Shown here in pieces: positions 1 to 64,000 of a stretch of DNA of 64,000 bases. The notes beneath the pieces were generated by a model. It was given only the letters and a program-made list of their open reading frames with translations. It ran no database searches and was not told the origin of the DNA. The stretch covers positions 1,536,001 to 1,600,000 of the forward strand of contig OZ245742.1 of the NCBI GenBank assembly GCA_965227295.1, in the 5' to 3' direction. Each line of letters opens with the position of its first letter. Position 1 is the stretch's first letter. The position numbers and the translations under genes are program-made. This DNA is from Leptonemataceae bacterium (GTDB lineage Bacteria; Spirochaetota; Leptospiria; Leptospirales; Leptonemataceae).

Positions 1-641
1 GCCTCGAAGACAGCGAGCGTTTTCACGAAAACACACCGTATCAACCGAACTCACCCTACTCCGCATCCAAGGCCGGATCCGACCATCTTGTGCGAGCCTA
101 TCATCATACTTACAAGTTGCCCGTTGTGACGAGCAACTGTTCCAACAACTACGGTCCGTATCAGTTCCCGGAAAAACTGATTCCGTTGATGATCATCAAT
201 TGTCTCGAAGGTCGAGAACTGCCGGTCTACGGACGTGGCGAAAACGTGCGCGACTGGCTGTTCGTCGAGGATCACTGCGAAGCCCTCGCCATGATTCTCG
301 CGGACGGTGTCGAAGGCGAATGTTACAACGTCGGCGGAGACAGCGAGAGAAAAAACATCGACGTCGTAAGATCGGTGTGCGCAATCATGGATGAATTGCA
401 TCCGGATGGCGCCCCGCACGAGCGCCTGGTTCGTTTTGTGCAGGATCGCCCCGGGCACGACCTGCGTTACGCCGTGGATGCGTCGAAGATCGGCTCCCGG
501 TTGGGCTGGAAGCCCCGGCACCGCTTCGAAGAGGCGCTCCGCAGAACGGTGGAATGGTATCTGGGCCGTGAAGACTGGTGGCGCGAAATTCTGAGTGGCG
601 AGTATAGAAAATATTATTCCGAAAACTACGGAGCGCGCTGA
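1..641 (+). CDS. rfbB: dTDP-glucose 4,6-dehydratase, 5'-partial (runs off window start)
   Basis: Frame open from position 3: [10 protein letters not shown] (YxxxK), [35 protein letters not shown]; directly followed by rfbA. Confidence 0.95.
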
Positions 642-649
642 GCTTTCTT

Positions 650-1567
650 ATGACCCAGGCCCCCCCTATCCAAAAAGGCATCCTCCTGGCCGGCGGATCC
701 GGCACCCGTCTCTACCCGCTGACCCGGGCCGTCTCGAAGCAGCTTCTGCCGGTGTACGACAAGCCGCTGATCTATTATCCGCTCACAACGCTCATGTTCG
801 CCGGTATTCGCGATATTCTCGTAATTTCCACTCCGCGAGACTTAAGAAACATTCGGGACCTGCTGGGAGACGGTAGCCAGTGGGGCATCCGTTTGAGCTA
901 CGCGGAGCAGCCGTCGCCGGACGGCATCGCCCAGGCCTTTGTGATCGGCCGAGAATTTCTGAACGGCGAACCCGCAGCACTGATTCTCGGAGACAACATC
1001 TTTTACGGTTTCGACTTCGCGAATATTTTGAAAGACGCCATGCGCCAGGCAGTAAAAGGGGCCACGGTCTTTGCGTATCGTGTGAGCGATCCAGAGCGCT
1101 ACGGCGTCGTCGAGTTTGATCGTTCCGGACGGGCGCTGTCCATCGAAGAAAAACCGGAGCAGCCGAAGTCGCGATTCGCAGTTACCGGGCTTTACTTTTA
1201 CGATGCCCGGGTGAGTGAAATCGCCGCGAATCTGAAGCCGTCCGCTCGCGGTGAACTTGAAATCACCGATGTAAATCGGCACTACCTGGATGAGGGCCGG
1301 CTGCATGTGACTCCGCTCGGGCGCGGTTTTGCCTGGTTGGACTCCGGCACGCATGAATCGCTCCTGGCGAGTGCGCTTTACGTTGAAACGATTGAAAAAC
1401 GCCAGGGCCTGAAGATCGCCTGCCCGGAAGAGATCGCCCTGCGCCTGGGTTATATCGACGAACAAGCCTATCGCGAGCAGGCTGAGGCCCTGCGCAAGAG
1501 CGGTTACGGTGAGTACCTTTTGCGGATTCTCGGGGAGCGCGATTTCCCGCCGTTGCCCGGGGACTGA
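650..1567 (+). CDS. rfbA: Glucose-1-phosphate thymidylyltransferase
   Basis: [56 protein letters not shown]. Confidence 0.97.
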
Positions 1568-1594
1568 GTTCTTTTGATCATAAGTTAGCATTGT

Positions 1595-2692
1595 ATGTCA
1601 GAGCCCCGGCGCATCACGCTCATCATCAGCAGCCTCTCCGGCGGCGGGGCGGAACGGGTCATGTCGATCCTGGCAAGCGAGTGGGCGCGTCAGGGGCGGG
1701 ACGTGTGCCTGTTCAGCCTCGACGACGGCAACGGCCCGAATCCCTACGACATTCACCCCGCGGTGCGCTACGTACCGTTGAACGTGGCCAGTCGCGAAAA
1801 CAATCCGGTCTACGATCCGCGCAATTTTACGAGATTGTTGCGACTGCGTCGCGCCGTGCAGCGCAGTCGGCCGGATGTCGTCCTGAGTTTCAGTGACAAA
1901 ACCAACGTTACAGTACTCTTAAGTTTATTCGGTGCCGGATTAAAGATCGTCGTTTCCGAGCGCGTGCATCCGGCGCACTATCCCATCGGTTTTGTCTGGA
2001 ATACGCTGCGACTCATTACCTATACGTTCGCCCGGCGCATCGTCATTCAAACCCGCGGCGTCGCCGATTTTTTTCCGGGGCGCCTGCGCCGCAAAATGAC
2101 GATCGTGCCGAATCCGGTGGTCGAGCCCCCGGCGTCCGCGCAAAAAATTCTGCGTTCGAAGCAAAGGCGCGAGCCGGTGGTGGTCGGCCTCGGGCGCCTC
2201 GACCATCAGAAAGGTTTTGACGTTTTGATAACGGCCTTTCGTTTGCTGAGATCACAAGCTGCGTCCGAATGGAAGTTAAGGATTTACGGCGAGGGTCCGC
2301 GTCGGGGCGACCTCGAAGCCGCGGCCGGCGACGACCCGCGGGTCGAGCTGCCTGGATGGCAGCCGAACGTTCACGAGATCCTGGCCGGCTCCGCGATCTT
2401 CGTACTTTCGTCGCGCTTCGAGGGTTTTCCGAACGTGCTCTGTGAGGCCATGGCCTGCGGTGCGGCGGTGATCGCCACGGACTGCCCGGACGGTCCGGCT
2501 GAGATTGTAACGCCGGAGCACGACGGACTCCTGATTCCGGTGGACGATGCGGAAGCCCTGGCCGTGGCCCTGGCACGCCTCATGAGCGACGACGGCCTGC
2601 GTGAGCGCCTGGGACGCAACGCGCAGGACATCGTACAGCGCCTGGGCGTGCAGCAGGTGATGCAGCGCTGGACTACGGCGCTGAGTGTCTGA
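1595..2692 (+). CDS. Glycosyltransferase family 4 (PglJ/PglH-like)
   Basis: GGGAERV at N-terminus, GRLDHQKGFD, SSRFEGFPNVLCEAMACG (EX7E). Confidence 0.9.
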   Translation: MSEPRRITLIISSLSGGGAERVMSILASEWARQGRDVCLFSLDDGNGPNPYDIHPAVRYVPLNVASRENNPVYDPRNFTRLLRLRRAVQRSRPDVVLSFSDKTNVTVLLSLFGAGLKIVVSERVHPAHYPIGFVWNTLRLITYTFARRIVIQTRGVADFFPGRLRRKMTIVPNPVVEPPASAQKILRSKQRREPVVVGLGRLDHQKGFDVLITAFRLLRSQAASEWKLRIYGEGPRRGDLEAAAGDDPRVELPGWQPNVHEILAGSAIFVLSSRFEGFPNVLCEAMACGAAVIATDCPDGPAEIVTPEHDGLLIPVDDAEALAVALARLMSDDGLRERLGRNAQDIVQRLGVQQVMQRWTTALSV

Positions 2693-2749
2693 AGTTGACG
2701 TGCACACTACGCGGCGAATCCTGACGCCAGTCCATCCACGAGATATGCC

Positions 2750-3412
2750 ATGATAGAACTCCCCGACTTCGACCGTTCTTTTGACTACGAGAACGGCTTT
2801 TATCTTTCATGCAAGCCCGCGCGCATTGCGAAGATCCTCGCGCACTACGAGCTGTTTAAGATGATCCGCGAGGTTCCCGGTGCCGTCGTGGAATGCGGCG
2901 TCTTCAAGGGCGTATCGTTTACCAGGTTCGCCGCGTTTCGCGAGCTTATGGAAACGGAATCGGCGCGGCCGATGATCGGCTTCGATATCTTCGGCACGTT
3001 TCCGCCGACGGAATTCGAAGCGGACCAGGCGCAACTGGATCGTTTCATATCCGGGGCGGGAGACCAGAGCATCGACGTGGAGCAACTCCGGGAAGTACTG
3101 CGGAAAAAAGGATGTGATCAACGAGTCGATCTGGTGAAAGGCAACATCCTGGAAACGGTGCCGGAGTACGTCGCAAAGAATCCGCAGATGCGCATCGCGC
3201 TCTTGAACCTGGACACCGACGTCTACGAGCCGGCGGTGACGATTCTCGAACACCTGTATCCGCGCATTGTGCCGGGCGGGGTCCTGGTCCTGGACGACTA
3301 CGGGACGTTCCCCGGCGAAACCAAAGCCGTGGACGATTTCTTTCGCGGTCGCGGCGAGAAGATTCAGCGTTTTTCGTTTTGCGAAACGCCGTGCTACATC
3401 ATCAAGGAATAA
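2750..3412 (+). CDS. TylF/MycF/NovP-family O-methyltransferase
   Basis: VPGAVVECGVFKG, GFDIFG, LNLDTDVYEP, GGVLVLDDY. Confidence 0.85.
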   Translation: MIELPDFDRSFDYENGFYLSCKPARIAKILAHYELFKMIREVPGAVVECGVFKGVSFTRFAAFRELMETESARPMIGFDIFGTFPPTEFEADQAQLDRFISGAGDQSIDVEQLREVLRKKGCDQRVDLVKGNILETVPEYVAKNPQMRIALLNLDTDVYEPAVTILEHLYPRIVPGGVLVLDDYGTFPGETKAVDDFFRGRGEKIQRFSFCETPCYIIKE

Positions 3413-3413
3413 C

Positions 3414-4265
3414 GTGGCCGAAGAACATTCGAAATGGGATTTGATCATCGAACCGCGTTCGAGCTGGTTCGATCTTCGCCTGCGCGAACTGTGGAAGTAC
3501 CGGGATCTCACCGCGCTGTTTATTAAGCGCGACTTCGTTACGTTCTACAAACAGACGATCCTGGGGCCGCTGTGGTACGTGCTGCAGCCGTTGTTTACCA
3601 CGCTGGTGTTCACGGTCGTCTTCGGTCGCATTGCGCAGATTCCCACGGACGGGGTGCCGCCGTTTTTGTTTTACCTGGCCGGCAACGTTATGTGGCTCTA
3701 CTTTTCCGAAAACGTAAAAAAAGCCTCGGAAACGTTCATCCTCAACTCCCAGATCTTCGGCAAGGTCTACTTTCCGCGCATGACCGTACCGGTTTCCATC
3801 GTCGTTTCGAACCTGGTGCAATTTGCGATTCAGTTCGTCCTCTTTCTCTCGATTTACTTTTACTTTTTTTATCAGGGCAGCGATCTGCGGCCGAGCCTGT
3901 GGTTGCTGGCCCTGCCGCTGCTGGTCTTACAGATGGCGGCCTTCGGTCTGGGCGTGGGCATCATCATCTCCGCGCTCACCACGAAGTACCGCGACCTGCG
4001 TTTCGCGCTGACCTTCGGCATTCAATTGTGGATGTACGCGTCGCCGGTAGTTTATCCGGCGTCTCAGGTGCCGGCGAAGTATCTCGACATTTACATGCTG
4101 AACCCCATGGCGCCGATCATTGAGTGCTTTCGGTTCATGTTCATCGGCGCGGCGACGGTGAGTTCGCAGCAGATCGGCATCGGCATCGGCATTACCGTGC
4201 TGGTGCTCTTCGGCGGAGTGCTGCTATTCAATCGCATTGAAAAAACGTTTATGGATACGGTGTAG
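3414..4265 (+). CDS. wzm: Polysaccharide ABC exporter permease (Wzm); GTG start inferred
   Basis: ELWKYRDL..RD..YKQTILGPLW..QPL, KVYFPR, WMYASPVVYP, LNPMAPIIE; GTG at 3414 just after the upstream stop. Confidence 0.9.
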   Translation: MAEEHSKWDLIIEPRSSWFDLRLRELWKYRDLTALFIKRDFVTFYKQTILGPLWYVLQPLFTTLVFTVVFGRIAQIPTDGVPPFLFYLAGNVMWLYFSENVKKASETFILNSQIFGKVYFPRMTVPVSIVVSNLVQFAIQFVLFLSIYFYFFYQGSDLRPSLWLLALPLLVLQMAAFGLGVGIIISALTTKYRDLRFALTFGIQLWMYASPVVYPASQVPAKYLDIYMLNPMAPIIECFRFMFIGAATVSSQQIGIGIGITVLVLFGGVLLFNRIEKTFMDTV

Positions 4266-4272
4266 GTTCGGT

Positions 4273-6051
4273 TTGCAAATAAATAGCCAGCTTACTTTAA
4301 GAATCCTGGGCTACGTGAGCGTCGTGGCATGGTTGGGACTGATCGGCGTCTACTGGTGGGCCGCCGAGCGCGGCTTCGACGTTACCGACGAGGCGGCCTA
4401 TCTCCTGGCCTACGATCGGCCGGATCTCTACTCCGCGGCCAGCCGTTACAACGTGGTCATGCATACGGCCTTCGGCTGGCTCGAACCGGGCATCATCATG
4501 TACCGACGCATCGGCGTGCTGATGAACGTGATCTTCTCGCTCCTGTTCGCCGCCGGATTCTACGCGTGGCAGAACACCGCCGCTTCACGTTACGATTACC
4601 CGCGCATTCCCGGGCCGCTGCTCTTTGCCGCGGTGGGCATCGGCACGTTTACCGGTCTCGGGACCACGCCGCAGACCCCGGCGTACAACGATCTCAATCA
4701 CGGCTTCCTCATGGCGGCGGCGGGCTTGACGTTCTTCTGGCTCGCGGGGCGGTTGTTTTCGTACAGAGCGTTGATCGCCGTGCCCCTGCTCATCGTTACA
4801 CTCTTTCTCGATTACCAGGCGAAGCAACCCTCGGCGTTTCTCATGGCTTTGCTGATCTTCGGCGTGATCACGGCCCACGCATACTTTCAGTTTCCGCCGC
4901 GCTGGCGGACTCGCGTGATTCCTGCCATCGCCCTGACCGGGATCTTGATCGCCGTGTACATTCTGTATGTCCTGCGCGGTTACTACATCGACTACGTGAT
5001 TTTTATTCTGGGCGTGTACTACGATAATCGCATTCATGTAATTCCGCCGCTGTCCTGGATGGTGATGTTTCTGGCGTCCATGTTTCTTTTGGGCAGCCAT
5101 GCCGCGGGAGCCGAATCCCGGCGGGCTCGCATTGTAACTTCCATTTTTGTAATCTTTGCGATTCTCTACTTCGTGTACTTCGGAGCCACGCTTAACTTTT
5201 TTCGCAGCGGTTATCACATGCGTATGATCGCCGTGGTGCCCTTCTTCGTGATGCTGGCGGCGGCCGTGCTGGCCCTGGGCGGGGCGGTGATCCATCGTCT
5301 GGGTTTTACCGGTCATCCCGAGGAGCGCATGCATCGCTGGACCGATCTCAGCTGCGTGCATCTTTTTTTGTTCGCGATCCCGTTCGCCGGCGCCTTCGGT
5401 ACGAATAATCCGCTCTCCATGAACCTGCTCATGCACGTGGCGTTCTGGATCGTGTTGATTCTGAGTTTGCTGGGGTACGTGGTGCGTTTTTGTCGCGGCC
5501 ATCGCTGGCATGCGGTCATGGCCGTGCTCGTAGTGTTTACGGCCTGGTCTCAGGCGTACAATGCAATCATGCGTCATCCGTATCGTGTGAACGCGCCGCT
5601 CGTGGAGAATACGGAGTTGATCACCGCGGGAGAACTGCCGGGTATTCGCGGGCTTTACCTGGAACCGGAGATGGCCGAACGCTGGCGCAATCTCGCCGCG
5701 CTCGTGCGGGAGACGCAGTACGATCGCGGTGACTACGTGCTGGCACTCTTTGATATGCCGGGGGCCGTCTACGCTCTCGGCGGCGTGTCACCGGGTACCG
5801 TCTGGTTCTTCAGCGGCCACGGTCACGGCGGAGATGATCGCGGAAACTGCGGCGCCGTAGAGAACACTTCGTTTCAAGAGCGTGACACGCTAATTTTAGT
5901 CAGCAAAGAGTTAAGCGATTTGATGCAACAATGCCTGGACGCTGCCGGATTGAATCTTGCCGGTGGGGCGCGCTATGTCGGCGAAATCAAGAGTCTGCGC
6001 GAGGTGGATTTGCCCGTACGCGTTTATTTTCAGGAAAGGAGACAGCGTTGA
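4273..6051 (+). CDS. Polytopic membrane protein, possible GT-C-type glycosyltransferase; start uncertain
   Basis: More than 12 hydrophobic segments; GFDVTDEAAY acidic motif after the first TM; soluble C-terminal domain. Confidence 0.6.
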   Translation: MQINSQLTLRILGYVSVVAWLGLIGVYWWAAERGFDVTDEAAYLLAYDRPDLYSAASRYNVVMHTAFGWLEPGIIMYRRIGVLMNVIFSLLFAAGFYAWQNTAASRYDYPRIPGPLLFAAVGIGTFTGLGTTPQTPAYNDLNHGFLMAAAGLTFFWLAGRLFSYRALIAVPLLIVTLFLDYQAKQPSAFLMALLIFGVITAHAYFQFPPRWRTRVIPAIALTGILIAVYILYVLRGYYIDYVIFILGVYYDNRIHVIPPLSWMVMFLASMFLLGSHAAGAESRRARIVTSIFVIFAILYFVYFGATLNFFRSGYHMRMIAVVPFFVMLAAAVLALGGAVIHRLGFTGHPEERMHRWTDLSCVHLFLFAIPFAGAFGTNNPLSMNLLMHVAFWIVLILSLLGYVVRFCRGHRWHAVMAVLVVFTAWSQAYNAIMRHPYRVNAPLVENTELITAGELPGIRGLYLEPEMAERWRNLAALVRETQYDRGDYVLALFDMPGAVYALGGVSPGTVWFFSGHGHGGDDRGNCGAVENTSFQERDTLILVSKELSDLMQQCLDAAGLNLAGGARYVGEIKSLREVDLPVRVYFQERRQR

Positions 6052-7340
6052 GTTCCGTCATCGAAATCGAAGGGCTCAGCAAGCGCTATCGCCTGGGAGT
6101 GATCGGCAGCGGTACGTTGTACCGTGATTTGCAGAGCTGGTACGCGCGCCTGCGCGGTCGCGACGATCCGAACTCCGAGCTGCGTCTGGGGGCTGCCGGC
6201 GCCGAGCCGGATCGCCAGGAAGGCGAGTACTACTGGGCGTTGCGCGATGTCGATCTTTCGGTGCAGCAGGGCGAAATCCTGGGCATCATCGGCAAAAACG
6301 GCGCGGGTAAGTCGACGTTATTGAAATTGCTGTCACGCGTGACCGCGCCCACGGCCGGTCGCATTAAACTGCGCGGACGCGTGGCGAGTTTGTTGGAAGT
6401 GGGTACCGGCTTTCATCCGGAGTTGACCGGCCGCGAAAACATTTACTTGAACGGCGCGATCCTCGGTATGAATCGCGCGGAGATCCGCGTGAAGTTCGAC
6501 GAGATCGTGGATTTTTCCGGCATCGCGGAGTACGTCGATACGCCGGTGAAACGTTACAGCAGCGGCATGTACGTGCGCCTGGCCTTTGCCGTGGCCGCGC
6601 ATCTGGAACCGGAGATCCTGATCGTGGACGAGGTCCTGGCCGTGGGAGACCACGAGTTCCAGAAGCGCTGCCTGGGAAAAATGGAAAGCGTTTCCCGTGA
6701 GTCGGGGCGCACGATCCTGTTCGTAAGCCACAACATGCCGGCGGTTTCGAATCTCTGCAAACGCGCGGTGATGCTCGAAGGCGGGCGCGTAACTTACGAG
6801 GGAAATACCTTAGAGGTCGTGGACCGATATGTGCTCGCGAACGCGGCGCTGCTGGATATCCCCCTGGCCGAACGCAGGGATCGCAGCGGGGAAGGACATC
6901 TGCGTTTTGTGCGGGCCTGGACCGAAAACGATCGCGGCGAAAAGACCGACACGTTTCAGTCCGGGAGCAGCGCGATCATTGCCGCCGAGTACGAGACCAG
7001 GCACCCCCGCGGCTTCAACAATCTTTCGGTGGGCTTCGCGCTCTACGGTAAAAACGAAGTGCAACTGACCGATCTCAAAAACACCACCACGGGCGACGTC
7101 TTTGCGTCCCCGTTGCCGAAGAACGGCGTACTGCGGTGCCGCATCGATCGTCTGCCGCTGAACCAGGGCAGTTATATGTTCAACGCCATTCTGCGTACAG
7201 ACCAGGCCATCGAGGATTTCATCATAACCGCGGGCAAGTTCGACGTCATCGCCGGCGACTTCTTCGGCTCCGGCAATACCGTGGACCCGGAACAGGGCAT
7301 GGTGTTGTTCGATCATCGCTGGAGCCTGCAGTCCGCTTAA
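6048..7340 (+). CDS. wzt: Polysaccharide ABC exporter ATPase (Wzt) with C-terminal Wzt_C-like domain
   Basis: GKNGAGKST, YSSGMYVRLAFAVA, IVDEVLAVGD, FVSHN, plus a C-terminal beta-rich extension; TTG 6048 preceded by AAGGAG. Confidence 0.92.
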   Translation: MSSVIEIEGLSKRYRLGVIGSGTLYRDLQSWYARLRGRDDPNSELRLGAAGAEPDRQEGEYYWALRDVDLSVQQGEILGIIGKNGAGKSTLLKLLSRVTAPTAGRIKLRGRVASLLEVGTGFHPELTGRENIYLNGAILGMNRAEIRVKFDEIVDFSGIAEYVDTPVKRYSSGMYVRLAFAVAAHLEPEILIVDEVLAVGDHEFQKRCLGKMESVSRESGRTILFVSHNMPAVSNLCKRAVMLEGGRVTYEGNTLEVVDRYVLANAALLDIPLAERRDRSGEGHLRFVRAWTENDRGEKTDTFQSGSSAIIAAEYETRHPRGFNNLSVGFALYGKNEVQLTDLKNTTTGDVFASPLPKNGVLRCRIDRLPLNQGSYMFNAILRTDQAIEDFIITAGKFDVIAGDFFGSGNTVDPEQGMVLFDHRWSLQSA

Positions 7341-7347
7341 GTTCATT

Positions 7348-9327
7348 ATGTGCGGCATTACCGGCATCTACTTTCGCGACGGGCGTCCCGTGCAAAAGGA
7401 CGAGCTGCGTCGTTTCACGGACACGTTGATCCATCGCGGTCCGGACGGCGGCGATGTCTACGTCGACCCGGCGCAGGCGCACGTCGGCCTCGGGCATCGT
7501 CGCCTCGCGATCCTCGATCTCTCCGACGCCGGCCGACAACCCATGCGCAGCCGGCCGAGCCGTGCCGAAAGTGAAGACGGTCGTTACGTGCTTACGTATA
7601 ACGGCGAGGTCTACAACTTCCTGGAGCTGCGGCGCGAACTTCAGAGCGCGGGTTATCAGTTTCACACGCAGACGGACACCGAGGTCGTGCTCTACGCCTA
7701 CGCGCACTGGGGGCCGGCGTGCCAGGAACGTTTCAACGGCATGTGGGCCTTCGCGATTTACGATCGCCGGGAGGATCGCCTCTTTCTTTCCCGCGATCGT
7801 TTCGGCATCAAGCCGCTGTACTACTACGCGCGCGACGCCGTGTTTTCCTTCGCATCGGAAACTTCCTCTTTTCGAGAGTTAAGCGACTATCGTCGCGAAG
7901 TGGATCGCCGGAATCTCAGTCGGGTGCTGGCCGATCCCTTCGGCATCGAAGGTTACGGCGAAACGATCTTTGCCGGCGTGCGCCAGGTGCGTCCCGGGTA
8001 CTGCCTGCGATTGGATCGGGACGGCCTGCGTGAAGAACGCTGGTGGACCACGCAAGGTCACGGCGATACGCCCCCGGAAGAGTACGCGCAGCAAAGTGAA
8101 CATTTGCGTGAGTTACTGCACGATGCGGTGAAGCTGCGTCTGCGCTCGGACGTGGGCATCGGTACGGCGCTCTCCGGCGGCCTCGATTCTTCGTCGCTCT
8201 TCTCGATGCTGCGCCACGTGGAACGCAGCGGCGAAGACGTGGAACGCGCGCCGGCGGACTGGCACAAAGCGTATGTCAGCGTTTTTCCCGGCACCGATCT
8301 CGACGAGGAGCAGTACGCGCGCGAGGTCGTCGACTACTGGAACGGCGACGCCGCGTACATCGAGCCGGATTTTTCGAATTTAACGGACTGGCTCGTAAAT
8401 ACCACGCGCGCCCAGGACTACGTTTACATTACGCCGCCGGTGGCGGAGCGCGTATACAATCGCATGCGCACCGAGGGCGTCGTCGTCTCGATGGACGGTC
8501 ACGGGGTGGACGAGATGCTCCTGGGTTACGGCGGTTTACTGGAGATCGCCTGGCACTGGGCATTAAAGACCGGCCGTGTAGGCTACGCCGCAGAACTCGA
8601 AGACATCATCGTAACGAGCGTGCAGGGGGACGACAACGCCGCGGTGCGTCGGCGCATGAATCAAGCCCGCGGTCGATTGCAGCCGGGACTGCTGCGTCGC
8701 AGTTACGAACGTTTGCCGGAGCCGCTAAAGGCTGCTTACCGAAAGTTACGGGGCGTGAAGCCGGGCGAAACGCCGCCGCATCCGTTCCTGTTCGACGTTC
8801 CCGAGCACGCGCGGCACGATCTCGACGAAGTCGACGACATGAACGAGATCGACCGTCTCATTTACGAAAGCTTTCACGTGACGATTCTGCCGACGATCCT
8901 GCGTAACTTCGACCGCGCTTCGATGCACAACGGCGTGGAAATCCGCATGCCCTACATGGACTGGCGTTTCGTCAGTTACGTCTTTCAACTGCCCATTGAA
9001 TGCAAAGCGGGCGCCGGTTATACCAAGCGCATTCTGCGCGACGCCATGCGCGGCCTCATGCCCGAAAGCATTCGCCTGCGCAAACAGAAGATCGGCCTGA
9101 ACGCGCCCATGCGCCACTGGTTCGTCAAAGAGTTGCGCGAGTTGATTCTGGACGTCGTGCACAGCCGCGACTTTCTGGAATCGGACATCTGGAACGGCCC
9201 CGCGTTGCGGGACTTCGCGGAGCAACGCATCGAAAACGATTCCTGGACGTGGGGCGACTGCGTGATGTTCTGGCCCTACGTTAACGCGCACCTGATCGTC
9301 AACCATCGTCCGGTGGCGGCCACGTGA
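7348..9327 (+). CDS. asnB: Asparagine synthase (glutamine-hydrolysing) family amidotransferase, likely glycan amidation
   Basis: MCGITG N-terminal Cys, HRGPDG, GHRRLAILDLS, YNGEVYNF, LSGGLDSS; located inside the glycan operon. Confidence 0.9.
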   Translation: MCGITGIYFRDGRPVQKDELRRFTDTLIHRGPDGGDVYVDPAQAHVGLGHRRLAILDLSDAGRQPMRSRPSRAESEDGRYVLTYNGEVYNFLELRRELQSAGYQFHTQTDTEVVLYAYAHWGPACQERFNGMWAFAIYDRREDRLFLSRDRFGIKPLYYYARDAVFSFASETSSFRELSDYRREVDRRNLSRVLADPFGIEGYGETIFAGVRQVRPGYCLRLDRDGLREERWWTTQGHGDTPPEEYAQQSEHLRELLHDAVKLRLRSDVGIGTALSGGLDSSSLFSMLRHVERSGEDVERAPADWHKAYVSVFPGTDLDEEQYAREVVDYWNGDAAYIEPDFSNLTDWLVNTTRAQDYVYITPPVAERVYNRMRTEGVVVSMDGHGVDEMLLGYGGLLEIAWHWALKTGRVGYAAELEDIIVTSVQGDDNAAVRRRMNQARGRLQPGLLRRSYERLPEPLKAAYRKLRGVKPGETPPHPFLFDVPEHARHDLDEVDDMNEIDRLIYESFHVTILPTILRNFDRASMHNGVEIRMPYMDWRFVSYVFQLPIECKAGAGYTKRILRDAMRGLMPESIRLRKQKIGLNAPMRHWFVKELRELILDVVHSRDFLESDIWNGPALRDFAEQRIENDSWTWGDCVMFWPYVNAHLIVNHRPVAAT

Positions 9328-9524
9328 ACGAAGAATTCGACCCGGACGTCGGTTTGCGACTCAGTCATTGTAAGGTATCCCACGGCGAAGACGCCGTTCC
9401 GGTGCGCGCCCCACACGTCCCCGGCATGACCTCCGTGCGTTAGCTGGAACCAGCCGTACCCATAAAAGTCTTAATTTACGTTGGCCTTAACTTACTTTAC
9501 AACCCGGGGCGTAATCGAAACTAA

Positions 9525-10712
9525 ATGAGCGACATTCGTTTTATGCACATGGCGTCGTTTTATCCGGCGTACTTGAAAAAGTTCTACGCCGACCGACCCG
9601 GCCTGGCGGAGCAGGACTACGCAACGCAGTACCGCACGCTCATGGACGACTGTTTCGCCTGGGCCGACTTCTGGAAGCGCAACCTGGAAGAACGCGGCGG
9701 TTTTACCGCCGAGGAGATCGTGCTGAACGCGGAGCCGTTGCAAAAACGCTGGGCCGCGGAACACGGCGCCCGGTACTCCGCGGACAACTGGGCCATCGAC
9801 ATCATGCACGCGCAGATCGAAACGTTCCGCCCGGACGTACTGTTCCCCCACGATATCCTGTTTCTCACGCCGGAAGAACGGCGCACGCTGAAGCGGCGGC
9901 ATCCGTCGATCCAACTGCAACTCGCCTGGGACGGCATCGCGTCCCACGACCCCGAGATGTTCGCCGGTACGGACATCATGATGACCTGGCTCGATCGAAG
10001 CGTGGAGTATTACGCCGGCGCCGGTTTTGATACGCATCAAATGTGGCCGGGCTTCGAAGGGCGCATCTTGACGCGGCTAAAGGAGAACGGAGACGCGCCG
10101 GAGTGGACGAATCGATCGTACGGGTTGTCGTTCGTCGGTTCGATCATGGATTCCCGGGGCATGCACCAACGCCGCCGGGATATTCTCGGCAAGGTCGCTT
10201 ACAAACACGGGCTCACGCTCTACGCCTCGAACTTCGGATTGCCGGCGCTAAAGCACTACGAGATTCAGTTAAAGCGATTGATTAAGAGCGCCTGGCAGCC
10301 GGGGCACATCGAAGATCTGCGCATCCACGGGGCGCTGCGCCGGCGAAATCGCGGGCCGGCCTTCGGCTTAAGGATGTACGGCATCCTCGCGAATTCGAAG
10401 ATCACCCTGAACAGCCATCTGGACGGTACGGGAGATCGCGCGGGGAACATGCGCATGTACGAGGCCACCGGTTGCGGCGCCTGTCTCTTGACCGACTGGA
10501 AACCGAACTTAGGGGAAATATTCGTGCCCGACGAAGAAGTCGTCGCGTATCGTTCCGTGGACGAGTGCCTGGAAAAGATCCGGTACCTCGAAGATCATCC
10601 GGAGGTGGCCGCGGAGATCGCGCGCAAGGGCCAGGAGCGCACACTCAGTCGGTACTCGCTGAAGGAACGCGTCCAGCTTGCGGCGCAGAAGTTCGAGCAA
10701 CGACTCTCGTAA
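9525..10712 (+). CDS. CgeB/Glyco_trans_1_2-like glycosyltransferase
   Basis: SKITLNSH..NMRMYEATGCGACLLTD..EEVVAY..IARKGQERTL. Confidence 0.8.
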   Translation: MSDIRFMHMASFYPAYLKKFYADRPGLAEQDYATQYRTLMDDCFAWADFWKRNLEERGGFTAEEIVLNAEPLQKRWAAEHGARYSADNWAIDIMHAQIETFRPDVLFPHDILFLTPEERRTLKRRHPSIQLQLAWDGIASHDPEMFAGTDIMMTWLDRSVEYYAGAGFDTHQMWPGFEGRILTRLKENGDAPEWTNRSYGLSFVGSIMDSRGMHQRRRDILGKVAYKHGLTLYASNFGLPALKHYEIQLKRLIKSAWQPGHIEDLRIHGALRRRNRGPAFGLRMYGILANSKITLNSHLDGTGDRAGNMRMYEATGCGACLLTDWKPNLGEIFVPDEEVVAYRSVDECLEKIRYLEDHPEVAAEIARKGQERTLSRYSLKERVQLAAQKFEQRLS

Positions 10713-10731
10713 CATAACGCCAGCGAAACTT

Positions 10732-12087
10732 ATGCATATCCTTCAGGTGGGAACCCGCGATCTCGGCGGCGGCGCCGAAAAGATCGCCTACGATTTGCAC
10801 GAGGCCTATCTGCGTCGCGGCAACGAATCGCACCTGGCCGTGGGCTTTCAGCATCGCGACGGCTCCTCAGCGGCGGATCGGCGCATCGTCGAGATCACCG
10901 GCAGTCGCGGCGAGACCGCGTGGCAGAAGTTCTGGACGGCCCTCGGTCGGCCCTTCCTGAAACACAGCGGGGCCGGTTGGGGCGCCGGCCGCATCCATCG
11001 ATTGCTGGCGCACCAGATCGGCCGCTTTCCGGCCTGGCGGGACGAGCGCCGCGGCCGGGAAGATTTTTACCATCCTCGCTCCCGGCGTTTGCTGAACCTG
11101 GTGCCCGGCGCGCCGGACGTTCTGCACTGCCACAACCTGCACGGTTCGTACTTTGATCTGCGCATCCTGCCGGAGCTCTCGCGCAAACTTCCCCTTTTCG
11201 TAACCTTGCACGACGAATGGATGCTCACCGGCCACTGCGCCTACACCGTGGACTGTGAGCGCTGGAAGATCGGCTGCGGCGAATGCCCGTACCTCGATCA
11301 TTATCCGGCGTTGCAGGTGGATGGAACGAAAGAGAACTTCGCCATCAAAAAAGACATTTACGCGCGTTCGCAATTACGTGTGGCGGCGCCGTCGCAGTGG
11401 CTGGTGGATGAGGTGCGCGCGTCCGGCATAATGGGCGAACCCGTCGATCTGCGTGTCATTCGCAACGGCATCGACCTGAACGTCTTTCAACCGCCGGCGG
11501 ATCGTGAGTTCGAGCGACGCCGCCTGGCGAAGGAACTCGGCCTGGACGAGCAGGCACCGGTGCTCGTGTTCACGGCGAACGGCGTGCGCCGTAACATCTG
11601 GAAAGACTTCGCAACATTGCGCGACGCCATCGCGCGCACCGCCGAACAAATCGGCGGCAGCATAAACTTCGTTGCCGTCGGTGAAGACTGTCCGGACGAA
11701 CACATCGGTGCGGCGACGATTCGCTTTGTGCCGTACGAAAAAGATCCGCGCAGCGTCGCACGGTACTACCAGGCCGCGGATTTGTATTTGCATGCGGCAC
11801 GGGCCGATAACTTTCCCACCACGATTCTCGAAGCCCTGGCCTGCGGCGCGCCGGCGGTGGCCACCGCGGTGGGCGGCATTCCGGAGACCTTCGTGGATCA
11901 AGAAAGCGGGCTGCTTACGCCGGGCGGAGACGCGAACGCCATGGCGCAGGCCATCGTCGGATTATTGCATGACGGCGAACGGCGTCAGCGAATGAGCGCG
12001 TCGGCAGCACGGTACGCAAAGCGGCACTATGATCGCGAGCGCATGGTGGACGATTACCTGGCCTGGTATCGAAGCGCGCTCTCATAA
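10732..12087 (+). CDS. Glycosyltransferase family 4 (WcaC-like)
   Basis: GGGAEK, HCHNLHG, TLHDEWMLTGHCAY with Cys cluster, DNFPTTILEALACG. Confidence 0.85.
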   Translation: MHILQVGTRDLGGGAEKIAYDLHEAYLRRGNESHLAVGFQHRDGSSAADRRIVEITGSRGETAWQKFWTALGRPFLKHSGAGWGAGRIHRLLAHQIGRFPAWRDERRGREDFYHPRSRRLLNLVPGAPDVLHCHNLHGSYFDLRILPELSRKLPLFVTLHDEWMLTGHCAYTVDCERWKIGCGECPYLDHYPALQVDGTKENFAIKKDIYARSQLRVAAPSQWLVDEVRASGIMGEPVDLRVIRNGIDLNVFQPPADREFERRRLAKELGLDEQAPVLVFTANGVRRNIWKDFATLRDAIARTAEQIGGSINFVAVGEDCPDEHIGAATIRFVPYEKDPRSVARYYQAADLYLHAARADNFPTTILEALACGAPAVATAVGGIPETFVDQESGLLTPGGDANAMAQAIVGLLHDGERRQRMSASAARYAKRHYDRERMVDDYLAWYRSALS

Positions 12088-12093
12088 CTTTCT

Positions 12094-13371
12094 GTGAATG
12101 TACTCTACGATATTTCCCCGCTGGCCGTCGGTCATTTTCACGCCATGGCGCGTACCGGTGTCTTTCGTTATACCGAGAATCTTCTGTTCGAGTTGCTCAA
12201 GCTCGAAGACGTGCAGACCACGCTCTGGTCGTCCCGGAACGAACTCTGGAACATCTATGGCCATCATTACGTTCGCGAACATGACGCGCTGGAATCACAG
12301 TCGCTCGTTACGTTCGCCGATCCGGTTAAGGACCGCCGACTGGCCGAGCGCATAATGCGCCTGGGAAATCCTCCGAGGCGCCGCCTGGAAGGCCTGCTTT
12401 CGCCGCGACGCGCGTTTTCGTACTGGCCGCTGTATCTCGCGCATCGCAAGGCCGCAACCGCACTTTTGCAAAGCTCTGGCGAGATAGACTTAGTCCACTA
12501 CACTTACTTCCCGTCCGTGCCGGAGTGGAACGGCAGGCTGCGGCGGGCCTACACGATCTATGACCTGGTGGCGATTCGTTCGCCGGAGTTGTTCGGAGCC
12601 GAGCAGGATGCTACGATGCGTGCCCTCATCGACGAACTCACGCCGGAAGATGTGATTGTCTGTATTTCCGAAAACACGCGGAACGATCTTCTGGCCGAAC
12701 GCCCGGATTTAAGCAAAGAGCGCGTTTTCGTTACGCCCCTCGGCGCTTCGGCTTCGTTCGCACCCTGCACCGATGCAGCACGCAAACAAGCGATGCGTAA
12801 ACGTTACGGCATTCACCCCGATCGACCGTATGTCCTCGGTCTCGCCACGCTGGAGCCGCGCAAGAACATCGTGCAGGCAGTGCGTGCGTTTGCGGAGTAC
12901 GTTCAATTGCAAAAGGACAGGGACTTGCAGTTCGTTCTCGCCGGCGGACGCGGCTGGAACTTCGACGAGGTCTTCGCAACGATCGACGGGCTGGGTGATC
13001 TACGCGAGCGCATCGTGATTACCGGCTATGTCGACGACGCGGACCTGGCTCCGCTCTACAGCGACGCGTTGTGTTTCGTCTATCTTTCGTTGTATGAGGG
13101 CTTCGGCCTGCCGGTACTCGAGGCCATGCAGTGCGGCCTGCCGGTCATCGCTTCGGATAATTCATCGCTGCCCGAGGTCGTCGGCGACGCCGGGATCCTG
13201 GTGGGTGCCCGGGACAACGAGGCGGTCTGCGCGGCCCTGCATCGTTACGTGAGCGACGCGCAGTTTCGCAGGGACGCGGCGGAACGTTCGCTCAGGCGAG
13301 CGTCGCTTTTCAGCTGGGAACGCTGTGCCAGCCAGACCGTGGATGCGTATCGCACGGCGGTGAACGGTTGA
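12094..13371 (+). CDS. Glycosyltransferase family 4 (MtfB/WbdA-like)
   Basis: [37 protein letters not shown]. Confidence 0.88.
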
Positions 13372-14669
13372 TGCGCGTTCTGTTTGATCTCTCCGTCCCG
13401 GGTACGGCGCACTTTTTTCCCCGGGCGCGCACGGGCGTGAATCGGATTATCGAAGAGTTGCTGGTGCGCCTGGTAACATTTAAGGATATCGAATTAGCGT
13501 TTCGGAGCCTGGAGCACCACATCTTTGTGGCGCAGTCCGTTCGTTACCTGGAATCATCGCTGCAACTGCGCGACCGGCCGTTTCTATACTCCGGAAGCGA
13601 TTTCTACGATGGTTTGATTCGTTCCGTGGGGCGGCGTTTTCCGGAGTCCGCGGACAGTGCTTCGAACGAGGCCGGCACCGCGGTCCACGCGTCCCTGCGC
13701 GGGCGGGCCGTGAAGGCGGTGCTCGCCGCACTCATCAAACTTTCCACGAATCGATTCTACGACGCCGGCCACGATCCCTGCGACATCTATCATTCACCCT
13801 TTCACCCGCTGCCCCGGCGTTTGCACGCGTTGAAAACCGTGCGTCGCTTTACGACGATCTGTGATCTCATCCCGATATTGTTTCCACAATATTTTGAAGA
13901 ACGCGAAAGCGAATACCTGCGAACCATCGTTGCGAACGTCACACCCGAGGACTGGTACCTGTGCATCTCCGAGGCGAGCCGCAACGATTTTCTAAACCAC
14001 GCAACGAATGCGGATCCGGAACGTGTACTCGTCGTGTATCCTGCCGCGGGCGATCATTTAGGTCCGCAGAAAGATCCGCAACAGTTCGCGCGCGTTGTGC
14101 AACGGTACGATTTACGCGAAGGACGGCCGTACTTTCTCGGCCTGAGTACGCTGGAACCGCGCAAGAACATCCGTCGAACGATTCGTTCGTTTGCCGAATT
14201 GATCGCGGCGGGAGACGCCGATGAGGCCGACCTGGTGCTGGCCGGGCCGCGCGGTTGGGACTTCGATTCCGTCTTCGAAGAACTCGACGCCCACGCCGCT
14301 GTTAAAGATCGTGTACGCCTGATCGGTTTTGTCGCCGAGGAAGACCTGGCCGTGTTGTACTCCAACGCGCTGGCGTTTGTCTTTCCCTCGCTCTATGAAG
14401 GCTTCGGCCTGCCGCCGTTGGAGGCGATGCGCTGCGGTACGCCGGTGATTGTTACGAATCGATCGTCGTTGCCCGAGGTCGTCGGAAAGGCCGGCGTGTT
14501 GATCGATCCCGAGGACGGGGCGGCCCTGAGTGAAGCCATGCGAAAGATGTACGCCGACAGCGAGTATCGCGAGAGACTTTCGCGGCGATCCCTCGAGCAG
14601 GCGGCGCAGTTTTCCTGGGAACGCAACGCCGCCGAAACCGCGGCCGCTTATCGGAGGTCGCTCCGTTGA
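13371..14669 (+). CDS. Glycosyltransferase family 4 (MtfB-like), paralogue of upstream gene
   Basis: [44 protein letters not shown] overlap with upstream stop. Confidence 0.88.
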   Translation: MRVLFDLSVPGTAHFFPRARTGVNRIIEELLVRLVTFKDIELAFRSLEHHIFVAQSVRYLESSLQLRDRPFLYSGSDFYDGLIRSVGRRFPESADSASNEAGTAVHASLRGRAVKAVLAALIKLSTNRFYDAGHDPCDIYHSPFHPLPRRLHALKTVRRFTTICDLIPILFPQYFEERESEYLRTIVANVTPEDWYLCISEASRNDFLNHATNADPERVLVVYPAAGDHLGPQKDPQQFARVVQRYDLREGRPYFLGLSTLEPRKNIRRTIRSFAELIAAGDADEADLVLAGPRGWDFDSVFEELDAHAAVKDRVRLIGFVAEEDLAVLYSNALAFVFPSLYEGFGLPPLEAMRCGTPVIVTNRSSLPEVVGKAGVLIDPEDGAALSEAMRKMYADSEYRERLSRRSLEQAAQFSWERNAAETAAAYRRSLR

Positions 14670-15607
14670 AAATCACGATCGTAACGCCGTCGTACAACCA
14701 GGGGCGATTCATCGAGCGGACCATCCGTTCGGTGCTCGAACAAGAAGGGGACTTCGACCTGGAGTACATCGTCATGGACGGCGGCTCCACGGACGAGTCC
14801 GTGCAGATCATCGCAGACTACGCCCGTCGCGTGGAAGCCGGTGAGTACGCGCGCAAACACGGGCACACCGTAAGTTACACCTGGGTCAGCGACAGGGACC
14901 GCGGCCAAACCCACGCCATCAACAAAGGCCTGGCCGTTTCCACGGGCGACGTCCTCGCGTATCTGAACTCCGACGACGTTTATTACCCGGGCGCGCTAAG
15001 TTATGTTGCGAGTACGTTTGTAGGCCAGCCCGGCGTCGAAGTCATCTACGGCCGCGCCGATCACATCGACGTCGACGACGCTTTTCTGGAAGAGTATCCC
15101 ACGCGGGACTTCGACTACGAAATCCTCAAGCAGATTTGTTTCATTTGTCAGCCGGCGCTCTTTTTCCGCCGCAGCGTTTACGATCGCCACGGCCCCTTCC
15201 AGGAAGCCCTGCGCTACGCCATGGACTACGAGTACTGGCTGCGCATCGGCTCCGACGCGCGCTTCGAGTATGCCGACAAAAAACTGGCCGCGTCCAGGTT
15301 CTACGCGGATACGAAGACCCTGGGCGACCGCATTCCGGTGCACCTGGAGTTTCTGAAGATGTTTCGCGAGAAGTTCGGCACCGTGCCGGATCGCTGGCTC
15401 CTGGGTACGGCCTACGTCATCGCCGAAGAACGCTTCCCGCTGCGCGTCCGGGGCCGGCAGCGACTGAGCTACGCCTGGACCCTGCTGCGTGAGAACGCCG
15501 TGAACTTTCGCAGGTACGACGGGCGCCGCCCGAGGTTCTATTATCTCTTAGCTTCTCTTGCAAGTGCATTAACCATGCGCCCCTACCTCCGGTTGTTGCG
15601 AGTATGA
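14666..15607 (+). CDS. Glycosyltransferase family 2
   Basis: IVTPSYNQ, DGGSTD, AINKGL, YLNSDD, MDYEYWLR. Confidence 0.9.
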   Translation: MKITIVTPSYNQGRFIERTIRSVLEQEGDFDLEYIVMDGGSTDESVQIIADYARRVEAGEYARKHGHTVSYTWVSDRDRGQTHAINKGLAVSTGDVLAYLNSDDVYYPGALSYVASTFVGQPGVEVIYGRADHIDVDDAFLEEYPTRDFDYEILKQICFICQPALFFRRSVYDRHGPFQEALRYAMDYEYWLRIGSDARFEYADKKLAASRFYADTKTLGDRIPVHLEFLKMFREKFGTVPDRWLLGTAYVIAEERFPLRVRGRQRLSYAWTLLRENAVNFRRYDGRRPRFYYLLASLASALTMRPYLRLLRV

Positions 15608-16716
15608 TCGTAAGCTACGATTCGCAGATCTGGTCCATGCAAAAGTACGGCGGCATCTCGCGGTACTACTACGAGCTGATTCGCCGCCTGGCCGAACACG
15701 AAGACGTACGCGTAGATCTCCACGCCGGCCTGCACATCAGCGGTTATGATCTGCGGGCCCTGAAGCACCACTGCCGTCGGTTTCATGCCCGGCGCCGGCC
15801 CTATATTCCCTACACGGGTTTCCTGGCGCGCCCTATGAACCGACTGCTCGCGAAGCTGCACGGCGACCCGAAGAGTGATCTGGTCCATCATACCTACTAC
15901 CGGCTGCACCCGGACATTTCACGCACGGCGAAGCGCGTCGTTACGGTATACGATATGATCCAGGAACTCTTCCCGGATTTATTCGCGGCGGGGGACCCTA
16001 CCGCGGCCGACAAGGCACAAGCCGTACATGAGGCCGACGGCATCCTGGCAATCTCCGAGCAGACGAAGCGGGATCTCATGCGCATCTACGACGTCGCGCC
16101 GGAGAAGATTCGCGTGGTGCATCTGGCTAACTCTCTGACGTACGAAGTTAGTCAGGAAGATCTGCCGCGCGAGTTGCAAGCCGGCGATCCGTATCTGCTC
16201 TACGTCGGCCCGCGCTACGTATACAAGAATTACCAGGCGCTGGCGGAAGCTTATGCCGCCGAACCGTTGCTGCATCGTTCCGCAAGATTGGTGCTCTGCG
16301 GCGGCGGCCCGCTCAAAAGCCAGGAACGGGCCGTCTACGAAAAGGCGGGGATCGCGGAACGTGTCCTGCAAATCCCGGGCGACGATCGGCGGCTCGCCGC
16401 GCTGTATGCGCACGCGGCCGTCTTTGTGTATCCGTCCCTCTACGAAGGCTTCGGCATCCCGCCGCTGGAAGCGATGAGTTACGACTGCCCGGTCGTCGCG
16501 AGTACCGGCGGCAGTATCCCGGAAATCTGTGGAGACGCGGCGTTGTACTTCGCGCCGGAAGATCGGGACGCGCTTGTGCGAAACATCGCGACCGTGCTGA
16601 ACGACCACGAGCAGCGCCAGGCTCTGATCCAACGCGGTCGGGCACGGGAACAAAAATATTCGTGGCGCCGCTGCGCGGACGAAACGTTACAGTACTACAA
16701 GGAAATCATTGCATGA
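15604..16716 (+). CDS. Glycosyltransferase family 4
   Basis: GGISRY, TVYDMI, YKNY, YPSLYEGFGIPPLEAM. Confidence 0.88.
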   Translation: MIVSYDSQIWSMQKYGGISRYYYELIRRLAEHEDVRVDLHAGLHISGYDLRALKHHCRRFHARRRPYIPYTGFLARPMNRLLAKLHGDPKSDLVHHTYYRLHPDISRTAKRVVTVYDMIQELFPDLFAAGDPTAADKAQAVHEADGILAISEQTKRDLMRIYDVAPEKIRVVHLANSLTYEVSQEDLPRELQAGDPYLLYVGPRYVYKNYQALAEAYAAEPLLHRSARLVLCGGGPLKSQERAVYEKAGIAERVLQIPGDDRRLAALYAHAAVFVYPSLYEGFGIPPLEAMSYDCPVVASTGGSIPEICGDAALYFAPEDRDALVRNIATVLNDHEQRQALIQRGRAREQKYSWRRCADETLQYYKEIIA

Positions 16717-17768
16717 AAGATCTCAACAGCACCGCCCTGCGTATTGAAAACAATCGCGTCTTCATACTCGACCAAACGCAACTGCCGTCCGCGGAAACCT
16801 GGCTGGAGATTCGCAATCCCGCGGAAATGATCGCGGCCATTCGCCGGCTCTCCGTGCGCGGGGCACCACTCATCAGCATCGCCGCGTGCGCCATCCTCGC
16901 AACCTACGCCGCGGAAACAGCGCGTACACCGGAGGAAATCCTCAAGACCGCCACGGAACTGCGTGAGTCCCGGCCCACCGCGGTAAACCTGATGCTGGCC
17001 CTGGACGCCATGGTGTTTTCGAAGCGCCCGGAAGAACAGAGCACTGCCTTCGCCCCGGAGAGCCTCGCCGTCTTCGCCGAGCATCTGTTCGAAGCGGACG
17101 CGAAGCTCTGCGACGACATTGCCGACCACGGGGCCGCACTCTTAGGTAACGGAGAAAATATCTTAACGCACTGTAACACCGGCGGGTTGGGAACCACCGG
17201 CATCGGCACGGCCATCGGCGTGTTGCGTCGCGCTCACGAACAGGGCAAAAACATCCACGTTTATGTCGACGAAACACGTCCGCTTCTGCAGGGCGGGCGG
17301 CTCACGACCTGGGAACTGGAACAGGCCGGCGTGCCGTACACACTCATTTGCGACAACATGGCCGCCTCGCTCATGCGTGCCGGAAAGATTGATCGTGCGG
17401 TAGTCGGCGCCGATCGCATCGCCCTGAACGGCGACTTTGCGAACAAGACCGGTACCTACAGCGTGGCCGTGCTCTGCAAACATCACGGCATTCCGTTCTA
17501 CTGTGCGGCGCCGCGCACTACGGTGGACCCGGACTGCGAGAACGGCGACAACATTCCCATCGAAATGCGCGATCCCGACGAGGTGCGCGGCTATACCGGC
17601 AAGCTCGTATGGTCGGTGGAAGACTGCGATGTATACAACCCCGCCTTCGACGTCACGCCGGGCGAGTACTTAACAGGATTGATCCTCGATAGCGGTTACG
17701 TTTTCCGCGAGGACATCGAGGCGGGGGCATTGAAAAAGATGTTTCAGGTTTCCGAAGCTAAGATTTAG
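16713..17768 (+). CDS. mtnA: S-methyl-5-thioribose-1-phosphate isomerase
   Basis: ILDQTQLP, VRGAP, SRPTAVNL, LTHCNTG, DETRPLLQGGRLT, GADRI, NPAFDVTP; ATGA overlap with upstream stop. Confidence 0.93.
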   Translation: MKDLNSTALRIENNRVFILDQTQLPSAETWLEIRNPAEMIAAIRRLSVRGAPLISIAACAILATYAAETARTPEEILKTATELRESRPTAVNLMLALDAMVFSKRPEEQSTAFAPESLAVFAEHLFEADAKLCDDIADHGAALLGNGENILTHCNTGGLGTTGIGTAIGVLRRAHEQGKNIHVYVDETRPLLQGGRLTTWELEQAGVPYTLICDNMAASLMRAGKIDRAVVGADRIALNGDFANKTGTYSVAVLCKHHGIPFYCAAPRTTVDPDCENGDNIPIEMRDPDEVRGYTGKLVWSVEDCDVYNPAFDVTPGEYLTGLILDSGYVFREDIEAGALKKMFQVSEAKI

Positions 17769-17789
17769 AAAAATGAAGCTATGACCTCT

Positions 17790-19382
17790 CTACCTCACAT
17801 CCTCCTGTAAAATCCCCTCCGGTACGTCAAACGCCGGATCCCGCCGCAAAACTTCGAGCACCTCTCTCCGCACATTCACGATTTCGAACTCCCCGATCAA
17901 ACCCTCAATTCGCAGCAAGCGATCTTCGCGTCGTCTCTCCGGGGGCGGCGGCCGTAGAATAAAATCCACGTTTCTTTCTCGAAGGTACTCCAGCGGCGCG
18001 TTCTTTTCGTGCCCCACCCAGCCGCGTTCTTCCACGGTCATTCGCGCAATGCGGCGATCGGTGAGACCGGTCTGCGCTTCGATGGCCACGTCCACGTCGA
18101 GATAATACATCAATCCGGCCTGGGCGCCCACGAAGGCGATGACGGGTTGCGCCGCCTGAACGGCCGGCTTTAACTTGAGCGCAACGTTTCTTAAGTGCTC
18201 TACGCGCTCCGGCGTATAGATCTCCTGCTCCTCGCCGACATACTGGATGATGGGCAGCGGCAGGCCGCGATACGGATCGTAGCGGAGCAGGGTCGCGGCT
18301 GCGAACATGAGCGCCAGACCGGCGGTGGCGCGGGCCGAAATGTTCGCGAACGTGCGGCGGAGCATCGCTTCGATCAACAAAAACAGGAGCGGACTCACCG
18401 GCACCCAGAAGCGCGCGAACATGAAATCGCCGCCCACCCAGATCACGTAGGCGATCCACGCCGCGACGATCAGCAGAACCAGTGCCGGCCCGTCTCCCAG
18501 ACTAACCCGGTCCGATCTTACAAACTTTTTGTAAACAAATGCTAACAAAATTGCCGGCGCGGCCAGAAAGACCCAGTACGATGCGAAGTACAATCCCGCA
18601 TACACCAGTCCCTGGCCGGCGTAGGGTTCGTAGGCCGATTTCGCGTAGAACGTATTCGGCAAGACGTCCCCGTAGTACCAGAAGCGAAACAGCCACGCCG
18701 GCACGAACACGCACAGAAACACCGCGTGACTCGCAAACCCCCGCCGCAGCATCCCGCCGAAATCCCGCCAGTCCATCTGACGCCGGACAAAAACGAACAT
18801 CGCCGCGAGGCCGTAGACCAGCAGGCCGTCCGGCCGACTCAAACACGCCACGCTTAGCCAGGCGAAGCCGCCCGCGAAGACCGTGCGTTCGTTGCGCAGG
18901 CCGTTCGCAATAAACAGCACACCGGCCGTGACTGCGAGCGTAAACAGCGGCGTTTCCAGGCCGGACGTGGCGAATACATGCAGATGATCGTGCAGGGCGA
19001 TGGCGGGCAGAATCAGCGGAATAGTCGCCGTCGCACTGTCGCGCGGCCGGAGCGCGGATCCCCACCGAAAGCAGACGAACAACAATGCGGCGTAACATAC
19101 GATGCCCGAAACCTTGCTGAACAGGAGCGGGTCCGCGCCGACGGCCATGCCGGCCGCGATCCACAGCGTCCAGAGAAAGTTTGTGTAGCCCTCCACGTAC
19201 TCGCCGGCGTTAAAGACCAGGCCGTTGCCGCGAACCAGGTTCAGCGCGAAGCGAAAAGAGATGAACGCGTCATCGCAGACCCAGGCCTCACGAATCGCGC
19301 GGCCGACGCCGAAGACGGTGCTCGCCGCGAGTAACAGCGCGTAGAGCGGAGAGAAGTCGCGGAAAATCTTAGCTTTCGCCAT
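17790..19382 (-). CDS. Polytopic membrane protein, AftB-like/GT-C-type glycosyltransferase candidate
   Basis: CDDAFISFRFALNLVRGNGLVFNAGEYVEGYTNFLW, SGLET, RPDG, LPNTFYAK, GGDFMFARF. Confidence 0.7.
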   Translation of the reverse strand: MAKAKIFRDFSPLYALLLAASTVFGVGRAIREAWVCDDAFISFRFALNLVRGNGLVFNAGEYVEGYTNFLWTLWIAAGMAVGADPLLFSKVSGIVCYAALLFVCFRWGSALRPRDSATATIPLILPAIALHDHLHVFATSGLETPLFTLAVTAGVLFIANGLRNERTVFAGGFAWLSVACLSRPDGLLVYGLAAMFVFVRRQMDWRDFGGMLRRGFASHAVFLCVFVPAWLFRFWYYGDVLPNTFYAKSAYEPYAGQGLVYAGLYFASYWVFLAAPAILLAFVYKKFVRSDRVSLGDGPALVLLIVAAWIAYVIWVGGDFMFARFWVPVSPLLFLLIEAMLRRTFANISARATAGLALMFAAATLLRYDPYRGLPLPIIQYVGEEQEIYTPERVEHLRNVALKLKPAVQAAQPVIAFVGAQAGLMYYLDVDVAIEAQTGLTDRRIARMTVEERGWVGHEKNAPLEYLRERNVDFILRPPPPERRREDRLLRIEGLIGEFEIVNVRREVLEVLRRDPAFDVPEGILQEDVR

Positions 19383-19770
19383 GCGTACCTTTGTAAAAAT
19401 CCCGAACGTTTGTCACTGTCGTGCCGACAACGCCGAACACCAGGCCGGCCACCGTGAGTATGTCCACCAGGCGCTGGTCCCAGTCGAGACCGGTCAGCGT
19501 GTCGAACAACAGTTTCGTGAACGACCACGGGATGTCCGTGTGTCCGAGCGCGCGTTTCACGTCCCAGTGCCAGTCGGTCAAAATGCAGTAGCCGAATCCG
19601 TAAAAGAAACCCAGGCCGAGCCAGGACACAAGCGTCAATACGATCAAACCCAGGTGCCAGCGGCGGCTTCGTCGCGGAATCCAGCCGAACACGTTGAACA
19701 CGATCAAAGCCGTATGGAACAGCCAGAAGAAGACGTCCAGCGATTCGTAGATCCAGCGTGATTCGTTCAT
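19369..19770 (-). CDS. Small membrane protein (DUF2784-like)
   Basis: FHTALI..WHL..GYCILTDWHW pattern; hydrophobic; overlaps the next gene start. Confidence 0.65.
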   Translation of the reverse strand: MNESRWIYESLDVFFWLFHTALIVFNVFGWIPRRSRRWHLGLIVLTLVSWLGLGFFYGFGYCILTDWHWDVKRALGHTDIPWSFTKLLFDTLTGLDWDQRLVDILTVAGLVFGVVGTTVTNVRDFYKGTHGES

Positions 19771-19834
19771 TCCTGAAATGGACCGTCCGGGAAATGATTG
19801 ACGACGGCCTCCCGTCGCCGTCCCCTGAGGCGCA

Positions 19835-19907
19835 GCCCCCGTAGCTCAGCAGGATAGAGCAGTGGTTTCCTAAACCATGTGCACAGGTTCGAATCCTGTC
19901 GGGGGCA
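19835..19907 (+). tRNA. tRNA-Arg(CCT), CCA not encoded
   Basis: Acceptor GCCCCCG/CGGGGGC, D-arm GCTC..GAGC, anticodon arm GTGGT-TTCCTAA-ACCAT, T-arm ACAGG-TTCGAAT-CCTGT. Confidence 0.95.
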
Positions 19908-19923
19908 ATGGCAATCCAAAATC

Positions 19924-21018
19924 ATGCAAACGAAGACACTACAGGATCGCCTGGAACGTGAGATGGAACGTTTCCGCGAAGTCGAAGCGAAGCTTGCCGA
20001 TCCGGCGTTCACCGAGAACCCGGCGCAACTGAAGGATCTCTCCCGCGAACACTCGCGGCTCGCTCCGCGCGCCCGGCGCATCGGTGAGTACCTGGAGCTC
20101 TTGAAACAACAGAGCGAGGCCCGGGCCATCATCAACGACGCGAGTGCCGAGGCTGAGCTCAAGTCCATGGCCGAAGAAGAACTGGACGGCCTGGAAGAAC
20201 GCCTGAGCGCCGAGCGCCGGGAGATCGAGTACCTGTTGATCCCGCCGGACCCGCACAGCGGGCGGTCCGTCATTATGGAGATTCGCGCGGGTACCGGCGG
20301 CGACGAGGCCGGCCTGTTCGTCGGCGATCTCATGCGCATGTACACGCGCTTCGCCGAACGCCGGGACGGGGTGAGCGTGGAGTTGATCAGCGCGCACGAG
20401 CAGGACATGGGCGGTTACCGCGAGGTGGTGTTATCGTTCTCCGGCAGCGAAGCCTACGATCTGCTGCACCGTGAAGGCGGCGCGCATCGCGTGCAGCGCA
20501 TACCCGTCACCGAAAGCGGCGGCCGCATTCACACGTCCGCAGTCACGGTGGCGGTCATGCCCGAGGCCGACGAAGAAGACATCGAGATCGACGAGCACAA
20601 AGATTTGCAGATCGACGTCTATCGCGCGAGTGGCGCCGGCGGCCAGCACGTGAACAAAACCGAATCGGCCATCCGCATAACGCACCTGCCCACGGGCCTG
20701 GTCGTCACCTGTCAGGACGAACGTTCGCAGTTAAAGAACAAGATCAAAGCGTTGCGAGTATTGCGCGCGCGTCTGGCGGAGCAGGCCGAGGCCGAACGTC
20801 ACGCCGCGGACGCCGCGCTCAAGAAAGAGCAGGTCAAGAGCGGCGACCGCAGCGAACGCATTCGCACCTACAACTATCCCCAGGGTCGGGTTACGGACCA
20901 TCGCATCGGCTACACCATGCACAATCTGCCGGCTTTCATGGAAGGCGAGATCGACGATCTACTGGAAGCATTGTTGCAAGGAGAACGCGAGGAAAAGTTA
21001 GCGCAGTTGGATGAATAG
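19924..21018 (+). CDS. prfA: Peptide chain release factor 1
   Basis: EIRAGTGGDEA, HRVQRIPVTE (PxT, RF1-specific), GAGGQHVN, RIRTYNYPQGRVTDHRI; the ORF-track start at 19879 lies inside the tRNA, so ATG 19924 is used. Confidence 0.96.
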   Translation: MQTKTLQDRLEREMERFREVEAKLADPAFTENPAQLKDLSREHSRLAPRARRIGEYLELLKQQSEARAIINDASAEAELKSMAEEELDGLEERLSAERREIEYLLIPPDPHSGRSVIMEIRAGTGGDEAGLFVGDLMRMYTRFAERRDGVSVELISAHEQDMGGYREVVLSFSGSEAYDLLHREGGAHRVQRIPVTESGGRIHTSAVTVAVMPEADEEDIEIDEHKDLQIDVYRASGAGGQHVNKTESAIRITHLPTGLVVTCQDERSQLKNKIKALRVLRARLAEQAEAERHAADAALKKEQVKSGDRSERIRTYNYPQGRVTDHRIGYTMHNLPAFMEGEIDDLLEALLQGEREEKLAQLDE

Positions 21019-21020
21019 AT

Positions 21021-21066
21021 CACCGGGGACCGAGGACTCTCTCCAACATTCCCCGGCACTCGGTGT
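21021..21066. repeat. Short hairpin; internally deleted copy of the CCGAGG inverted-end element
   Basis: CACCGGGGACCGAGGA ... TTCCCCGGCACTCGGTGT between convergent prfA and VOC genes; ends resemble those at 22324 and 59357. Confidence 0.6.
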
Positions 21067-21075
21067 CAATCTTCC

Positions 21076-21516
21076 TCACCCCTTCGAATTCAGAAACTCC
21101 GCGGTCCCGGCGCTGTACTGTTGTGCGAATTCCTCCGACGGCGGGATCAATTGAATCATGTCGATCAGCACACCGTTGGGGTCCGAAGTAATGAAGTGAC
21201 GCTGACCCCAGTCCTCGGAGCGCAGCTCCAGGTGTACGGGCAGCCCGGCGGAAGTGAGACGTTCGTACTCACGGTCGACATCCTCCACCTCGAAGTTCAG
21301 GATCACACCCTGGGCCGGTCGGCGAAACGACTCCGGCACGCTGGGGTGCGTGTAATCGAGCAGGGCCAGTTGGAAGGGCTGCTCGCTCTTTGAGATTAAG
21401 CTGACGTACCAGTCCGAGTCGAACGTCAGTTCGAACGGGAAGTGTTTTAAGTAAAACTCCCGCGACTCCGCGAGACGATCGGTGCCGAGCACCGGGTAAA
21501 AGCTTTCCAGTTTCAT
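21076..21516 (-). CDS. VOC/glyoxalase/bleomycin-resistance family protein
   Basis: [33 protein letters not shown]. Confidence 0.88.
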
Positions 21517-21532
21517 AAGGAACCTCCGAAAA

Positions 21533-21596
21533 TTCCGCAAGATACAAACAGTCTGTATGTATCTTGCGGAAGCCGATTACGCATACAGTCTGTATG
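21533..21596. promoter_or_regulatory. Two palindromic operator sites, probably bound by the adjacent TetR
   Basis: 39-bp near-perfect palindrome TTCCGCAAGATACAaACAG-T-CTGTaTGTATCTTGCGGAA (21533-21571) and second core CATACAG-T-CTGTATG (21582-21596), between divergent VOC and TetR genes. Confidence 0.75.
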
Positions 21597-21647
21597 TATG
21601 TCAACGAAAAAACATTGCCATGGTCGCCAACGGCTCTGAAATGCGTC

Positions 21648-22325
21648 GTGGCCCGCAAAAAGACCGGAAAAATTCGCAAAAAAACCTCCCGGCCCCCGCC
21701 TCGCGCGCCGGCCCCACGCACGAAGGCCGGGCAGCGGGAGGCAACCCGGCGGCGCCTCATTGCCCTCGCCCGGGAAGAATTCACGAAGCACGGCTATGCC
21801 GGTGTGGGCACCGCACGTCTGGTGGCCCGGGCGAAACTCAGCCGCGGCGCGCTCTACCATCAGTTCACGGACAAGCAGGATTTGTTTCGTGCGGTACTTG
21901 AAGACGCCCAGGCCGAGATCGTCGCCGCCATCGAGGCGGCCGTGGAGCGATCGGTTGCGGAACACAAGGATCCCGGGGAGGCCGCCTGGGCCGCGCTGCG
22001 CCTGGGTTGCCGCGCGTTTCTGGACGCAGCGTCGCAGCCGGAACGCAGTCGCATTCTGCTCATCGACGGGCCGGCGGTGCTGGGCTGGGACGAGTGGCGG
22101 CGCATCGACTACGAGAACGGCGTTAAAGAACTCATCCTCGGCATTCAGGCGTTGATCGATGCCGGCTTGATCACCAGGCGCCCCGTAGATGCACTTGCGT
22201 ATATGTTAAGCGGAGCCATGAACGAGGGGGCGCTCTGGATCGCGTCGGTGAAAGATCGCAAGGCAGCCCTCCGGGACGCGTGCGCAACGATGGATGCGTT
22301 GCTGGAGGGGCTGAAGAAGAATTAA
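21648..22325 (+). CDS. TetR/AcrR family transcriptional regulator; GTG start inferred
   Basis: TRRRLIALAREEF..GY..LSRGALYHQF.DKQDLF HTH; ILLIDGPAVLGW C-terminal domain. Confidence 0.9.
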   Translation: MARKKTGKIRKKTSRPPPRAPAPRTKAGQREATRRRLIALAREEFTKHGYAGVGTARLVARAKLSRGALYHQFTDKQDLFRAVLEDAQAEIVAAIEAAVERSVAEHKDPGEAAWAALRLGCRAFLDAASQPERSRILLIDGPAVLGWDEWRRIDYENGVKELILGIQALIDAGLITRRPVDALAYMLSGAMNEGALWIASVKDRKAALRDACATMDALLEGLKKN

Positions 22326-22450
22326 CACCGAGGACCGAGGTGCCGAGGTTAGTTTGGGAGGATGGCCCACTTTGCACGTGGGCTTGCATACGCAAGAGAT
22401 GCAGTTTTAAAAATTCGTCTTCTCCCTCGTTACCTCGGTCCTCGGAGTTT
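22324..22450. repeat. ~125 bp dispersed element with iterated CCGAGG terminal inverted repeats (copy 1)
   Basis: ACACCGAGGACCGAGGT / ACCTCGGTCCTCGGAGT ends pair 16 of 17; reverse complement aligns end to end with 59357-59480. Confidence 0.8.
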
Positions 22451-23342
22451 AGTTCTCCCCGTTCAACCGCCGTAGCGCCAGGAATAGCGCCTGGGTGCCG
22501 CTCCGCCCGTCGCCCTGGGCCTTGAGCGCCGTGTACAGTTGCTTCACTAATGCCAGCCCGGGCAAAGCTAAGTTCAAGCGATCACATTCCTCCAGCGCGA
22601 TGCCCATGTCTTTCACGAAGTGTTCTACGTAAAAACCGGGCGCGAAGTCGCCGTCGACGATGCGCGGTCCCAGGTGATTGATCGTCCACGATGCCGCCGC
22701 GCCGGAACCGATGACGTCGATCACCGCGCTTTCGTCGAGGCCGGAGCGCTGCGCGAACAACAGGGCCTCGCACGCGCCGATCATGTTGCCGGCGACTAAG
22801 ATCTGATTGCACAGCTTCGTGCGCTGTCCGGCCCCGGCCCCGCCCATGAAGCTTACGTTCTTCCCGAGTTTTTCCAGCAGCGGCCGTACCGCGTCGAAGG
22901 CCGAGCGTTCCCCGCCGCACATGATTGCCAGGCTCGCGTTTCGCGCCCCCGTATCACCGCCGGACACCGGCGCATCCACGGACCCGACACCGTAGCCGAT
23001 GGCCGTTTGCGCAATGCGCACGGCCAGCTCCGGCGTGGACGTGGTGAAATCGATCAGGTTCCGCACGGTGGCGCCGCCGCGCAGGGCGTCGAAGATGCCC
23101 GGTTGTTCCGGCGTGCCGTAGTACACCGCTTCGACGTCGGCGGGATAACCGACCATCGTACACACGACGTCGGCCGCCTCCGCGACTTCGGCCGGCGTCT
23201 TTGCTAACTGCGCCCCGCCGTCGATTAGCGCACGCGCCTTCGACTGCGTGCGCGTGTAGATCGTGAGCCTGTGCCCCGCGTGCAACAAATGCCCCGCCAT
23301 GGATGCGCCCATTACTCCCGTGCCGATCCAGCCAATTTTCAT
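22449..23342 (-). CDS. NAD(P)-dependent 3-hydroxyisobutyrate/tartronate semialdehyde reductase family
   Basis: IGWIGTGVMG, DAPVSGG, GAGQRTKLCNQ, F.VEHFVKDMGIAL. Confidence 0.9.
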   Translation of the reverse strand: MKIGWIGTGVMGASMAGHLLHAGHRLTIYTRTQSKARALIDGGAQLAKTPAEVAEAADVVCTMVGYPADVEAVYYGTPEQPGIFDALRGGATVRNLIDFTTSTPELAVRIAQTAIGYGVGSVDAPVSGGDTGARNASLAIMCGGERSAFDAVRPLLEKLGKNVSFMGGAGAGQRTKLCNQILVAGNMIGACEALLFAQRSGLDESAVIDVIGSGAAASWTINHLGPRIVDGDFAPGFYVEHFVKDMGIALEECDRLNLALPGLALVKQLYTALKAQGDGRSGTQALFLALRRLNGEN

Positions 23343-23423
23343 TGTGCCTTTGTATACCTGGCGTCGTAATTCGCAACGTTTTCCGTGAGAAGATAAGTGT
23401 AAGATTGCATCAGTGGATACTTA

Positions 23424-23545
23424 TTTGGGCGTCTGCCCGCCGCCAGGCCCGGGCGGCGGGCACCGCGCTGCTCCGCACTCCGCTTCGCTTCGGTCTCGCG
23501 CAGGCGCGAGACTGGCCTTCGGCCATGCTCCGCATCGCTGACGCG
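23424..23545. repeat. Multi-hairpin intergenic element (REP-like or structured RNA)
   Basis: 11-bp stem 23434-23444/23452-23462, 8-bp stem 23493-23500/23505-23512, TGGCC-TTC-GGCCA, and closing GCGTC/GACGC. Confidence 0.55.
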
Positions 23546-23553
23546 AAGAGTCA

Positions 23554-24246
23554 TCACCGTAAATTCTTCTCCGTGTTCTCTGTGCCTCTGTGGCCAATGT
23601 ATTCCTGCACGTACCCCGGGACTCCAATGCCCTGCCGCAACTTCTCGTCGTTCACCGGCACTCCCGGTTGCACCGTCAGTGGAATGACACCGGCCCAGCA
23701 CGGTAACGCGTAGTCCTCGACGTCGTCGTTCGGTCCGCCGGTGCGAATTTTGGCCGATGCCTCTTCCAGTTCCAGCACGCAGACCGAAGTTGCCTTCAGT
23801 TCCTGCGGCGTCGGCGCGCGTACATCTTCCCGGCGCCCGCGCATCATGTGATCCATGATCACCCGCAGGCCTTCGTTCTTTGCGTCGACGTCCTCCAGTT
23901 CCCGGAGTGCGCCGAAGAGCATTGCCGAGCGATAGTTCATCGAATGATGGAAGGCCGAGCGCGCGAGCACCAGGCCGTCGATCAACGTTACCGTAATGCA
24001 CGCGGCAATGCCCTGGCGTAGTTCCCGCAACATGCGTGAGGCCGCCGCGCCGTGGATGTAGAGTTGATCGCCGCTGCGTCCGTAGATGGTCGGGATGACG
24101 AAGGGCTGGCCGTGGACGACGAATCCGACGTGACAAACCGGCGTCGCATCGAGAACGGCGTAGACCGTCTTGCGGTCGTAGTGCGCGCGCTTCGGGGCGC
24201 GGATCACCGTGTTGCGTTCGTTTTTCGGAAAAGGGGCTGAGTTCAT
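23554..24246 (-). CDS. Pyridoxamine 5'-phosphate oxidase-like flavin-nucleotide-binding protein (NimA-like)
   Basis: RAHYDR, PFVIPT, YIHG, DGLVLARSAFHHSMNYRS, SAKIRTGGP, WAGVIPL; divergent from a MocR gene. Confidence 0.88.
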   Translation of the reverse strand: MNSAPFPKNERNTVIRAPKRAHYDRKTVYAVLDATPVCHVGFVVHGQPFVIPTIYGRSGDQLYIHGAAASRMLRELRQGIAACITVTLIDGLVLARSAFHHSMNYRSAMLFGALRELEDVDAKNEGLRVIMDHMMRGRREDVRAPTPQELKATSVCVLELEEASAKIRTGGPNDDVEDYALPCWAGVIPLTVQPGVPVNDEKLRQGIGVPGYVQEYIGHRGTENTEKNLR

Positions 24247-24302
24247 GCTGCGTTCCTCCGCTTCGTGTTGCGTGGGAAAAACTTCGCACGAAAGTGGTCC
24301 GC

Positions 24303-25838
24303 ATGAAAGATCCGATTCTCGAAATTTTTCCGGACCAATTGCCGGGCCCGGATCTTCGTGAGGAAGCCGGGAGCGCGCTCTATCGTTCCCTCTATGATCG
24401 CATTCGTCAGGCCATTCTCGAGGGGCGGCCGGGATTCGAGCCGGGCCGGCGTCTGCCGCCGTCCCGCAGTCTCGCCTCGTCCCTGGGCATTTCCCGAAAC
24501 ACCGTCGTCAGCGCCTACGAGCAATTGCTCGCCGAGGGTTACATCGAGGGTCGCACCGGGGCCGGCACTTTCGTCGCCGATCTTCCCCGCCGTGACTCGA
24601 TCCAGCGTGGCGGACGGAATCTACCGGGTCCGGGTCTTTCGGAGCGCGGCAAAATTCTCGCGCGCATCCCGGTCTCACGGCGCAAGCCGCTGCGCGATGT
24701 CCCCGCCGCCGTTCCCTTTCAACCCGGTGTTCCCGATCTCGCCGCCTTTCCCTTCGCGGAGATGTCTCGCATTGCCGCGCGCTGCCTGCGTTCGGGCGGA
24801 GTCCGGGAGTTCGGCTACGGCGCCGTCGGCGGCCTCCTGGATCTGCGGCGAGCGATTGCCGTGAATCTGCGTTTGAGCCGCGGCGTGATTGCGGAGCCGG
24901 AGCGCATCCTGATTGTGAACGGATCCCAGGAAGCCCTGTATCTGTGCGCGCGATTGTTGAGTGATCCCGGCGATCGTTTTTACGTCGAGGACCCCGGCTA
25001 TCCCGGCGCGCGGGGGGCCTTCGCCGCCGCGGGCGCAAACATCACGCCCGTGCCCGTCGATCGTGAGGGCCTGGATGTTGCTGAGTTACGGCGAGTGTAT
25101 GTTAAGCAGAATGCCGGGCGGCGCTGTCTCGTGTACTGCACGCCGTCGCATCAATTTCCGCTGGGCGTGCCGCTCAGTTTACGCCGGCGCCTGGAGCTGT
25201 TGCAGTTCGCCGCGGAAGCGAACGCCTTTATTCTGGAGGATGACTACGACAGCGAGTTTCGGTACAGCGGTCGTCCGTTGACGGCCCTTTCCGGATTGAG
25301 TGATGTGCCGGGTACGTCGGAACGCACGATCTACATCGGCACGTTTTCGAAGATCATGGCTCCGGGACTGCGCCTGGGCTATCTCGTGATACCGGAGCCG
25401 CTGGTGGATGCGTTCCTGGCGGCCCGGGCGCTGATCGATCGCCAGCCGCCGGCACTCAATCAAATGATCGTCGCGCGATTCATGCAGGACGGCGGCTATC
25501 ACCGGCACGTGCGTCGTATGCGCGAGCTCTACGGCGAACGTCGCGCGATCCTGTTGGACGCGCTCCGCGAAAAGCTCGCCGGTCGCCTGGAACCGTTGAT
25601 TGGTGTGGCGGGGGACACGGGGCTACACGTGGCGGCCACGCTGAGCGGGGAATTACAAGGTACAGATGATCAGAAGTTAGCGGATAACCTCGTGAAGCGG
25701 GGCCTGAACATTCCGCCGTTGTCCGGATTCCTGGTGAGGCCGCGCAAAGACGCGCCCCGTGGTTTTATGATGGGTTATGCGCCGTTCGAAGCGGCCGCGA
25801 TTCGGGCGGGCGTGGAACAAATGGCCGTGGTGCTGTAG
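24303..25838 (+). CDS. MocR/GabR/PdxR family PLP-dependent GntR regulator
   Basis: RLPPSRSLA..ISRNTV..AYEQL.AEGY wHTH; TPSHQFPLG, EDDYDSEF, GTFSK (PLP Lys). Confidence 0.92.
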   Translation: MKDPILEIFPDQLPGPDLREEAGSALYRSLYDRIRQAILEGRPGFEPGRRLPPSRSLASSLGISRNTVVSAYEQLLAEGYIEGRTGAGTFVADLPRRDSIQRGGRNLPGPGLSERGKILARIPVSRRKPLRDVPAAVPFQPGVPDLAAFPFAEMSRIAARCLRSGGVREFGYGAVGGLLDLRRAIAVNLRLSRGVIAEPERILIVNGSQEALYLCARLLSDPGDRFYVEDPGYPGARGAFAAAGANITPVPVDREGLDVAELRRVYVKQNAGRRCLVYCTPSHQFPLGVPLSLRRRLELLQFAAEANAFILEDDYDSEFRYSGRPLTALSGLSDVPGTSERTIYIGTFSKIMAPGLRLGYLVIPEPLVDAFLAARALIDRQPPALNQMIVARFMQDGGYHRHVRRMRELYGERRAILLDALREKLAGRLEPLIGVAGDTGLHVAATLSGELQGTDDQKLADNLVKRGLNIPPLSGFLVRPRKDAPRGFMMGYAPFEAAAIRAGVEQMAVVL

Positions 25839-25881
25839 ATCCGGGCGAACGACGCGGCCGCGTGTGCAAGTACGCGGATAC

Positions 25882-25919
25882 AAAAAGGCCCCGCCCGGTG
25901 TACCGCAGCGAGGCCTTTC
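25882..25919 (-). terminator. Intrinsic terminator downstream of sodB
   Basis: Minus strand GAAAGGCCTCGC..GCGGGGCC followed by TTTTT. Confidence 0.65.
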
Positions 25920-25932
25920 GTGTAATCCAGGA

Positions 25933-26526
25933 TCAGCCGAGATTCTTATTCGCGAAGTCCCAGTTCACCAGGTTGTCCAGAAAGGTATCGATGTACTTGG
26001 GACGCAGGTTCTGGTAGTCCAGGTAGTAGGCGTGTTCCCAGACATCGATGGTCAGCAGGGCTTTCTTTCCCTGGGTCATGGGCAGTTCGGCGTTCAGGGT
26101 TTTCATGACCGCCAGCTTGCCGCCGTCTTCCACGAGCCAGGCCCAACCGCTGCCGAACTGCGTGGCGGCTGCATCGGCGAACGCTTTCTTGAAGTCGTCG
26201 TAGCTGCCGAAGTCCGCTTTGATTTTGTCCGCGATGGCGCCGGTGGGTGCTCCGCCGCCGCCCGGCTTCATGCTGTTCCAGTAGAACGTGTGGTTCCAGA
26301 TCTGCGCGGCGTTGTTGAAGACGCCCGCCTTCGAAGAATCTTTCGCGGTTTCCTGGATGATCTTCTCTAACGATTCGTTGGCGAGGGGCGTGCCTTCGAT
26401 GGCAGCGTTCAGTTTGGTGACGTAACCGGCGTGGTGTTTGCCGTAGTGATATTCGAGCGTTTGCTCGGAAATATGAGGTGCTAATGCGTTTTTTGCGTAG
26501 GGTAAGTCGGGTAAGGTAATTGCCAT
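25933..26526 (-). CDS. sodB: Superoxide dismutase, Fe-type
   Basis: HYGKHH, FNNAAQIWNHTFYW, QFGSGWAWL, DVWEHAYY. Confidence 0.95.
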   Translation of the reverse strand: MAITLPDLPYAKNALAPHISEQTLEYHYGKHHAGYVTKLNAAIEGTPLANESLEKIIQETAKDSSKAGVFNNAAQIWNHTFYWNSMKPGGGGAPTGAIADKIKADFGSYDDFKKAFADAAATQFGSGWAWLVEDGGKLAVMKTLNAELPMTQGKKALLTIDVWEHAYYLDYQNLRPKYIDTFLDNLVNWDFANKNLG

Positions 26527-26598
26527 GTGAGAGTTTTCCTCCGTTCTCTACATCAAAAGAAAGCGGCGAAACGACTCTCGGTCAACCCAAAATTAGAA

Positions 26599-27534
26599 TC
26601 ATTCCGACGCCTTCGCTTCTTCCTCACCGCCGGCTGTGTTTGTGTCTGCGCCTTCTTCCGCCGAGACGCCGTCACCGATAGGCGTCGGTGAACCGGCCAC
26701 CATGGATGCGCCGGCAATGCGTTCCAGATCGAGCTGACGGAGGCGTTCGTGCATGGCGGCGAGAATGCTCGTGGAAATGTCCTGCATGATGTCGCCGATC
26801 ACCCGGCGTTCGAGGATCTCGGCCACCACCAGGCCCACGTCCGCCGTCAGCCGGTCCGCGAATCCACCCATCAGCGGCACGCGGCGCAGTTCACCGATCA
26901 TGGACTTGTTCGTGAGACTTTCCGAAACCGAGGCGCGCAGATCTTCCTTGTGGCGGTCCATGGTGTCCCGGGCGAGTTTTTCGTAATCGAGACTGAGCAT
27001 CACTTCTTCGACGCGTTCCAGGGAACGAGCAAAGACCGCGTCCGAAATCGAATCCACGATGACGTCGCGAAAACGAAACGTGAAGTCTTTCGTCAGCAGC
27101 GTGGAGGTATCCTGGTCCGCCCGGCCGAGTTTGTAGTACGCGATAGCCAGCTTTACGGCCCGCAACAACAGAAAGAAACGCAGCGAAGACAGCGGCACCG
27201 GCACCATGCCGATCAATTCGTACCAGTGCGTGGTAACGTAGACCCAACGATCTTCCTCACGCCGCAATCGCCGCAGGTAAAACGCCGCCCAGATGGCGAC
27301 GACGATAAAATCAAAGGCGAGGATGGAACCGGAGACCGATACCGGCAAGAAAGCAAGCAACGGTTCACTGAAGATGATGACCGAACAGTCGAGGACCGCC
27401 AGGGTAAGCAGAAAGTAATCGCGCTTCGTTCCGGGAATGACCGAAAGCCAGTAGCGGATCTGCTCACGCAGAGTCTTTTTGGGTTCCGGTGTTTCTGCGT
27501 CCGGAGATTCGATGTGATCGGAGGAATCCGTCAT
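26599..27534 (-). CDS. Ion-transport-like membrane protein (S1-S4-like segment, no pore motif)
   Basis: TM segments, then HWYELIGMVP..LRFFLLLRAVK, then a helical C-terminal domain. Confidence 0.6.
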   Translation of the reverse strand: MTDSSDHIESPDAETPEPKKTLREQIRYWLSVIPGTKRDYFLLTLAVLDCSVIIFSEPLLAFLPVSVSGSILAFDFIVVAIWAAFYLRRLRREEDRWVYVTTHWYELIGMVPVPLSSLRFFLLLRAVKLAIAYYKLGRADQDTSTLLTKDFTFRFRDVIVDSISDAVFARSLERVEEVMLSLDYEKLARDTMDRHKEDLRASVSESLTNKSMIGELRRVPLMGGFADRLTADVGLVVAEILERRVIGDIMQDISTSILAAMHERLRQLDLERIAGASMVAGSPTPIGDGVSAEEGADTNTAGGEEEAKASE

Positions 27535-27860
27535 TCATCCGTGTCGTTATCGCGCGCATCATCGGCGGCAGAACGGGCGGCCATCCAGTTATAGAGAAAG
27601 CTGAAGGTCCAGGAGAAGATGAGCGAGTCCATGATGGTATAGAAGAGATCCAGGAGGACGCCGTAGATGTGTTCGTTGAACGTGAGCCCTTCTAAGGATG
27701 CGCGGAAGGGATGGGGATGTACCGAGTTGAACGCGTCCATGAACTCCTGGCCGAAACTGGAATTGGGAACGCGCGTCCAGATCGTGACGATCAAAATGAG
27801 GACGGCGAAGAATACCGTCAGCGCGACGGCAAAGGCCCGGGGATCGATTCTCTGGTTCAT
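27531..27860 (-). CDS. Hypothetical two-TM membrane protein
   Basis: Two hydrophobic segments; ATGA overlap with the downstream gene. Confidence 0.7.
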   Translation of the reverse strand: MNQRIDPRAFAVALTVFFAVLILIVTIWTRVPNSSFGQEFMDAFNSVHPHPFRASLEGLTFNEHIYGVLLDLFYTIMDSLIFSWTFSFLYNWMAARSAADDARDNDTDE

Positions 27861-27863
27861 GCT

Positions 27864-28673
27864 TTATCCGAATGAGGCGGTTTCGAGCGGCTCGTTGTTG
27901 ATTCTTGCGGACAGGCGCTCCCGGATTACGGCCGCGCGTTTCGCATGGCTTTGCTGCCGTACGGACGGCATGCTCGCCAGGTACTCGTAGAGTTCCAGCT
28001 CGAAGCGCAGGTTAATGGCCACGATTTCCGCGGCCCGGCCGCGCAGCGCTTGCGATGCGATCACCATGTGCCGCGTGTTGATGGTATCCGGGGCGACGGT
28101 ACTCACGATCGTTTCGGCGATGCCGCCGTGGATGGCGCCACCCACGGAAGTCCGCAAATCCAACTGCTCTCGCGATCTTGCCACGATGAGGGCACAGGCG
28201 TCCAGCACTTCCGGATCGTCCGCGTGGCGTTCCATGGAATTGGAGAGATCCGACCGCGCCGCGGTGACCTGGTCCAGCTCCCGGGCTGCCGGGGAGCCCA
28301 GGATGGCGTTCATGTTCTGAAGGCCGGTGATGGTTTCGAGATTGATGCCTTTCTCCAGGCGATCGTAAACGGCCGGTCCCAGGACGGCCCGGAGAGAATC
28401 GATGAAGTTCCGCAGGGCGTAGGGGGACTCGATCATCGGGGCGATGAGGCCGTCCACACCGGCCCGGGCCAGCTCGCGCATGTCGTTGCGGGCTTCCGGC
28501 CCGCCGATTTTTACGAACAGCGGGACAATGCGATCCGACAGCGCCCGCAGGAGGCGGATTTCCTCGAACGACATGTCCTCGACCTCGGTGCCGGTCTTCA
28601 GGGCCGTGAGACCCCCGGCATCCCGGAGTTCCTTGAGTCGGTCCCGGAGCTGGTGAAAAGAAGGCGTATGCAT
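27864..28673 (-). CDS. HpcH/HpaI aldolase / citrate lyase-like TIM-barrel protein
   Basis: KIGGPEARND, LIAPMIESPYAL, INLETITG, RSDLS. Confidence 0.7.
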   Translation of the reverse strand: MHTPSFHQLRDRLKELRDAGGLTALKTGTEVEDMSFEEIRLLRALSDRIVPLFVKIGGPEARNDMRELARAGVDGLIAPMIESPYALRNFIDSLRAVLGPAVYDRLEKGINLETITGLQNMNAILGSPAARELDQVTAARSDLSNSMERHADDPEVLDACALIVARSREQLDLRTSVGGAIHGGIAETIVSTVAPDTINTRHMVIASQALRGRAAEIVAINLRFELELYEYLASMPSVRQQSHAKRAAVIRERLSARINNEPLETASFG

Positions 28674-28816
28674 GGTCGGTTTCCCCTCTCCGAGTATCGG
28701 ATTTCCGGGTCCTGCGATAAGTAATTTATGGGACTTTTGCGTACTGGTGTACAGCGAAAATCGGCGGAAACCGGAAATTTATGGCGTAAATCGGACTCTG
28801 CGGAAAGCTCCGCATT

Positions 28817-29590
28817 ATGGCGGAAATCCTCATAGAAAAGAAGGCCGGGTACGCGATCCTCACCATTGATCGCCCGAAGGCCCTGAACGCGCTGAACGTG
28901 GACGTGCTCAAGGAATTAAAGAGCGCGGTAAAAGATCTGAGCAATGCCGGCGACATAAGAGCCGTGATTGTCACCGGTTCCGGCGAAAAGGCCTTCGTCG
29001 CGGGGGCGGACATCGCCGCCATGAAGGACCTGTCCTCCTCCGAGGCTCAGGAATTTGCCGATGTCGGCCACAGTGCCATGAATGCCCTCGCAGACAGCGG
29101 CATGATCAGCATTGCCGCGATTAACGGCTTTGCCCTGGGCGGCGGCCTGGAACTGGCTCTGGCCTGCGATCTCCGGCTCGCCTCGGCCAATGCTAAGATG
29201 GGCCTCCCGGAGGTTACCCTCGGTCTCATCCCCGGTTTCGGCGGGACGCAGCGTCTTCCCCGGGTGGTCGGGAAGGGTCTGGCGCTGGAGCTGATCCTCA
29301 CCGGCGACATGATCGATGCGCAGCGTGCCGCGGACATCGGCCTCGTGAACCATCTCTACGCCGATCCGGCGGAACTGCGCACGGCCGCCGAGGAACTGGC
29401 GCAGAAGATCATCACCGGGCGTTCTTCTACGGCGCAGAGCGCTGCCAAAGCCGTCGTGGCCCAGGGCCTCGACGTCGCCCTGATTGCCGGCCTCCAGAAG
29501 GAAATCAGCGAATTTGCGGAGCTTTTTTCCGGCGCCGATTCGAAAGAAGGGATGTCTGCTTTCCTTGAAAAAAGGAAGCCCTCGTTTTAA
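28817..29590 (+). CDS. Enoyl-CoA hydratase/crotonase
   Basis: RPKALNAL, AFVAGADI, GFALGGGLELALACD, PEVTLGLIPGFGGTQRL, AFLEKRKP. Confidence 0.93.
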   Translation: MAEILIEKKAGYAILTIDRPKALNALNVDVLKELKSAVKDLSNAGDIRAVIVTGSGEKAFVAGADIAAMKDLSSSEAQEFADVGHSAMNALADSGMISIAAINGFALGGGLELALACDLRLASANAKMGLPEVTLGLIPGFGGTQRLPRVVGKGLALELILTGDMIDAQRAADIGLVNHLYADPAELRTAAEELAQKIITGRSSTAQSAAKAVVAQGLDVALIAGLQKEISEFAELFSGADSKEGMSAFLEKRKPSF

Positions 29591-29608
29591 CTAAGCCTCA
29601 GGGACTAT

Positions 29609-32600
29609 ATGTCGCTCCGAGGAAAGACATCCCTGCATCCGTTTCTCGAAGAACAGCTACGTGAGTTGGTCGGAGACGGCGAATCGCTTCCCGACGAAGT
29701 GCAGGAGCTCCTATCCCGGATCGATGATTATGTCCACCAGCTTGAAGAGAAGAATCGGCGCCTGGAAGCCCCGCTCCCCGAGGACGAAAAGGCCCTCCGG
29801 GAAAAAGAAGAACTCTACCGGGCCCTCGTAGAACACTCCCCGGACGCCATCGCCATCTATCAGGACGGGATCGTTCGTTACGTCAACCCTGCTGCCGCGC
29901 GCATGGCCGGGGTCCCCGCTCCCGCGGACCTGCTCGGCAAGTCCATCTTCGATTTCGTGCACGAAGACGTGCGCCAGACCATCGAAGAAGATATTCGCCG
30001 ATTGAAGCACGATCATCGCATTCCCCTGCACCAGACCAAACTGAAGCGCGCCAACGGCGAGGCCGTGGACGTGGAGCTCACCGCGACGCCGTTTACCTAC
30101 GAAGGCCAGCCGGCCACGCTCGCCATCTGGCGCGACGTAACCGATTACAAATCCGTCCACTCGATGCTGAGTCGCATCGTTACCGGGATTTCGTCGCACA
30201 TCGGCAACGAGTTCTACTCGCACTTCGTGGCGAGCCTCGCGAAGACCCTGGGCGTCGACATTGCCTACGTCGCCGAGATGTCCCCGGACGTCGCCGACGA
30301 GTACCAAACCTGCGCGTTCTTCGCCGACGGGCAGCTCCGCAATAACTTTCATTATCGTCGCTCGGGTACACCGTGCGAAACGGTGGTGGGCCAGCAGACC
30401 CGCACCTTTCCCCAGGGCGTCTACAAAGAGTTTCCGAACGATCGCTTTATTTCCGCGGAGCGCATCGAGGGTTACATCGGCGTGCCGCTCTACGATCGCG
30501 AACGGCGCCCCCTGGGTCTGCTGGCGGTTATGAACCGTACTCCCATCCGCAATCCGGAAATTCTCGAATCGATTATGAAGATTTTCGCCGAGCGTGCGTC
30601 GGCGGAGATGGAACGTGTGCGGGTGCTGCAGCGCTTAATGCAAAATGAGCGTCACTTTAGAAAGTTGATGGATCAGGCGGCGGACGGCATCGTCGTGGCC
30701 GGCCCGGAAGGCGATCTCACCTACGCCAACGAGCGGGCCGTGGAACTCCTGGGCTTCCGGCGCTCCGAAATTCTCGGTCGCAAGTTCCGCGACTTCTTGC
30801 CGGAAGAAGAGGTCCACCTGCTCGCGAAGGACATGAAGCACATTCGCCGGGGTATGGTGCTGAACATCCAGCGTACGCTGATCCGCAAAGACGGCCATGA
30901 GATCAAGGGCGACATCAGCGCCATCGTCATGGACGACGGCTCGATCCAGGTCATCATCCGGGACATGACCGAGCGCTATCGCGTGGAAGAGGAACGCAAG
31001 TCGTACCTCGAAACCATCGCCATGCTGGAAGAGGTGGCCATTGAGCTGGACCGGAACTTCCGCATCGTCCGCGTGAGTGAATCCTGGGAAAAGCTCTTTC
31101 ACGATCAGAGCGGGGAGTCGCCGCTGGGCCGCGCCGTCGAGAACTGGTTTCATCCGGACTACCAGTACTACCTCAAGATGAACCTGGAAAGCGTGCTCGA
31201 GGGCAAGAAGAAGAACGTGGTCGTCCACGTTCCGGTGCCGCTCACGAACGGCACGAACATGTGGCTGGAAGGCAAGTTCATCGGCGTGAAGTTGGGCGGC
31301 GAAGACATTGCCGGTCTGCGCGGCGTCCTGCGCGATGTCACCCTGGATCATCTCACCGACCGCCAGATCACCTTCTACGCCTACTACGACAACCTTACCG
31401 GCCTGCCCAACCGCATCCGCATGGAAGAGAACCTCAACCGTGCGTTGAACCGCGCCGAGCATACGAGCGGGCAGTTGGCCATCGGCTTCATTGACCTCGA
31501 CAACTTCGACGAAATCAACAACTACATGGGGCACCGCGTCGGCGACCTGGTGCTGCTCTACGTCACCGAACGTTTGCGTGACGCCCTGGGTACCGGAGAG
31601 AATCTGTATCGTTGGGGCGGCGATAAGTTCGTCGTGCTGTTGACGGACATCCAGGACGTGCAGGCCGTAAGGCAGATCGGGCGCAAGTTAATGGATATCT
31701 GTCGTACGCCGCTGGAGATCGAGTCGGATCTGATCCACATCAGCTACAGCGTCGGTTTCGCCGTGTATCCGGACGACGGCCTCACTTCCGACATCCTTAT
31801 GGGGCAGGCGGACCGTGCACTGGGTTATGCGAAGTCTCAGGGCCGTTTCAATTTTCAACTGTCCGGCGACGTGCCGCGGCGAGGCATCTATCGGGACCAA
31901 ATCTCCATTCGCAATAAGTTAGCGATGGCCATCGCCCGCAGGGAGATCAAGGCCTACTTCCAGCCCAAGGTTACGGCCAAAGACCACCGCATCATCGGTT
32001 GCGAGGCCCTGGCCCGCTGGCTCGACGAACACGGCAAGCCCTACATCTCGCCGGCCATGTTTATTCCCGTGGCGGAAAACCTGGGGCTCATTTCCGACCT
32101 GGGCGAACAGATCCTCGAGCAATCCCTGGATCTGCTGTCCCGGATCCGGGCGGATTCCGGCCGCAAGATCCAGCTGTCCGTGAATGTTTCGCGGCGGCAA
32201 CTGTTCGATCCGTTCTTCGTGGACCGTGTCTGCCGCACCATCGAGAAGTATCGCATGGAGCCGGGCGACATTACCCTGGAGATCACCGAGAGCATTGCCA
32301 TGCTGGAGGTGGACTTCGCCATTGAGCGGTTGCAGAAACTGCACGAGGTCGGCTTCGCCCTGTCCATCGACGATTTCGGCACCGGCTATTCCACGCTGTC
32401 CCAGTTGCACGAGATGCCCGTGGACGAGCTGAAGGTCGACATGTCCTTCGTCCGCCGCATTGACACCTACGAGGGTCTCCAGGTGGTCCAGGCCATCACG
32501 AACATGGGGCGCGCCCTGAACCTCGACGTCGTGGCCAAGGGCGTGGAAAGCATTGAGACCGCCCGCCGCCTCGAGGACATCGGCATCAACCTGCTCCAGG

Positions 32601-32662
32601 GGAACCTGTTTTCGAAACCGGTCTCCGGCGAAGAATTCACCGCCCTTCTCGACGAAGCCTGA
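29609..32662 (+). CDS. PAS-GAF-PAS-PAS-GGDEF-EAL signalling protein with degenerate catalytic motifs
   Basis: PAS starts (EHSPDAI, DQAADGI), GAF (GTPCE..YIGVPL), DNLTGLPNR, RWGGDKF, CEALARW, DDFGTGYS, VVAKGVES. Confidence 0.9.
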   Translation: MSLRGKTSLHPFLEEQLRELVGDGESLPDEVQELLSRIDDYVHQLEEKNRRLEAPLPEDEKALREKEELYRALVEHSPDAIAIYQDGIVRYVNPAAARMAGVPAPADLLGKSIFDFVHEDVRQTIEEDIRRLKHDHRIPLHQTKLKRANGEAVDVELTATPFTYEGQPATLAIWRDVTDYKSVHSMLSRIVTGISSHIGNEFYSHFVASLAKTLGVDIAYVAEMSPDVADEYQTCAFFADGQLRNNFHYRRSGTPCETVVGQQTRTFPQGVYKEFPNDRFISAERIEGYIGVPLYDRERRPLGLLAVMNRTPIRNPEILESIMKIFAERASAEMERVRVLQRLMQNERHFRKLMDQAADGIVVAGPEGDLTYANERAVELLGFRRSEILGRKFRDFLPEEEVHLLAKDMKHIRRGMVLNIQRTLIRKDGHEIKGDISAIVMDDGSIQVIIRDMTERYRVEEERKSYLETIAMLEEVAIELDRNFRIVRVSESWEKLFHDQSGESPLGRAVENWFHPDYQYYLKMNLESVLEGKKKNVVVHVPVPLTNGTNMWLEGKFIGVKLGGEDIAGLRGVLRDVTLDHLTDRQITFYAYYDNLTGLPNRIRMEENLNRALNRAEHTSGQLAIGFIDLDNFDEINNYMGHRVGDLVLLYVTERLRDALGTGENLYRWGGDKFVVLLTDIQDVQAVRQIGRKLMDICRTPLEIESDLIHISYSVGFAVYPDDGLTSDILMGQADRALGYAKSQGRFNFQLSGDVPRRGIYRDQISIRNKLAMAIARREIKAYFQPKVTAKDHRIIGCEALARWLDEHGKPYISPAMFIPVAENLGLISDLGEQILEQSLDLLSRIRADSGRKIQLSVNVSRRQLFDPFFVDRVCRTIEKYRMEPGDITLEITESIAMLEVDFAIERLQKLHEVGFALSIDDFGTGYSTLSQLHEMPVDELKVDMSFVRRIDTYEGLQVVQAITNMGRALNLDVVAKGVESIETARRLEDIGINLLQGNLFSKPVSGEEFTALLDEA

Positions 32663-32985
32663 CGTTTTTTCCGCCAAATTTCGCTCCCAACGCGTTCTCT
32701 CGCACGTTTTTTGCCTGAGGTAAGCAGGTCGCGGGGGATTTCCCCAAAACCAGAGCGCAAGTTGCAGGTTGTGCCACGAAAGCGTACATGACTGCCTTAA
32801 AAGCGGGCAGAGCGATTTGTGCAAAGCGTTACTCCTCTGGAAAAAACGCTTAAGATACTGGCAATTTGTGTTCGATAGGACAAGATAATAGTGCATCGCA
32901 CCAAAAAAGAGTGGGCGGATACAATACTGTATTGTTTCCTGGCCCGAGAGTCTGTTCATCGGAAAGCCTCAGCAGGAGGTCGAAT

Positions 32986-33345
32986 ATGAAAGTCGAGAGA
33001 TCCCGACCCAGAATTGCACCGAAAGATTTTGCCGATTATTCCGTACAGGTCACTTTAGAGGACCGCTATTTCACCGGAACCATGGGCAACATCTCGGAAG
33101 AAGGCATGTGTGTGCTGATTCCGGGCAATGTTGTCGTCAGTGATTCCGGCGGTATCGTCAAGGGCACAATCCAGAGCCGCCAGCTCGCGAGTTCCATCGG
33201 CTTCAACGGCTCCGTGGCCTGGGCCTCGGACGCGGCCGTGGCGAATCGCCCTCATACCCTGGTGGGCGTGAAGTTCGATCGTTCGGTAGAGCTGCCGGTA
33301 TCGTTAATTGCTCTTGGCATGTCAGCCATGCATTCCGACGATTGA
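32986..33345 (+). CDS. PilZ domain protein
   Basis: RSRPR (RxxxR) and NISEEG ((D/N)xSxxG), VAW, VGVKF; AGGAGGT RBS before ATG 32986. Confidence 0.8.
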   Translation: MKVERSRPRIAPKDFADYSVQVTLEDRYFTGTMGNISEEGMCVLIPGNVVVSDSGGIVKGTIQSRQLASSIGFNGSVAWASDAAVANRPHTLVGVKFDRSVELPVSLIALGMSAMHSDD

Positions 33346-33348
33346 CGT

Positions 33349-33999
33349 GTGGCCGTAGAAAAAGAAGACCTTCAGGATCTTCGCAAAGATTATCGTAAGC
33401 ACCAGTTGACCGAAGAGGAAGCGGGCGGCGACCCGTTGGCCCTCTTCGGTCTGTGGTTTGAGGACGCCCTTTCGGCGGACCCCATTCACGCGAACGCGTT
33501 TGTCCTCGCCACCGCCGACGGGGACGGCCGGCCATCGGCCCGCGTGCTGTTGCTGAAAGGCTTTGATCCCGCGGGTTTCGTCTTCTACACGAACTATGAC
33601 AGCCGAAAAGGTTCGGAGCTCGCCGCGAACCCCTTCGCCGCCATGGTCTTCTGGTGGGAAAAACTGGAGCGCCAGGTGCGCATTGAGGGCCGGGTGGACC
33701 GCGTCGCCCGTTCCGAGTCGCTGGAGTATTTTCAATCTCGTCCGCGGGAATCCCGCATCGGCGCCCATGCCTCCCGGCAGAGTTCCGTAATTCCCGATCG
33801 ACGAATGTTAGAAGACCGCGTGCGCGAGTTGAACGAACTATATCCCGGCGAAGACGTGCCGTTGCCCGAGACCTGGGGCGGTTACCGCCTCGTTCCGGAC
33901 GCGATGGAATTCTGGCAGGGCCGTGCGAATCGTTTGCACGATCGGTTGCGATTTACGAAAGACGGCGACGCCTGGAAACGGTTGCGACTTTCGCCGTAG
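33349..33999 (+). CDS. pdxH: Pyridoxamine 5'-phosphate oxidase
   Basis: PSARVLLLK, FYTNYDSRKG, RQVRIEG, YFQSRP, EFWQGRANRLHDR. Confidence 0.95.
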   Translation: MAVEKEDLQDLRKDYRKHQLTEEEAGGDPLALFGLWFEDALSADPIHANAFVLATADGDGRPSARVLLLKGFDPAGFVFYTNYDSRKGSELAANPFAAMVFWWEKLERQVRIEGRVDRVARSESLEYFQSRPRESRIGAHASRQSSVIPDRRMLEDRVRELNELYPGEDVPLPETWGGYRLVPDAMEFWQGRANRLHDRLRFTKDGDAWKRLRLSP

Positions 34000-34009
34000 C
34001 GCGTTTCGA

Positions 34010-34324
34010 TTAGTCCCGGCTCAGGCTGTCTGCCATCGTCCGACTGATCTGTTCCATGAGTTGCTTGCGGTTCGCGCCGGTCAGGGGCGGTATCAGGCGT
34101 TGATTGACGATATGGGCAAAGCCGTGCACGAGAGACCAGGCCGCAATCACTGAAAAATCCGGTACGCCGTCCGTGAATTCCCCGCTTTCATAGCCGGTAT
34201 GAATGCAATCGGCCAGTTCCCGATAAGCCGCGTTCGCCGCCTGAAGTAATTCGGGATGATCGGGCAGTTTTTCGACCGGCAGGGCAAACATCAACCGATA
34301 GAGTTCCAGGTTGTCCGTGGCCTT
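34010..34324 (-). pseudogene. 3' half of a TetR-family regulator (WHG-type C-terminal domain), HTH missing
   Basis: Frame reads ATDNLELYRLMF...AAWSLVHGFA; upstream of ~34325 the frame loses TetR character and reaches a stop with no HTH. Confidence 0.7.
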
Positions 34325-34647
34325 GCATTCAACTGGGCGACCTGCGAGAGAACCAGGTTCACTTTCAACTGGACTCGAGCATGGGATACGGTTCCGGATA
34401 TAGTGATCGCGAGTACCGGAGTACCGTGATTGATTTTAAGGCCGATGTGAGCAGCTTTGCGCCTTTCGACCACTATCGATTGACGCAGAAATATCTCTAT
34501 GAACGCGGTCGTTTACAGGAAACCGTTCTGTTGTACAAACGCGGTGAAAACGGTGAAGAGTTGCCTTTCGCACGAATGGATGAGGACGCGCAGATTTTCG
34601 TTCATCGCGCGCTCAAGACTCATCCCACCGAATGGGCTGCGCAATAA
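34321..34647 (+). pseudogene. Probable 3' fragment of a hypothetical protein
   Basis: Protein-like open frame PCIQLGDLRENQVHF...PFDHYRLTQKYLY...WAAQ* begins at the TetR break point, with no room for a promoter and no evident RBS. Confidence 0.5.
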
Positions 34648-34658
34648 GCCGGTTCTGT

Positions 34659-35270
34659 TTAGTTGCGACAGAACAACAATCGATTTTCCACGGAACAGTC
34701 CCGCGGTTTATCGTTCTTGTTTTGTTCTTCGACGAGGATGCCTTCGCCGGTGTTGCCGTCGCGATCGAAGGTGCCTTTGAGTTCGGTTCCGTCGTTGAAT
34801 CGATACGTGCCGATTCCCTTCATCTTACCTTCCATGAACTCGCCGATGTACTTGTCGCCGTTCGAAAACGTGTAGGTACCGAAGCCGGTGCGCTGATTTT
34901 GTTCGAAGCCGCCGCGATACGTGTCGCCGTTCGCGTACTCGAATATGCCGCTGCCGTGACGCCGGCCGTTTTCGAAGGCGCCGCGATAGACGTCGCCGTT
35001 CTCGTAGACGTAGGTGCCCTTGCCGTTCATGCAGTTCCCTTCCACGCAACCGGTGCGTCCGGGGATCATGCTGAATTCTCGCTCGCCTTCCTTTTCTTCG
35101 GCCACGGTGGATTCCGTTTTCCCGGCGGTCTCGCTTTCGGCGGCAGGTTTCGCTTCTGCCGCGGCGGGTTGCGATTGTTTCTCCTGCTTTTGCTGAGGAG
35201 CGGAGGTGCAGGCGACTGCAGAAATGTAGAGAAGAAAGATTGCGAGTACTGGAAGGCGGCTCATTGGCAT
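34659..35270 (-). CDS. MORN-repeat lipoprotein
   Basis: Signal peptide ending SAVAC; GCVEGNC.NG.G then YENGDVYRGAFENGRRHGSG-type repeats. Confidence 0.88.
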   Translation of the reverse strand: MPMSRLPVLAIFLLYISAVACTSAPQQKQEKQSQPAAAEAKPAAESETAGKTESTVAEEKEGEREFSMIPGRTGCVEGNCMNGKGTYVYENGDVYRGAFENGRRHGSGIFEYANGDTYRGGFEQNQRTGFGTYTFSNGDKYIGEFMEGKMKGIGTYRFNDGTELKGTFDRDGNTGEGILVEEQNKNDKPRDCSVENRLLFCRN

Positions 35271-35938
35271 TTCCCGGGCGTAATTATAGAAGCTTTACTA
35301 CTTACTATATTTTCGACGAATGATCGGCCGGGAATGCCTTCCCGATTGACTCTTTTTTGTAAAGATTGCGTCTTTTGGGACCGGCGAGGGGGATTATGTC
35401 CCCCGATTCGGCGTGGCAGGACTGTGATCTTCGGCTGCAGGCGCGGGCGGCCCGATCCTGCCCGGTAAGATTCTGCGGCGTCCGGGCGGCGTTTTTTCAA
35501 ATATTGAAGCGTCGTTTCGCGAATCGGCAACCCCGGCCGGTAATTCTTTGCAGGGATCTTCTTTCTGTCTCCGAAACCTCCAGCGCCAGTATCGGCCGGA
35601 TCGATGTAAATATGTTTCGCCCTTCCAGGAAGCCCGGTCCCAATGTCTTCGGAAACCCCGCTTCCGGTTCGTTCGCGATGAGCATGCTTACCTCGCGCGC
35701 CATGGGAACGTGAAATGTTCGAATGTCCGCGATTTCCGGGTGCCCGTCAATCTTCACAGTCTTACCGGATTCGTGCGCACAGGGCCGGCTTGCGTTCTCT
35801 AAGTTGCATTGAGTAAATGTTAGAAAAAATGTCCTCGTGCGCCGCCGGTTCCGGAAAATAACTTGAGGCTCTCCCGGGAAGTGGATTAAGCCTGTTCGCA
35901 CTGGTGTTGCCATGGGGCCGCCGGTGCGATCAGTCTGT

Positions 35939-38185
35939 ATGAGTACGCCTTCGGTTGTCGAACAAAAGCGAGATCATTACGTGCATCCCGCAGAGCACGT
36001 GTACGATCTGCTGCAAATCCTGGATTTGCGTTTGCAGATTCTACTGGAAGAGCTCCCCGATGATGAGGGCGATGCGTCGCCCAATGCGAGGGAGGTCTCC
36101 GGTTTATTCATTGCGCCGGCGGAAGTGCGGCGGTTGCTCGGACGCTCCTCGTTTCGTGAAGGCTCCGCGGCGAATGTCGCCGCGGCCCGGCAAACGCTCG
36201 AACAAAAGGAGCGCGAGATCGAGGAACGCCTCGTTGCGTCCCGGGAACTCAATTCGCATTCGGCCCTGGAAATCCTTGCGGGCATTTTCGGTCTTTCTAC
36301 GGAGGACTGTGACGTTGTTCTCACGTGTCTTGCGTACGTCCTCGACGCCCGCTACGAGAAAGTATTTGCTTTCATTAATAATGATTTAACGAAACCTTAT
36401 CCGACACCCTTGCTTGTTGCGACGATCTTCGGCTACGATGGGCAGCGTCGCGATCGCCTGCGTTCTTGTTTGCGTCCCGATGCGCCCCTCCTGCGCCGCA
36501 TGTTGTTGCGCGCGGATCGTAACGGCGCGTACGGCGAAGGCTCACCTTTCGGCCAACGATTGATGCTCGATGAGCGTGTTGCGGATTTCTTGCTCGGCAC
36601 GGCGCGCGTGGACGGTCGTGCGGCGGAGTATCTTACGTTTGCAAACGGTTCTGCCGCGGATTCGCCGGCCCCGCAGCAGTTGCAACGCGAACTGGATTTC
36701 CTCGCGGATTCTTTGCGCGAGTCCGAAAAGGCGGCGGAATCCGTGCGCCTGTGTTCGTTCTTCGGTGCGCCCGGTTCCGGACGGAGCCGCGCGGCGGCCG
36801 CGGTCTGTGAGGCCGTCGGCCTGCCGGCGTTGCAACTGAACATTCGTCGTCTGGTCGCTTCGGGGGAGGACGTTCGTGAAGCCTTGCGCCGTTCTTTCCG
36901 GGACGCATTGTTACTGCAGGCCGGTTTGATTATTCGCGAACCCGAGTTGTTGCGCTCAACGTTCGTCGAAGATCGTTATCTGTTCGAATTCCTGGAAGCC
37001 GAACTGGCCGTGACGCCGGGACTCTTTTTTATCTGCAGCGCCGGGCGTCTTGAGTGGAATCTTCCCGAGCACGTCGTCATCCGCGAAATCGAATTCGGTG
37101 TGCCGGATTTTGCCACGCGGCGCATGATCTGGGAGCAGCAGTTGAACGGCCGGACCGCAAAGGCGGCCGGCGCCCCGGAAGTGTTCGCGTCGCGCTTTCG
37201 TTTGACCGGCGGTCGCATCCGCCGGGCGATTCGAACGGCCGAAGCCTTCGCGCCTTCCGGAGAAAGCGATGTCTCGCAGCTCTCCGGGCTGGATCTTGCT
37301 TTTGAATCTGCGCTCTTTGAAGAATGTCGCAGCGGCAATAGCTTAAAGCTGGCCGAACTGGCGGTACGTCTGCGACCGAAGTTCGGTTGGGAAGACATTG
37401 TACTTCCGGCGGAACAGCGGAACGAGTTGCGGGATATCTGTACTCACGTTCGTTTTCGCGATCAGGTCTACGACAGCTGGGGGTTTGATGAAACTCTCGC
37501 CGCCGGGTCGGGTCTGAACGTGCTATTCTCCGGGCCGCCGGGGACCGGCAAGTCCATGGCCGCCGGCGTCATTGCGAAGGACCTCGGCCTCGAAATCTAT
37601 CGCATCGATCTTTCTTCGATGGTGAGCAAGTACGTCGGCGAGACGGAAAAGAATCTCTCGCGGATTTTCGATGAGGCGGCGAACTCCCAGGCCATTCTCT
37701 TCTTTGATGAAGCGGATGCGTTGTTCGGAAAACGCAGCGAGGTCAAGGACGCGCATGATCGTTACGCGAACATCGAGACCGGTTACCTTCTGCAAAAGAT
37801 GGAGGAGTTCGACGGCGTAACCATTCTCGCTTCGAACCTTTCGGAGAACCTGGACGACGCCTTTCTGCGGCGATTGCATTTTGTCGTGGACTTTCCCATG
37901 CCGGACGCGGCGGAGCGCGAACATATCTGGAAGCTGGCCTTTCCGGAGAACGCGCCCTTCCTCGAAGAGCCGGACTACGCCGATCTGTCCCGGCGTCTTA
38001 AGATCTCCGGGGCAAACATTAAGAATATTGCTCTGCACGCCGCGTTTTTCGCGGCCTCGGAGGGCCGCGGCATTCTCATGCGCGACGTAATTCAGGCCGC
38101 GCGCCGGGAGTATCGCAAAGAAGGCCGCCCGTTTTCCGGCGCCGAGGCCGGCAACTATCTCAGCCAGGAGGCTGCATCCAGATGA
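35939..38185 (+). CDS. eCIS AAA+ ATPase (Afp15/Pvc15-like)
   Basis: Degenerate first module GAPGSGRS; intact second module GPPGTGKS, SKYVGETEKNL, FFDEADALFGKRSEVKDAHDRYANIE, DDAFLRR. Confidence 0.9.
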   Translation: MSTPSVVEQKRDHYVHPAEHVYDLLQILDLRLQILLEELPDDEGDASPNAREVSGLFIAPAEVRRLLGRSSFREGSAANVAAARQTLEQKEREIEERLVASRELNSHSALEILAGIFGLSTEDCDVVLTCLAYVLDARYEKVFAFINNDLTKPYPTPLLVATIFGYDGQRRDRLRSCLRPDAPLLRRMLLRADRNGAYGEGSPFGQRLMLDERVADFLLGTARVDGRAAEYLTFANGSAADSPAPQQLQRELDFLADSLRESEKAAESVRLCSFFGAPGSGRSRAAAAVCEAVGLPALQLNIRRLVASGEDVREALRRSFRDALLLQAGLIIREPELLRSTFVEDRYLFEFLEAELAVTPGLFFICSAGRLEWNLPEHVVIREIEFGVPDFATRRMIWEQQLNGRTAKAAGAPEVFASRFRLTGGRIRRAIRTAEAFAPSGESDVSQLSGLDLAFESALFEECRSGNSLKLAELAVRLRPKFGWEDIVLPAEQRNELRDICTHVRFRDQVYDSWGFDETLAAGSGLNVLFSGPPGTGKSMAAGVIAKDLGLEIYRIDLSSMVSKYVGETEKNLSRIFDEAANSQAILFFDEADALFGKRSEVKDAHDRYANIETGYLLQKMEEFDGVTILASNLSENLDDAFLRRLHFVVDFPMPDAAEREHIWKLAFPENAPFLEEPDYADLSRRLKISGANIKNIALHAAFFAASEGRGILMRDVIQAARREYRKEGRPFSGAEAGNYLSQEAASR

Positions 38186-38757
38186 CTCTTACCCCCACGT
38201 ATACCGTGATCCGGGACGTCAGCGAGACGTTGCGCAAGCTTGTGCAGGGCAACGTCTCCGAACTTTCGGACATTACCCGGATCGTTTTCGATTCGCCGGC
38301 GGAGATTACCGCCGCGGCCACGCCGAAGCTGTCGCTCTTTCTGTACAAGGTGCGCTACAACAAATATTTGCGCACGAGCCCGCCGGTGCGTACGGGCCAC
38401 GATTCGCAACAGGCCGCTCCGCTGCAGTTGGATCTGATGTATCTCTTCTCTGCACATTCCACGAACATTGAAACGGAAATGATCATTATCGAGAAGATCC
38501 TCGCGTTGTTCTACGACAACCCGGTGCTGCGGGAGCCGGATCTGGAAGGTCAGCTTACGGATAACGGCAACGACGCGCTGCGCATCGTGCCCGATGATCT
38601 TTCCGTGGACGAGATTGAAAAGCTGTGGACCGCGTTTCCGAACAAGGCGTATCGCCTGGCTATTCCGTTTATCGTATCGCCCGTTTGTATTCCCTCCGGG
38701 CGCACCAGCACGGTCAAACCGGTCATCGAGCGGCAGCTCGGCATCGCGCAGACGTAA
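38182..38757 (+). CDS. DUF4255/Pvc16-like tail terminator (cap)
   Basis: IRDVSETL..LSLFLY.V..N..LR..P..LDLMYL..LW..Y pattern; coupled to the ATPase. Confidence 0.82.
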   Translation: MTLTPTYTVIRDVSETLRKLVQGNVSELSDITRIVFDSPAEITAAATPKLSLFLYKVRYNKYLRTSPPVRTGHDSQQAAPLQLDLMYLFSAHSTNIETEMIIIEKILALFYDNPVLREPDLEGQLTDNGNDALRIVPDDLSVDEIEKLWTAFPNKAYRLAIPFIVSPVCIPSGRTSTVKPVIERQLGIAQT

Positions 38758-38774
38758 TTACGAGGAGCATTTGG

Positions 38775-39896
38775 ATGAGTATCAACGTAGCAAACGTATC
38801 TCTGAAAGTATCCATGGCCCTCGCGCCCGAGGACGAGGTGACGGCAAAGTTCCCCGCGCGGAGTTTGTATCTATACTTAACCGACTCGAACGGCAACGTA
38901 CTGCGGCATACGCCGGTCTTTCGTAAAGACGGTTATGTCCTCTTCACGGACCTCGCCGACGCGACGTACGGCATTAACGTCGACTCAAAGTACTACGGTC
39001 TCTTCGAAACACTAACGATCGACACATCCGCCGTGGATCCCATCAACGGCGCGACGACGGTTACGCTGGCGCCGCGCCCGCGTTATCCCTTCGCTTCCGA
39101 TGCTACGTTGCTGCGCGGTACGATCAGCGATTCGTACGGTCATCCCGTGCGAAACGCCCGCGTGGAAATCGAGGGCGGCGGTTTCGACGGAACGTTCGGT
39201 TATACGGACGCGGCCGGTGAGGTCGTGCTGTACTTCGATTCTTCGCCGCCTTCCTCGGTGGACCTGCGCATTTCGAAGGCGGGTTACGTTGATGAAACTC
39301 CGAACATCGCCGTCACTGAAAGTACGAGCACGAGCTTCGGTGATACGCTTACGAACGTCGGCGGCGCCAGTACTTCGGTGCTGATCGGTTATGTTCGTGA
39401 TGCGGACGGCGTGAATGTGACGCGGGCGACCGTGGAAGCGGTGGAGTGGTCGGAGAGTGTAGAGACCGACGCGTACGGTCGGTATCATCTTACGAACGAT
39501 CTTGCCGGTGCCTCGGAGAGCGTGGACCTGAAAGTCACGCATCCCGGAATCGATACGAAGACGGTCACGGTTACCGCAGAACAGGATACGACGACGAGTA
39601 CGAACATCGACGTCGTGCGAGCGGCGGACACGGACGACGTGGCGATCCTGGAGGTCGGCGTCATCGATTCCTCCGCGGCGGTGGACGACGTACTCCTGCA
39701 CATTCTGGAACGAGACGTAGCCGCATTTACCGCGGGCGGGGGCCTTGCACGTTTTTACTTTAGCGCGGCGGACAGTGCAAAGCCTGAAACGGTTTCGCTT
39801 TTTATCAACAAATCAGGGTATTTCGAGAGTATTCAATCCGTAAAGTTGCAGCGCGGCAATACGACGCAGGTTAAAGTGCGTATGCGCGAAAGCTAA
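38775..39896 (+). CDS. Carboxypeptidase-regulatory-like (beta-sandwich) repeat protein
   Basis: Repeated LRGTISDSYGHPVRNARV..TDAAG / LIGYVRDADGVNVTRATV..TDAYG and ISKAGY/INKSGY; L.P.P.YPF..ATLLRG motif. Confidence 0.7.
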   Translation: MSINVANVSLKVSMALAPEDEVTAKFPARSLYLYLTDSNGNVLRHTPVFRKDGYVLFTDLADATYGINVDSKYYGLFETLTIDTSAVDPINGATTVTLAPRPRYPFASDATLLRGTISDSYGHPVRNARVEIEGGGFDGTFGYTDAAGEVVLYFDSSPPSSVDLRISKAGYVDETPNIAVTESTSTSFGDTLTNVGGASTSVLIGYVRDADGVNVTRATVEAVEWSESVETDAYGRYHLTNDLAGASESVDLKVTHPGIDTKTVTVTAEQDTTTSTNIDVVRAADTDDVAILEVGVIDSSAAVDDVLLHILERDVAAFTAGGGLARFYFSAADSAKPETVSLFINKSGYFESIQSVKLQRGNTTQVKVRMRES

Positions 39897-39987
39897 TTGT
39901 TTTCGATTTAAGTTTAGTAAGTTTAATATTAAGGAGTTTGGAGTCGTAGAATTGTTTCGAAAGCTCCGGGCAGTTTAGGAGGGCAGA

Positions 39988-41499
39988 ATGCCGACATATC
40001 TATCACCAGGTGTGTATGTAGAAGAAGTGCCGGCCGGCACCCAGCCCATCGAGGGCGTGGGTACGTCCACGGGGGCTTTCGTAGGAATCGCAGACCGCGG
40101 TCCGGTCGACGAACCAAAGCTCATTACGAATTTCACGCAATACGTGGAAACGTTCGGGCGATACGGCGCGTCGGGGGATCCAGGTTTTCTGGCGCATTCC
40201 GTTTTTTCGTTTTTCGCTGAAGGCGGAACTCGTTGTTACGTCGTTCGTGTTTTGGGGCCGGCTGCCGCCGCGGCAACCGCGACTCCGCAGGAGACTTCCA
40301 CGGATTCTTTTACGATGACGGGGTTGATCAAGGGAGAATGGGGAAACCGTCTCAGCTACATGATCGAAGATCCGGGTACCGAGTCCGCGACCACTCACTT
40401 CAAGCTTACGATTCGCCATACCGAGAATATCGGCGGACGGCTCGTAAACACGGACGAGGTATACGACGACACGACTGCCACGACCGTAAACGCCGCTGTA
40501 AACGGGGTTTCGGCTCACGTATCGATCACTCTGGACAACGATGTTCGACCGGATAACACGAGTGACTTCGTCGCATTCACCGGCGGCGACAGTGACGAAA
40601 GCAACATCGATTTCATCGGCACCGTAGCCAGCGGCTCCGATCTCGGCACCGCGTTGCACGCTCTCGACCCCATCGATGAAGTCAATATTCTCGTCGTGCC
40701 GGATATTACGGACCGGGCTGATCATAGCGGCATTCTGAGTTGGTGCGAGCAGCGCGGTGACGTATTCGCCGTACTCGATACGCCGGCGGGCATCGATCCT
40801 TCGGCCGCGAAGGACTACAAGACGGCCTCGGGTTCGTACTCAGGTAATCCGTTCAACAGCGCCTACGGCGCATTGTACTACCCGCGGGTGTACGTCCGTG
40901 ATCCCAACGGCGGGGCGTCGCCGGTCTTGATTCCGTCTTCGGGTGCTGTTGCCGGTACTTACGCCAATACGGATGCGACTCGCGGTGTGTTTAAGGCTCC
41001 CGCAGGCACCGTGGATGGCGCACTGGCTTCCGTGGTCGGTCTCGAACGCCAGGTTACGATGGGCGAACACGACATCCTGAACCCGGAAGGCGTGAACGTA
41101 ATCCGCACATTCCCGTCTTCGGGCATTGTAATCTGGGGCGCGCGTACTCTTTCGGATCTCGCCGAAAACCGTTACGTTCCCGTGCGTCGTCTGCTGCTGT
41201 TCTTACAGGAGTCGCTCGACGAGGGCACGCAGTTCACCGTCTTCGAACCGAACGATCCGACGCTGTGGGGTAAGGTCCGCCGTACGTTGAACGCGTTCCT
41301 GACGCGAGTCTGGCGCGACGGCGCTCTCTTCGGCAACACGCCGGAAGAAGCGTTCTTCGTGAAGGTCGACGAAGAGAACAATCCGCCCGCCGTACGTGAC
41401 GCGGGTCAACTGATCGTCGAAGTGGGCGTCGCTCCCGTGAAACCCGCGGAATTCGTGATCATCCGCATCCAGCAGCAGTCCACGATTACGGGCAGCTGA
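39988..41499 (+). CDS. Contractile tail sheath protein
   Basis: MPTYLSPGVYVEEV, RGVFKAPA, LNPEGVNVIR, WGARTL, YVPVRR, VFEPN, APVKPAEFVIIRI. Confidence 0.96.
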   Translation: MPTYLSPGVYVEEVPAGTQPIEGVGTSTGAFVGIADRGPVDEPKLITNFTQYVETFGRYGASGDPGFLAHSVFSFFAEGGTRCYVVRVLGPAAAAATATPQETSTDSFTMTGLIKGEWGNRLSYMIEDPGTESATTHFKLTIRHTENIGGRLVNTDEVYDDTTATTVNAAVNGVSAHVSITLDNDVRPDNTSDFVAFTGGDSDESNIDFIGTVASGSDLGTALHALDPIDEVNILVVPDITDRADHSGILSWCEQRGDVFAVLDTPAGIDPSAAKDYKTASGSYSGNPFNSAYGALYYPRVYVRDPNGGASPVLIPSSGAVAGTYANTDATRGVFKAPAGTVDGALASVVGLERQVTMGEHDILNPEGVNVIRTFPSSGIVIWGARTLSDLAENRYVPVRRLLLFLQESLDEGTQFTVFEPNDPTLWGKVRRTLNAFLTRVWRDGALFGNTPEEAFFVKVDEENNPPAVRDAGQLIVEVGVAPVKPAEFVIIRIQQQSTITGS

Positions 41500-41530
41500 A
41501 GGAAAGTTAGCAATTTAGGAGGCTTATAGA

Positions 41531-41974
41531 ATGGCAACCGGAGATAGAATCGATCCGTTTCTCGGGTTTCGTTTCCGTGTGGAGATCGACGGCATTCAAA
41601 CCGCCGCGTTCTCCGAGGCGACGATCCCCGATACGACCACCCAGACCGCCGACTACCGCGAAGGTACCGACGTCAAGAACGTGCGCAAGCTGTCCGGTCT
41701 GAACCAGTACGGCAACGTTACGCTCAAGAAAGGCCTGAGCACCGGTCGCGAACTCAGTGACTGGCAGAACCTCTGCGAACAGTTCGGCGCGGCGAAGAAC
41801 CGCCGCACGATCTCGCTGATCCTGGTCGACGACGAAGGCAACGACTCGGCGCGCTGGGACGTACGCGAAGCGTGGCCGACCAAAATCAACACCACGGGCT
41901 TCAACGCCACGGGTAACTCCGTGATGATCGAAACCCTGGAAATCGTCAACGAAGGCGTGAGCCGGGTGGCGTAA
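41531..41974 (+). CDS. Tail tube protein (T4 gp19-like, Afp1)
   Basis: DPFLGFRFRVEIDG, YREG, KLSG, VTLKKG, AWPTK, IETLEI. Confidence 0.93.
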   Translation: MATGDRIDPFLGFRFRVEIDGIQTAAFSEATIPDTTTQTADYREGTDVKNVRKLSGLNQYGNVTLKKGLSTGRELSDWQNLCEQFGAAKNRRTISLILVDDEGNDSARWDVREAWPTKINTTGFNATGNSVMIETLEIVNEGVSRVA

Positions 41975-41983
41975 GTAAGATGC

Positions 41984-42013
41984 GCCGGGCGGTGTTCCGC
42001 CCGGCTATATTCT
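41984..42013 (+). terminator. Stem-loop after the major tube gene (partial terminator or mRNA stabiliser)
   Basis: GCCGGGCGG-TGTT-CCGCCCGGC followed by TATATTCT and an AT-rich spacer. Confidence 0.55.
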
Positions 42014-42061
42014 AAACATGTTAATAAATAAATAACCAACGAATTAATTCGGAGCTACACC

Positions 42062-42445
42062 ATGATGACGGAAGAAAGAGTGCAGACGGAGTTCGATTTC
42101 GAACTACCGCACGGCTACGTCGACCCGGAAACGGGCGCCGTACACAAAGTCGGAACCATGCGCCTGGCCACGGCGGCGGACGAGATCCTGCCCATGCGTG
42201 ATCCGCGGGTGCAGCAGAATCCGGCCTATTTAACGGTAATACTTTTATCCCGGGTGATTACCCGATTGGGAAGCGCGGGGAACGTAAGCCCGCGTACGAT
42301 TGAGAATCTCTTCGCGGCGGACTTCGCGCATCTACAGGAAATGTACAATCGCGTGAACCAGCACGGTGCAAACTCCGTGGCCGCGAAGTGTCCCGGCTGC
42401 GGTCACGCCTTCGAGGTGGAGGTGGATGCGCCGGGGGAGGGGTAA
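42062..42445 (+). CDS. Tail assembly chaperone-like protein (short form)
   Basis: TEFDFELPHGYVD..G.MRLATAADEI..NPAYL..LSRVI..LFAADF..L, CPGC, ends PGEG*; lies right after the tube gene. Confidence 0.78.
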   Translation: MMTEERVQTEFDFELPHGYVDPETGAVHKVGTMRLATAADEILPMRDPRVQQNPAYLTVILLSRVITRLGSAGNVSPRTIENLFAADFAHLQEMYNRVNQHGANSVAAKCPGCGHAFEVEVDAPGEG

Positions 42446-42648
42446 GGGGCTATCCCCTCGATCGAATTTACGAGGAGATAGCCTTCGTTTCGTACCATTT
42501 TCACTGGGATCACGCCACGTTGCTCCGTATGGAGCACCCCGAGCGTAAACGCTGGTGCGAGGAGATCAGTAAGATCAATCGCCGGCTGAGTGAAGAAGGT
42601 GAGGAGCGGTCCCTGGCTGCAGGCGTCGGAGAGCGAAGCATCTTTTAG
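42433..42648 (+). CDS. DUF6760 / P2 gpE'-like segment, probably expressed by -1 frameshift from the upstream chaperone
   Basis: YEEIAFVSYHFHW..LLRMEH.ER.RW.EEI in the -1 frame, with no start codon near the conserved segment. Confidence 0.72.
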   Translation, partial: GGGVRGYPLDRIYEEIAFVSYHFHWDHATLLRMEHPERKRWCEEISKINRRLSEEGEERSLAAGVGERSIF

Positions 42649-42687
42649 ATGCATGTATTTTTAAGTTACTGAGGACGGAGTAGGAAC

Positions 42688-43209
42688 ATGCCGGTTATCG
42701 GATTTGGAACAGCGGCGGCCATCGCCAAACGTGTCACGGGCACGCGCTTTGACCCGTTCATGGCGTACAACTTTCACCTGGAAATCGACGGGCTCATCGT
42801 CGGCGGGTTTCAGTCCATCTCCGGTCTCAGCATGACCACGGAAGTGAAGAAGTATCAGGAGGGCGGCCGCAACGACTTTGATCATCAGTTTCCGACGCGC
42901 ACGACGTATCCGGATCTCGTGCTGAAGCGCGGGATGTCCGACGTGGATCAGCTCTTCGGTTGGTACTACGACGTCACCCGCGGCATCGTGAAACGCAAGA
43001 GCGGTACGATCTACCTTCTCGATGATAACAGCGTGCCGATTACCTGGTGGGACTTCGAAGACGCCTTCCCGACGAAGTGGGAGGGGCCGTCCCTGGAATC
43101 CGGAAACACCGCCATCGCCACGGAGAGCATGACTCTCGTGCATCAGGGATTGAAACGCTCCGAGACGGCGCGTCTGTTGTCCGCGTTCCGAACGGTCCTG
43201 GGTGGATAA
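42688..43209 (+). CDS. Second tail tube protein (gp19-like, Afp5)
   Basis: DPFMAYNFHLEIDG, FQSISGL, YQEGG.N, LVLKRG, AFPTKWEGP. Confidence 0.92.
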   Translation: MPVIGFGTAAAIAKRVTGTRFDPFMAYNFHLEIDGLIVGGFQSISGLSMTTEVKKYQEGGRNDFDHQFPTRTTYPDLVLKRGMSDVDQLFGWYYDVTRGIVKRKSGTIYLLDDNSVPITWWDFEDAFPTKWEGPSLESGNTAIATESMTLVHQGLKRSETARLLSAFRTVLGG

Positions 43210-43236
43210 ACGTAATATAGATTAAACGAATATTAG

Positions 43237-44301
43237 ATGAAAACGGCACACGACATACTGCGGCGTTCGGTTCTACCCCGCCATCTGGACCGGCGTGTAT
43301 CGGCCCTGCGTTCGTTGAATACGCTCGCGGCCTTTGCGCAGAAGTACGATCTGCAAAGGCTGTGGCCCGAGCTACCGTACCTTGAGTTCCTGCGTCGCGG
43401 CCGGGAGCGTTCGGAGATCGTGCGGGAAGCCGTTGCGACGAAAACGCCGGCGGTGTATGCCACGCACGCGCATTTTGAAACGAAGATAATGATGTCGCCG
43501 ACATTGACGACGTTGATTCGCGAAACGAGCGGTTTACCGGTGCGGGAAATTCGTGTGCAGCAGGATCGATTGCTGTCCGAAACCGTCGAAGTTCCGCGCC
43601 TGAACGTCTTGATTCGGCAGATTTTTCGTGAGCGCAAACGGAAGTACGCGGTCCCGGTGAGCAGCGGAGAGCTCAAGCGCCCGGCCTCGTTATCGCCGGA
43701 TGTTACTAATGTTCAATCGGAGAGCATTAGCAAAGAAGAGACCGTAGCGGACGATTTTTCCCGGGAGATCGGGCATCCCCGTCGTCGGGGAGCCCCCGCG
43801 GAGCAAGCGACGAAAGCCGCGAGCGACTTTGCAAACACACCGGAGAGCTGGAAGGATCTGGCCCGGGAGATGATGTTGCGGGGCGGCGACGTTACCGAAA
43901 CCATTCGTGATTTTGCCGCGAAACACGAGACCGGGCAGCCGGGTCTCGAACCGGGTGCGGAACGCAGTCCGCACCGGAAGGGGAAACCCGCGGCGGATTG
44001 GGAGGCGCCGGCGTTGCGTTTGCCCGCGCGGCGCGAACCCATCGGGCGTGCGGCTTCGGAGGCGAAGAGCGAAGGTCGCCCGGAAATAAAAGAAGCCGTG
44101 CCCGTCGGCGGCGCGGGATTTGCGGAGCCGGCACAATCCGCGGTTCAGGAACGAACGCTTCACCCGGAGGCGATTGAACGTTCCGTGCGGCAGGCATTGC
44201 GTAATCTTCCACAATCAGAAGTTAACGTCTTTGCCGATCGGGTTTCGCGATCCATCGAAAATCGCGTACGCGTTGAGCGGGATTGGAGAGGGGATCTATG
44301 A
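43237..44301 (+). CDS. Hypothetical protein at the Afp6 position (plug, ruler or cargo candidate)
   Basis: Low-complexity middle; C-terminal helix ADRVSRSIENRVRVERDWRG; ATGA overlap with the next gene. Confidence 0.6.
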   Translation: MKTAHDILRRSVLPRHLDRRVSALRSLNTLAAFAQKYDLQRLWPELPYLEFLRRGRERSEIVREAVATKTPAVYATHAHFETKIMMSPTLTTLIRETSGLPVREIRVQQDRLLSETVEVPRLNVLIRQIFRERKRKYAVPVSSGELKRPASLSPDVTNVQSESISKEETVADDFSREIGHPRRRGAPAEQATKAASDFANTPESWKDLAREMMLRGGDVTETIRDFAAKHETGQPGLEPGAERSPHRKGKPAADWEAPALRLPARREPIGRAASEAKSEGRPEIKEAVPVGGAGFAEPAQSAVQERTLHPEAIERSVRQALRNLPQSEVNVFADRVSRSIENRVRVERDWRGDL

Positions 44302-45026
44302 ACACCAAAACTAAAGCAATCATTGTGTTTCAAACGAGCCTGGCGGACCTGGGCGCCCCCGAGGATTCCACGATCGGTCGGGCCGCGAAAGCCGGGGCCG
44401 CGGGGCCTCCCGGTGTGATTCCGGTGATGTTTAACCCGGCCGAGATCTCCGATGGTTACACCGCGCGATGGAATAAGCCTCTATCGAACTCGGAGACGGG
44501 CAAGAGCTATTACGATACAACGCGGGACACATTCACCGTAAATCTCTTCTTCGATACTACGGATGAGACCGGGCTGGTCGCCCGCAATGTCATGCTGCGC
44601 ATTCTGCCGTTACGGGCTCTCCTGAAGCCTACGATTTTCTTTCCGAAAGCGCAGAAGCCGCCGGTATGTCGATTCATCTGGGGCTCGTTCATATACACCG
44701 GGCACATTACGGCCATCAAAGAGAAGTACACGCTCTTTTCTCAGGAAGGGTTTCCCCTGCGGGCCGAAGTCAGTGTGACCTTTGAATCAAGCAAGACGGA
44801 GAAAGAAGCGGAGAAGGACAGCTCAAAGAAAAACAGCCGGAATCTGTGGACCGTGCGTTCCGGAGACCGCCTCGACTTGATTGCGTTCAAGGTCTACGGC
44901 AACGCGTCACGCTGGCCGTTGATCGCCGAAGAAAACGACATTGCGAATCCGCTGGAATTTCCCCGGGCGCCCGTCGGCAACGACCCCGGCGACTACGGCC
45001 GCGTGCTGGCGCTGCCGGATCTTTAG
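44298..45026 (+). CDS. Tube initiator with LysM domain (Afp7-like)
   Basis: VMFNPAE, LFFDT, PPVCRFIWG, YTLF..G.PLRA, LysM VRSGDRLDLIAFKVYG..W..IAEEN.I.NP. Confidence 0.88.
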   Translation: MNTKTKAIIVFQTSLADLGAPEDSTIGRAAKAGAAGPPGVIPVMFNPAEISDGYTARWNKPLSNSETGKSYYDTTRDTFTVNLFFDTTDETGLVARNVMLRILPLRALLKPTIFFPKAQKPPVCRFIWGSFIYTGHITAIKEKYTLFSQEGFPLRAEVSVTFESSKTEKEAEKDSSKKNSRNLWTVRSGDRLDLIAFKVYGNASRWPLIAEENDIANPLEFPRAPVGNDPGDYGRVLALPDL

Positions 45027-45045
45027 AGCACTAAGTAATAATCAA

Positions 45046-46137
45046 ATGGGATTAAGCAAAAGAGAATATTTCGGGAACTGCGAGGTCCGCAAAGACGGCG
45101 CGCCCATGGACCCGGCGGTCTCGTCCGCGCTGCAAAGCATTACCGTGGAGGATTGCCTCAACCGACCGGCAATGTTCAGTCTGGAGATGGCCTTGTTGCA
45201 CGAGATGCGCGACGGCATCAGCGGTAAGGAAATCCAGCGCATCAGCGAGAAGTTCTTCAATCGTTTCCTGCCGGGAACGGAAATGGATGTTCGCCTGGGC
45301 AACGAACTACCCGAGCCGCTCATGAAGGGGCGGGTGGCGGCCATTGAGCCGGAGTACGATTTTACAAATCCGCGTCTGATCATTCGCGGCTACGACCGGC
45401 TGTTCGATTTGCGCTTCGGGACGAAGCGGCGTTCGTTTACAGATACGCGGGACAGCGTCATCGCGCGTCGGCTGGCCACGGAGGCCGGTCTGATTCCCGC
45501 CGACGTGCGCAGCACGAGTACGGTGCACCCGTATCTTTTTCAAAACAACCAGTCCAACTACGACTTCCTGCTCGAACGCGCCCTGCGTTTGGATTTTGAA
45601 ATCTCAGTGGACGATCGTCGCTTTCGTTTCGGTCCGTCGAGGGAGGACTCGACGCCGGAGCTGGAGCTGGACTTTGCGCCCACCGGTCTGTTAAAGAACT
45701 TCTCCGTGCAGATGCGGACGCTCACGCAGCACAGCGAGGTCGAGATGCGCGGCTGGGATGCGAATCGTAAAAAAGTTATACGATCTAAGTCCCGCCCCGG
45801 GGACGAGGGCGTGCCGCCCCGCGCCGGCGAACGTAGCGGCTTTGACTATGCCCGGGTCGGTTTTTCCGCCGGCGCCACCGCCGTCGTGGACGAACCCCTG
45901 GTGGACGATCGCGACGCCGAGGCTCTCGCAGCCGCGAAGTATCGCCGCAGCCTGCGCAATTTTATTACCGGGCGCGGCGAGGCCCTGGGCGACGTACGCA
46001 TTCGCGCCGGCAACACCGTGCGCCTTACGGGGCTCGGCGAAAAATTCAGCGGCGTCTATTACGTGGTGTCCTCGAAGCATCGCTGGTCCACGGACGGCTA
46101 CTTTACATCTTTCGAAGTCCGGAGGCCGAATATATGA
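45046..46137 (+). CDS. Baseplate hub / late-control gpD-like protein (N-terminal half of a split VgrG)
   Basis: GYDRL..LR, DS.IA..LA, QNNQSNYDFL..RA, V.MRGWD, G..LGD..IRAG, FSG.YYV..H. Confidence 0.86.
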   Translation: MGLSKREYFGNCEVRKDGAPMDPAVSSALQSITVEDCLNRPAMFSLEMALLHEMRDGISGKEIQRISEKFFNRFLPGTEMDVRLGNELPEPLMKGRVAAIEPEYDFTNPRLIIRGYDRLFDLRFGTKRRSFTDTRDSVIARRLATEAGLIPADVRSTSTVHPYLFQNNQSNYDFLLERALRLDFEISVDDRRFRFGPSREDSTPELELDFAPTGLLKNFSVQMRTLTQHSEVEMRGWDANRKKVIRSKSRPGDEGVPPRAGERSGFDYARVGFSAGATAVVDEPLVDDRDAEALAAAKYRRSLRNFITGRGEALGDVRIRAGNTVRLTGLGEKFSGVYYVVSSKHRWSTDGYFTSFEVRRPNI

Positions 46138-46805
46138 GTCTACTGGACGCTTTCGATTCGACGAACGGCCGGCACGGTGCGGGGCGCGACGGCCTGCACG
46201 ATTCCAAAATCCTGGGCGTGGCCGTGGGTATTGTTACCGACAATCGGGACCCGGACGGCCGTGGCCGTGTTAAGTTGCGTTTGCCGAGACTTACCGGCGA
46301 CGACGAAAGTAACTGGGCCCGGGTCACCACCTTCATGGCAGGCAACGATATGGGTGCCGTCTTCATTCCGGAGGTGGATGACGAGGTCCTGGTCGTCTTC
46401 GAACACGGCGACGTAAACCTGCCGTACGTCATCGGCTCGCTGCACAACGGACGCGACAGGGCCCCGTACTCGAACAGTGACGGCCTGAACAAGGAACGCA
46501 TCATCAAGTCAAAGTCCGGCCACGTCGTACGCTTCGACGATAGCCCGGGCCAGGAAAAGATCGAGATCATCGATAAAACCGAGGACAACAAAATCGTCTT
46601 CGACTCCAGCGAGAACAAGATCACCATCGAGGCGAAGGGCGAGCTGGAACTCAAACTGGGTGACGACGGTACTTTCAAAATGTCCGCCGCGGATCTCGAA
46701 TTCGAGGCGGCGAAGTCCATCCGCATGACCTCCGCGGACGGCATTCAGATTCTCTCTCCATCCGGCGACGTGGTCGTTTTCGGAAAGGAGATTCGATTAA
46801 ATTAA
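46134..46805 (+). CDS. Spike / baseplate assembly protein V (gp5 OB-fold)
   Basis: GIVTDNRDPDGRGRVKL, WARV, FIPEVDDEVLVVFEHGD..PYVIGSL, SGH..FDD. Confidence 0.9.
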   Translation: MSLLDAFDSTNGRHGAGRDGLHDSKILGVAVGIVTDNRDPDGRGRVKLRLPRLTGDDESNWARVTTFMAGNDMGAVFIPEVDDEVLVVFEHGDVNLPYVIGSLHNGRDRAPYSNSDGLNKERIIKSKSGHVVRFDDSPGQEKIEIIDKTEDNKIVFDSSENKITIEAKGELELKLGDDGTFKMSAADLEFEAAKSIRMTSADGIQILSPSGDVVVFGKEIRLN

Positions 46806-46816
46806 CGTGGTATTTT

Positions 46817-47212
46817 ATGGGACGAGCAGCGGCAAAACAGGGCGACCTTGTAACCGGTTTCGACACGCATATGGTGTTGGTGACTCCGATCACCCCGCCG
46901 GTGCCGATTCCGGGACATAAGTTCAGCGGTGGAATCAACAGCGGGGTCTCGCCCAACGTGAAGATCGAGGGGCGCAAGGCGGCACTGAAGGGCGCCGGCG
47001 CCGTGAACAGTCCGCCGCATACGCCGAACGGCCTTTCGTTTCTGCCGCCGCCGAAGAACGAGGCCACCGTCACCGGCGGCAGCGCCACTGTGATGATCAA
47101 CGGCCTGCCGGCCGTGCGGGCCGGGGATTCGGCCACGACGTGCAACGATCCGCCGGTGCCGAACAGCGGAACGGTGGAAGTACCGTTTTCAACGGTAAAG
47201 ATCGGCGGCTAA
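46817..47212 (+). CDS. PAAR-like spike tip protein
   Basis: AAAKQGD..DTH, V.IEGRKAA, GSATVMINGLPAVRAGD..TCND, V.IGG. Confidence 0.85.
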   Translation: MGRAAAKQGDLVTGFDTHMVLVTPITPPVPIPGHKFSGGINSGVSPNVKIEGRKAALKGAGAVNSPPHTPNGLSFLPPPKNEATVTGGSATVMINGLPAVRAGDSATTCNDPPVPNSGTVEVPFSTVKIGG

Positions 47213-47230
47213 CTTTCAGGAAGTAGAACT

Positions 47231-47623
47231 ATGGCAGATGTAGATTTCTTAGGATCGGGGTTTCGTTTCCCCTTTTCGTTAACCGAAGGAGCCCTGGAGC
47301 TCTCGGAGGGGGAGGTGTCGATTCGAGAATCGATCCTGTTGATCCTGCGTACGCGAGCGGGCGAGCGGGTGATGCGCCCGGACTTCGGTTGCGGATTGAG
47401 CGAACTGATCTTCGCCGAGAACAACAGTACCACCGCGAGTCTTATGCAGACTACCGTGGAAGAAGCTCTGCTGGAATTCGAACCGCGCATTGACGTCGAA
47501 GAAGTGCGGGTGAGACCCGATCCTCTGGAAGAGAATCGCCTGAACATCGAAATCGACTACGTGATTCGTTCCGCGAACCGCCGCACGAATCTCGTGTATC
47601 CTTTTTACCTGGAGAACACATAA
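47231..47623 (+). CDS. gp25/GPW baseplate protein
   Basis: FLGSGFRFP, IRESI..IL.T..GERVMRPDFGC, FEPRI, NLVYPFY. Confidence 0.93.
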   Translation: MADVDFLGSGFRFPFSLTEGALELSEGEVSIRESILLILRTRAGERVMRPDFGCGLSELIFAENNSTTASLMQTTVEEALLEFEPRIDVEEVRVRPDPLEENRLNIEIDYVIRSANRRTNLVYPFYLENT

Positions 47624-47626
47624 GTC

Positions 47627-50600
47627 ATGGCACTACCGACGCCGATTATTGATCGCCGGGATCAGAAGGCCCTGGCGGAGAAACTGCGCGAACTCATCGT
47701 AACTTACGCGAGCGAGTGGCCGGACGTCGCCGCGGTGGAAGCCGACGGCCAGGTGGATGCCCTGGTGCAGATCTTCGCGCGCTTTTATGAAGTGATCAAC
47801 GAGCGCTTGAACGGCGTACCCGATCGAAACTTTCTGACGTTTCTGGAAATGGCCGGCGTGGACATCGATCCGCCCCGGGCCGCGGCGACGCCGTTGGTCT
47901 TCCAGGCCGCGGAAAACGTAACCGCGGACGTTACGGTACCGGTCGGAACGCAGATCATCGTGGAGGGCAGCGAAGACGATCCGATCATCTTCGAAACGCG
48001 CGAGTTGCTCACGACGATCACGGCGCGCCTGAATCGCATCGTTTCGCTCGAACCCACGGCGGATCGTTATACGGATCATGTCTCGCTGCTGGATCCGGAC
48101 GCCCGGGATGTGGAGACCCTGCTTACCGGAAAGACTCCGCTCACGCACCGGCTGTTCTTCGGTCATGACGTACTCTTTGATTACAAAGACGCGGCCACCG
48201 TGCGCGTTCATACAAGCATCAAGACGCCGGTGTCGTTTCCCTCGAATCAATGGAACGTCGACTGGTTTATTTATACACAGGAGTCGGACGATCCGGTGAA
48301 ACTCACCCCGGTGATTGACGACGTCGTCGTGGACACGGACGTGAAGAACCTGCTGCGCGGCGGCACGATCACCTTCGAAAACGTTGAGGGAATTTCGAAC
48401 GAGGAAATCGGCGGCTACGTCTTCAAAGAAAGTGCGGCTCTGACCTGGAACACATTAACATCAGACAAAAGATGGTTAGTGGCCGAGCTTACGTCTTCGC
48501 TGCCGGCGCAGACCTACTCGAAACTGGAAGATCAGGAGGCCGAAGAGGCTTACTTTAACGCCACGGAGTATGACCCCGCCGGATCGTTCCGGCCGTTCGG
48601 GGTGGATCCGACGCTGGGCGATCGTTTGAACGTGGCCCACGTGGACGTCCTCGATCAACCCGGCGCGACGATCACCCTGGACTTTGATCTGAGCCAGGTC
48701 GGTACCACCACGGACATTAACATTGAGTGGCAGTACCTCGAAGGTTCGCTCTGGAAAAAGATCGGCTTCACCGGTTTCGGCGGCGTCACCGACGCGGGCG
48801 ACTACCGGTTGGAGGACGATACGAACGGTTTTAAGCAGTCCGGCCAGGTGCGTTTCATCTGCCCGACGTTTTCGCCGGCTCTGGCGAACAGTATTACGAA
48901 TCGCTGGATTCGCGCGATCATTCGCGGCGGTGAGTACGCGAACGGTGCCGAGCCGGTGGTCTCGGCCATGACGATCGGCTACACCTACGTGCCGGAATTG
49001 CTGACGCTCCAGGTGGAAACCGAACTCAGTCCGGAGGCGCCGCAACAGGCGGATCACGCTTACCTGAACGGCCAGATCCTCGACACCGGGCGGGACTTCT
49101 ATCCCTTCGGCGAGACTCCGGCTTTTAACGATACGTTTTATTTCGCTCTGGAAGCGGCCTTCGCGAATGAGGGCGCAAACATCACAATAGACGCGGTACT
49201 TTCCGAGTCGCGTCCGGCGCCTTCGACCCTGGGTCGTGAGATCACTCTGGCATTGGAATACTTTGACGGTTACGATTGGTCCGAGATCGCCCGGCTGGCG
49301 GAGGACGGCGTGGACAGCCCGATGTCGGGCGTCACCGACGAGACCTACGCCTTTACCGTACTGGATACGGATACGCAGATTAGCTTTACCTGCCCGGATG
49401 TTAGGAAAGTCACGATCAACGGCATCGAAGACTACTGGCTGCGCTTTCGCATCGTGGACGGCGACTACGGCCAGCCGGCGAGTTACGACGGCGGAACGGA
49501 AACGTATACGAACGCCACATACGTCCCGCCGTCCCTCGAAAAGTTCCGCATCGATTACTCGTTCACGACCACCGAGGATCCGGAGCAGTTGATCTTCGAA
49601 AATGAATTCTTCTTCGCCGACGAAACCGCTGCGCTCATCGCGAACAACGCAACTCCGGCGAGCGCAAGTCCCATTACATTCTTTCGTACCAGCGGAGATC
49701 TTTCCCCGGCGCTCTATCTTTCGTTTGACCGGGACATTCAGAGTCTGCCCATCAACCTGTTCTTTCCGATTCTGGCGTCGCCGTTCCAGGTGACGAACGA
49801 CAGCGAACCGCCCACCATGCTGTGGGAGTACTGGGACGGCAGCGAATGGCAGGTCACCTCGTTCAACGACGGGACCGTCGGACTCACCCGCGGCGAGATC
49901 GCCCAGGTCCTGGTGCCCGGCGACTCGAAGGCACGGCCCATCTTCGGCAATGCAGCGAACTGGATTCGAGTCCGCCTGGAAGCCGGGACCTTCGTAACAA
50001 ATCCCGAGGTCGATCGGCTGTATGCCAATGCCGTCTGGAGCGACAACGTCGTAACCATTCGCGATGAACTCTTAGGCTCTTCCAACGCGGAACCGGATCA
50101 GCGCTTTAACCTGGCGCGTTTTCCGGTCTTGCAGGGGCAGCAGATTCTCGTGCGGGAAGCGGCGATTACAAAAGAAGATCGCGCGGAGATCATTGCCGAA
50201 GAAGGCGAAGACGCGATTACGGAGATTACCGACGAGGCGGGAAACGTTACGGACATCTGGGTGCGCTGGCATCAGGTTACTCGTTTCGAAGGTTCGGGTC
50301 CGCAGAGTCGGCACTATATCTTCGATGCGTTGAAAGGCGAGATTCTATTCGGCAACGGCGTGCGCGGTTATCTGCCTCCGGCCGGTCGCGACAACATCCG
50401 CGCGGGATTCTACCAGTACGGCGGCGGGACGGCCGGAAATGTCGAAGCGTTCGAAATTGTTCGACCGCGCTCGGCGCTCGTGGGCATCGAAGAGGTCTTT
50501 AATCCGAGCAACGTCAGCGGCGGTGTGGATCTGGAGAGCCTGGAGCGTTTACGTGAGCGCGGGCCGCGGACCATTAAGAATCGCGGAAGAGCGATTACGC

Positions 50601-51628
50601 CGGACGATTTCGAGGCTCTGGCCTTCGAAGCCACGGGAGAAATCGCGCGCGTGCGTTGTCTGGCGACAACGGACCCTTCACTGATGTTCGCCCCGGGCTG
50701 GGTTACGATCTTGATCGTTCCCATCTCCACGGACCTCAAACCGGTGCCGTCTCAGGAATTGATTCGAGCCACCACGGACTACGTGCGCAGCCGTTCCCTC
50801 AGTCATTTGATCGACGACTCGCCGGTGCGTGTCAACGTCCTCGGACCGGGCTATGTCAACGTCTATGCCGAACTGGATGTGGCCTACAAGAACATCAACG
50901 AGGCGCGGCTGGTGCAGGATCGCATCAACAAGGCGCTGAATACTTTCTTGCATCCGCTTACCGGCGGGGACGCGGGCACCGGCTGGCCCTTCGGCCGTAA
51001 CGTCTACGCAACGGAAATTTACGAACTGGTGGAAAGCGTGGCGGGCGTGGACTACGTCGCCCAGGCCGTGTTACGCGCTGCCGAACACATCTTTTACGTA
51101 TACCCGGTGAACGCCTTTACGCCGTCGGCGCCGTATCCCGCGGGCAGTCTGCTGCGCATTACCCGCGGCGCTTTCCAGGCGGACCTGCGCACGGGCGAAC
51201 TGTTGCGCGAGGACGAAAGCATCAGCCGGGTGACGGTGCTGGGATTCAAAGAAGGCGACGTGGTTACGCTCTACGATACCGGCATGCAGAATCCGCTGAA
51301 CCTGGAAGTCACGGGGATCTCGGGCGTGAACATGTCGGTGCGCGCGGCCTTCGCGAACGTTTCGTACGGAGTCGGCAGTACCGTGTGCAGTGCGGACAAA
51401 CGCGTCCAGATCAGTGTCACCGAAGCGGTTTCCGTGGGTGAATTCACGAACCTGGTGTTGATGATTCCCCAGGCCGAGGATGCCTTCGAACTCCAGGCGC
51501 AGGACCTGGCCACCATTCGCGGCGAGTTCTCCGACGTCTCGGATGAGGTCGAGGTCGTAATCCTCGGTCCGAACAACTTAACGTATCCGGGGACGCACGT
51601 TATTCGCGCCCTTCAGGAGGGATCGTAA
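47627..51628 (+). CDS. Large baseplate J-like wedge protein (Afp11-like) with internal beta-sandwich repeats
   Basis: RLNGVPDRNFLTFL, LGSSN.EP.Q.F.L, FGNG..G..PP.G, GGG..GNV, RAIT..DFE, LHPLTGG..G.GWPFGR. Confidence 0.88.
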   Translation: MALPTPIIDRRDQKALAEKLRELIVTYASEWPDVAAVEADGQVDALVQIFARFYEVINERLNGVPDRNFLTFLEMAGVDIDPPRAAATPLVFQAAENVTADVTVPVGTQIIVEGSEDDPIIFETRELLTTITARLNRIVSLEPTADRYTDHVSLLDPDARDVETLLTGKTPLTHRLFFGHDVLFDYKDAATVRVHTSIKTPVSFPSNQWNVDWFIYTQESDDPVKLTPVIDDVVVDTDVKNLLRGGTITFENVEGISNEEIGGYVFKESAALTWNTLTSDKRWLVAELTSSLPAQTYSKLEDQEAEEAYFNATEYDPAGSFRPFGVDPTLGDRLNVAHVDVLDQPGATITLDFDLSQVGTTTDINIEWQYLEGSLWKKIGFTGFGGVTDAGDYRLEDDTNGFKQSGQVRFICPTFSPALANSITNRWIRAIIRGGEYANGAEPVVSAMTIGYTYVPELLTLQVETELSPEAPQQADHAYLNGQILDTGRDFYPFGETPAFNDTFYFALEAAFANEGANITIDAVLSESRPAPSTLGREITLALEYFDGYDWSEIARLAEDGVDSPMSGVTDETYAFTVLDTDTQISFTCPDVRKVTINGIEDYWLRFRIVDGDYGQPASYDGGTETYTNATYVPPSLEKFRIDYSFTTTEDPEQLIFENEFFFADETAALIANNATPASASPITFFRTSGDLSPALYLSFDRDIQSLPINLFFPILASPFQVTNDSEPPTMLWEYWDGSEWQVTSFNDGTVGLTRGEIAQVLVPGDSKARPIFGNAANWIRVRLEAGTFVTNPEVDRLYANAVWSDNVVTIRDELLGSSNAEPDQRFNLARFPVLQGQQILVREAAITKEDRAEIIAEEGEDAITEITDEAGNVTDIWVRWHQVTRFEGSGPQSRHYIFDALKGEILFGNGVRGYLPPAGRDNIRAGFYQYGGGTAGNVEAFEIVRPRSALVGIEEVFNPSNVSGGVDLESLERLRERGPRTIKNRGRAITPDDFEALAFEATGEIARVRCLATTDPSLMFAPGWVTILIVPISTDLKPVPSQELIRATTDYVRSRSLSHLIDDSPVRVNVLGPGYVNVYAELDVAYKNINEARLVQDRINKALNTFLHPLTGGDAGTGWPFGRNVYATEIYELVESVAGVDYVAQAVLRAAEHIFYVYPVNAFTPSAPYPAGSLLRITRGAFQADLRTGELLREDESISRVTVLGFKEGDVVTLYDTGMQNPLNLEVTGISGVNMSVRAAFANVSYGVGSTVCSADKRVQISVTEAVSVGEFTNLVLMIPQAEDAFELQAQDLATIRGEFSDVSDEVEVVILGPNNLTYPGTHVIRALQEGS

Positions 51629-51653
51629 CTATCACTGCTGCGAGGTTAACATC

Positions 51654-52586
51654 ATGCCTATACCCATACCCGAACTGAACGATCGTAATTTCGAAAGCCT
51701 CATGGAAGAGGCCCGGGCGCTGATTCCCCGCTACAATTCGAAGTGGACGAACTACAATCCCTCGGACCCGGGCATCACGCTGCTTGAGCTCTTCGCCTTT
51801 CTGTGCGAGCAGACGCTCTACCGCGTGAATCGCGTACCGCTGAAAAACTTCGAGGCCTTTCTCAAGCTATTGGGCATCACCGTGGCCGACGGCGAGAGCA
51901 TCGAAAGCGGCATCCTGCGGGCGCGGGCGTTGCTGGAAGAACGTTATCGCACGATTACGCCGGCGGACTACCAGGCCGTGGTTCTCGAAAAAATGGAAGA
52001 GCTGCTCACCGGTCTCGGCGGTCGTGCCATCGTCATGAACAACGTGGACCTGGAGTTCGCTCCGCCGACGATCGTGGACCTGGAATCCATCAGCAAAGAG
52101 GCGCATGTGAGCGTCATTATCGTTCCACGCTGTGATACCGATGACGGGACCTACTGCGACGCGGACTCGCTGCCGCTGCCCGTTCCCACATCGACGCTCT
52201 TAAGTGAAGTCAGTACGCGATTACAGGAACGCCGGTTGATCGGCATGCGCGCCCACGCGGTGGCGCCGCGGTATCGGACGTTAAACTTAACGGCCTGGCT
52301 GGTGCCGCAGCCGGACTTTCAGGGCGACATCGTTCAGACCGTGCAGGATTCGGCGAAGGCGTTTTACGATCCCCTGGACGGCGGCCCGGACGGAACCGGC
52401 TGGCCGTTGGGCCGGGACGTGTATCGTTCGGAGTTCTTTCAGATCTTAGAAAGCACGCCTGGTGTTGATTTCGTTCAGCGCATTACCATGAACAGCGCCG
52501 ACGCCGACGTCGTCGTGCAACCCTGGGAACTGGTGAACCTCGCATCGATTACGGTGAATCTGGTCGATGCCAGCATTACGTTGTAG
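51654..52586 (+). CDS. Short baseplate J-like wedge protein
   Basis: L.DR.F..L..EA..IP.Y..WTNYNPSDPGITLLELFA, DPLDGGPDGTGWPLGR. Confidence 0.85.
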   Translation: MPIPIPELNDRNFESLMEEARALIPRYNSKWTNYNPSDPGITLLELFAFLCEQTLYRVNRVPLKNFEAFLKLLGITVADGESIESGILRARALLEERYRTITPADYQAVVLEKMEELLTGLGGRAIVMNNVDLEFAPPTIVDLESISKEAHVSVIIVPRCDTDDGTYCDADSLPLPVPTSTLLSEVSTRLQERRLIGMRAHAVAPRYRTLNLTAWLVPQPDFQGDIVQTVQDSAKAFYDPLDGGPDGTGWPLGRDVYRSEFFQILESTPGVDFVQRITMNSADADVVVQPWELVNLASITVNLVDASITL

Positions 52587-52594
52587 GTAAGTTT

Positions 52595-53371
52595 ATGCCG
52601 GAAGAATCTAAGTACTTAAAGTATCTACCGTCGGTTTATCGCGAAGACGGAGACGGTGTTCAGGAAGGTTTCATGGGCCGCTTCCTGCAGGCCTTCGAGG
52701 AAATGCTCGAGGGTGCCGGAAGCGGAAGTGATCCGGCCGGCGTGCACACGCTGGTAGAGGACATCGCGAATTACTTCGATCCCGACTTCGCGCCGGCGCA
52801 GTTCATCGACTGGCTGGCCGGCTGGGTGGCTCTCGAGCTGCAACAAACCGCCGACTGGATGGAAGACGATTACGGCGAAACCACCGCCGTGGTGGATCAG
52901 GTGCAACCGTTCGCCGCGGCGCGAGATACGCGCAACCGGAACCTCATTAAGAACGCGGCGAGCCTGTATCAGAAGCGCGGTACGCGCAACGGAATGCAGG
53001 AGCTGCTGGCGATCTATGCGAAGCTCGCGCCGGGTACGCCGCCGGAGGACATCGAGAAATTTGTCCGCATCATCGAGGCGACGAATCTCTTCCAGATCGG
53101 CGTCACGACGATCATTGGTACGCAGACGAGCATCGGCGAACGGCCGCACTATTTCCAGGTGGAGATCGTGATTCCGGCACCGGACCCGGTCGCTCTCACC
53201 AATTACAAACGTTCGGTGGCGAATGTCATCGATGCCGAGAAGCCGGCGCATACGTACTACGACTTGATCGTTACGGTTCCGACCATGCAGGTCGGTGAGA
53301 CCGCCACGGTGGGTGTGGATACGCTGCTCGGCACCACGACGGAAGCCCCGGAAATCGAAGAGGAAGCATAG
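52595..53371 (+). CDS. Phage tail protein I-like baseplate component
   Basis: YLPSVYRE, RFL..FE, YFDP..AP..F..WLAGWV, LY.KRGT..G, EKPAHT. Confidence 0.85.
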   Translation: MPEESKYLKYLPSVYREDGDGVQEGFMGRFLQAFEEMLEGAGSGSDPAGVHTLVEDIANYFDPDFAPAQFIDWLAGWVALELQQTADWMEDDYGETTAVVDQVQPFAAARDTRNRNLIKNAASLYQKRGTRNGMQELLAIYAKLAPGTPPEDIEKFVRIIEATNLFQIGVTTIIGTQTSIGERPHYFQVEIVIPAPDPVALTNYKRSVANVIDAEKPAHTYYDLIVTVPTMQVGETATVGVDTLLGTTTEAPEIEEEA

Positions 53372-53408
53372 GCTAAATACAGATTACTAATAGTTACGGA
53401 GTATTAAT

Positions 53409-54911
53409 ATGGCAGAAGATGATCTGAAACGAGTTCGATATTTTAACGGCTTGATTATGCAAGAGGAGGACTTCATCCTTGAGCAGGACTATCACATCAA
53501 GCTGCAACGGCTGCACAACCGGCACCTGCACGGGGCCGGCATCGTGTTCGGCCTGGAAGTGGAGCTGATCGACGCGGAGAACGTGCGGGTTACCCCCGGC
53601 ATGGCGCTCGACGAATCCACGGACGGCCCCGACGACGTCAGCCGCGAAATATATCTTACGGGCGAAGAGGAAGTGAACCTGGGGTTACACCCGGCGGGTA
53701 CCGAGTACTACATCTGGATTTCTTACACTGAGGCGCCGGACCCGATGGACGTGTATCCGGCGAAAGGCGGCTCGGAGCCGATCTACATTGCGCAGACCGG
53801 TCAGGTCAACTTCGGTGAGTCGTTGCCGGAGGGCGCGAATTCTACCGAGATCATTCTGGCCCGGGTCGTCTACACGGCGAGCGGGGACCTCGACGGCACG
53901 AGCATAACGTACCTGGACGACGAGGACAAATCGTTGCGCCTGCTTTCCAGTTTCAAAGCGGATTCAGCCGAATTTGAAAGGCTTACGTTACGCCACGATA
54001 ACGACGCCGATCCGACCTACGCGCGCCTGGACGGTTTTTTCTTCAGCGACACGGGCGATAACGGCATCAACGCCGTCTCGGATCGCACGCGCTTTTTTGG
54101 TCGGGTGGACGTCGACGAAGAACTGCACGTTACCCAGGACGGAAACTTTGACATCGACATCAACGTAACGGCCGACGCCAACATTGGAGGCGACGTCATT
54201 GTGACCGGCGAGATGCGATCGACGAATGCGAGTGGTAAGCTGGAGATCAACGATGCCGTCCACGTGGCGGAGTCTTTGGACTTGAGCACCGGCGCGACGG
54301 TGAATGAGTTCTCGACGGACGGCACCATGGCCGACGACAGCGATACGGCCGTGCCGACGGAACAGGCGGTGAAGACGTACGTGGACGCGAAGATCCAGGA
54401 GTTCATCGACGATCAATTGGTGGGCTGCGTGGCGGCATTCGCAGTCGATAGTCCACCGGACGGCTGGTTGGAATGTAACGGCGATGATGTCGATCGAACG
54501 ACCTACGCGAACCTCTTTGCAAGAATTCAAACCACCTTCGGCGCAGGAAATGGAACCACAACTTTCAACATTCCGGACCTGCGGGGTGAGTTCATTCGCG
54601 GCTGGGATCATGGCGAAGGCAACGATCCGGATGCAGCGTCGCGAACGGATAGTGGCGACGGCACCACCGGTGATAATCTGGGTACGAAACAAGCGGATGC
54701 TTTTCAGGATCACGGGCACGATCATCAGTATGCGCTGTACGCAGATACCGGCGGCAGTGGTATTTTCGCCTCGGGTAGCACAGGGCCGGATGTTGGTGTC
54801 ACGGGCGGGATAATTCATACTCCGGAAGCTTATGGAGCGAACCCTGCACCCAGATTCACTTCCGAAACCCGCCCGCGCAACGTGGCTCTGATGTACTGCA
54901 TCAAGTACTAA
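53409..54911 (+). CDS. Tail fibre 1 with C-terminal tail-collar domain
   Basis: N-terminal KRVRYFNG..EEDF..EQ.YH..RLHN..LH..GIV.GLEV; collar P.GWL.CNG..R.TY..LF..TTFN.PDLRGEFIRG; ends ETRPRNVALMYCIKY. Confidence 0.85.
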   Translation: MAEDDLKRVRYFNGLIMQEEDFILEQDYHIKLQRLHNRHLHGAGIVFGLEVELIDAENVRVTPGMALDESTDGPDDVSREIYLTGEEEVNLGLHPAGTEYYIWISYTEAPDPMDVYPAKGGSEPIYIAQTGQVNFGESLPEGANSTEIILARVVYTASGDLDGTSITYLDDEDKSLRLLSSFKADSAEFERLTLRHDNDADPTYARLDGFFFSDTGDNGINAVSDRTRFFGRVDVDEELHVTQDGNFDIDINVTADANIGGDVIVTGEMRSTNASGKLEINDAVHVAESLDLSTGATVNEFSTDGTMADDSDTAVPTEQAVKTYVDAKIQEFIDDQLVGCVAAFAVDSPPDGWLECNGDDVDRTTYANLFARIQTTFGAGNGTTTFNIPDLRGEFIRGWDHGEGNDPDAASRTDSGDGTTGDNLGTKQADAFQDHGHDHQYALYADTGGSGIFASGSTGPDVGVTGGIIHTPEAYGANPAPRFTSETRPRNVALMYCIKY

Positions 54912-54952
54912 AGAATAAAAAACTAACGGCATATACTTAAGGAGCAATCATC

Positions 54953-56335
54953 ATGGCAAAACCCGTTAAACGATTACGCTATTTCGACGGACTCTTTCTC
55001 CGTGAAGAGGAGTTCAACGACGAACAGGAACACTACACCCGTCTGCGGCGGTTGCATAACCGCTACCTGCACAGCAACGGGATCGTCTACGGCCTGGAGG
55101 TCGAACCGGGCGGCAGCGCGGATTCCGTATCGGTAACGAAGGGTATGGCCCTGGATCGCTACGAAGACGGTGACATCGGGGACAGTCTGAGCCGGGAGAT
55201 CATCTTACGAGATGCCGAAGAAGTCAGCCTGCAACAGTACGATCCTTCCGACGAGGTGTGGCTGTGGATCGCGTACGGCGAGTCCCAGGCCGACGCCGAT
55301 GCCGGCGGCAATCCGACGCGCTACGAGGAGATCCCGCAAATCATACACGGCACGACCATGCCCACCGGCGACGCGAACATCATCCTCGCGCGCATTGTCA
55401 TGCCCGCCGGCTCGATTACGGAATCGGACATTTTCGATACCGACGGCTCGTCGAATCCCATCCGTAAACTGGCGGGTTTCCAGGGTGGCAGTGTCAGTAC
55501 CGATACCCTCATTCTCACGGACGATGATTTCGGGACGGATCCGCCGACTCTGGACGGCTTCTACTGGAGCGGTACGGATGATCGCGGCGTGAAATTCAAT
55601 TCGGACCGCACCCAGTTTTCCGGCGACGTGGAAATCGACGAAACACTCACCGTCACGCAGGATGCGACGTTTTCCGCGAACGTCAGCGCCGGCGGTACGA
55701 TGAGCGTTACCGGAAACACCACGCTCAGTGGCAATGCAGGCATCGGCGGTACACTCACAATTCAAGGCTCCGTATCCGTGGACGAGGTCTCCGACGATGA
55801 TACCATGGCCGATGCCAGTGCTACCGCGGTTCCCACGGAACGTGCGGTACGGGAATACGTCGAGTCTCTGCTGGTCGGTTCGATCACCGCGTTTGCCATG
55901 CAGGAGGCCGATCTTCCGGACGGCTGGGTGGTTTGCGACGGCCGAGAAATCAGCCGCACGACTTACGCGCGACTGTTCGGGAAGATCAGCACAAATTACG
56001 GGACCGGAGACGGATCCACGACGTTTAACGTGCCGGACCTACAGGGTGAGTTCATTCGCGGTCTTGATGCAACGGCGGGCAACGACCCGGACTCGCCGCG
56101 CGCGGTGGGTTCCAGTCAGGCTGATGCGTTTCAGGGGCACTGGCACGATCATCCTCACGAGATGTTCTGGAATGACGGTAGCCCGAACAACGTGGCATCG
56201 AGCAATCAGATTACGATGAACAATGAGATCAACGCGGTTAGAGATCCTTCCAGCGACGGCGTCAACGGTACCCCGCGCACATCATCCGAAACCCGCCCCC
56301 GCAACGTGGCAATGCTGTACTGCATCAAAACGTAA
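54953..56335 (+). CDS. Tail fibre 2 with C-terminal tail-collar domain (paralogue of fibre 1)
   Basis: Same architecture: KRLRYFDG..EEEF..EQ, AVPTE.AV..YV, PDGW..CDG..TTFNVPDLQGEFIRG, ETRPRNVAMLYCIK. Confidence 0.85.
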   Translation: MAKPVKRLRYFDGLFLREEEFNDEQEHYTRLRRLHNRYLHSNGIVYGLEVEPGGSADSVSVTKGMALDRYEDGDIGDSLSREIILRDAEEVSLQQYDPSDEVWLWIAYGESQADADAGGNPTRYEEIPQIIHGTTMPTGDANIILARIVMPAGSITESDIFDTDGSSNPIRKLAGFQGGSVSTDTLILTDDDFGTDPPTLDGFYWSGTDDRGVKFNSDRTQFSGDVEIDETLTVTQDATFSANVSAGGTMSVTGNTTLSGNAGIGGTLTIQGSVSVDEVSDDDTMADASATAVPTERAVREYVESLLVGSITAFAMQEADLPDGWVVCDGREISRTTYARLFGKISTNYGTGDGSTTFNVPDLQGEFIRGLDATAGNDPDSPRAVGSSQADAFQGHWHDHPHEMFWNDGSPNNVASSNQITMNNEINAVRDPSSDGVNGTPRTSSETRPRNVAMLYCIKT

Positions 56336-56344
56336 GCCGTCCCC

Positions 56345-56391
56345 CGGCGATCATCGCGCGCTTTTCCCTTGCGTTACTGCGATGATCGCCG
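56345..56391. other. Inverted repeat immediately after the last eCIS gene
   Basis: CGGCGATCATCGC (56345-56357) / GCGATGATCGCCG (56379-56391); no T-tract follows. Confidence 0.5.
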
Positions 56392-56404
56392 AGGCTGGCG
56401 GGCC

Positions 56405-58306
56405 GTGGAATTCTTTCTCACCGCCGTAGTTCTCGGCGAGCTGCTCTTTGTCTGGTACGTGCTGTATCGTCGCTTCTTGCATCGCGGCGAGAGTCGCGGT
56501 GCGGCCGTGCTCTATGCATACGTAACGCTGCTCGCCGGTGTTTCCATTTTCGCGCAACTCTGTCTGTGGCTCGGCCTCGGAAACTGGTCCTGGATCGGCG
56601 ATGCGACGGCCGTTGCGCTGGCCTGGTTGTATCTGCGGCGCACCGAGGGATTGCCGGCTTCGTCGGATCCCGGGCTGACCTTTCGCGAAGTACCGCTGCT
56701 GCCGAAGCTCGCGTACGGAGCGGTGTTTGTCTATCTGGCGTTGCAGGCGCTTTTGCTGCCGTTACTCAATCACGACAGCCACGCGTACAACCTGGCGCGG
56801 GTGTTCATCTATCAACAGCAGGGCACGCTCTTTCCGGAGCACGTCAACTATCTCGCGCAGTCCACGTTTTCGCACGCCGGCGATGTGTTGTTCTTTCTGT
56901 TTACGCGCTTCTACTCCACCTACGCCACCGGCATCTTCAGTTACCTGGCCTGGCTGTGCATTCTCGTCGGCGCCTTTGAAACGACGTGGCGGCACTTTCA
57001 CGATCGACGCCTGGCCTGGGTCGTTACGGCAATCGCGGCCGGGTTCATTCTGCCGATTCTACAGGCGACGTCTTCGAAGCCGGACATCCTCAGTGCCGTC
57101 GCCTGCACGGCGGCCCTTCTGGCCGTGGGCCGGGAAAGCGGGCGCTTTCGTTCGGGCATGTTCGTGCTGGCCGGCGCCTTTGCCGTCGTGGTGAAACCCT
57201 ACGCCGGCGCCATGATTCTGCCCCTGGCATTGTTTGTCATCCTGCGCGCCGCGCGTGACGGGGCCGTTGTCGGTCTCCGGCCGCGCACGGTTTCGGCGAA
57301 GCTGCTCCACGTCATGGCCGTGGCGCACGTCGTACTCCTCGGCGCGCTGATGTACATGAACTACGCGCGCTACGGAACGACCGTCGGCGACGTAGAGTTT
57401 TATCAATTGCACTTAAACGATGACGGCATCACCGGCGCGGCGGCGAATCTGCTGCGCTACTTTTTGCAGACACTTGCCTGGCCCGGTGCGACGGTCCTCA
57501 ACGATTGGTACGCGTTACTGCCGTCGTGGCTGCAACAGGCCGGCGTGCGGGATGGGGCTCCGCTGCAGATCGTGGCGTCCGCGCATTCGTTCCGGCCGTA
57601 CGAAGATTCTTCCTGGTTCGGCTTTGCCGGTGCGCTCCTGGTTCCCCCTGCCGTAATTTATGCCCTGGTGCGCGGCACCTGGTTCCTGCGCGCGCTGAGC
57701 GCGTCTTTGCTGATCTGCTTAATCTTACTTTCCTGGAATCTTGCGTGGGCTCCCTGGAACAATCGTTACTTCACCGTATTCTTCGCGCTCACGCCGTTGC
57801 TCATCGCCGTTCTCCTGCGGCCCCTGGTGCAGATCGGTCCGGCGCGTGTGATCCTGGTTCTGTTGTCTCTCGTGAGTACGCTGTGCGCCGCCCTGGGGAA
57901 CTCTTCGCGACCGGCCCATCTCTTTCCGACCCTGGTGCAACACCGGGAAGTCATGGAGCGATTCGTATACGATGCTCCCGTACTGCGAGAATATCGCCGG
58001 TATGTACCGGTCGGTTCTGAAGTCCTGGTCATCGCACTCCCGGACGCCCGGGTCTACGGTTTCCTGGCGGCGAGTCAAGGCGTTCATGTGGATTTGAACG
58101 CGCCGGATCGAATCATTCGGGCGGACGAGAGAGGGATCGATCAACTGGACATGGAACACGTCGAAGGTCTGCTCCGCCACTATGATCGCGTGGTACTGGT
58201 GGGGGTTCTCCCGCCGGCATGGCTGGAAAAAAACGGCGAACGCCTGTACGGCGTCGATTCCAACGGCAACCCGCATACGCCGTTTGCGATTTACGCGTTG
58301 CGCTGA
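56405..58306 (+). CDS. Polytopic membrane protein, possible GT-C-type glycosyltransferase; start uncertain
   Basis: Many TMs; P.LNHDSHAYNLARV loop, QATS.K.D, VKPY, W.PW.NRY. Confidence 0.6.
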   Translation: MEFFLTAVVLGELLFVWYVLYRRFLHRGESRGAAVLYAYVTLLAGVSIFAQLCLWLGLGNWSWIGDATAVALAWLYLRRTEGLPASSDPGLTFREVPLLPKLAYGAVFVYLALQALLLPLLNHDSHAYNLARVFIYQQQGTLFPEHVNYLAQSTFSHAGDVLFFLFTRFYSTYATGIFSYLAWLCILVGAFETTWRHFHDRRLAWVVTAIAAGFILPILQATSSKPDILSAVACTAALLAVGRESGRFRSGMFVLAGAFAVVVKPYAGAMILPLALFVILRAARDGAVVGLRPRTVSAKLLHVMAVAHVVLLGALMYMNYARYGTTVGDVEFYQLHLNDDGITGAAANLLRYFLQTLAWPGATVLNDWYALLPSWLQQAGVRDGAPLQIVASAHSFRPYEDSSWFGFAGALLVPPAVIYALVRGTWFLRALSASLLICLILLSWNLAWAPWNNRYFTVFFALTPLLIAVLLRPLVQIGPARVILVLLSLVSTLCAALGNSSRPAHLFPTLVQHREVMERFVYDAPVLREYRRYVPVGSEVLVIALPDARVYGFLAASQGVHVDLNAPDRIIRADERGIDQLDMEHVEGLLRHYDRVVLVGVLPPAWLEKNGERLYGVDSNGNPHTPFAIYALR

Positions 58307-58307
58307 C

Positions 58308-59345
58308 TCAGGCCGCCGCTTCTTTGTCGTCGCCGATCCAGAAGTAACGTTCGTAGGGCGGGTCCACCTCCCGCACGCCCACTAACTTCCGCTCAATCAA
58401 ACTCTGCAAAATCGCGTGGATCGTCGCCAGGGCCGTAATGTAATGGCCGCCGGACTTCGCGCGTTCGCCGATGGCCTCGCGGGTCATTACGGCCAGGTCG
58501 TACTCGCCGCTCTGCAGCCGCCGCATAATGCCGCGTTCCAGCAAGGCCAGGGACTTGCGGATGCGACGGATGGCCTGCTTCGGCTTTTCCGGTTCGGCAC
58601 CGTGGGCCGGCAGCAGCCGCTGAATGGGGAGTTCCATGAGCCGATCCAACGACGCGTAGTAATCGCTTAAGTTGCCGTCCAGCTCGGCGTAGATGGCGGA
58701 GATGTTTTCGAGGACCAGGTCGCCGGTAAAGTAGATGCCTTCGCCCAGAATGTACGGGGTGAGGTGCCACATGTTGTGACCGGGCGTATGCAGAAAGCCG
58801 ATCTCCCGATCGCCGATGCGAATGACGTCGCCTTCGACGAGCTCAATGTCCATGCGCATGTCCAGGTCCACGCGATCGCCCTGTTCCACGGACGCCAGAA
58901 AACGTTGCCAGCCCGTGGCGGCGCGGTCGAGTTCGAAGTCGCGGTCCTCGCGATCGTCGTGGGCCTTGTAAATGAGCCGATTCATGGCGCGCTGAAAGCG
59001 TCCAACGAACTTTACGAAGTTACCGACGTAGTCCGCCATGCCGGCCATGCCGTAGAGCTTCGCGTCGGTGTAATGGCGAATCGTCAGTGCCGCGCTGATG
59101 TGATCGATGTGTTCATGCGTATAGAAGATGTGTTTGATCTTATGCAACGACAGTCCGATCTTACGCAGCGCGCGCTGGAGCAGGCCCAGGTTCTGAATGT
59201 AGCCGGAGTCGATGAGCGCCGGTTCGCCGGAGTTGATGATGTAGATGTTGTTGTCCGCGTAGAAGGGCTGCGGGATCGGCACGCAAAAAATATCGGGTCC
59301 GACTTCTTTGATCTCGGGAAGACTTTCGTATTTGTGGACTTGCAT
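58308..59345 (-). CDS. MBL-fold metallo-hydrolase
   Basis: LIDSG, THEHIDH, HTPGH, FTGD, LPAHG. Confidence 0.88.
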   Translation of the reverse strand: MQVHKYESLPEIKEVGPDIFCVPIPQPFYADNNIYIINSGEPALIDSGYIQNLGLLQRALRKIGLSLHKIKHIFYTHEHIDHISAALTIRHYTDAKLYGMAGMADYVGNFVKFVGRFQRAMNRLIYKAHDDREDRDFELDRAATGWQRFLASVEQGDRVDLDMRMDIELVEGDVIRIGDREIGFLHTPGHNMWHLTPYILGEGIYFTGDLVLENISAIYAELDGNLSDYYASLDRLMELPIQRLLPAHGAEPEKPKQAIRRIRKSLALLERGIMRRLQSGEYDLAVMTREAIGERAKSGGHYITALATIHAILQSLIERKLVGVREVDPPYERYFWIGDDKEAAA

Positions 59346-59356
59346 AGGAGGATTTT

Positions 59357-59480
59357 GACTCCGAGGACCGAGGGGCCGAGGTGGAAGATGAGATTCTTAA
59401 AAGATCAAGTCAAACTGCGTATGCGAGCAAGCGTGCAAAGTGAATCCCCTCTCCCCAAAAAACCTCGGTACTCGGAGTTC
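59357..59480. repeat. ~125 bp dispersed element with iterated CCGAGG terminal inverted repeats (copy 2, opposite orientation)
   Basis: ACTCCGAGGACCGAGG / CCTCGGTACTCGGAGT ends pair 15 of 16; shares internal TGCGTATGC.AGC...CGTGCAAAGTG with copy 1. Confidence 0.8.
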
Positions 59481-59495
59481 ATATTGCTTTCAAAG

Positions 59496-60734
59496 TTACT
59501 GCAACTCTTTCAACACACCTTCCATGATGTCCAGCCCCGCCGCAGCCAGTTCCAGGCCGACGTTCAGCGGCGGCATAATGCGAATGACGTTGCCCGCCGT
59601 GCAGTTGATGATGAGGCCCTTATCGCGGCAGGCGCGCACGAAGTCCAGGCCCGGTCGGTCCAGCTCCACGCCGATGTGCAGGCCCATGCCGCGGACATCT
59701 TTGACCGCCGGGAATTGAGTCTCCCAGACTTTCAACCGGCGAAAGAAATACTCGGACATGGCCGCTACGTTGTTCAGGAGCTCGCGTCCGATGATGATCT
59801 TCAGCGTTTCGAAGGCCACACGGCACGTAAGATGATTGCCGCCGAACGTGGAGCCGTGTTTACCCGGACCCAGAAACGGTGCGTACTTTTCCGCCGCGAT
59901 CATGGCCCCGATGGGCAGGCCGTTGCCCAGGGCCTTCGCCAGGGTCATGACGTCCGGCTGGATTCCGTAGTGCTCGTAGGCAAACAGTTTGCCCGTGCGA
60001 CCTAAGCCGGTCTGGATTTCGTCGGCGATGAACAGGACCTCGTATTCGTCGCAGAGTTCGCGCAGGCGGTTCACGAAGTCCTGCTCCATGACGTGGATGC
60101 CGCCCTCGCCCTGGACGAACTCGATGAAGACGCCGCAGAGATTGTTGCCGTTGTTTTCGAACTCGCGTTCCAGCAGGTCGACGTCGTTCGCGGGCAAGTA
60201 GGTGATATCGCCTTTCAGAATGGGGCCGAAGCCGCCGTGGACTTTTTCCTGGGGCGTGAGGACCATGGCCGCCGTGGTGCGGCCGTGAAAGGCGTGATCG
60301 AACGTAATGAAACCGCCGGCGCCGTCCTTGTGTTCCTGGCCGAAGCTGCGCGCGAGTTTGAACGCGGCCTCGTTGGCCTCGGTACCGGAGTTGGCAAAGA
60401 AGACCTTGCCGGGAAAGGAGTGGCCGATGAGCGCCTCGGCGAGCAGGGCCTGCTCCGCGCTGAAGAACAGATTCGATGAGTGCAACAGCCGCTCGGCCTG
60501 ATCACGAATGGCTTCGACGACGTCGGCTTCGCCGTGGCCCAGGTTCGTGACGGAGATGCCGCAGAGAAAGTCGATGTACTGTTTGCCGTCGGTATCGTAG
60601 ACATAACCGCCCTGGCCGAAGGAGAGCGCGATCTCCATGGGATGGCTGTAGTTGCCCAGCAGAAACTTCTCGGACTTTTCTTTGATCTCTTCGAGGCTGA
60701 GCGTCTGGAAAAAATCGGCGGTATCGATCGACAT
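59496..60734 (-). CDS. argD: Acetylornithine aminotransferase (class III)
   Basis: YIDFLCGISV..LGH, FANSGTEANEAAFK, FHGRT, VQGEGG, DEIQTGLGRTG, TLAKALGNG, HGSTFGGN; start taken at MSIDTADF (60734). Confidence 0.88.
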   Translation of the reverse strand: MSIDTADFFQTLSLEEIKEKSEKFLLGNYSHPMEIALSFGQGGYVYDTDGKQYIDFLCGISVTNLGHGEADVVEAIRDQAERLLHSSNLFFSAEQALLAEALIGHSFPGKVFFANSGTEANEAAFKLARSFGQEHKDGAGGFITFDHAFHGRTTAAMVLTPQEKVHGGFGPILKGDITYLPANDVDLLEREFENNGNNLCGVFIEFVQGEGGIHVMEQDFVNRLRELCDEYEVLFIADEIQTGLGRTGKLFAYEHYGIQPDVMTLAKALGNGLPIGAMIAAEKYAPFLGPGKHGSTFGGNHLTCRVAFETLKIIIGRELLNNVAAMSEYFFRRLKVWETQFPAVKDVRGMGLHIGVELDRPGLDFVRACRDKGLIINCTAGNVIRIMPPLNVGLELAAAGLDIMEGVLKELQ

Positions 60735-60806
60735 GGCGGTGCCCTCTATTATAGATAGAATTTCGCGAGAATGCGAGCGATCAACCAGAATTGCGCCGAA
60801 AAATGA

Positions 60807-62464
60807 TTGGCGTGCCCACGAGTGCCGGCACCGTTCCTCGTGCCGTTTCGTAACTCCGCATTTTCCACCGGCCTCGCGGCCGCCCTCTTGCTCGTGTTGA
60901 TCGGCGGGCCTCTGTTCTACGGTGTTGCGCATCGCGCGTCGTGGCCCGAGACCCCCGGTTCCAACGACGGCTCCATCCTTGAACTCGATGTTCTGCACGC
61001 GACGGAATTCCGACAACGACTCGGCCCGTACTCGCGCTTTCACTGGAATCATCCCGGGCCGCTGTACTTTTATCTGGCGGCGCCGTTGTACGCGTTTTTC
61101 GAAAACGAAAGTTTCGCCGTAAATCTGGCCGCGGCTTTGATCAAGAGCGTTTGCCTCGCCGGCATTGTGATGATGTTGTTGCGTCGCGCGTCGCCCGGCT
61201 TCGCGTTGATGGGAATGATCGGCCTCGCCGCCACACAGTGGCCGGTCTGGAACGTGCCGCTGTACATTGACGACGCGTATCCCTGGAACTCCCTGTACAA
61301 CATCTGGAACCCCGTCATCGTTCTGCTGCCGGTCCTCGCGTTGCAGTTCGCCGGCGCTCTGTTCGCCGCGGGCAGGGTTTACATGATCGTGCCGATGGCA
61401 ATACTCGGCAGCCTCGCTGTGCAATGTCACATTGGGACGGCGCCGGTGGTTGGTGCCACCGGGCTCTCGGCCGTCGTGATGTACGCGCTACAACGTCCGC
61501 GCGCTGCCTTCGGTCCGGAAGAGTGGCGGGCCGGCCTCGGTCTGATTTTCGCGGCGCTGTTGATCTGGGCGCCGCCCCTGCACGAAGAGTTAACTGAAAG
61601 TCCGGGTAACTTAACGAAGCTCGCCGCGTTCGCCCTGCACGGCGCGCCGGAGTTGCCGCGGCCGGACTTTGCTGCGGCCCTGGCCACGGTCGTGGCAAAA
61701 CTCGCGAGCTTTCCGATGCTGCCGTATCTGGCGTGGGCCGGCAAAATGCAAACGCCGGCTATCTGCTGCAACCGGCACCGTTCGCGGCGGCGGTCGTCAT
61801 CGTGCTGATGGAAGTCGCGCTGCTGGCGTACGGCGTGCTTCGAAATCATATCAACAGGCGCGGCTTCGAACGCAACCTGGGTGTGCTGACCGGCGTCGCC
61901 ATCCTGGTCGCCGTACTTTCCGTGAAAAGCGTGCGCGGAGAGCCGTACGATTATTTGTACGATTGGACGATGTATGTCGGATTCTTGCTGACGCTTGGCG
62001 CCGCGGGTGTCCTGACTCTGAATCGCGGCGGGCACGGATCGTTAATGATTGGCGGAATCATATTAGTGGTTGCCGCCGCATCTTACAACGCCGCGCACTT
62101 CGCGCGTAGCGACTACTTCGGCCGTACCAGTGATCGTGCGGCGAGCTACGCGAAACTGCGCAACTATCTCGACGAGCACAACATCGAGCGCCCGGTCATT
62201 TACATGCCGGCGCAGGGCTTCGACCACTGGAACTATTATGCGGAACTCCTGCTGCTCCTTGTGCGCGAAGGCCGGGACGCGCGGGTGGAAGGCCGGGTGG
62301 CGTTCATGTTCGGCCGGGCGCGGATGGTTGATCCTGCGCGACCGCCGGACGGACGTTTGTTGTTTACCGACGCCGCGGGATTTGCGGAATCGAAGCGCGT
62401 GTTTTCGGAGCTGGAGCTGATCGTTCGTGACGGGCCGGTCTGGATCGGGGCGCTGAAGCAGTAA
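60807..62464 (+). pseudogene. Polytopic membrane protein split by a frameshift near 61735-61760
   Basis: Frame A (GPYSRFHWNHPGPLYFY, WNP, Q.H, WAPPL) stops being membrane-like after LAWAG; the -1 frame continues YLLQPAPFAAAVVIVL to stop 62464. Confidence 0.65.
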
Positions 62465-62531
62465 CGCAGAGTTAGGACCGAAAAAACGTGGCAGGATCAT
62501 GCGGTCGTAAGTAATCCGGTCTGGAGTGCCC

Positions 62532-63734
62532 ATGGACCTGACCGCGAAGCCAACCCCCGCGGACGAAGAGTTCGTGCAACGTATCCGGGGGATCTGGAAT
62601 AACTTTAGATTAAAACTCGATCTGCCTTTGATCGACCTCCAGCATATCTGGTTGATTGCGTTGGTCGTTCGCCTTGAACGGACCGAGGCCGCCCTGGATG
62701 CGCGCCCGGATCACGGTCAGGGCGATGCGGGGAGCCGCATCTTTCAACAGGTTCTGCAAGAAGCCCTCGACTACGCCGTTCATCATTTTTCGCTCGAAGA
62801 GAAATTGCTGGAGCGCATGGAGTTTCCGGGGCTGGAACCTCATGCCGCGCGGCACAAGCAGTTCATTCTCGGCCTGAACAAACACGCCGAAGAATTTCGG
62901 AGCGGGAAATCCGGAATGGCGCGCAAGCTGCTCACCACGCTCAAGCAATGGTTGTATCAGCACATCGCGAAGGACGATCAGGATTATTACGATTACTTAC
63001 GAAACCAGGACCGGGACGCCCGGGCGGTCTGCCAGGCGGTCCTGGAAGAAGGGCTGACCGAGATCCGCCCGGAGCAACAGGAGCTCTACTATAAAGTAAT
63101 TCGTCCGGCCGAGTGGGAGGCCGATACGCTCGAACGGCGGGCCATGCTCAAACTCGTGAGTGACGTGTGGTATCATTATAATCTGCACATCGGCCTGCCC
63201 ATCGTGGACATGCAACATCTCTGGCTCATACAACAGGTCGTGCAACTGGACTACGCGATCCATCACGAGTACGAGGAGCGCCGGGAACGCTTTAACGCGG
63301 CCCTGAGCGATGCGATCTCTTACATCCAGGAACACTTCTCCACCGAAGAGAAAATCATGGAGCACTTCGAGTACAAACATTTCGAAGAGCATCGCCAGCA
63401 ACATCGTCGCTTCGTACAGTTCGTGCAAAAACGCAACGAGCAGTACAAGGCCGGCGATGAGAAAGCCATCTTCGGTTTACTCCACGATCTCAAGGAGTGG
63501 CTGATCAGCCACATCGCCGTGGAAGACAAGAAGTTGTTCTTCTATTTTCAGAATCGCCGGCCGGAGGTTCTGGGCTTCTGCAAACAGGCAGTGGAGGAGG
63601 GGGACTTCATCATCCGCCGGGGATTCCTGAAACTCTACAAGGCCATCGTGCAGGAGGGGCCCGTCACCGACCCGGACGAAGACGATGGATCGAAAGACAG
63701 CGAGGTCGTCCAGGACAGCGGAGTGATGGAGTAG
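62532..63734 (+). CDS. Tandem (two-domain) bacteriohemerythrin
   Basis: Two sets of ligands: IDLQH/HFSLEE/HAARH/HIAKDD and VDMQH/HFSTEE/HRQQH/HIAVED. Confidence 0.85.
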   Translation: MDLTAKPTPADEEFVQRIRGIWNNFRLKLDLPLIDLQHIWLIALVVRLERTEAALDARPDHGQGDAGSRIFQQVLQEALDYAVHHFSLEEKLLERMEFPGLEPHAARHKQFILGLNKHAEEFRSGKSGMARKLLTTLKQWLYQHIAKDDQDYYDYLRNQDRDARAVCQAVLEEGLTEIRPEQQELYYKVIRPAEWEADTLERRAMLKLVSDVWYHYNLHIGLPIVDMQHLWLIQQVVQLDYAIHHEYEERRERFNAALSDAISYIQEHFSTEEKIMEHFEYKHFEEHRQQHRRFVQFVQKRNEQYKAGDEKAIFGLLHDLKEWLISHIAVEDKKLFFYFQNRRPEVLGFCKQAVEEGDFIIRRGFLKLYKAIVQEGPVTDPDEDDGSKDSEVVQDSGVME

Positions 63735-63758
63735 CCCGCAGGAACCGCGGCAGGGTGC

Positions 63759-64000
63759 CTAATTTCCCAGGCAATCCACATCCACGTTGCACGCCTTTCC
63801 GGAATTGGAGCACACCTTTTTGCCGAACGTACCGACCCTGCACTCACCTTTGATCGGCGGGTTGATGCCGCCGGTGCACACGCCGTCCACACATTTCTTG
63901 CCGGTGCCGCACTGGATGTCCATCATGCAACCGGAGCTGCCGCCCGAATTCCCGCCGCCGTTTTCGGGGCCGACCTGTTCCGGTCCCACGTCCGGGCCGA
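63759..64000 (-). CDS. C-terminal part of a Cys-rich, probably exported protein (5' end outside window)
   Basis: GPDVGPEQVGPEN, Gly/Ser linker, then CMMDIQCGTGKKCVDGVC and CRVGTFGKKVCSNSGKACNVDVDC. Confidence 0.6.
   Translation of the reverse strand, partial: GPDVGPEQVGPENGGGNSGGSSGCMMDIQCGTGKKCVDGVCTGGINPPIKGECRVGTFGKKVCSNSGKACNVDVDCLGN

Follow-up and report, generated by a model that had tools for sequence, protein, structure and literature searches.

We have identified, in an uncultured relative of Leptospira, a gene cluster that almost certainly encodes a contractile injection system (CIS), that is, a headless particle resembling a phage tail. Clusters for phage-tail-like syringes are common among bacteria, and, as the initial annotation had supposed for this lineage, no characterised spirochaete CIS was found in the searchable literature. 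The 19 co-oriented, intact genes form one tight block (gaps of at most 92 nt) at positions 35912-56335, + strand, of the window, i.e. the whole 64,000-nucleotide stretch analysed. They are flanked by PNPOx and an MBL-fold gene, a chromosomal position that two congeners share (genomes G000, G001 and G002), and the CIS proteins encoded there are 44-87% identical between congeners. Given that each CIS protein aligns near full length with its congener homologue, no gene appears broken, and the locus is best read as an intact, vertically kept operon. Pfam searches (E<=1e-5) of 39 further ORFs in the window yielded neither capsid, terminase nor integrase genes, nor any for TssJLM/K or ClpV, TssK and TssC are missing from the whole 5.94-Mb genome, and neither a tRNA nor flanking direct repeats were found at the locus ends. 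The earlier claim that the region is free of head, packaging, integrase and T6SS membrane genes therefore holds. A Leptospiraceae-like host is likewise borne out by the nearest relatives (Leptospirales/Leptospiraceae) and the presence of FlaA. The description as stand-alone, as had been proposed, applies to the locus only: the genome holds two more CIS loci and, elsewhere, 17 DUF4157 domains, described as an eCIS-specific marker in the available part of PMC8213781. Parts were assigned by Pfam, NCBIfam and PHROGs profile matches, those to NCBIfam CIS1, CIS5, CIS12 and CIS13 all falling under their curated cut-offs:

35912..38185, +, Cis15-type AAA+ ATPase, 757 aa (Pfam WHD, E 4e-37; AAA, E 5e-32)
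38182..38757, +, Cis16 cap/tail terminator, DUF4255 (Pfam Pvc16_N, E 3e-37)
38772..39896, +, 374-aa protein of four tandem beta-sandwich (CarboxypepD_reg/Ig-like) domains (Pfam CarboxypepD_reg, E 4e-16)
39988..41499, +, Cis2 contractile sheath, 503 aa, sole sheath in the locus (Pfam Phage_sheath_1 and 1C)
41531..41974, +, Cis1 inner tube, gp19 family (Pfam Phage_T4_gp19, E 1e-39; CIS1_fam, E 8e-21, under cut-off)
41984..42005, +, G+C-rich hairpin with 9 GC pairs, just 3' of the tube gene (consensus scan only)
42062..42445, +, tail assembly chaperone, 127 aa (PHROG 508 'tail assembly chaperone', E 6e-9)
42388..42648, +, DUF6760 frame, -1 relative to the chaperone (Pfam DUF6760, E 1e-17)
42433..42483, +, candidate -1 frameshift signal: G GGG GAG at 42433-42439, TAA at 42443-42445, hairpin at 42448-42483
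42688..43209, +, Cis5 tube adaptor, gp19 family (Pfam Phage_T4_gp19, E 5e-41; CIS5_fam, E 9e-34, under cut-off)
43237..44301, +, tape-measure candidate, 354 aa, with conserved ends and a variable low-complexity middle
44283..45026, +, Cis7 tube initiator (Pfam CIS_tube, E 1e-23)
45046..46137, +, Cis8 N-terminal part, gp27-like hub, ORF opening at 44941 (PHROG 52 tail protein, E 3e-22)
46134..46805, +, Cis8 C-terminal part, gp5 OB-fold spike (Pfam Phage_base_V, E 6e-27)
46817..47212, +, Cis10 PAAR spike tip (Pfam PAAR_motif, E 2e-13)
47231..47623, +, Cis9 gp25-like sheath initiator (Pfam GPW_gp25, E 3e-28)
47627..51628, +, long Cis11, 1333 aa: N-terminal 80 aa, insertion of about 890 aa, Baseplate_J core (Pfam; TIGR02243, E 4e-63)
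51654..52586, +, short Cis11 paralogue, 310 aa (TIGR02243, E 3e-42)
52595..53371, +, Cis12-like wedge protein (Pfam Tail_P2_I, E 4e-7; CIS12_fam, E 8e-22, under cut-off)
53409..54911, +, fibre A, 500 aa, Cis13-type N-terminus and T4 gp12-like collar/receptor-binding C-terminus (Pfam Collar, E 1e-21; CIS13_fam, E 5e-12, under cut-off; PDB short tail fibres, E 2e-10 to 1e-6)
54953..56335, +, fibre B, 460 aa, paralogue of fibre A (Pfam Collar, E 6e-20)

The initial annotation had described about 19 co-oriented genes, and Pfam and NCBIfam place all of its parts where it had them, with the genes intact and the ATPase (35912-38185) and cap (38182-38757) first in order; it had overlooked the chaperone/DUF6760 pair and the tape-measure candidate. 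The ATPase ORF opens at 35912, and the start which that annotation gave for the locus, 35939, falls on the second in-frame ATG of this ORF. The ATPase is 44% identical to its congener homologue over the full length, and the cap gene is one of three Pvc16_N/DUF4255 genes in the genome. The 374-aa beta-sandwich protein is regarded as accessory. Of 80 related loci, 10 encode a homologue 5' of the sheath; its AlphaFold2 model is all-beta (pLDDT 84), and its fold matches are generic only (pilin/Ig-like). The hairpin 3' of the tube gene has no clear U-tract and could possibly act as an attenuator or mRNA stabiliser.

The chaperone, which also matches Pfam Gp41_Mu weakly and has relatives named 'phage tail assembly protein/chaperone' in their source records, recurs in 74 of 80 related loci (51-72% identity). 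The DUF6760 frame is open from 42304, with the domain beginning at about 42460 and a GTG at 42388 as sole upstream start; the -1 arrangement recurs in 73 of the 74 related loci. The junction of the two genes has a conserved -1 frameshift-like signal, with a run of at least five G in 74 of 75 loci and a hairpin that is supported by three compensatory pairs and, in the window, is more stable than each of 200 synonymous recodings. The 354-aa protein, which matched no family or structure in Pfam, NCBIfam, PHROGs and PDB searches, is a candidate tape measure from its position and its C-terminal motif (ADRVYK..E.R...E..RRG), common to the ORFs of 331-1086 aa found at this position in related loci.

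In the baseplate, the tube initiator had been called a LysM protein; the initiator assignment holds, and the LysM match (residues 179-218) is weak and sub-threshold (NCBIfam, E 3.7e-4). Hub and spike are split, given that the two ORFs match the N- and C-terminal parts of NCBIfam VgrG_rel (positions 5-348 and 367-529 of 547), and the split is retained in three relatives. The long Cis11 is 53% identical across congeners over its full length and matches the Cis11 of PDB 9GTP (E 3e-57). The short Cis11 has the same N-terminus and Baseplate_J core without the insertion, and matches the long one in BLASTP (E 6e-18 and 9e-9) and the Cis11 of PDB 9GTP (E 2e-40). The two fibres are 42% identical over their full length; in relatives from the family and from other phyla, fibre N-termini are conserved and C-termini divergent, which is the pattern expected of receptor-binding proteins. 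A gene for a protein with 12 transmembrane (TM) segments, which resembles a GT-C glycosyltransferase (a lead only), begins 34 nt beyond the fibres, no terminator being predicted in the gap, and in the three congeners the genes 3' of the fibres encode surface-glycan enzymes (GT-C-like, PMT_2, SGNH/AlgX-like).

By analogy with homologous solved systems, the baseplate would assemble around the split Cis8 hub/spike with its PAAR tip, the wedges probably comprising one Cis12 together with one long and one short Cis11. The tube would be started by Cis7 and Cis5, the chaperone would hold the length-setting tape-measure protein, and the Cis1 tube and Cis2 sheath would polymerise from gp25 until Cis16 closes the particle as cap, with the Cis15 ATPase helping in maturation or loading. 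A subset of cells might then release particles, whose two gp12-like fibres would attach to a surface glycan of another cell, and the contracting sheath would push the tube and spike across the envelope of that cell. The cargo may be DUF4157 proteins encoded outside the locus; alternatively, puncture alone may kill.

We lean towards this extracellular mode of action. The label of the initial annotation, a tailocin-like eCIS, had taken it for granted; the closest studied relatives act in the cell or from the membrane (PMC10066040 and PMC11566945, as far as their accessible text goes), and an extracellular mode is thus an inference here. A particle firing from inside its producer is a less probable yet serious possibility, whether anchored in the inner membrane in T6SS fashion, as in haloarchaea or Amoebophilus, or free in the cell and tied to stress-induced cell death, as with Streptomyces CIS-Sc or the Anabaena thylakoid CIS. 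The best solved matches of the sheath are indeed 8BKY and 8BL4 of cytoplasmic CIS-Sc (344 and 334 bits; E 1e-101 and 2e-98), followed by the membrane-anchored, T6SS-like CIS of haloarchaea (9EZM; 308 bits, E 9e-91), so that extracellular action is likely rather than established. The absence of a lysis cassette and of cargo genes from the locus, and the closely spaced 12-TM gene, also speak for action from within. Against this, TM candidates were found in none of the 19 CIS proteins, the 12-TM protein was found in none of six sheath-positive relatives, the present clade is sister to and outside of the Streptomyces-type clade, and the particle would need to get through a diderm envelope without the help of TssJLM. 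Two soluble fibres with T4 short-tail-fibre-like, variable C-termini on conserved N-termini would suit an extracellular mode, as would the PAAR protein and the tape-measure candidate; neither a conventional fibre nor a tape measure is reported for CIS-Sc, and S. coelicolor has no PAAR, according to the accessible part of PMC10066040. Fibres are no proof, however, because the haloarchaeal system also has Cis13, along with two Cis11 and Cis12, which its authors suggest may contact the membrane (PMC11566945, in the portion available).

A cargo-less bacteriocin resembling R-type tailocins, which would kill close relatives by puncture alone with fibres setting strain specificity, appears improbable. 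It would fit the bare 131-aa PAAR domain and the lack of toxin, DUF4157 or other effector-like genes among the 19, and, speculatively, the surface-glycan enzymes 3' of the fibres could alter the producer's own receptor. R-tailocins, however, are not known to have the Cis15 ATPase or the DUF4255 cap that are present here, the ATPase being linked to cargo loading in PVC-type systems, and the DUF4157 proteins encoded elsewhere could provide cargo in trans. A decaying prophage tail without present function is very unlikely: although sheath, one tube, spike, gp25 and short Cis11 are 23-43% identical to viral-contig counterparts, each of the 19 ORFs is unbroken and as long as its counterparts in relatives, the site is kept in three congeners despite the divergence of the CIS proteins, locus G+C (0.55-0.59) matches the genome (0.598), head, terminase, integrase and att-like repeats are missing, and the CIS-specific genes (Cis15, Cis16, chaperone, DUF6760, Cis7, Cis8N, PAAR, Cis12), each found in 0 of 80 IMG/VR viral loci with sheaths 35-39% identical, set the locus apart from phage tails.

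Placement in the Afp/PVC/MAC class, as originally proposed, was rejected on sheath scores and tree. The sheath reaches only 129-161 bits against PVC, AFP, AlgoCIS and Anabaena CIS, and falls in a separate, uncharacterised clade of 22 rows with Methanoperedens, Nitrospirota and Accumulibacter (SH-aLRT 97), sister to the Streptomyces-type clade. The classical eCIS (Afp/PVC/MAC/AlgoCIS; dbeCIS subtype I) share the part list (Cis1, 2, 5, 7-16), the long Cis11, the lack of head and T6SS membrane genes, and collar-domain fibres as in Pvc13 (PMC12923769, as far as available). They differ in their sheath, which matches over the C-terminal part only, and in having three sheath genes rather than one. 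The present locus opens with ATPase and cap, ends without toxin genes on its 3' side, and carries the chaperone/DUF6760 pair and tape measure between the tube genes.

The T6SS-like CIS of Halogeometricum borinquense, similar in its two Cis11 genes, Cis12 and Cis13, is described in the accessible text of PMC11566945 as spread through horizontal transfer and as requiring a conserved six-TM anchor gene beside the cluster; the sole membrane protein gene here was found in no sheath-positive relative, and the haloarchaeal envelope is an S-layer rather than diderm. CIS-Sc of Streptomyces coelicolor and S. venezuelae (8BKY, 8BL4, 9GTP), assigned to dbeCIS subtype IId in the same portion of PMC10066040, provides the best-scoring solved sheath and the best Cis11 match (E 3e-57), and shares the single sheath gene and the Cis16-only cap; Streptomycetaceae-type loci also have the chaperone and DUF6760 pair. 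Its wedge of two Cis11 and one Cis12 (PMC12237407, in the part available) fits the long and short Cis11 and Cis12 found here. In contrast to CIS-Sc, which is cytoplasmic in a Gram-positive host, the present locus belongs to a diderm spirochaete. It encodes two fibres, PAAR and a tape-measure candidate, its Cis11 of 1333 aa contains a large insertion, and it lacks single-TM effectors and a CisA-like membrane protein.

Closest of all are loci of Candidatus Methanoperedens, Nitrospirota, Accumulibacter, Clostridia and Desulfobulbia, for which no studies were found in the literature. Their sheaths belong to the same clade and are 49-51% identical, and the gene order is the same, down to the chaperone pair, the tape-measure candidate, PAAR and a hub and spike that are split or adjacent; fibre N-termini lie downstream, as here, in two Methanoperedens genomes and one Accumulibacter genome. 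The differences lie in hosts that include archaea, in tape measures ranging from 331 to 1086 aa, and in fibre C-termini unlike those of the present locus.

The contractile injection system (CIS) locus at window positions 35912-56335 is real and complete, and represents a kind of system that is already known, from a clade that is unstudied. It forms an unbroken plus-strand run of 19 genes, in line with the count of about 19 in the initial annotation, with gaps of no more than 92 nt and several 4-nt overlaps in the ORF map; nearly every gene is named by Pfam, NCBIfam and PHROGs, and the claim of completeness is borne out. Sheath and inner tube are represented by Phage_sheath_1/1C and two Phage_T4_gp19 matches above the Pfam cut-off. 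There is only one sheath gene, and among the NCBIfam models the gp19 tubes, two in number, come nearest to CIS1 and CIS5. According to Pfam, the Cis15-type ATPase combines a winged-helix domain (WHD) with AAA, and the Cis16 cap carries Pvc16_N/DUF4255 (E 3e-37). The baseplate set comprises CIS_tube, VgrG_rel (two genes), PAAR_motif, GPW_gp25, Baseplate_J/TIGR02243 and Tail_P2_I (Pfam, NCBIfam), and the locus contains three baseplate genes and two fibres. The proposed LysM initiator keeps its identity as Cis7 through CIS_tube (Pfam), LysM itself giving only a sub-threshold match, and the proposed split of hub and spike is confirmed by VgrG_rel model positions 5-348 in the hub gene and 367-529 in the spike gene. 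The genes that had been named stand; left unnamed were a DUF6760 reading frame, which comes after the chaperone and is offset from it by -1, and the following three genes:

38772-39896, plus strand: beta-sandwich protein, 374 aa (AlphaFold2 pLDDT 84, four tandem beta-sandwich domains)
42062-42445, plus strand: tail assembly chaperone (PHROG 508, E 6e-9)
43237-44301, plus strand: tape-measure candidate (position between Cis5 and Cis7, pattern)

For the beta-sandwich protein, neither a signal peptide nor a membrane segment is evident; no solved structure was matched by sequence, and a fold search returned generic pilin and Ig-like chains only. Relatives of the chaperone are named 'phage tail assembly protein' in public sources. 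The 1333-aa and 310-aa baseplate proteins are paralogues with a common N-terminal 80 residues and a Baseplate_J core, differing by an insertion of about 890 residues in the longer one, and the one Cis11 in the Streptomyces baseplate structure 9GTP, 652 aa long, is matched by each of them. Given that, according to excerpts of PMC12237407, each wedge of that baseplate holds two Cis11 and one Cis12, the wedge here can reasonably be expected to contain one long Cis11, one short Cis11 and Cis12. The two fibres, 42% identical to each other, combine an N-terminus of CIS13 type, sub-threshold in NCBIfam, with a C-terminus of the Collar/T4 gp12-like kind. None of the 19 proteins is a transmembrane candidate, and no DUF4157 or toxin-like domain was found within the locus. 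By consensus matching, a 9-bp all-GC hairpin (41984-42005) lies directly 3' of the tube gene and a weak promoter-like site (39923-39952) 5' of the sheath gene, which together could raise sheath and tube dosage.

The CIS genes occupy the same site in two congeners, between PilZ/PNPOx and an MBL-fold hydrolase with an aminotransferase; the CIS proteins are 44-87% identical over their full length, and the flanking MBL-fold hydrolase and PNPOx are 80-83% and 58-61% identical. In one congener (G002, L097), no Cis15 ATPase match was found between PNPOx and the cap gene, all other CIS genes being present. A family member (G019, contig 59, L095:2392-5776) has a second, apparently split ATPase downstream of the fibres, its WHD and AAA encoded by different ORFs, along with a PG_binding_1 protein. 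Upstream of the window locus lies a MORN-repeat lipoprotein gene (34659-35270, minus strand); a plus-strand ORF at 34632-35468 was rejected as spurious in its favour. Farther upstream, a TetR-like C-terminal remnant without start or N-terminal domain was recognised by eye (34010-34435, minus strand), and the plus-strand ORFs over both features are spurious. The locus has the same G+C content as the genome, no integrase was found among the window ORFs, and neither a tRNA nor flanking direct repeats were found at the locus ends. Pfam scans of 39 other window ORFs identified enzymes of sugar and envelope metabolism, RF-1, regulators and c-di-GMP proteins, and a large polysaccharide cluster at 650-16716 contains a nucleotidyl transferase, an ABC-2 transporter, an asparagine synthase-like enzyme and seven glycosyltransferases.

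Downstream, 34 nt past the locus, 56369-58306 encodes a protein of 645 aa that has about 12 membrane segments. In the six sheath-positive relatives it was not found, so we place the end of the locus at 56335 and have dropped the protein as a CIS membrane anchor; as a lead only, the ESM Atlas points to GT-C/PMT_2-like glycosyltransferases. The genes after the fibres differ among the three congeners and all encode envelope-glycan enzymes: a divergent PMT_2 protein sits in the same place in G002 only (L098:9657-10943), and an SGNH/AlgX-like protein and a methyltransferase follow the fibres in the other congener (G001, L094:12175-13743). One might speculate that these enzymes alter the receptor on the producer itself.

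In the named genome collection searched, the five sheath loci nearest to this one bear the title 'Leptospirales bacterium' or 'uncultured Leptospiraceae bacterium', in agreement with the tentative Leptospiraceae-like host assignment of the initial annotation, and the genome encodes FlaA, the spirochaete flagellar sheath protein. The CIS sheath was found in seven of 41 related genomes, the window's own counted, in 6/24 genomes of the same family and in 0/16 of the sister family, counts that mean 'not found' rather than 'absent' since some of these genomes are incomplete. Our literature search returned no paper on CIS in Leptospirales or Spirochaetes, and the main texts of PMC8213781, PMC12923769, PMC10598620 and PMC11297309 do not mention them. 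This is the first CIS that we could find for Leptospirales in the literature searched.

The locus had also been described as stand-alone. Complete it is, but it is not alone in the genome, as the same chromosome carries two more complete-looking CIS loci:

about 2,793,954-2,818,434 (~2.794-2.818 Mb; G000:C1, L009 and L010): second CIS locus
about 5,706,418-5,726,961 (~5.706-5.727 Mb; G000:C1, L011 and L012): third CIS locus

Each contains ATPase, cap, sheath, tube(s) and baseplate, and their sheaths are 43-44% identical to the window sheath over the C-terminal half. The second locus has three DUF4157 proteins between ATPase and sheath; the third encodes a T4_baseplate-domain protein and a Cis11-like protein of 1316 aa into which a WD40 beta-propeller is inserted. 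A DUF4157/eCIS_core model matched 17 places in the genome and none within the window. Several are in or beside the other two CIS loci, five cluster near 2.47 Mb (2.466-2.473 Mb), and many lie far from any CIS locus (e.g. 4.79, 4.94 and 4.98 Mb), in ORFs of up to 1272 aa. Excerpts of PMC8213781 describe DUF4157 as highly eCIS-specific, and the proteins found here are possibly trans-encoded cargo.

The product of 43237-44301 matched no family (Pfam, NCBIfam, PHROGs) and, by sequence search, no solved chain. Between Cis5 and Cis7, related loci likewise carry an ORF, 331-1086 aa long, in which conservation is confined to the first ~35 and last ~40 residues, with the motif ADRVYK..E.R...E..RRG. One alignment used six sequences, two tblastn ranges with stop codons and two further tblastn-derived ranges (L024 and L028) being left out of it. 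From position and pattern, we infer that this protein is a putative tape measure (Cis14). Its C-terminal motif occurs in 0/17 of the genome's DUF4157 proteins, and a shared loading signal was accordingly rejected. Streptomycetaceae-type loci have a very large ORF after the chaperone pair: that of a Kitasatospora plasmid (L099:12632-16363) has 1243 aa and carries a DUF4157 annotation, and another of 1333 aa (L082:12647-16648) ends in the C-terminal motif of the tape-measure candidates of the window's clade. We know of no length determinant for Streptomyces-type CIS, and these large ORFs may bear on length setting in the Streptomyces cytoplasmic CIS (CIS-Sc).

At the junction between chaperone and DUF6760, the DUF6760 frame is -1 relative to that of the chaperone in 73 of the 74 related loci that have both genes, and a run of 5-7 G stands one to two codons upstream of the chaperone stop in 74/75 loci, window included. 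The run begins at the third base of the preceding codon in 73/75, and that codon varies in encoded amino acid (CCG, CTG, CAG, GCG, TTG, TCG, AAG, ACG); of the two exceptions, one has the run in another phase and one was unscored for an upstream frame break, though its junction holds a run. A hairpin begins 5-8 nt 3' of the putative slippery heptamer, the whole candidate signal spanning 42433-42483 in the window. RNAalifold gives an 11-pair consensus for 22 sequences of the window's clade, with 4/242 broken cells and three compensatory pairs (GC to AU in two sequences, CG to UA in five, CG to UA in one). The 66 nt after the G-run are more stable than at least 95% of 200 synonymous recodings in 47/73 loci, which, being related, are not independent trials, and in the window 0/200 recodings are equally stable. 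Phage G/GT and P2 E/E+E' tail assembly chaperones are made with a -1 frameshift signal of this layout. The conserved layout suggests that the chaperone is probably joined to DUF6760 by a programmed -1 frameshift.

The competing explanation is plain stop-start coupling at the codon that overlaps the chaperone stop:

Codons overlapping the chaperone stop in 75 loci
GTG: 38/75
ATG: 15/75
ATA: 15/75
CTG: 5/75
GTA: 2/75, window among them

An overlapping ATG or GTG, present in 53/75 loci, fits coupling, and the NCBI annotation of the Kitasatospora plasmid gives two CDS with a 4-nt overlap. Among the 22 loci without overlapping ATG or GTG, 15 (15/75) lack any canonical start throughout the open -1 frame and hence have no possible canonical start for DUF6760. 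An in-frame fusion of the two proteins was not seen among the best 120 of 7995 scored relatives; the sole long match, P0003 (211 aa), was rejected as a tandem chaperone duplication. No paper that we found deals with DUF6760 or with frameshifting in a CIS chaperone. If a frameshift is indeed used, the junction would suggest that many CIS employ the phage G/GT trick, which could help to explain the fixed length of the Streptomyces particle.

The initial annotation placed the locus in the Afp/PVC/MAC class, an assignment that the sheath does not uphold. In a search of solved structures, it scored as follows:

Streptomyces CIS-Sc (8BKY, 8BL4): 344 and 334 bits
haloarchaeal CIS of Halogeometricum borinquense (9EZM): 308 bits
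PVC, Anabaena CIS, AFP and AlgoCIS: 161 to 129 bits, C-terminal part only

A quick maximum-likelihood tree of 83 sheaths (80 named loci, the window and, as outgroup, the genome's two other sheaths; SH-aLRT support, no bootstrap) likewise puts the window in a separate clade, on a long branch (0.62). The window sheath falls within six spirochaete sequences (SH-aLRT 97), nested in a 22-row clade (SH-aLRT 97) with Methanoperedens, which are nitrate-dependent methanotrophic archaea, Nitrospirota, Accumulibacter, Bacillota, Fibrobacter and Desulfobulbia. Its sister is a 59-row clade (SH-aLRT 100) of Chloroflexota, Dormibacterota and Actinomycetota, the latter including Kitasatospora of the family Streptomycetaceae. 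Judged by sheath scores and tree, the locus does not strictly belong to the Afp/PVC class (dbeCIS subtype I). The tape-measure candidate is present in the window's clade, where PAAR and cap are also detected more often than in the 59-row clade. Fibre N-termini were found downstream of the CIS in four of five genomes tested (two Methanoperedens, one Accumulibacter, one Leptospirales) and not in the Chloroflexi genome. What follows applies to the 22-row clade that holds the window. As far as we could find, no member of this clade has been studied.

Phage tails are a further point of reference. At least 80 IMG/VR loci carry a sheath 35-39% identical over its full length; by tblastn, 80 such loci have one tube in 71/80, spike in 24/80, gp25 in 33/80 and a short Cis11-like wedge protein in 36/80, the wedge protein of the phage-like contigs being closer to the short Cis11 (31-43% identity) than to its long paralogue. 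The count was 0/80, and 0/30 among those of at least 15 kb, for each of ATPase, cap, chaperone, DUF6760, Cis7, hub, PAAR, Cis12 and tape-measure candidate.

Because the window's clade has no studied member, homology does not settle the mode of action. The particle, whose assembly order would follow that of solved homologues, is somewhat better read as acting extracellularly. Arguing for this are the two soluble paralogous fibres with C-termini like T4 short tail fibres, the variation of these C-termini across family members and other phyla next to conserved N-termini, the PAAR and tape-measure candidate in the locus, and the failure to find a conserved membrane partner; against it speak the lack of a lysis cassette and of cargo in the locus, the cytoplasmic or membrane site at which the best-scoring solved relatives work, and the Cis13 that the haloarchaeal T6SS-like system also has, as reported in excerpts of PMC11566945. 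Cell-associated firing, from cytoplasm or membrane, seems rather unlikely. Cargo-less, tailocin-like use is improbable.

CIS are being engineered as protein-delivery tools, and to our knowledge only a handful of them, from two narrow lineages, are understood. The locus adds a compact, complete and, by its sequence, apparently functional CIS from a diderm spirochaete lineage. Its clade sits between systems working outside cells and systems working inside, and its mix of parts, with fibres, PAAR and putative tape measure next to a sheath and Cis11 like those of Streptomyces, renders it well suited for testing which parts determine the mode of action. As a tentative joint reading, we propose that an unstudied clade spanning spirochaetes, Methanoperedens and several bacterial phyla may keep phage tail-building, with a chaperone extended into DUF6760 by programmed -1 frameshifting (G GGG GAN, 5-8 nt spacer, 12-bp hairpin) and a tape measure of variable length, here in one of three CIS with a common pool of DUF4157 cargo. 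Were this true, three CIS and their DUF4157 pool would amount to a sizeable arsenal against other cells.

Compared with canonical T6SS, the sheath here is of the phage/CIS type, and models for TssK and TssC (VipB) matched nothing in the 5.94-Mb genome, both controls matching in E. coli. The initial annotation had reported no head, packaging or T6SS membrane genes, and this holds: capsid, terminase, integrase, T6SS membrane parts and ClpV were not found in the 59 window ORFs scanned, the scope of the searches for TssJ/L/M, ClpV and terminase. The haloarchaeal T6SS-like cluster is adjoined by a conserved multi-TM anchor, whereas no conserved counterpart was found here. Excerpts of PMC10066040 and PMC12237407 describe Streptomyces CIS as lacking fibres and tape measure, and CIS-Sc as featuring single-TM effectors and a CisA-like TM and sugar-binding protein. 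In contrast, the present system has two fibres and a tape-measure candidate, and no TM candidate in its 19 proteins. It belongs to the sister clade, and it shares with Streptomyces-type loci the chaperone/DUF6760 pair.
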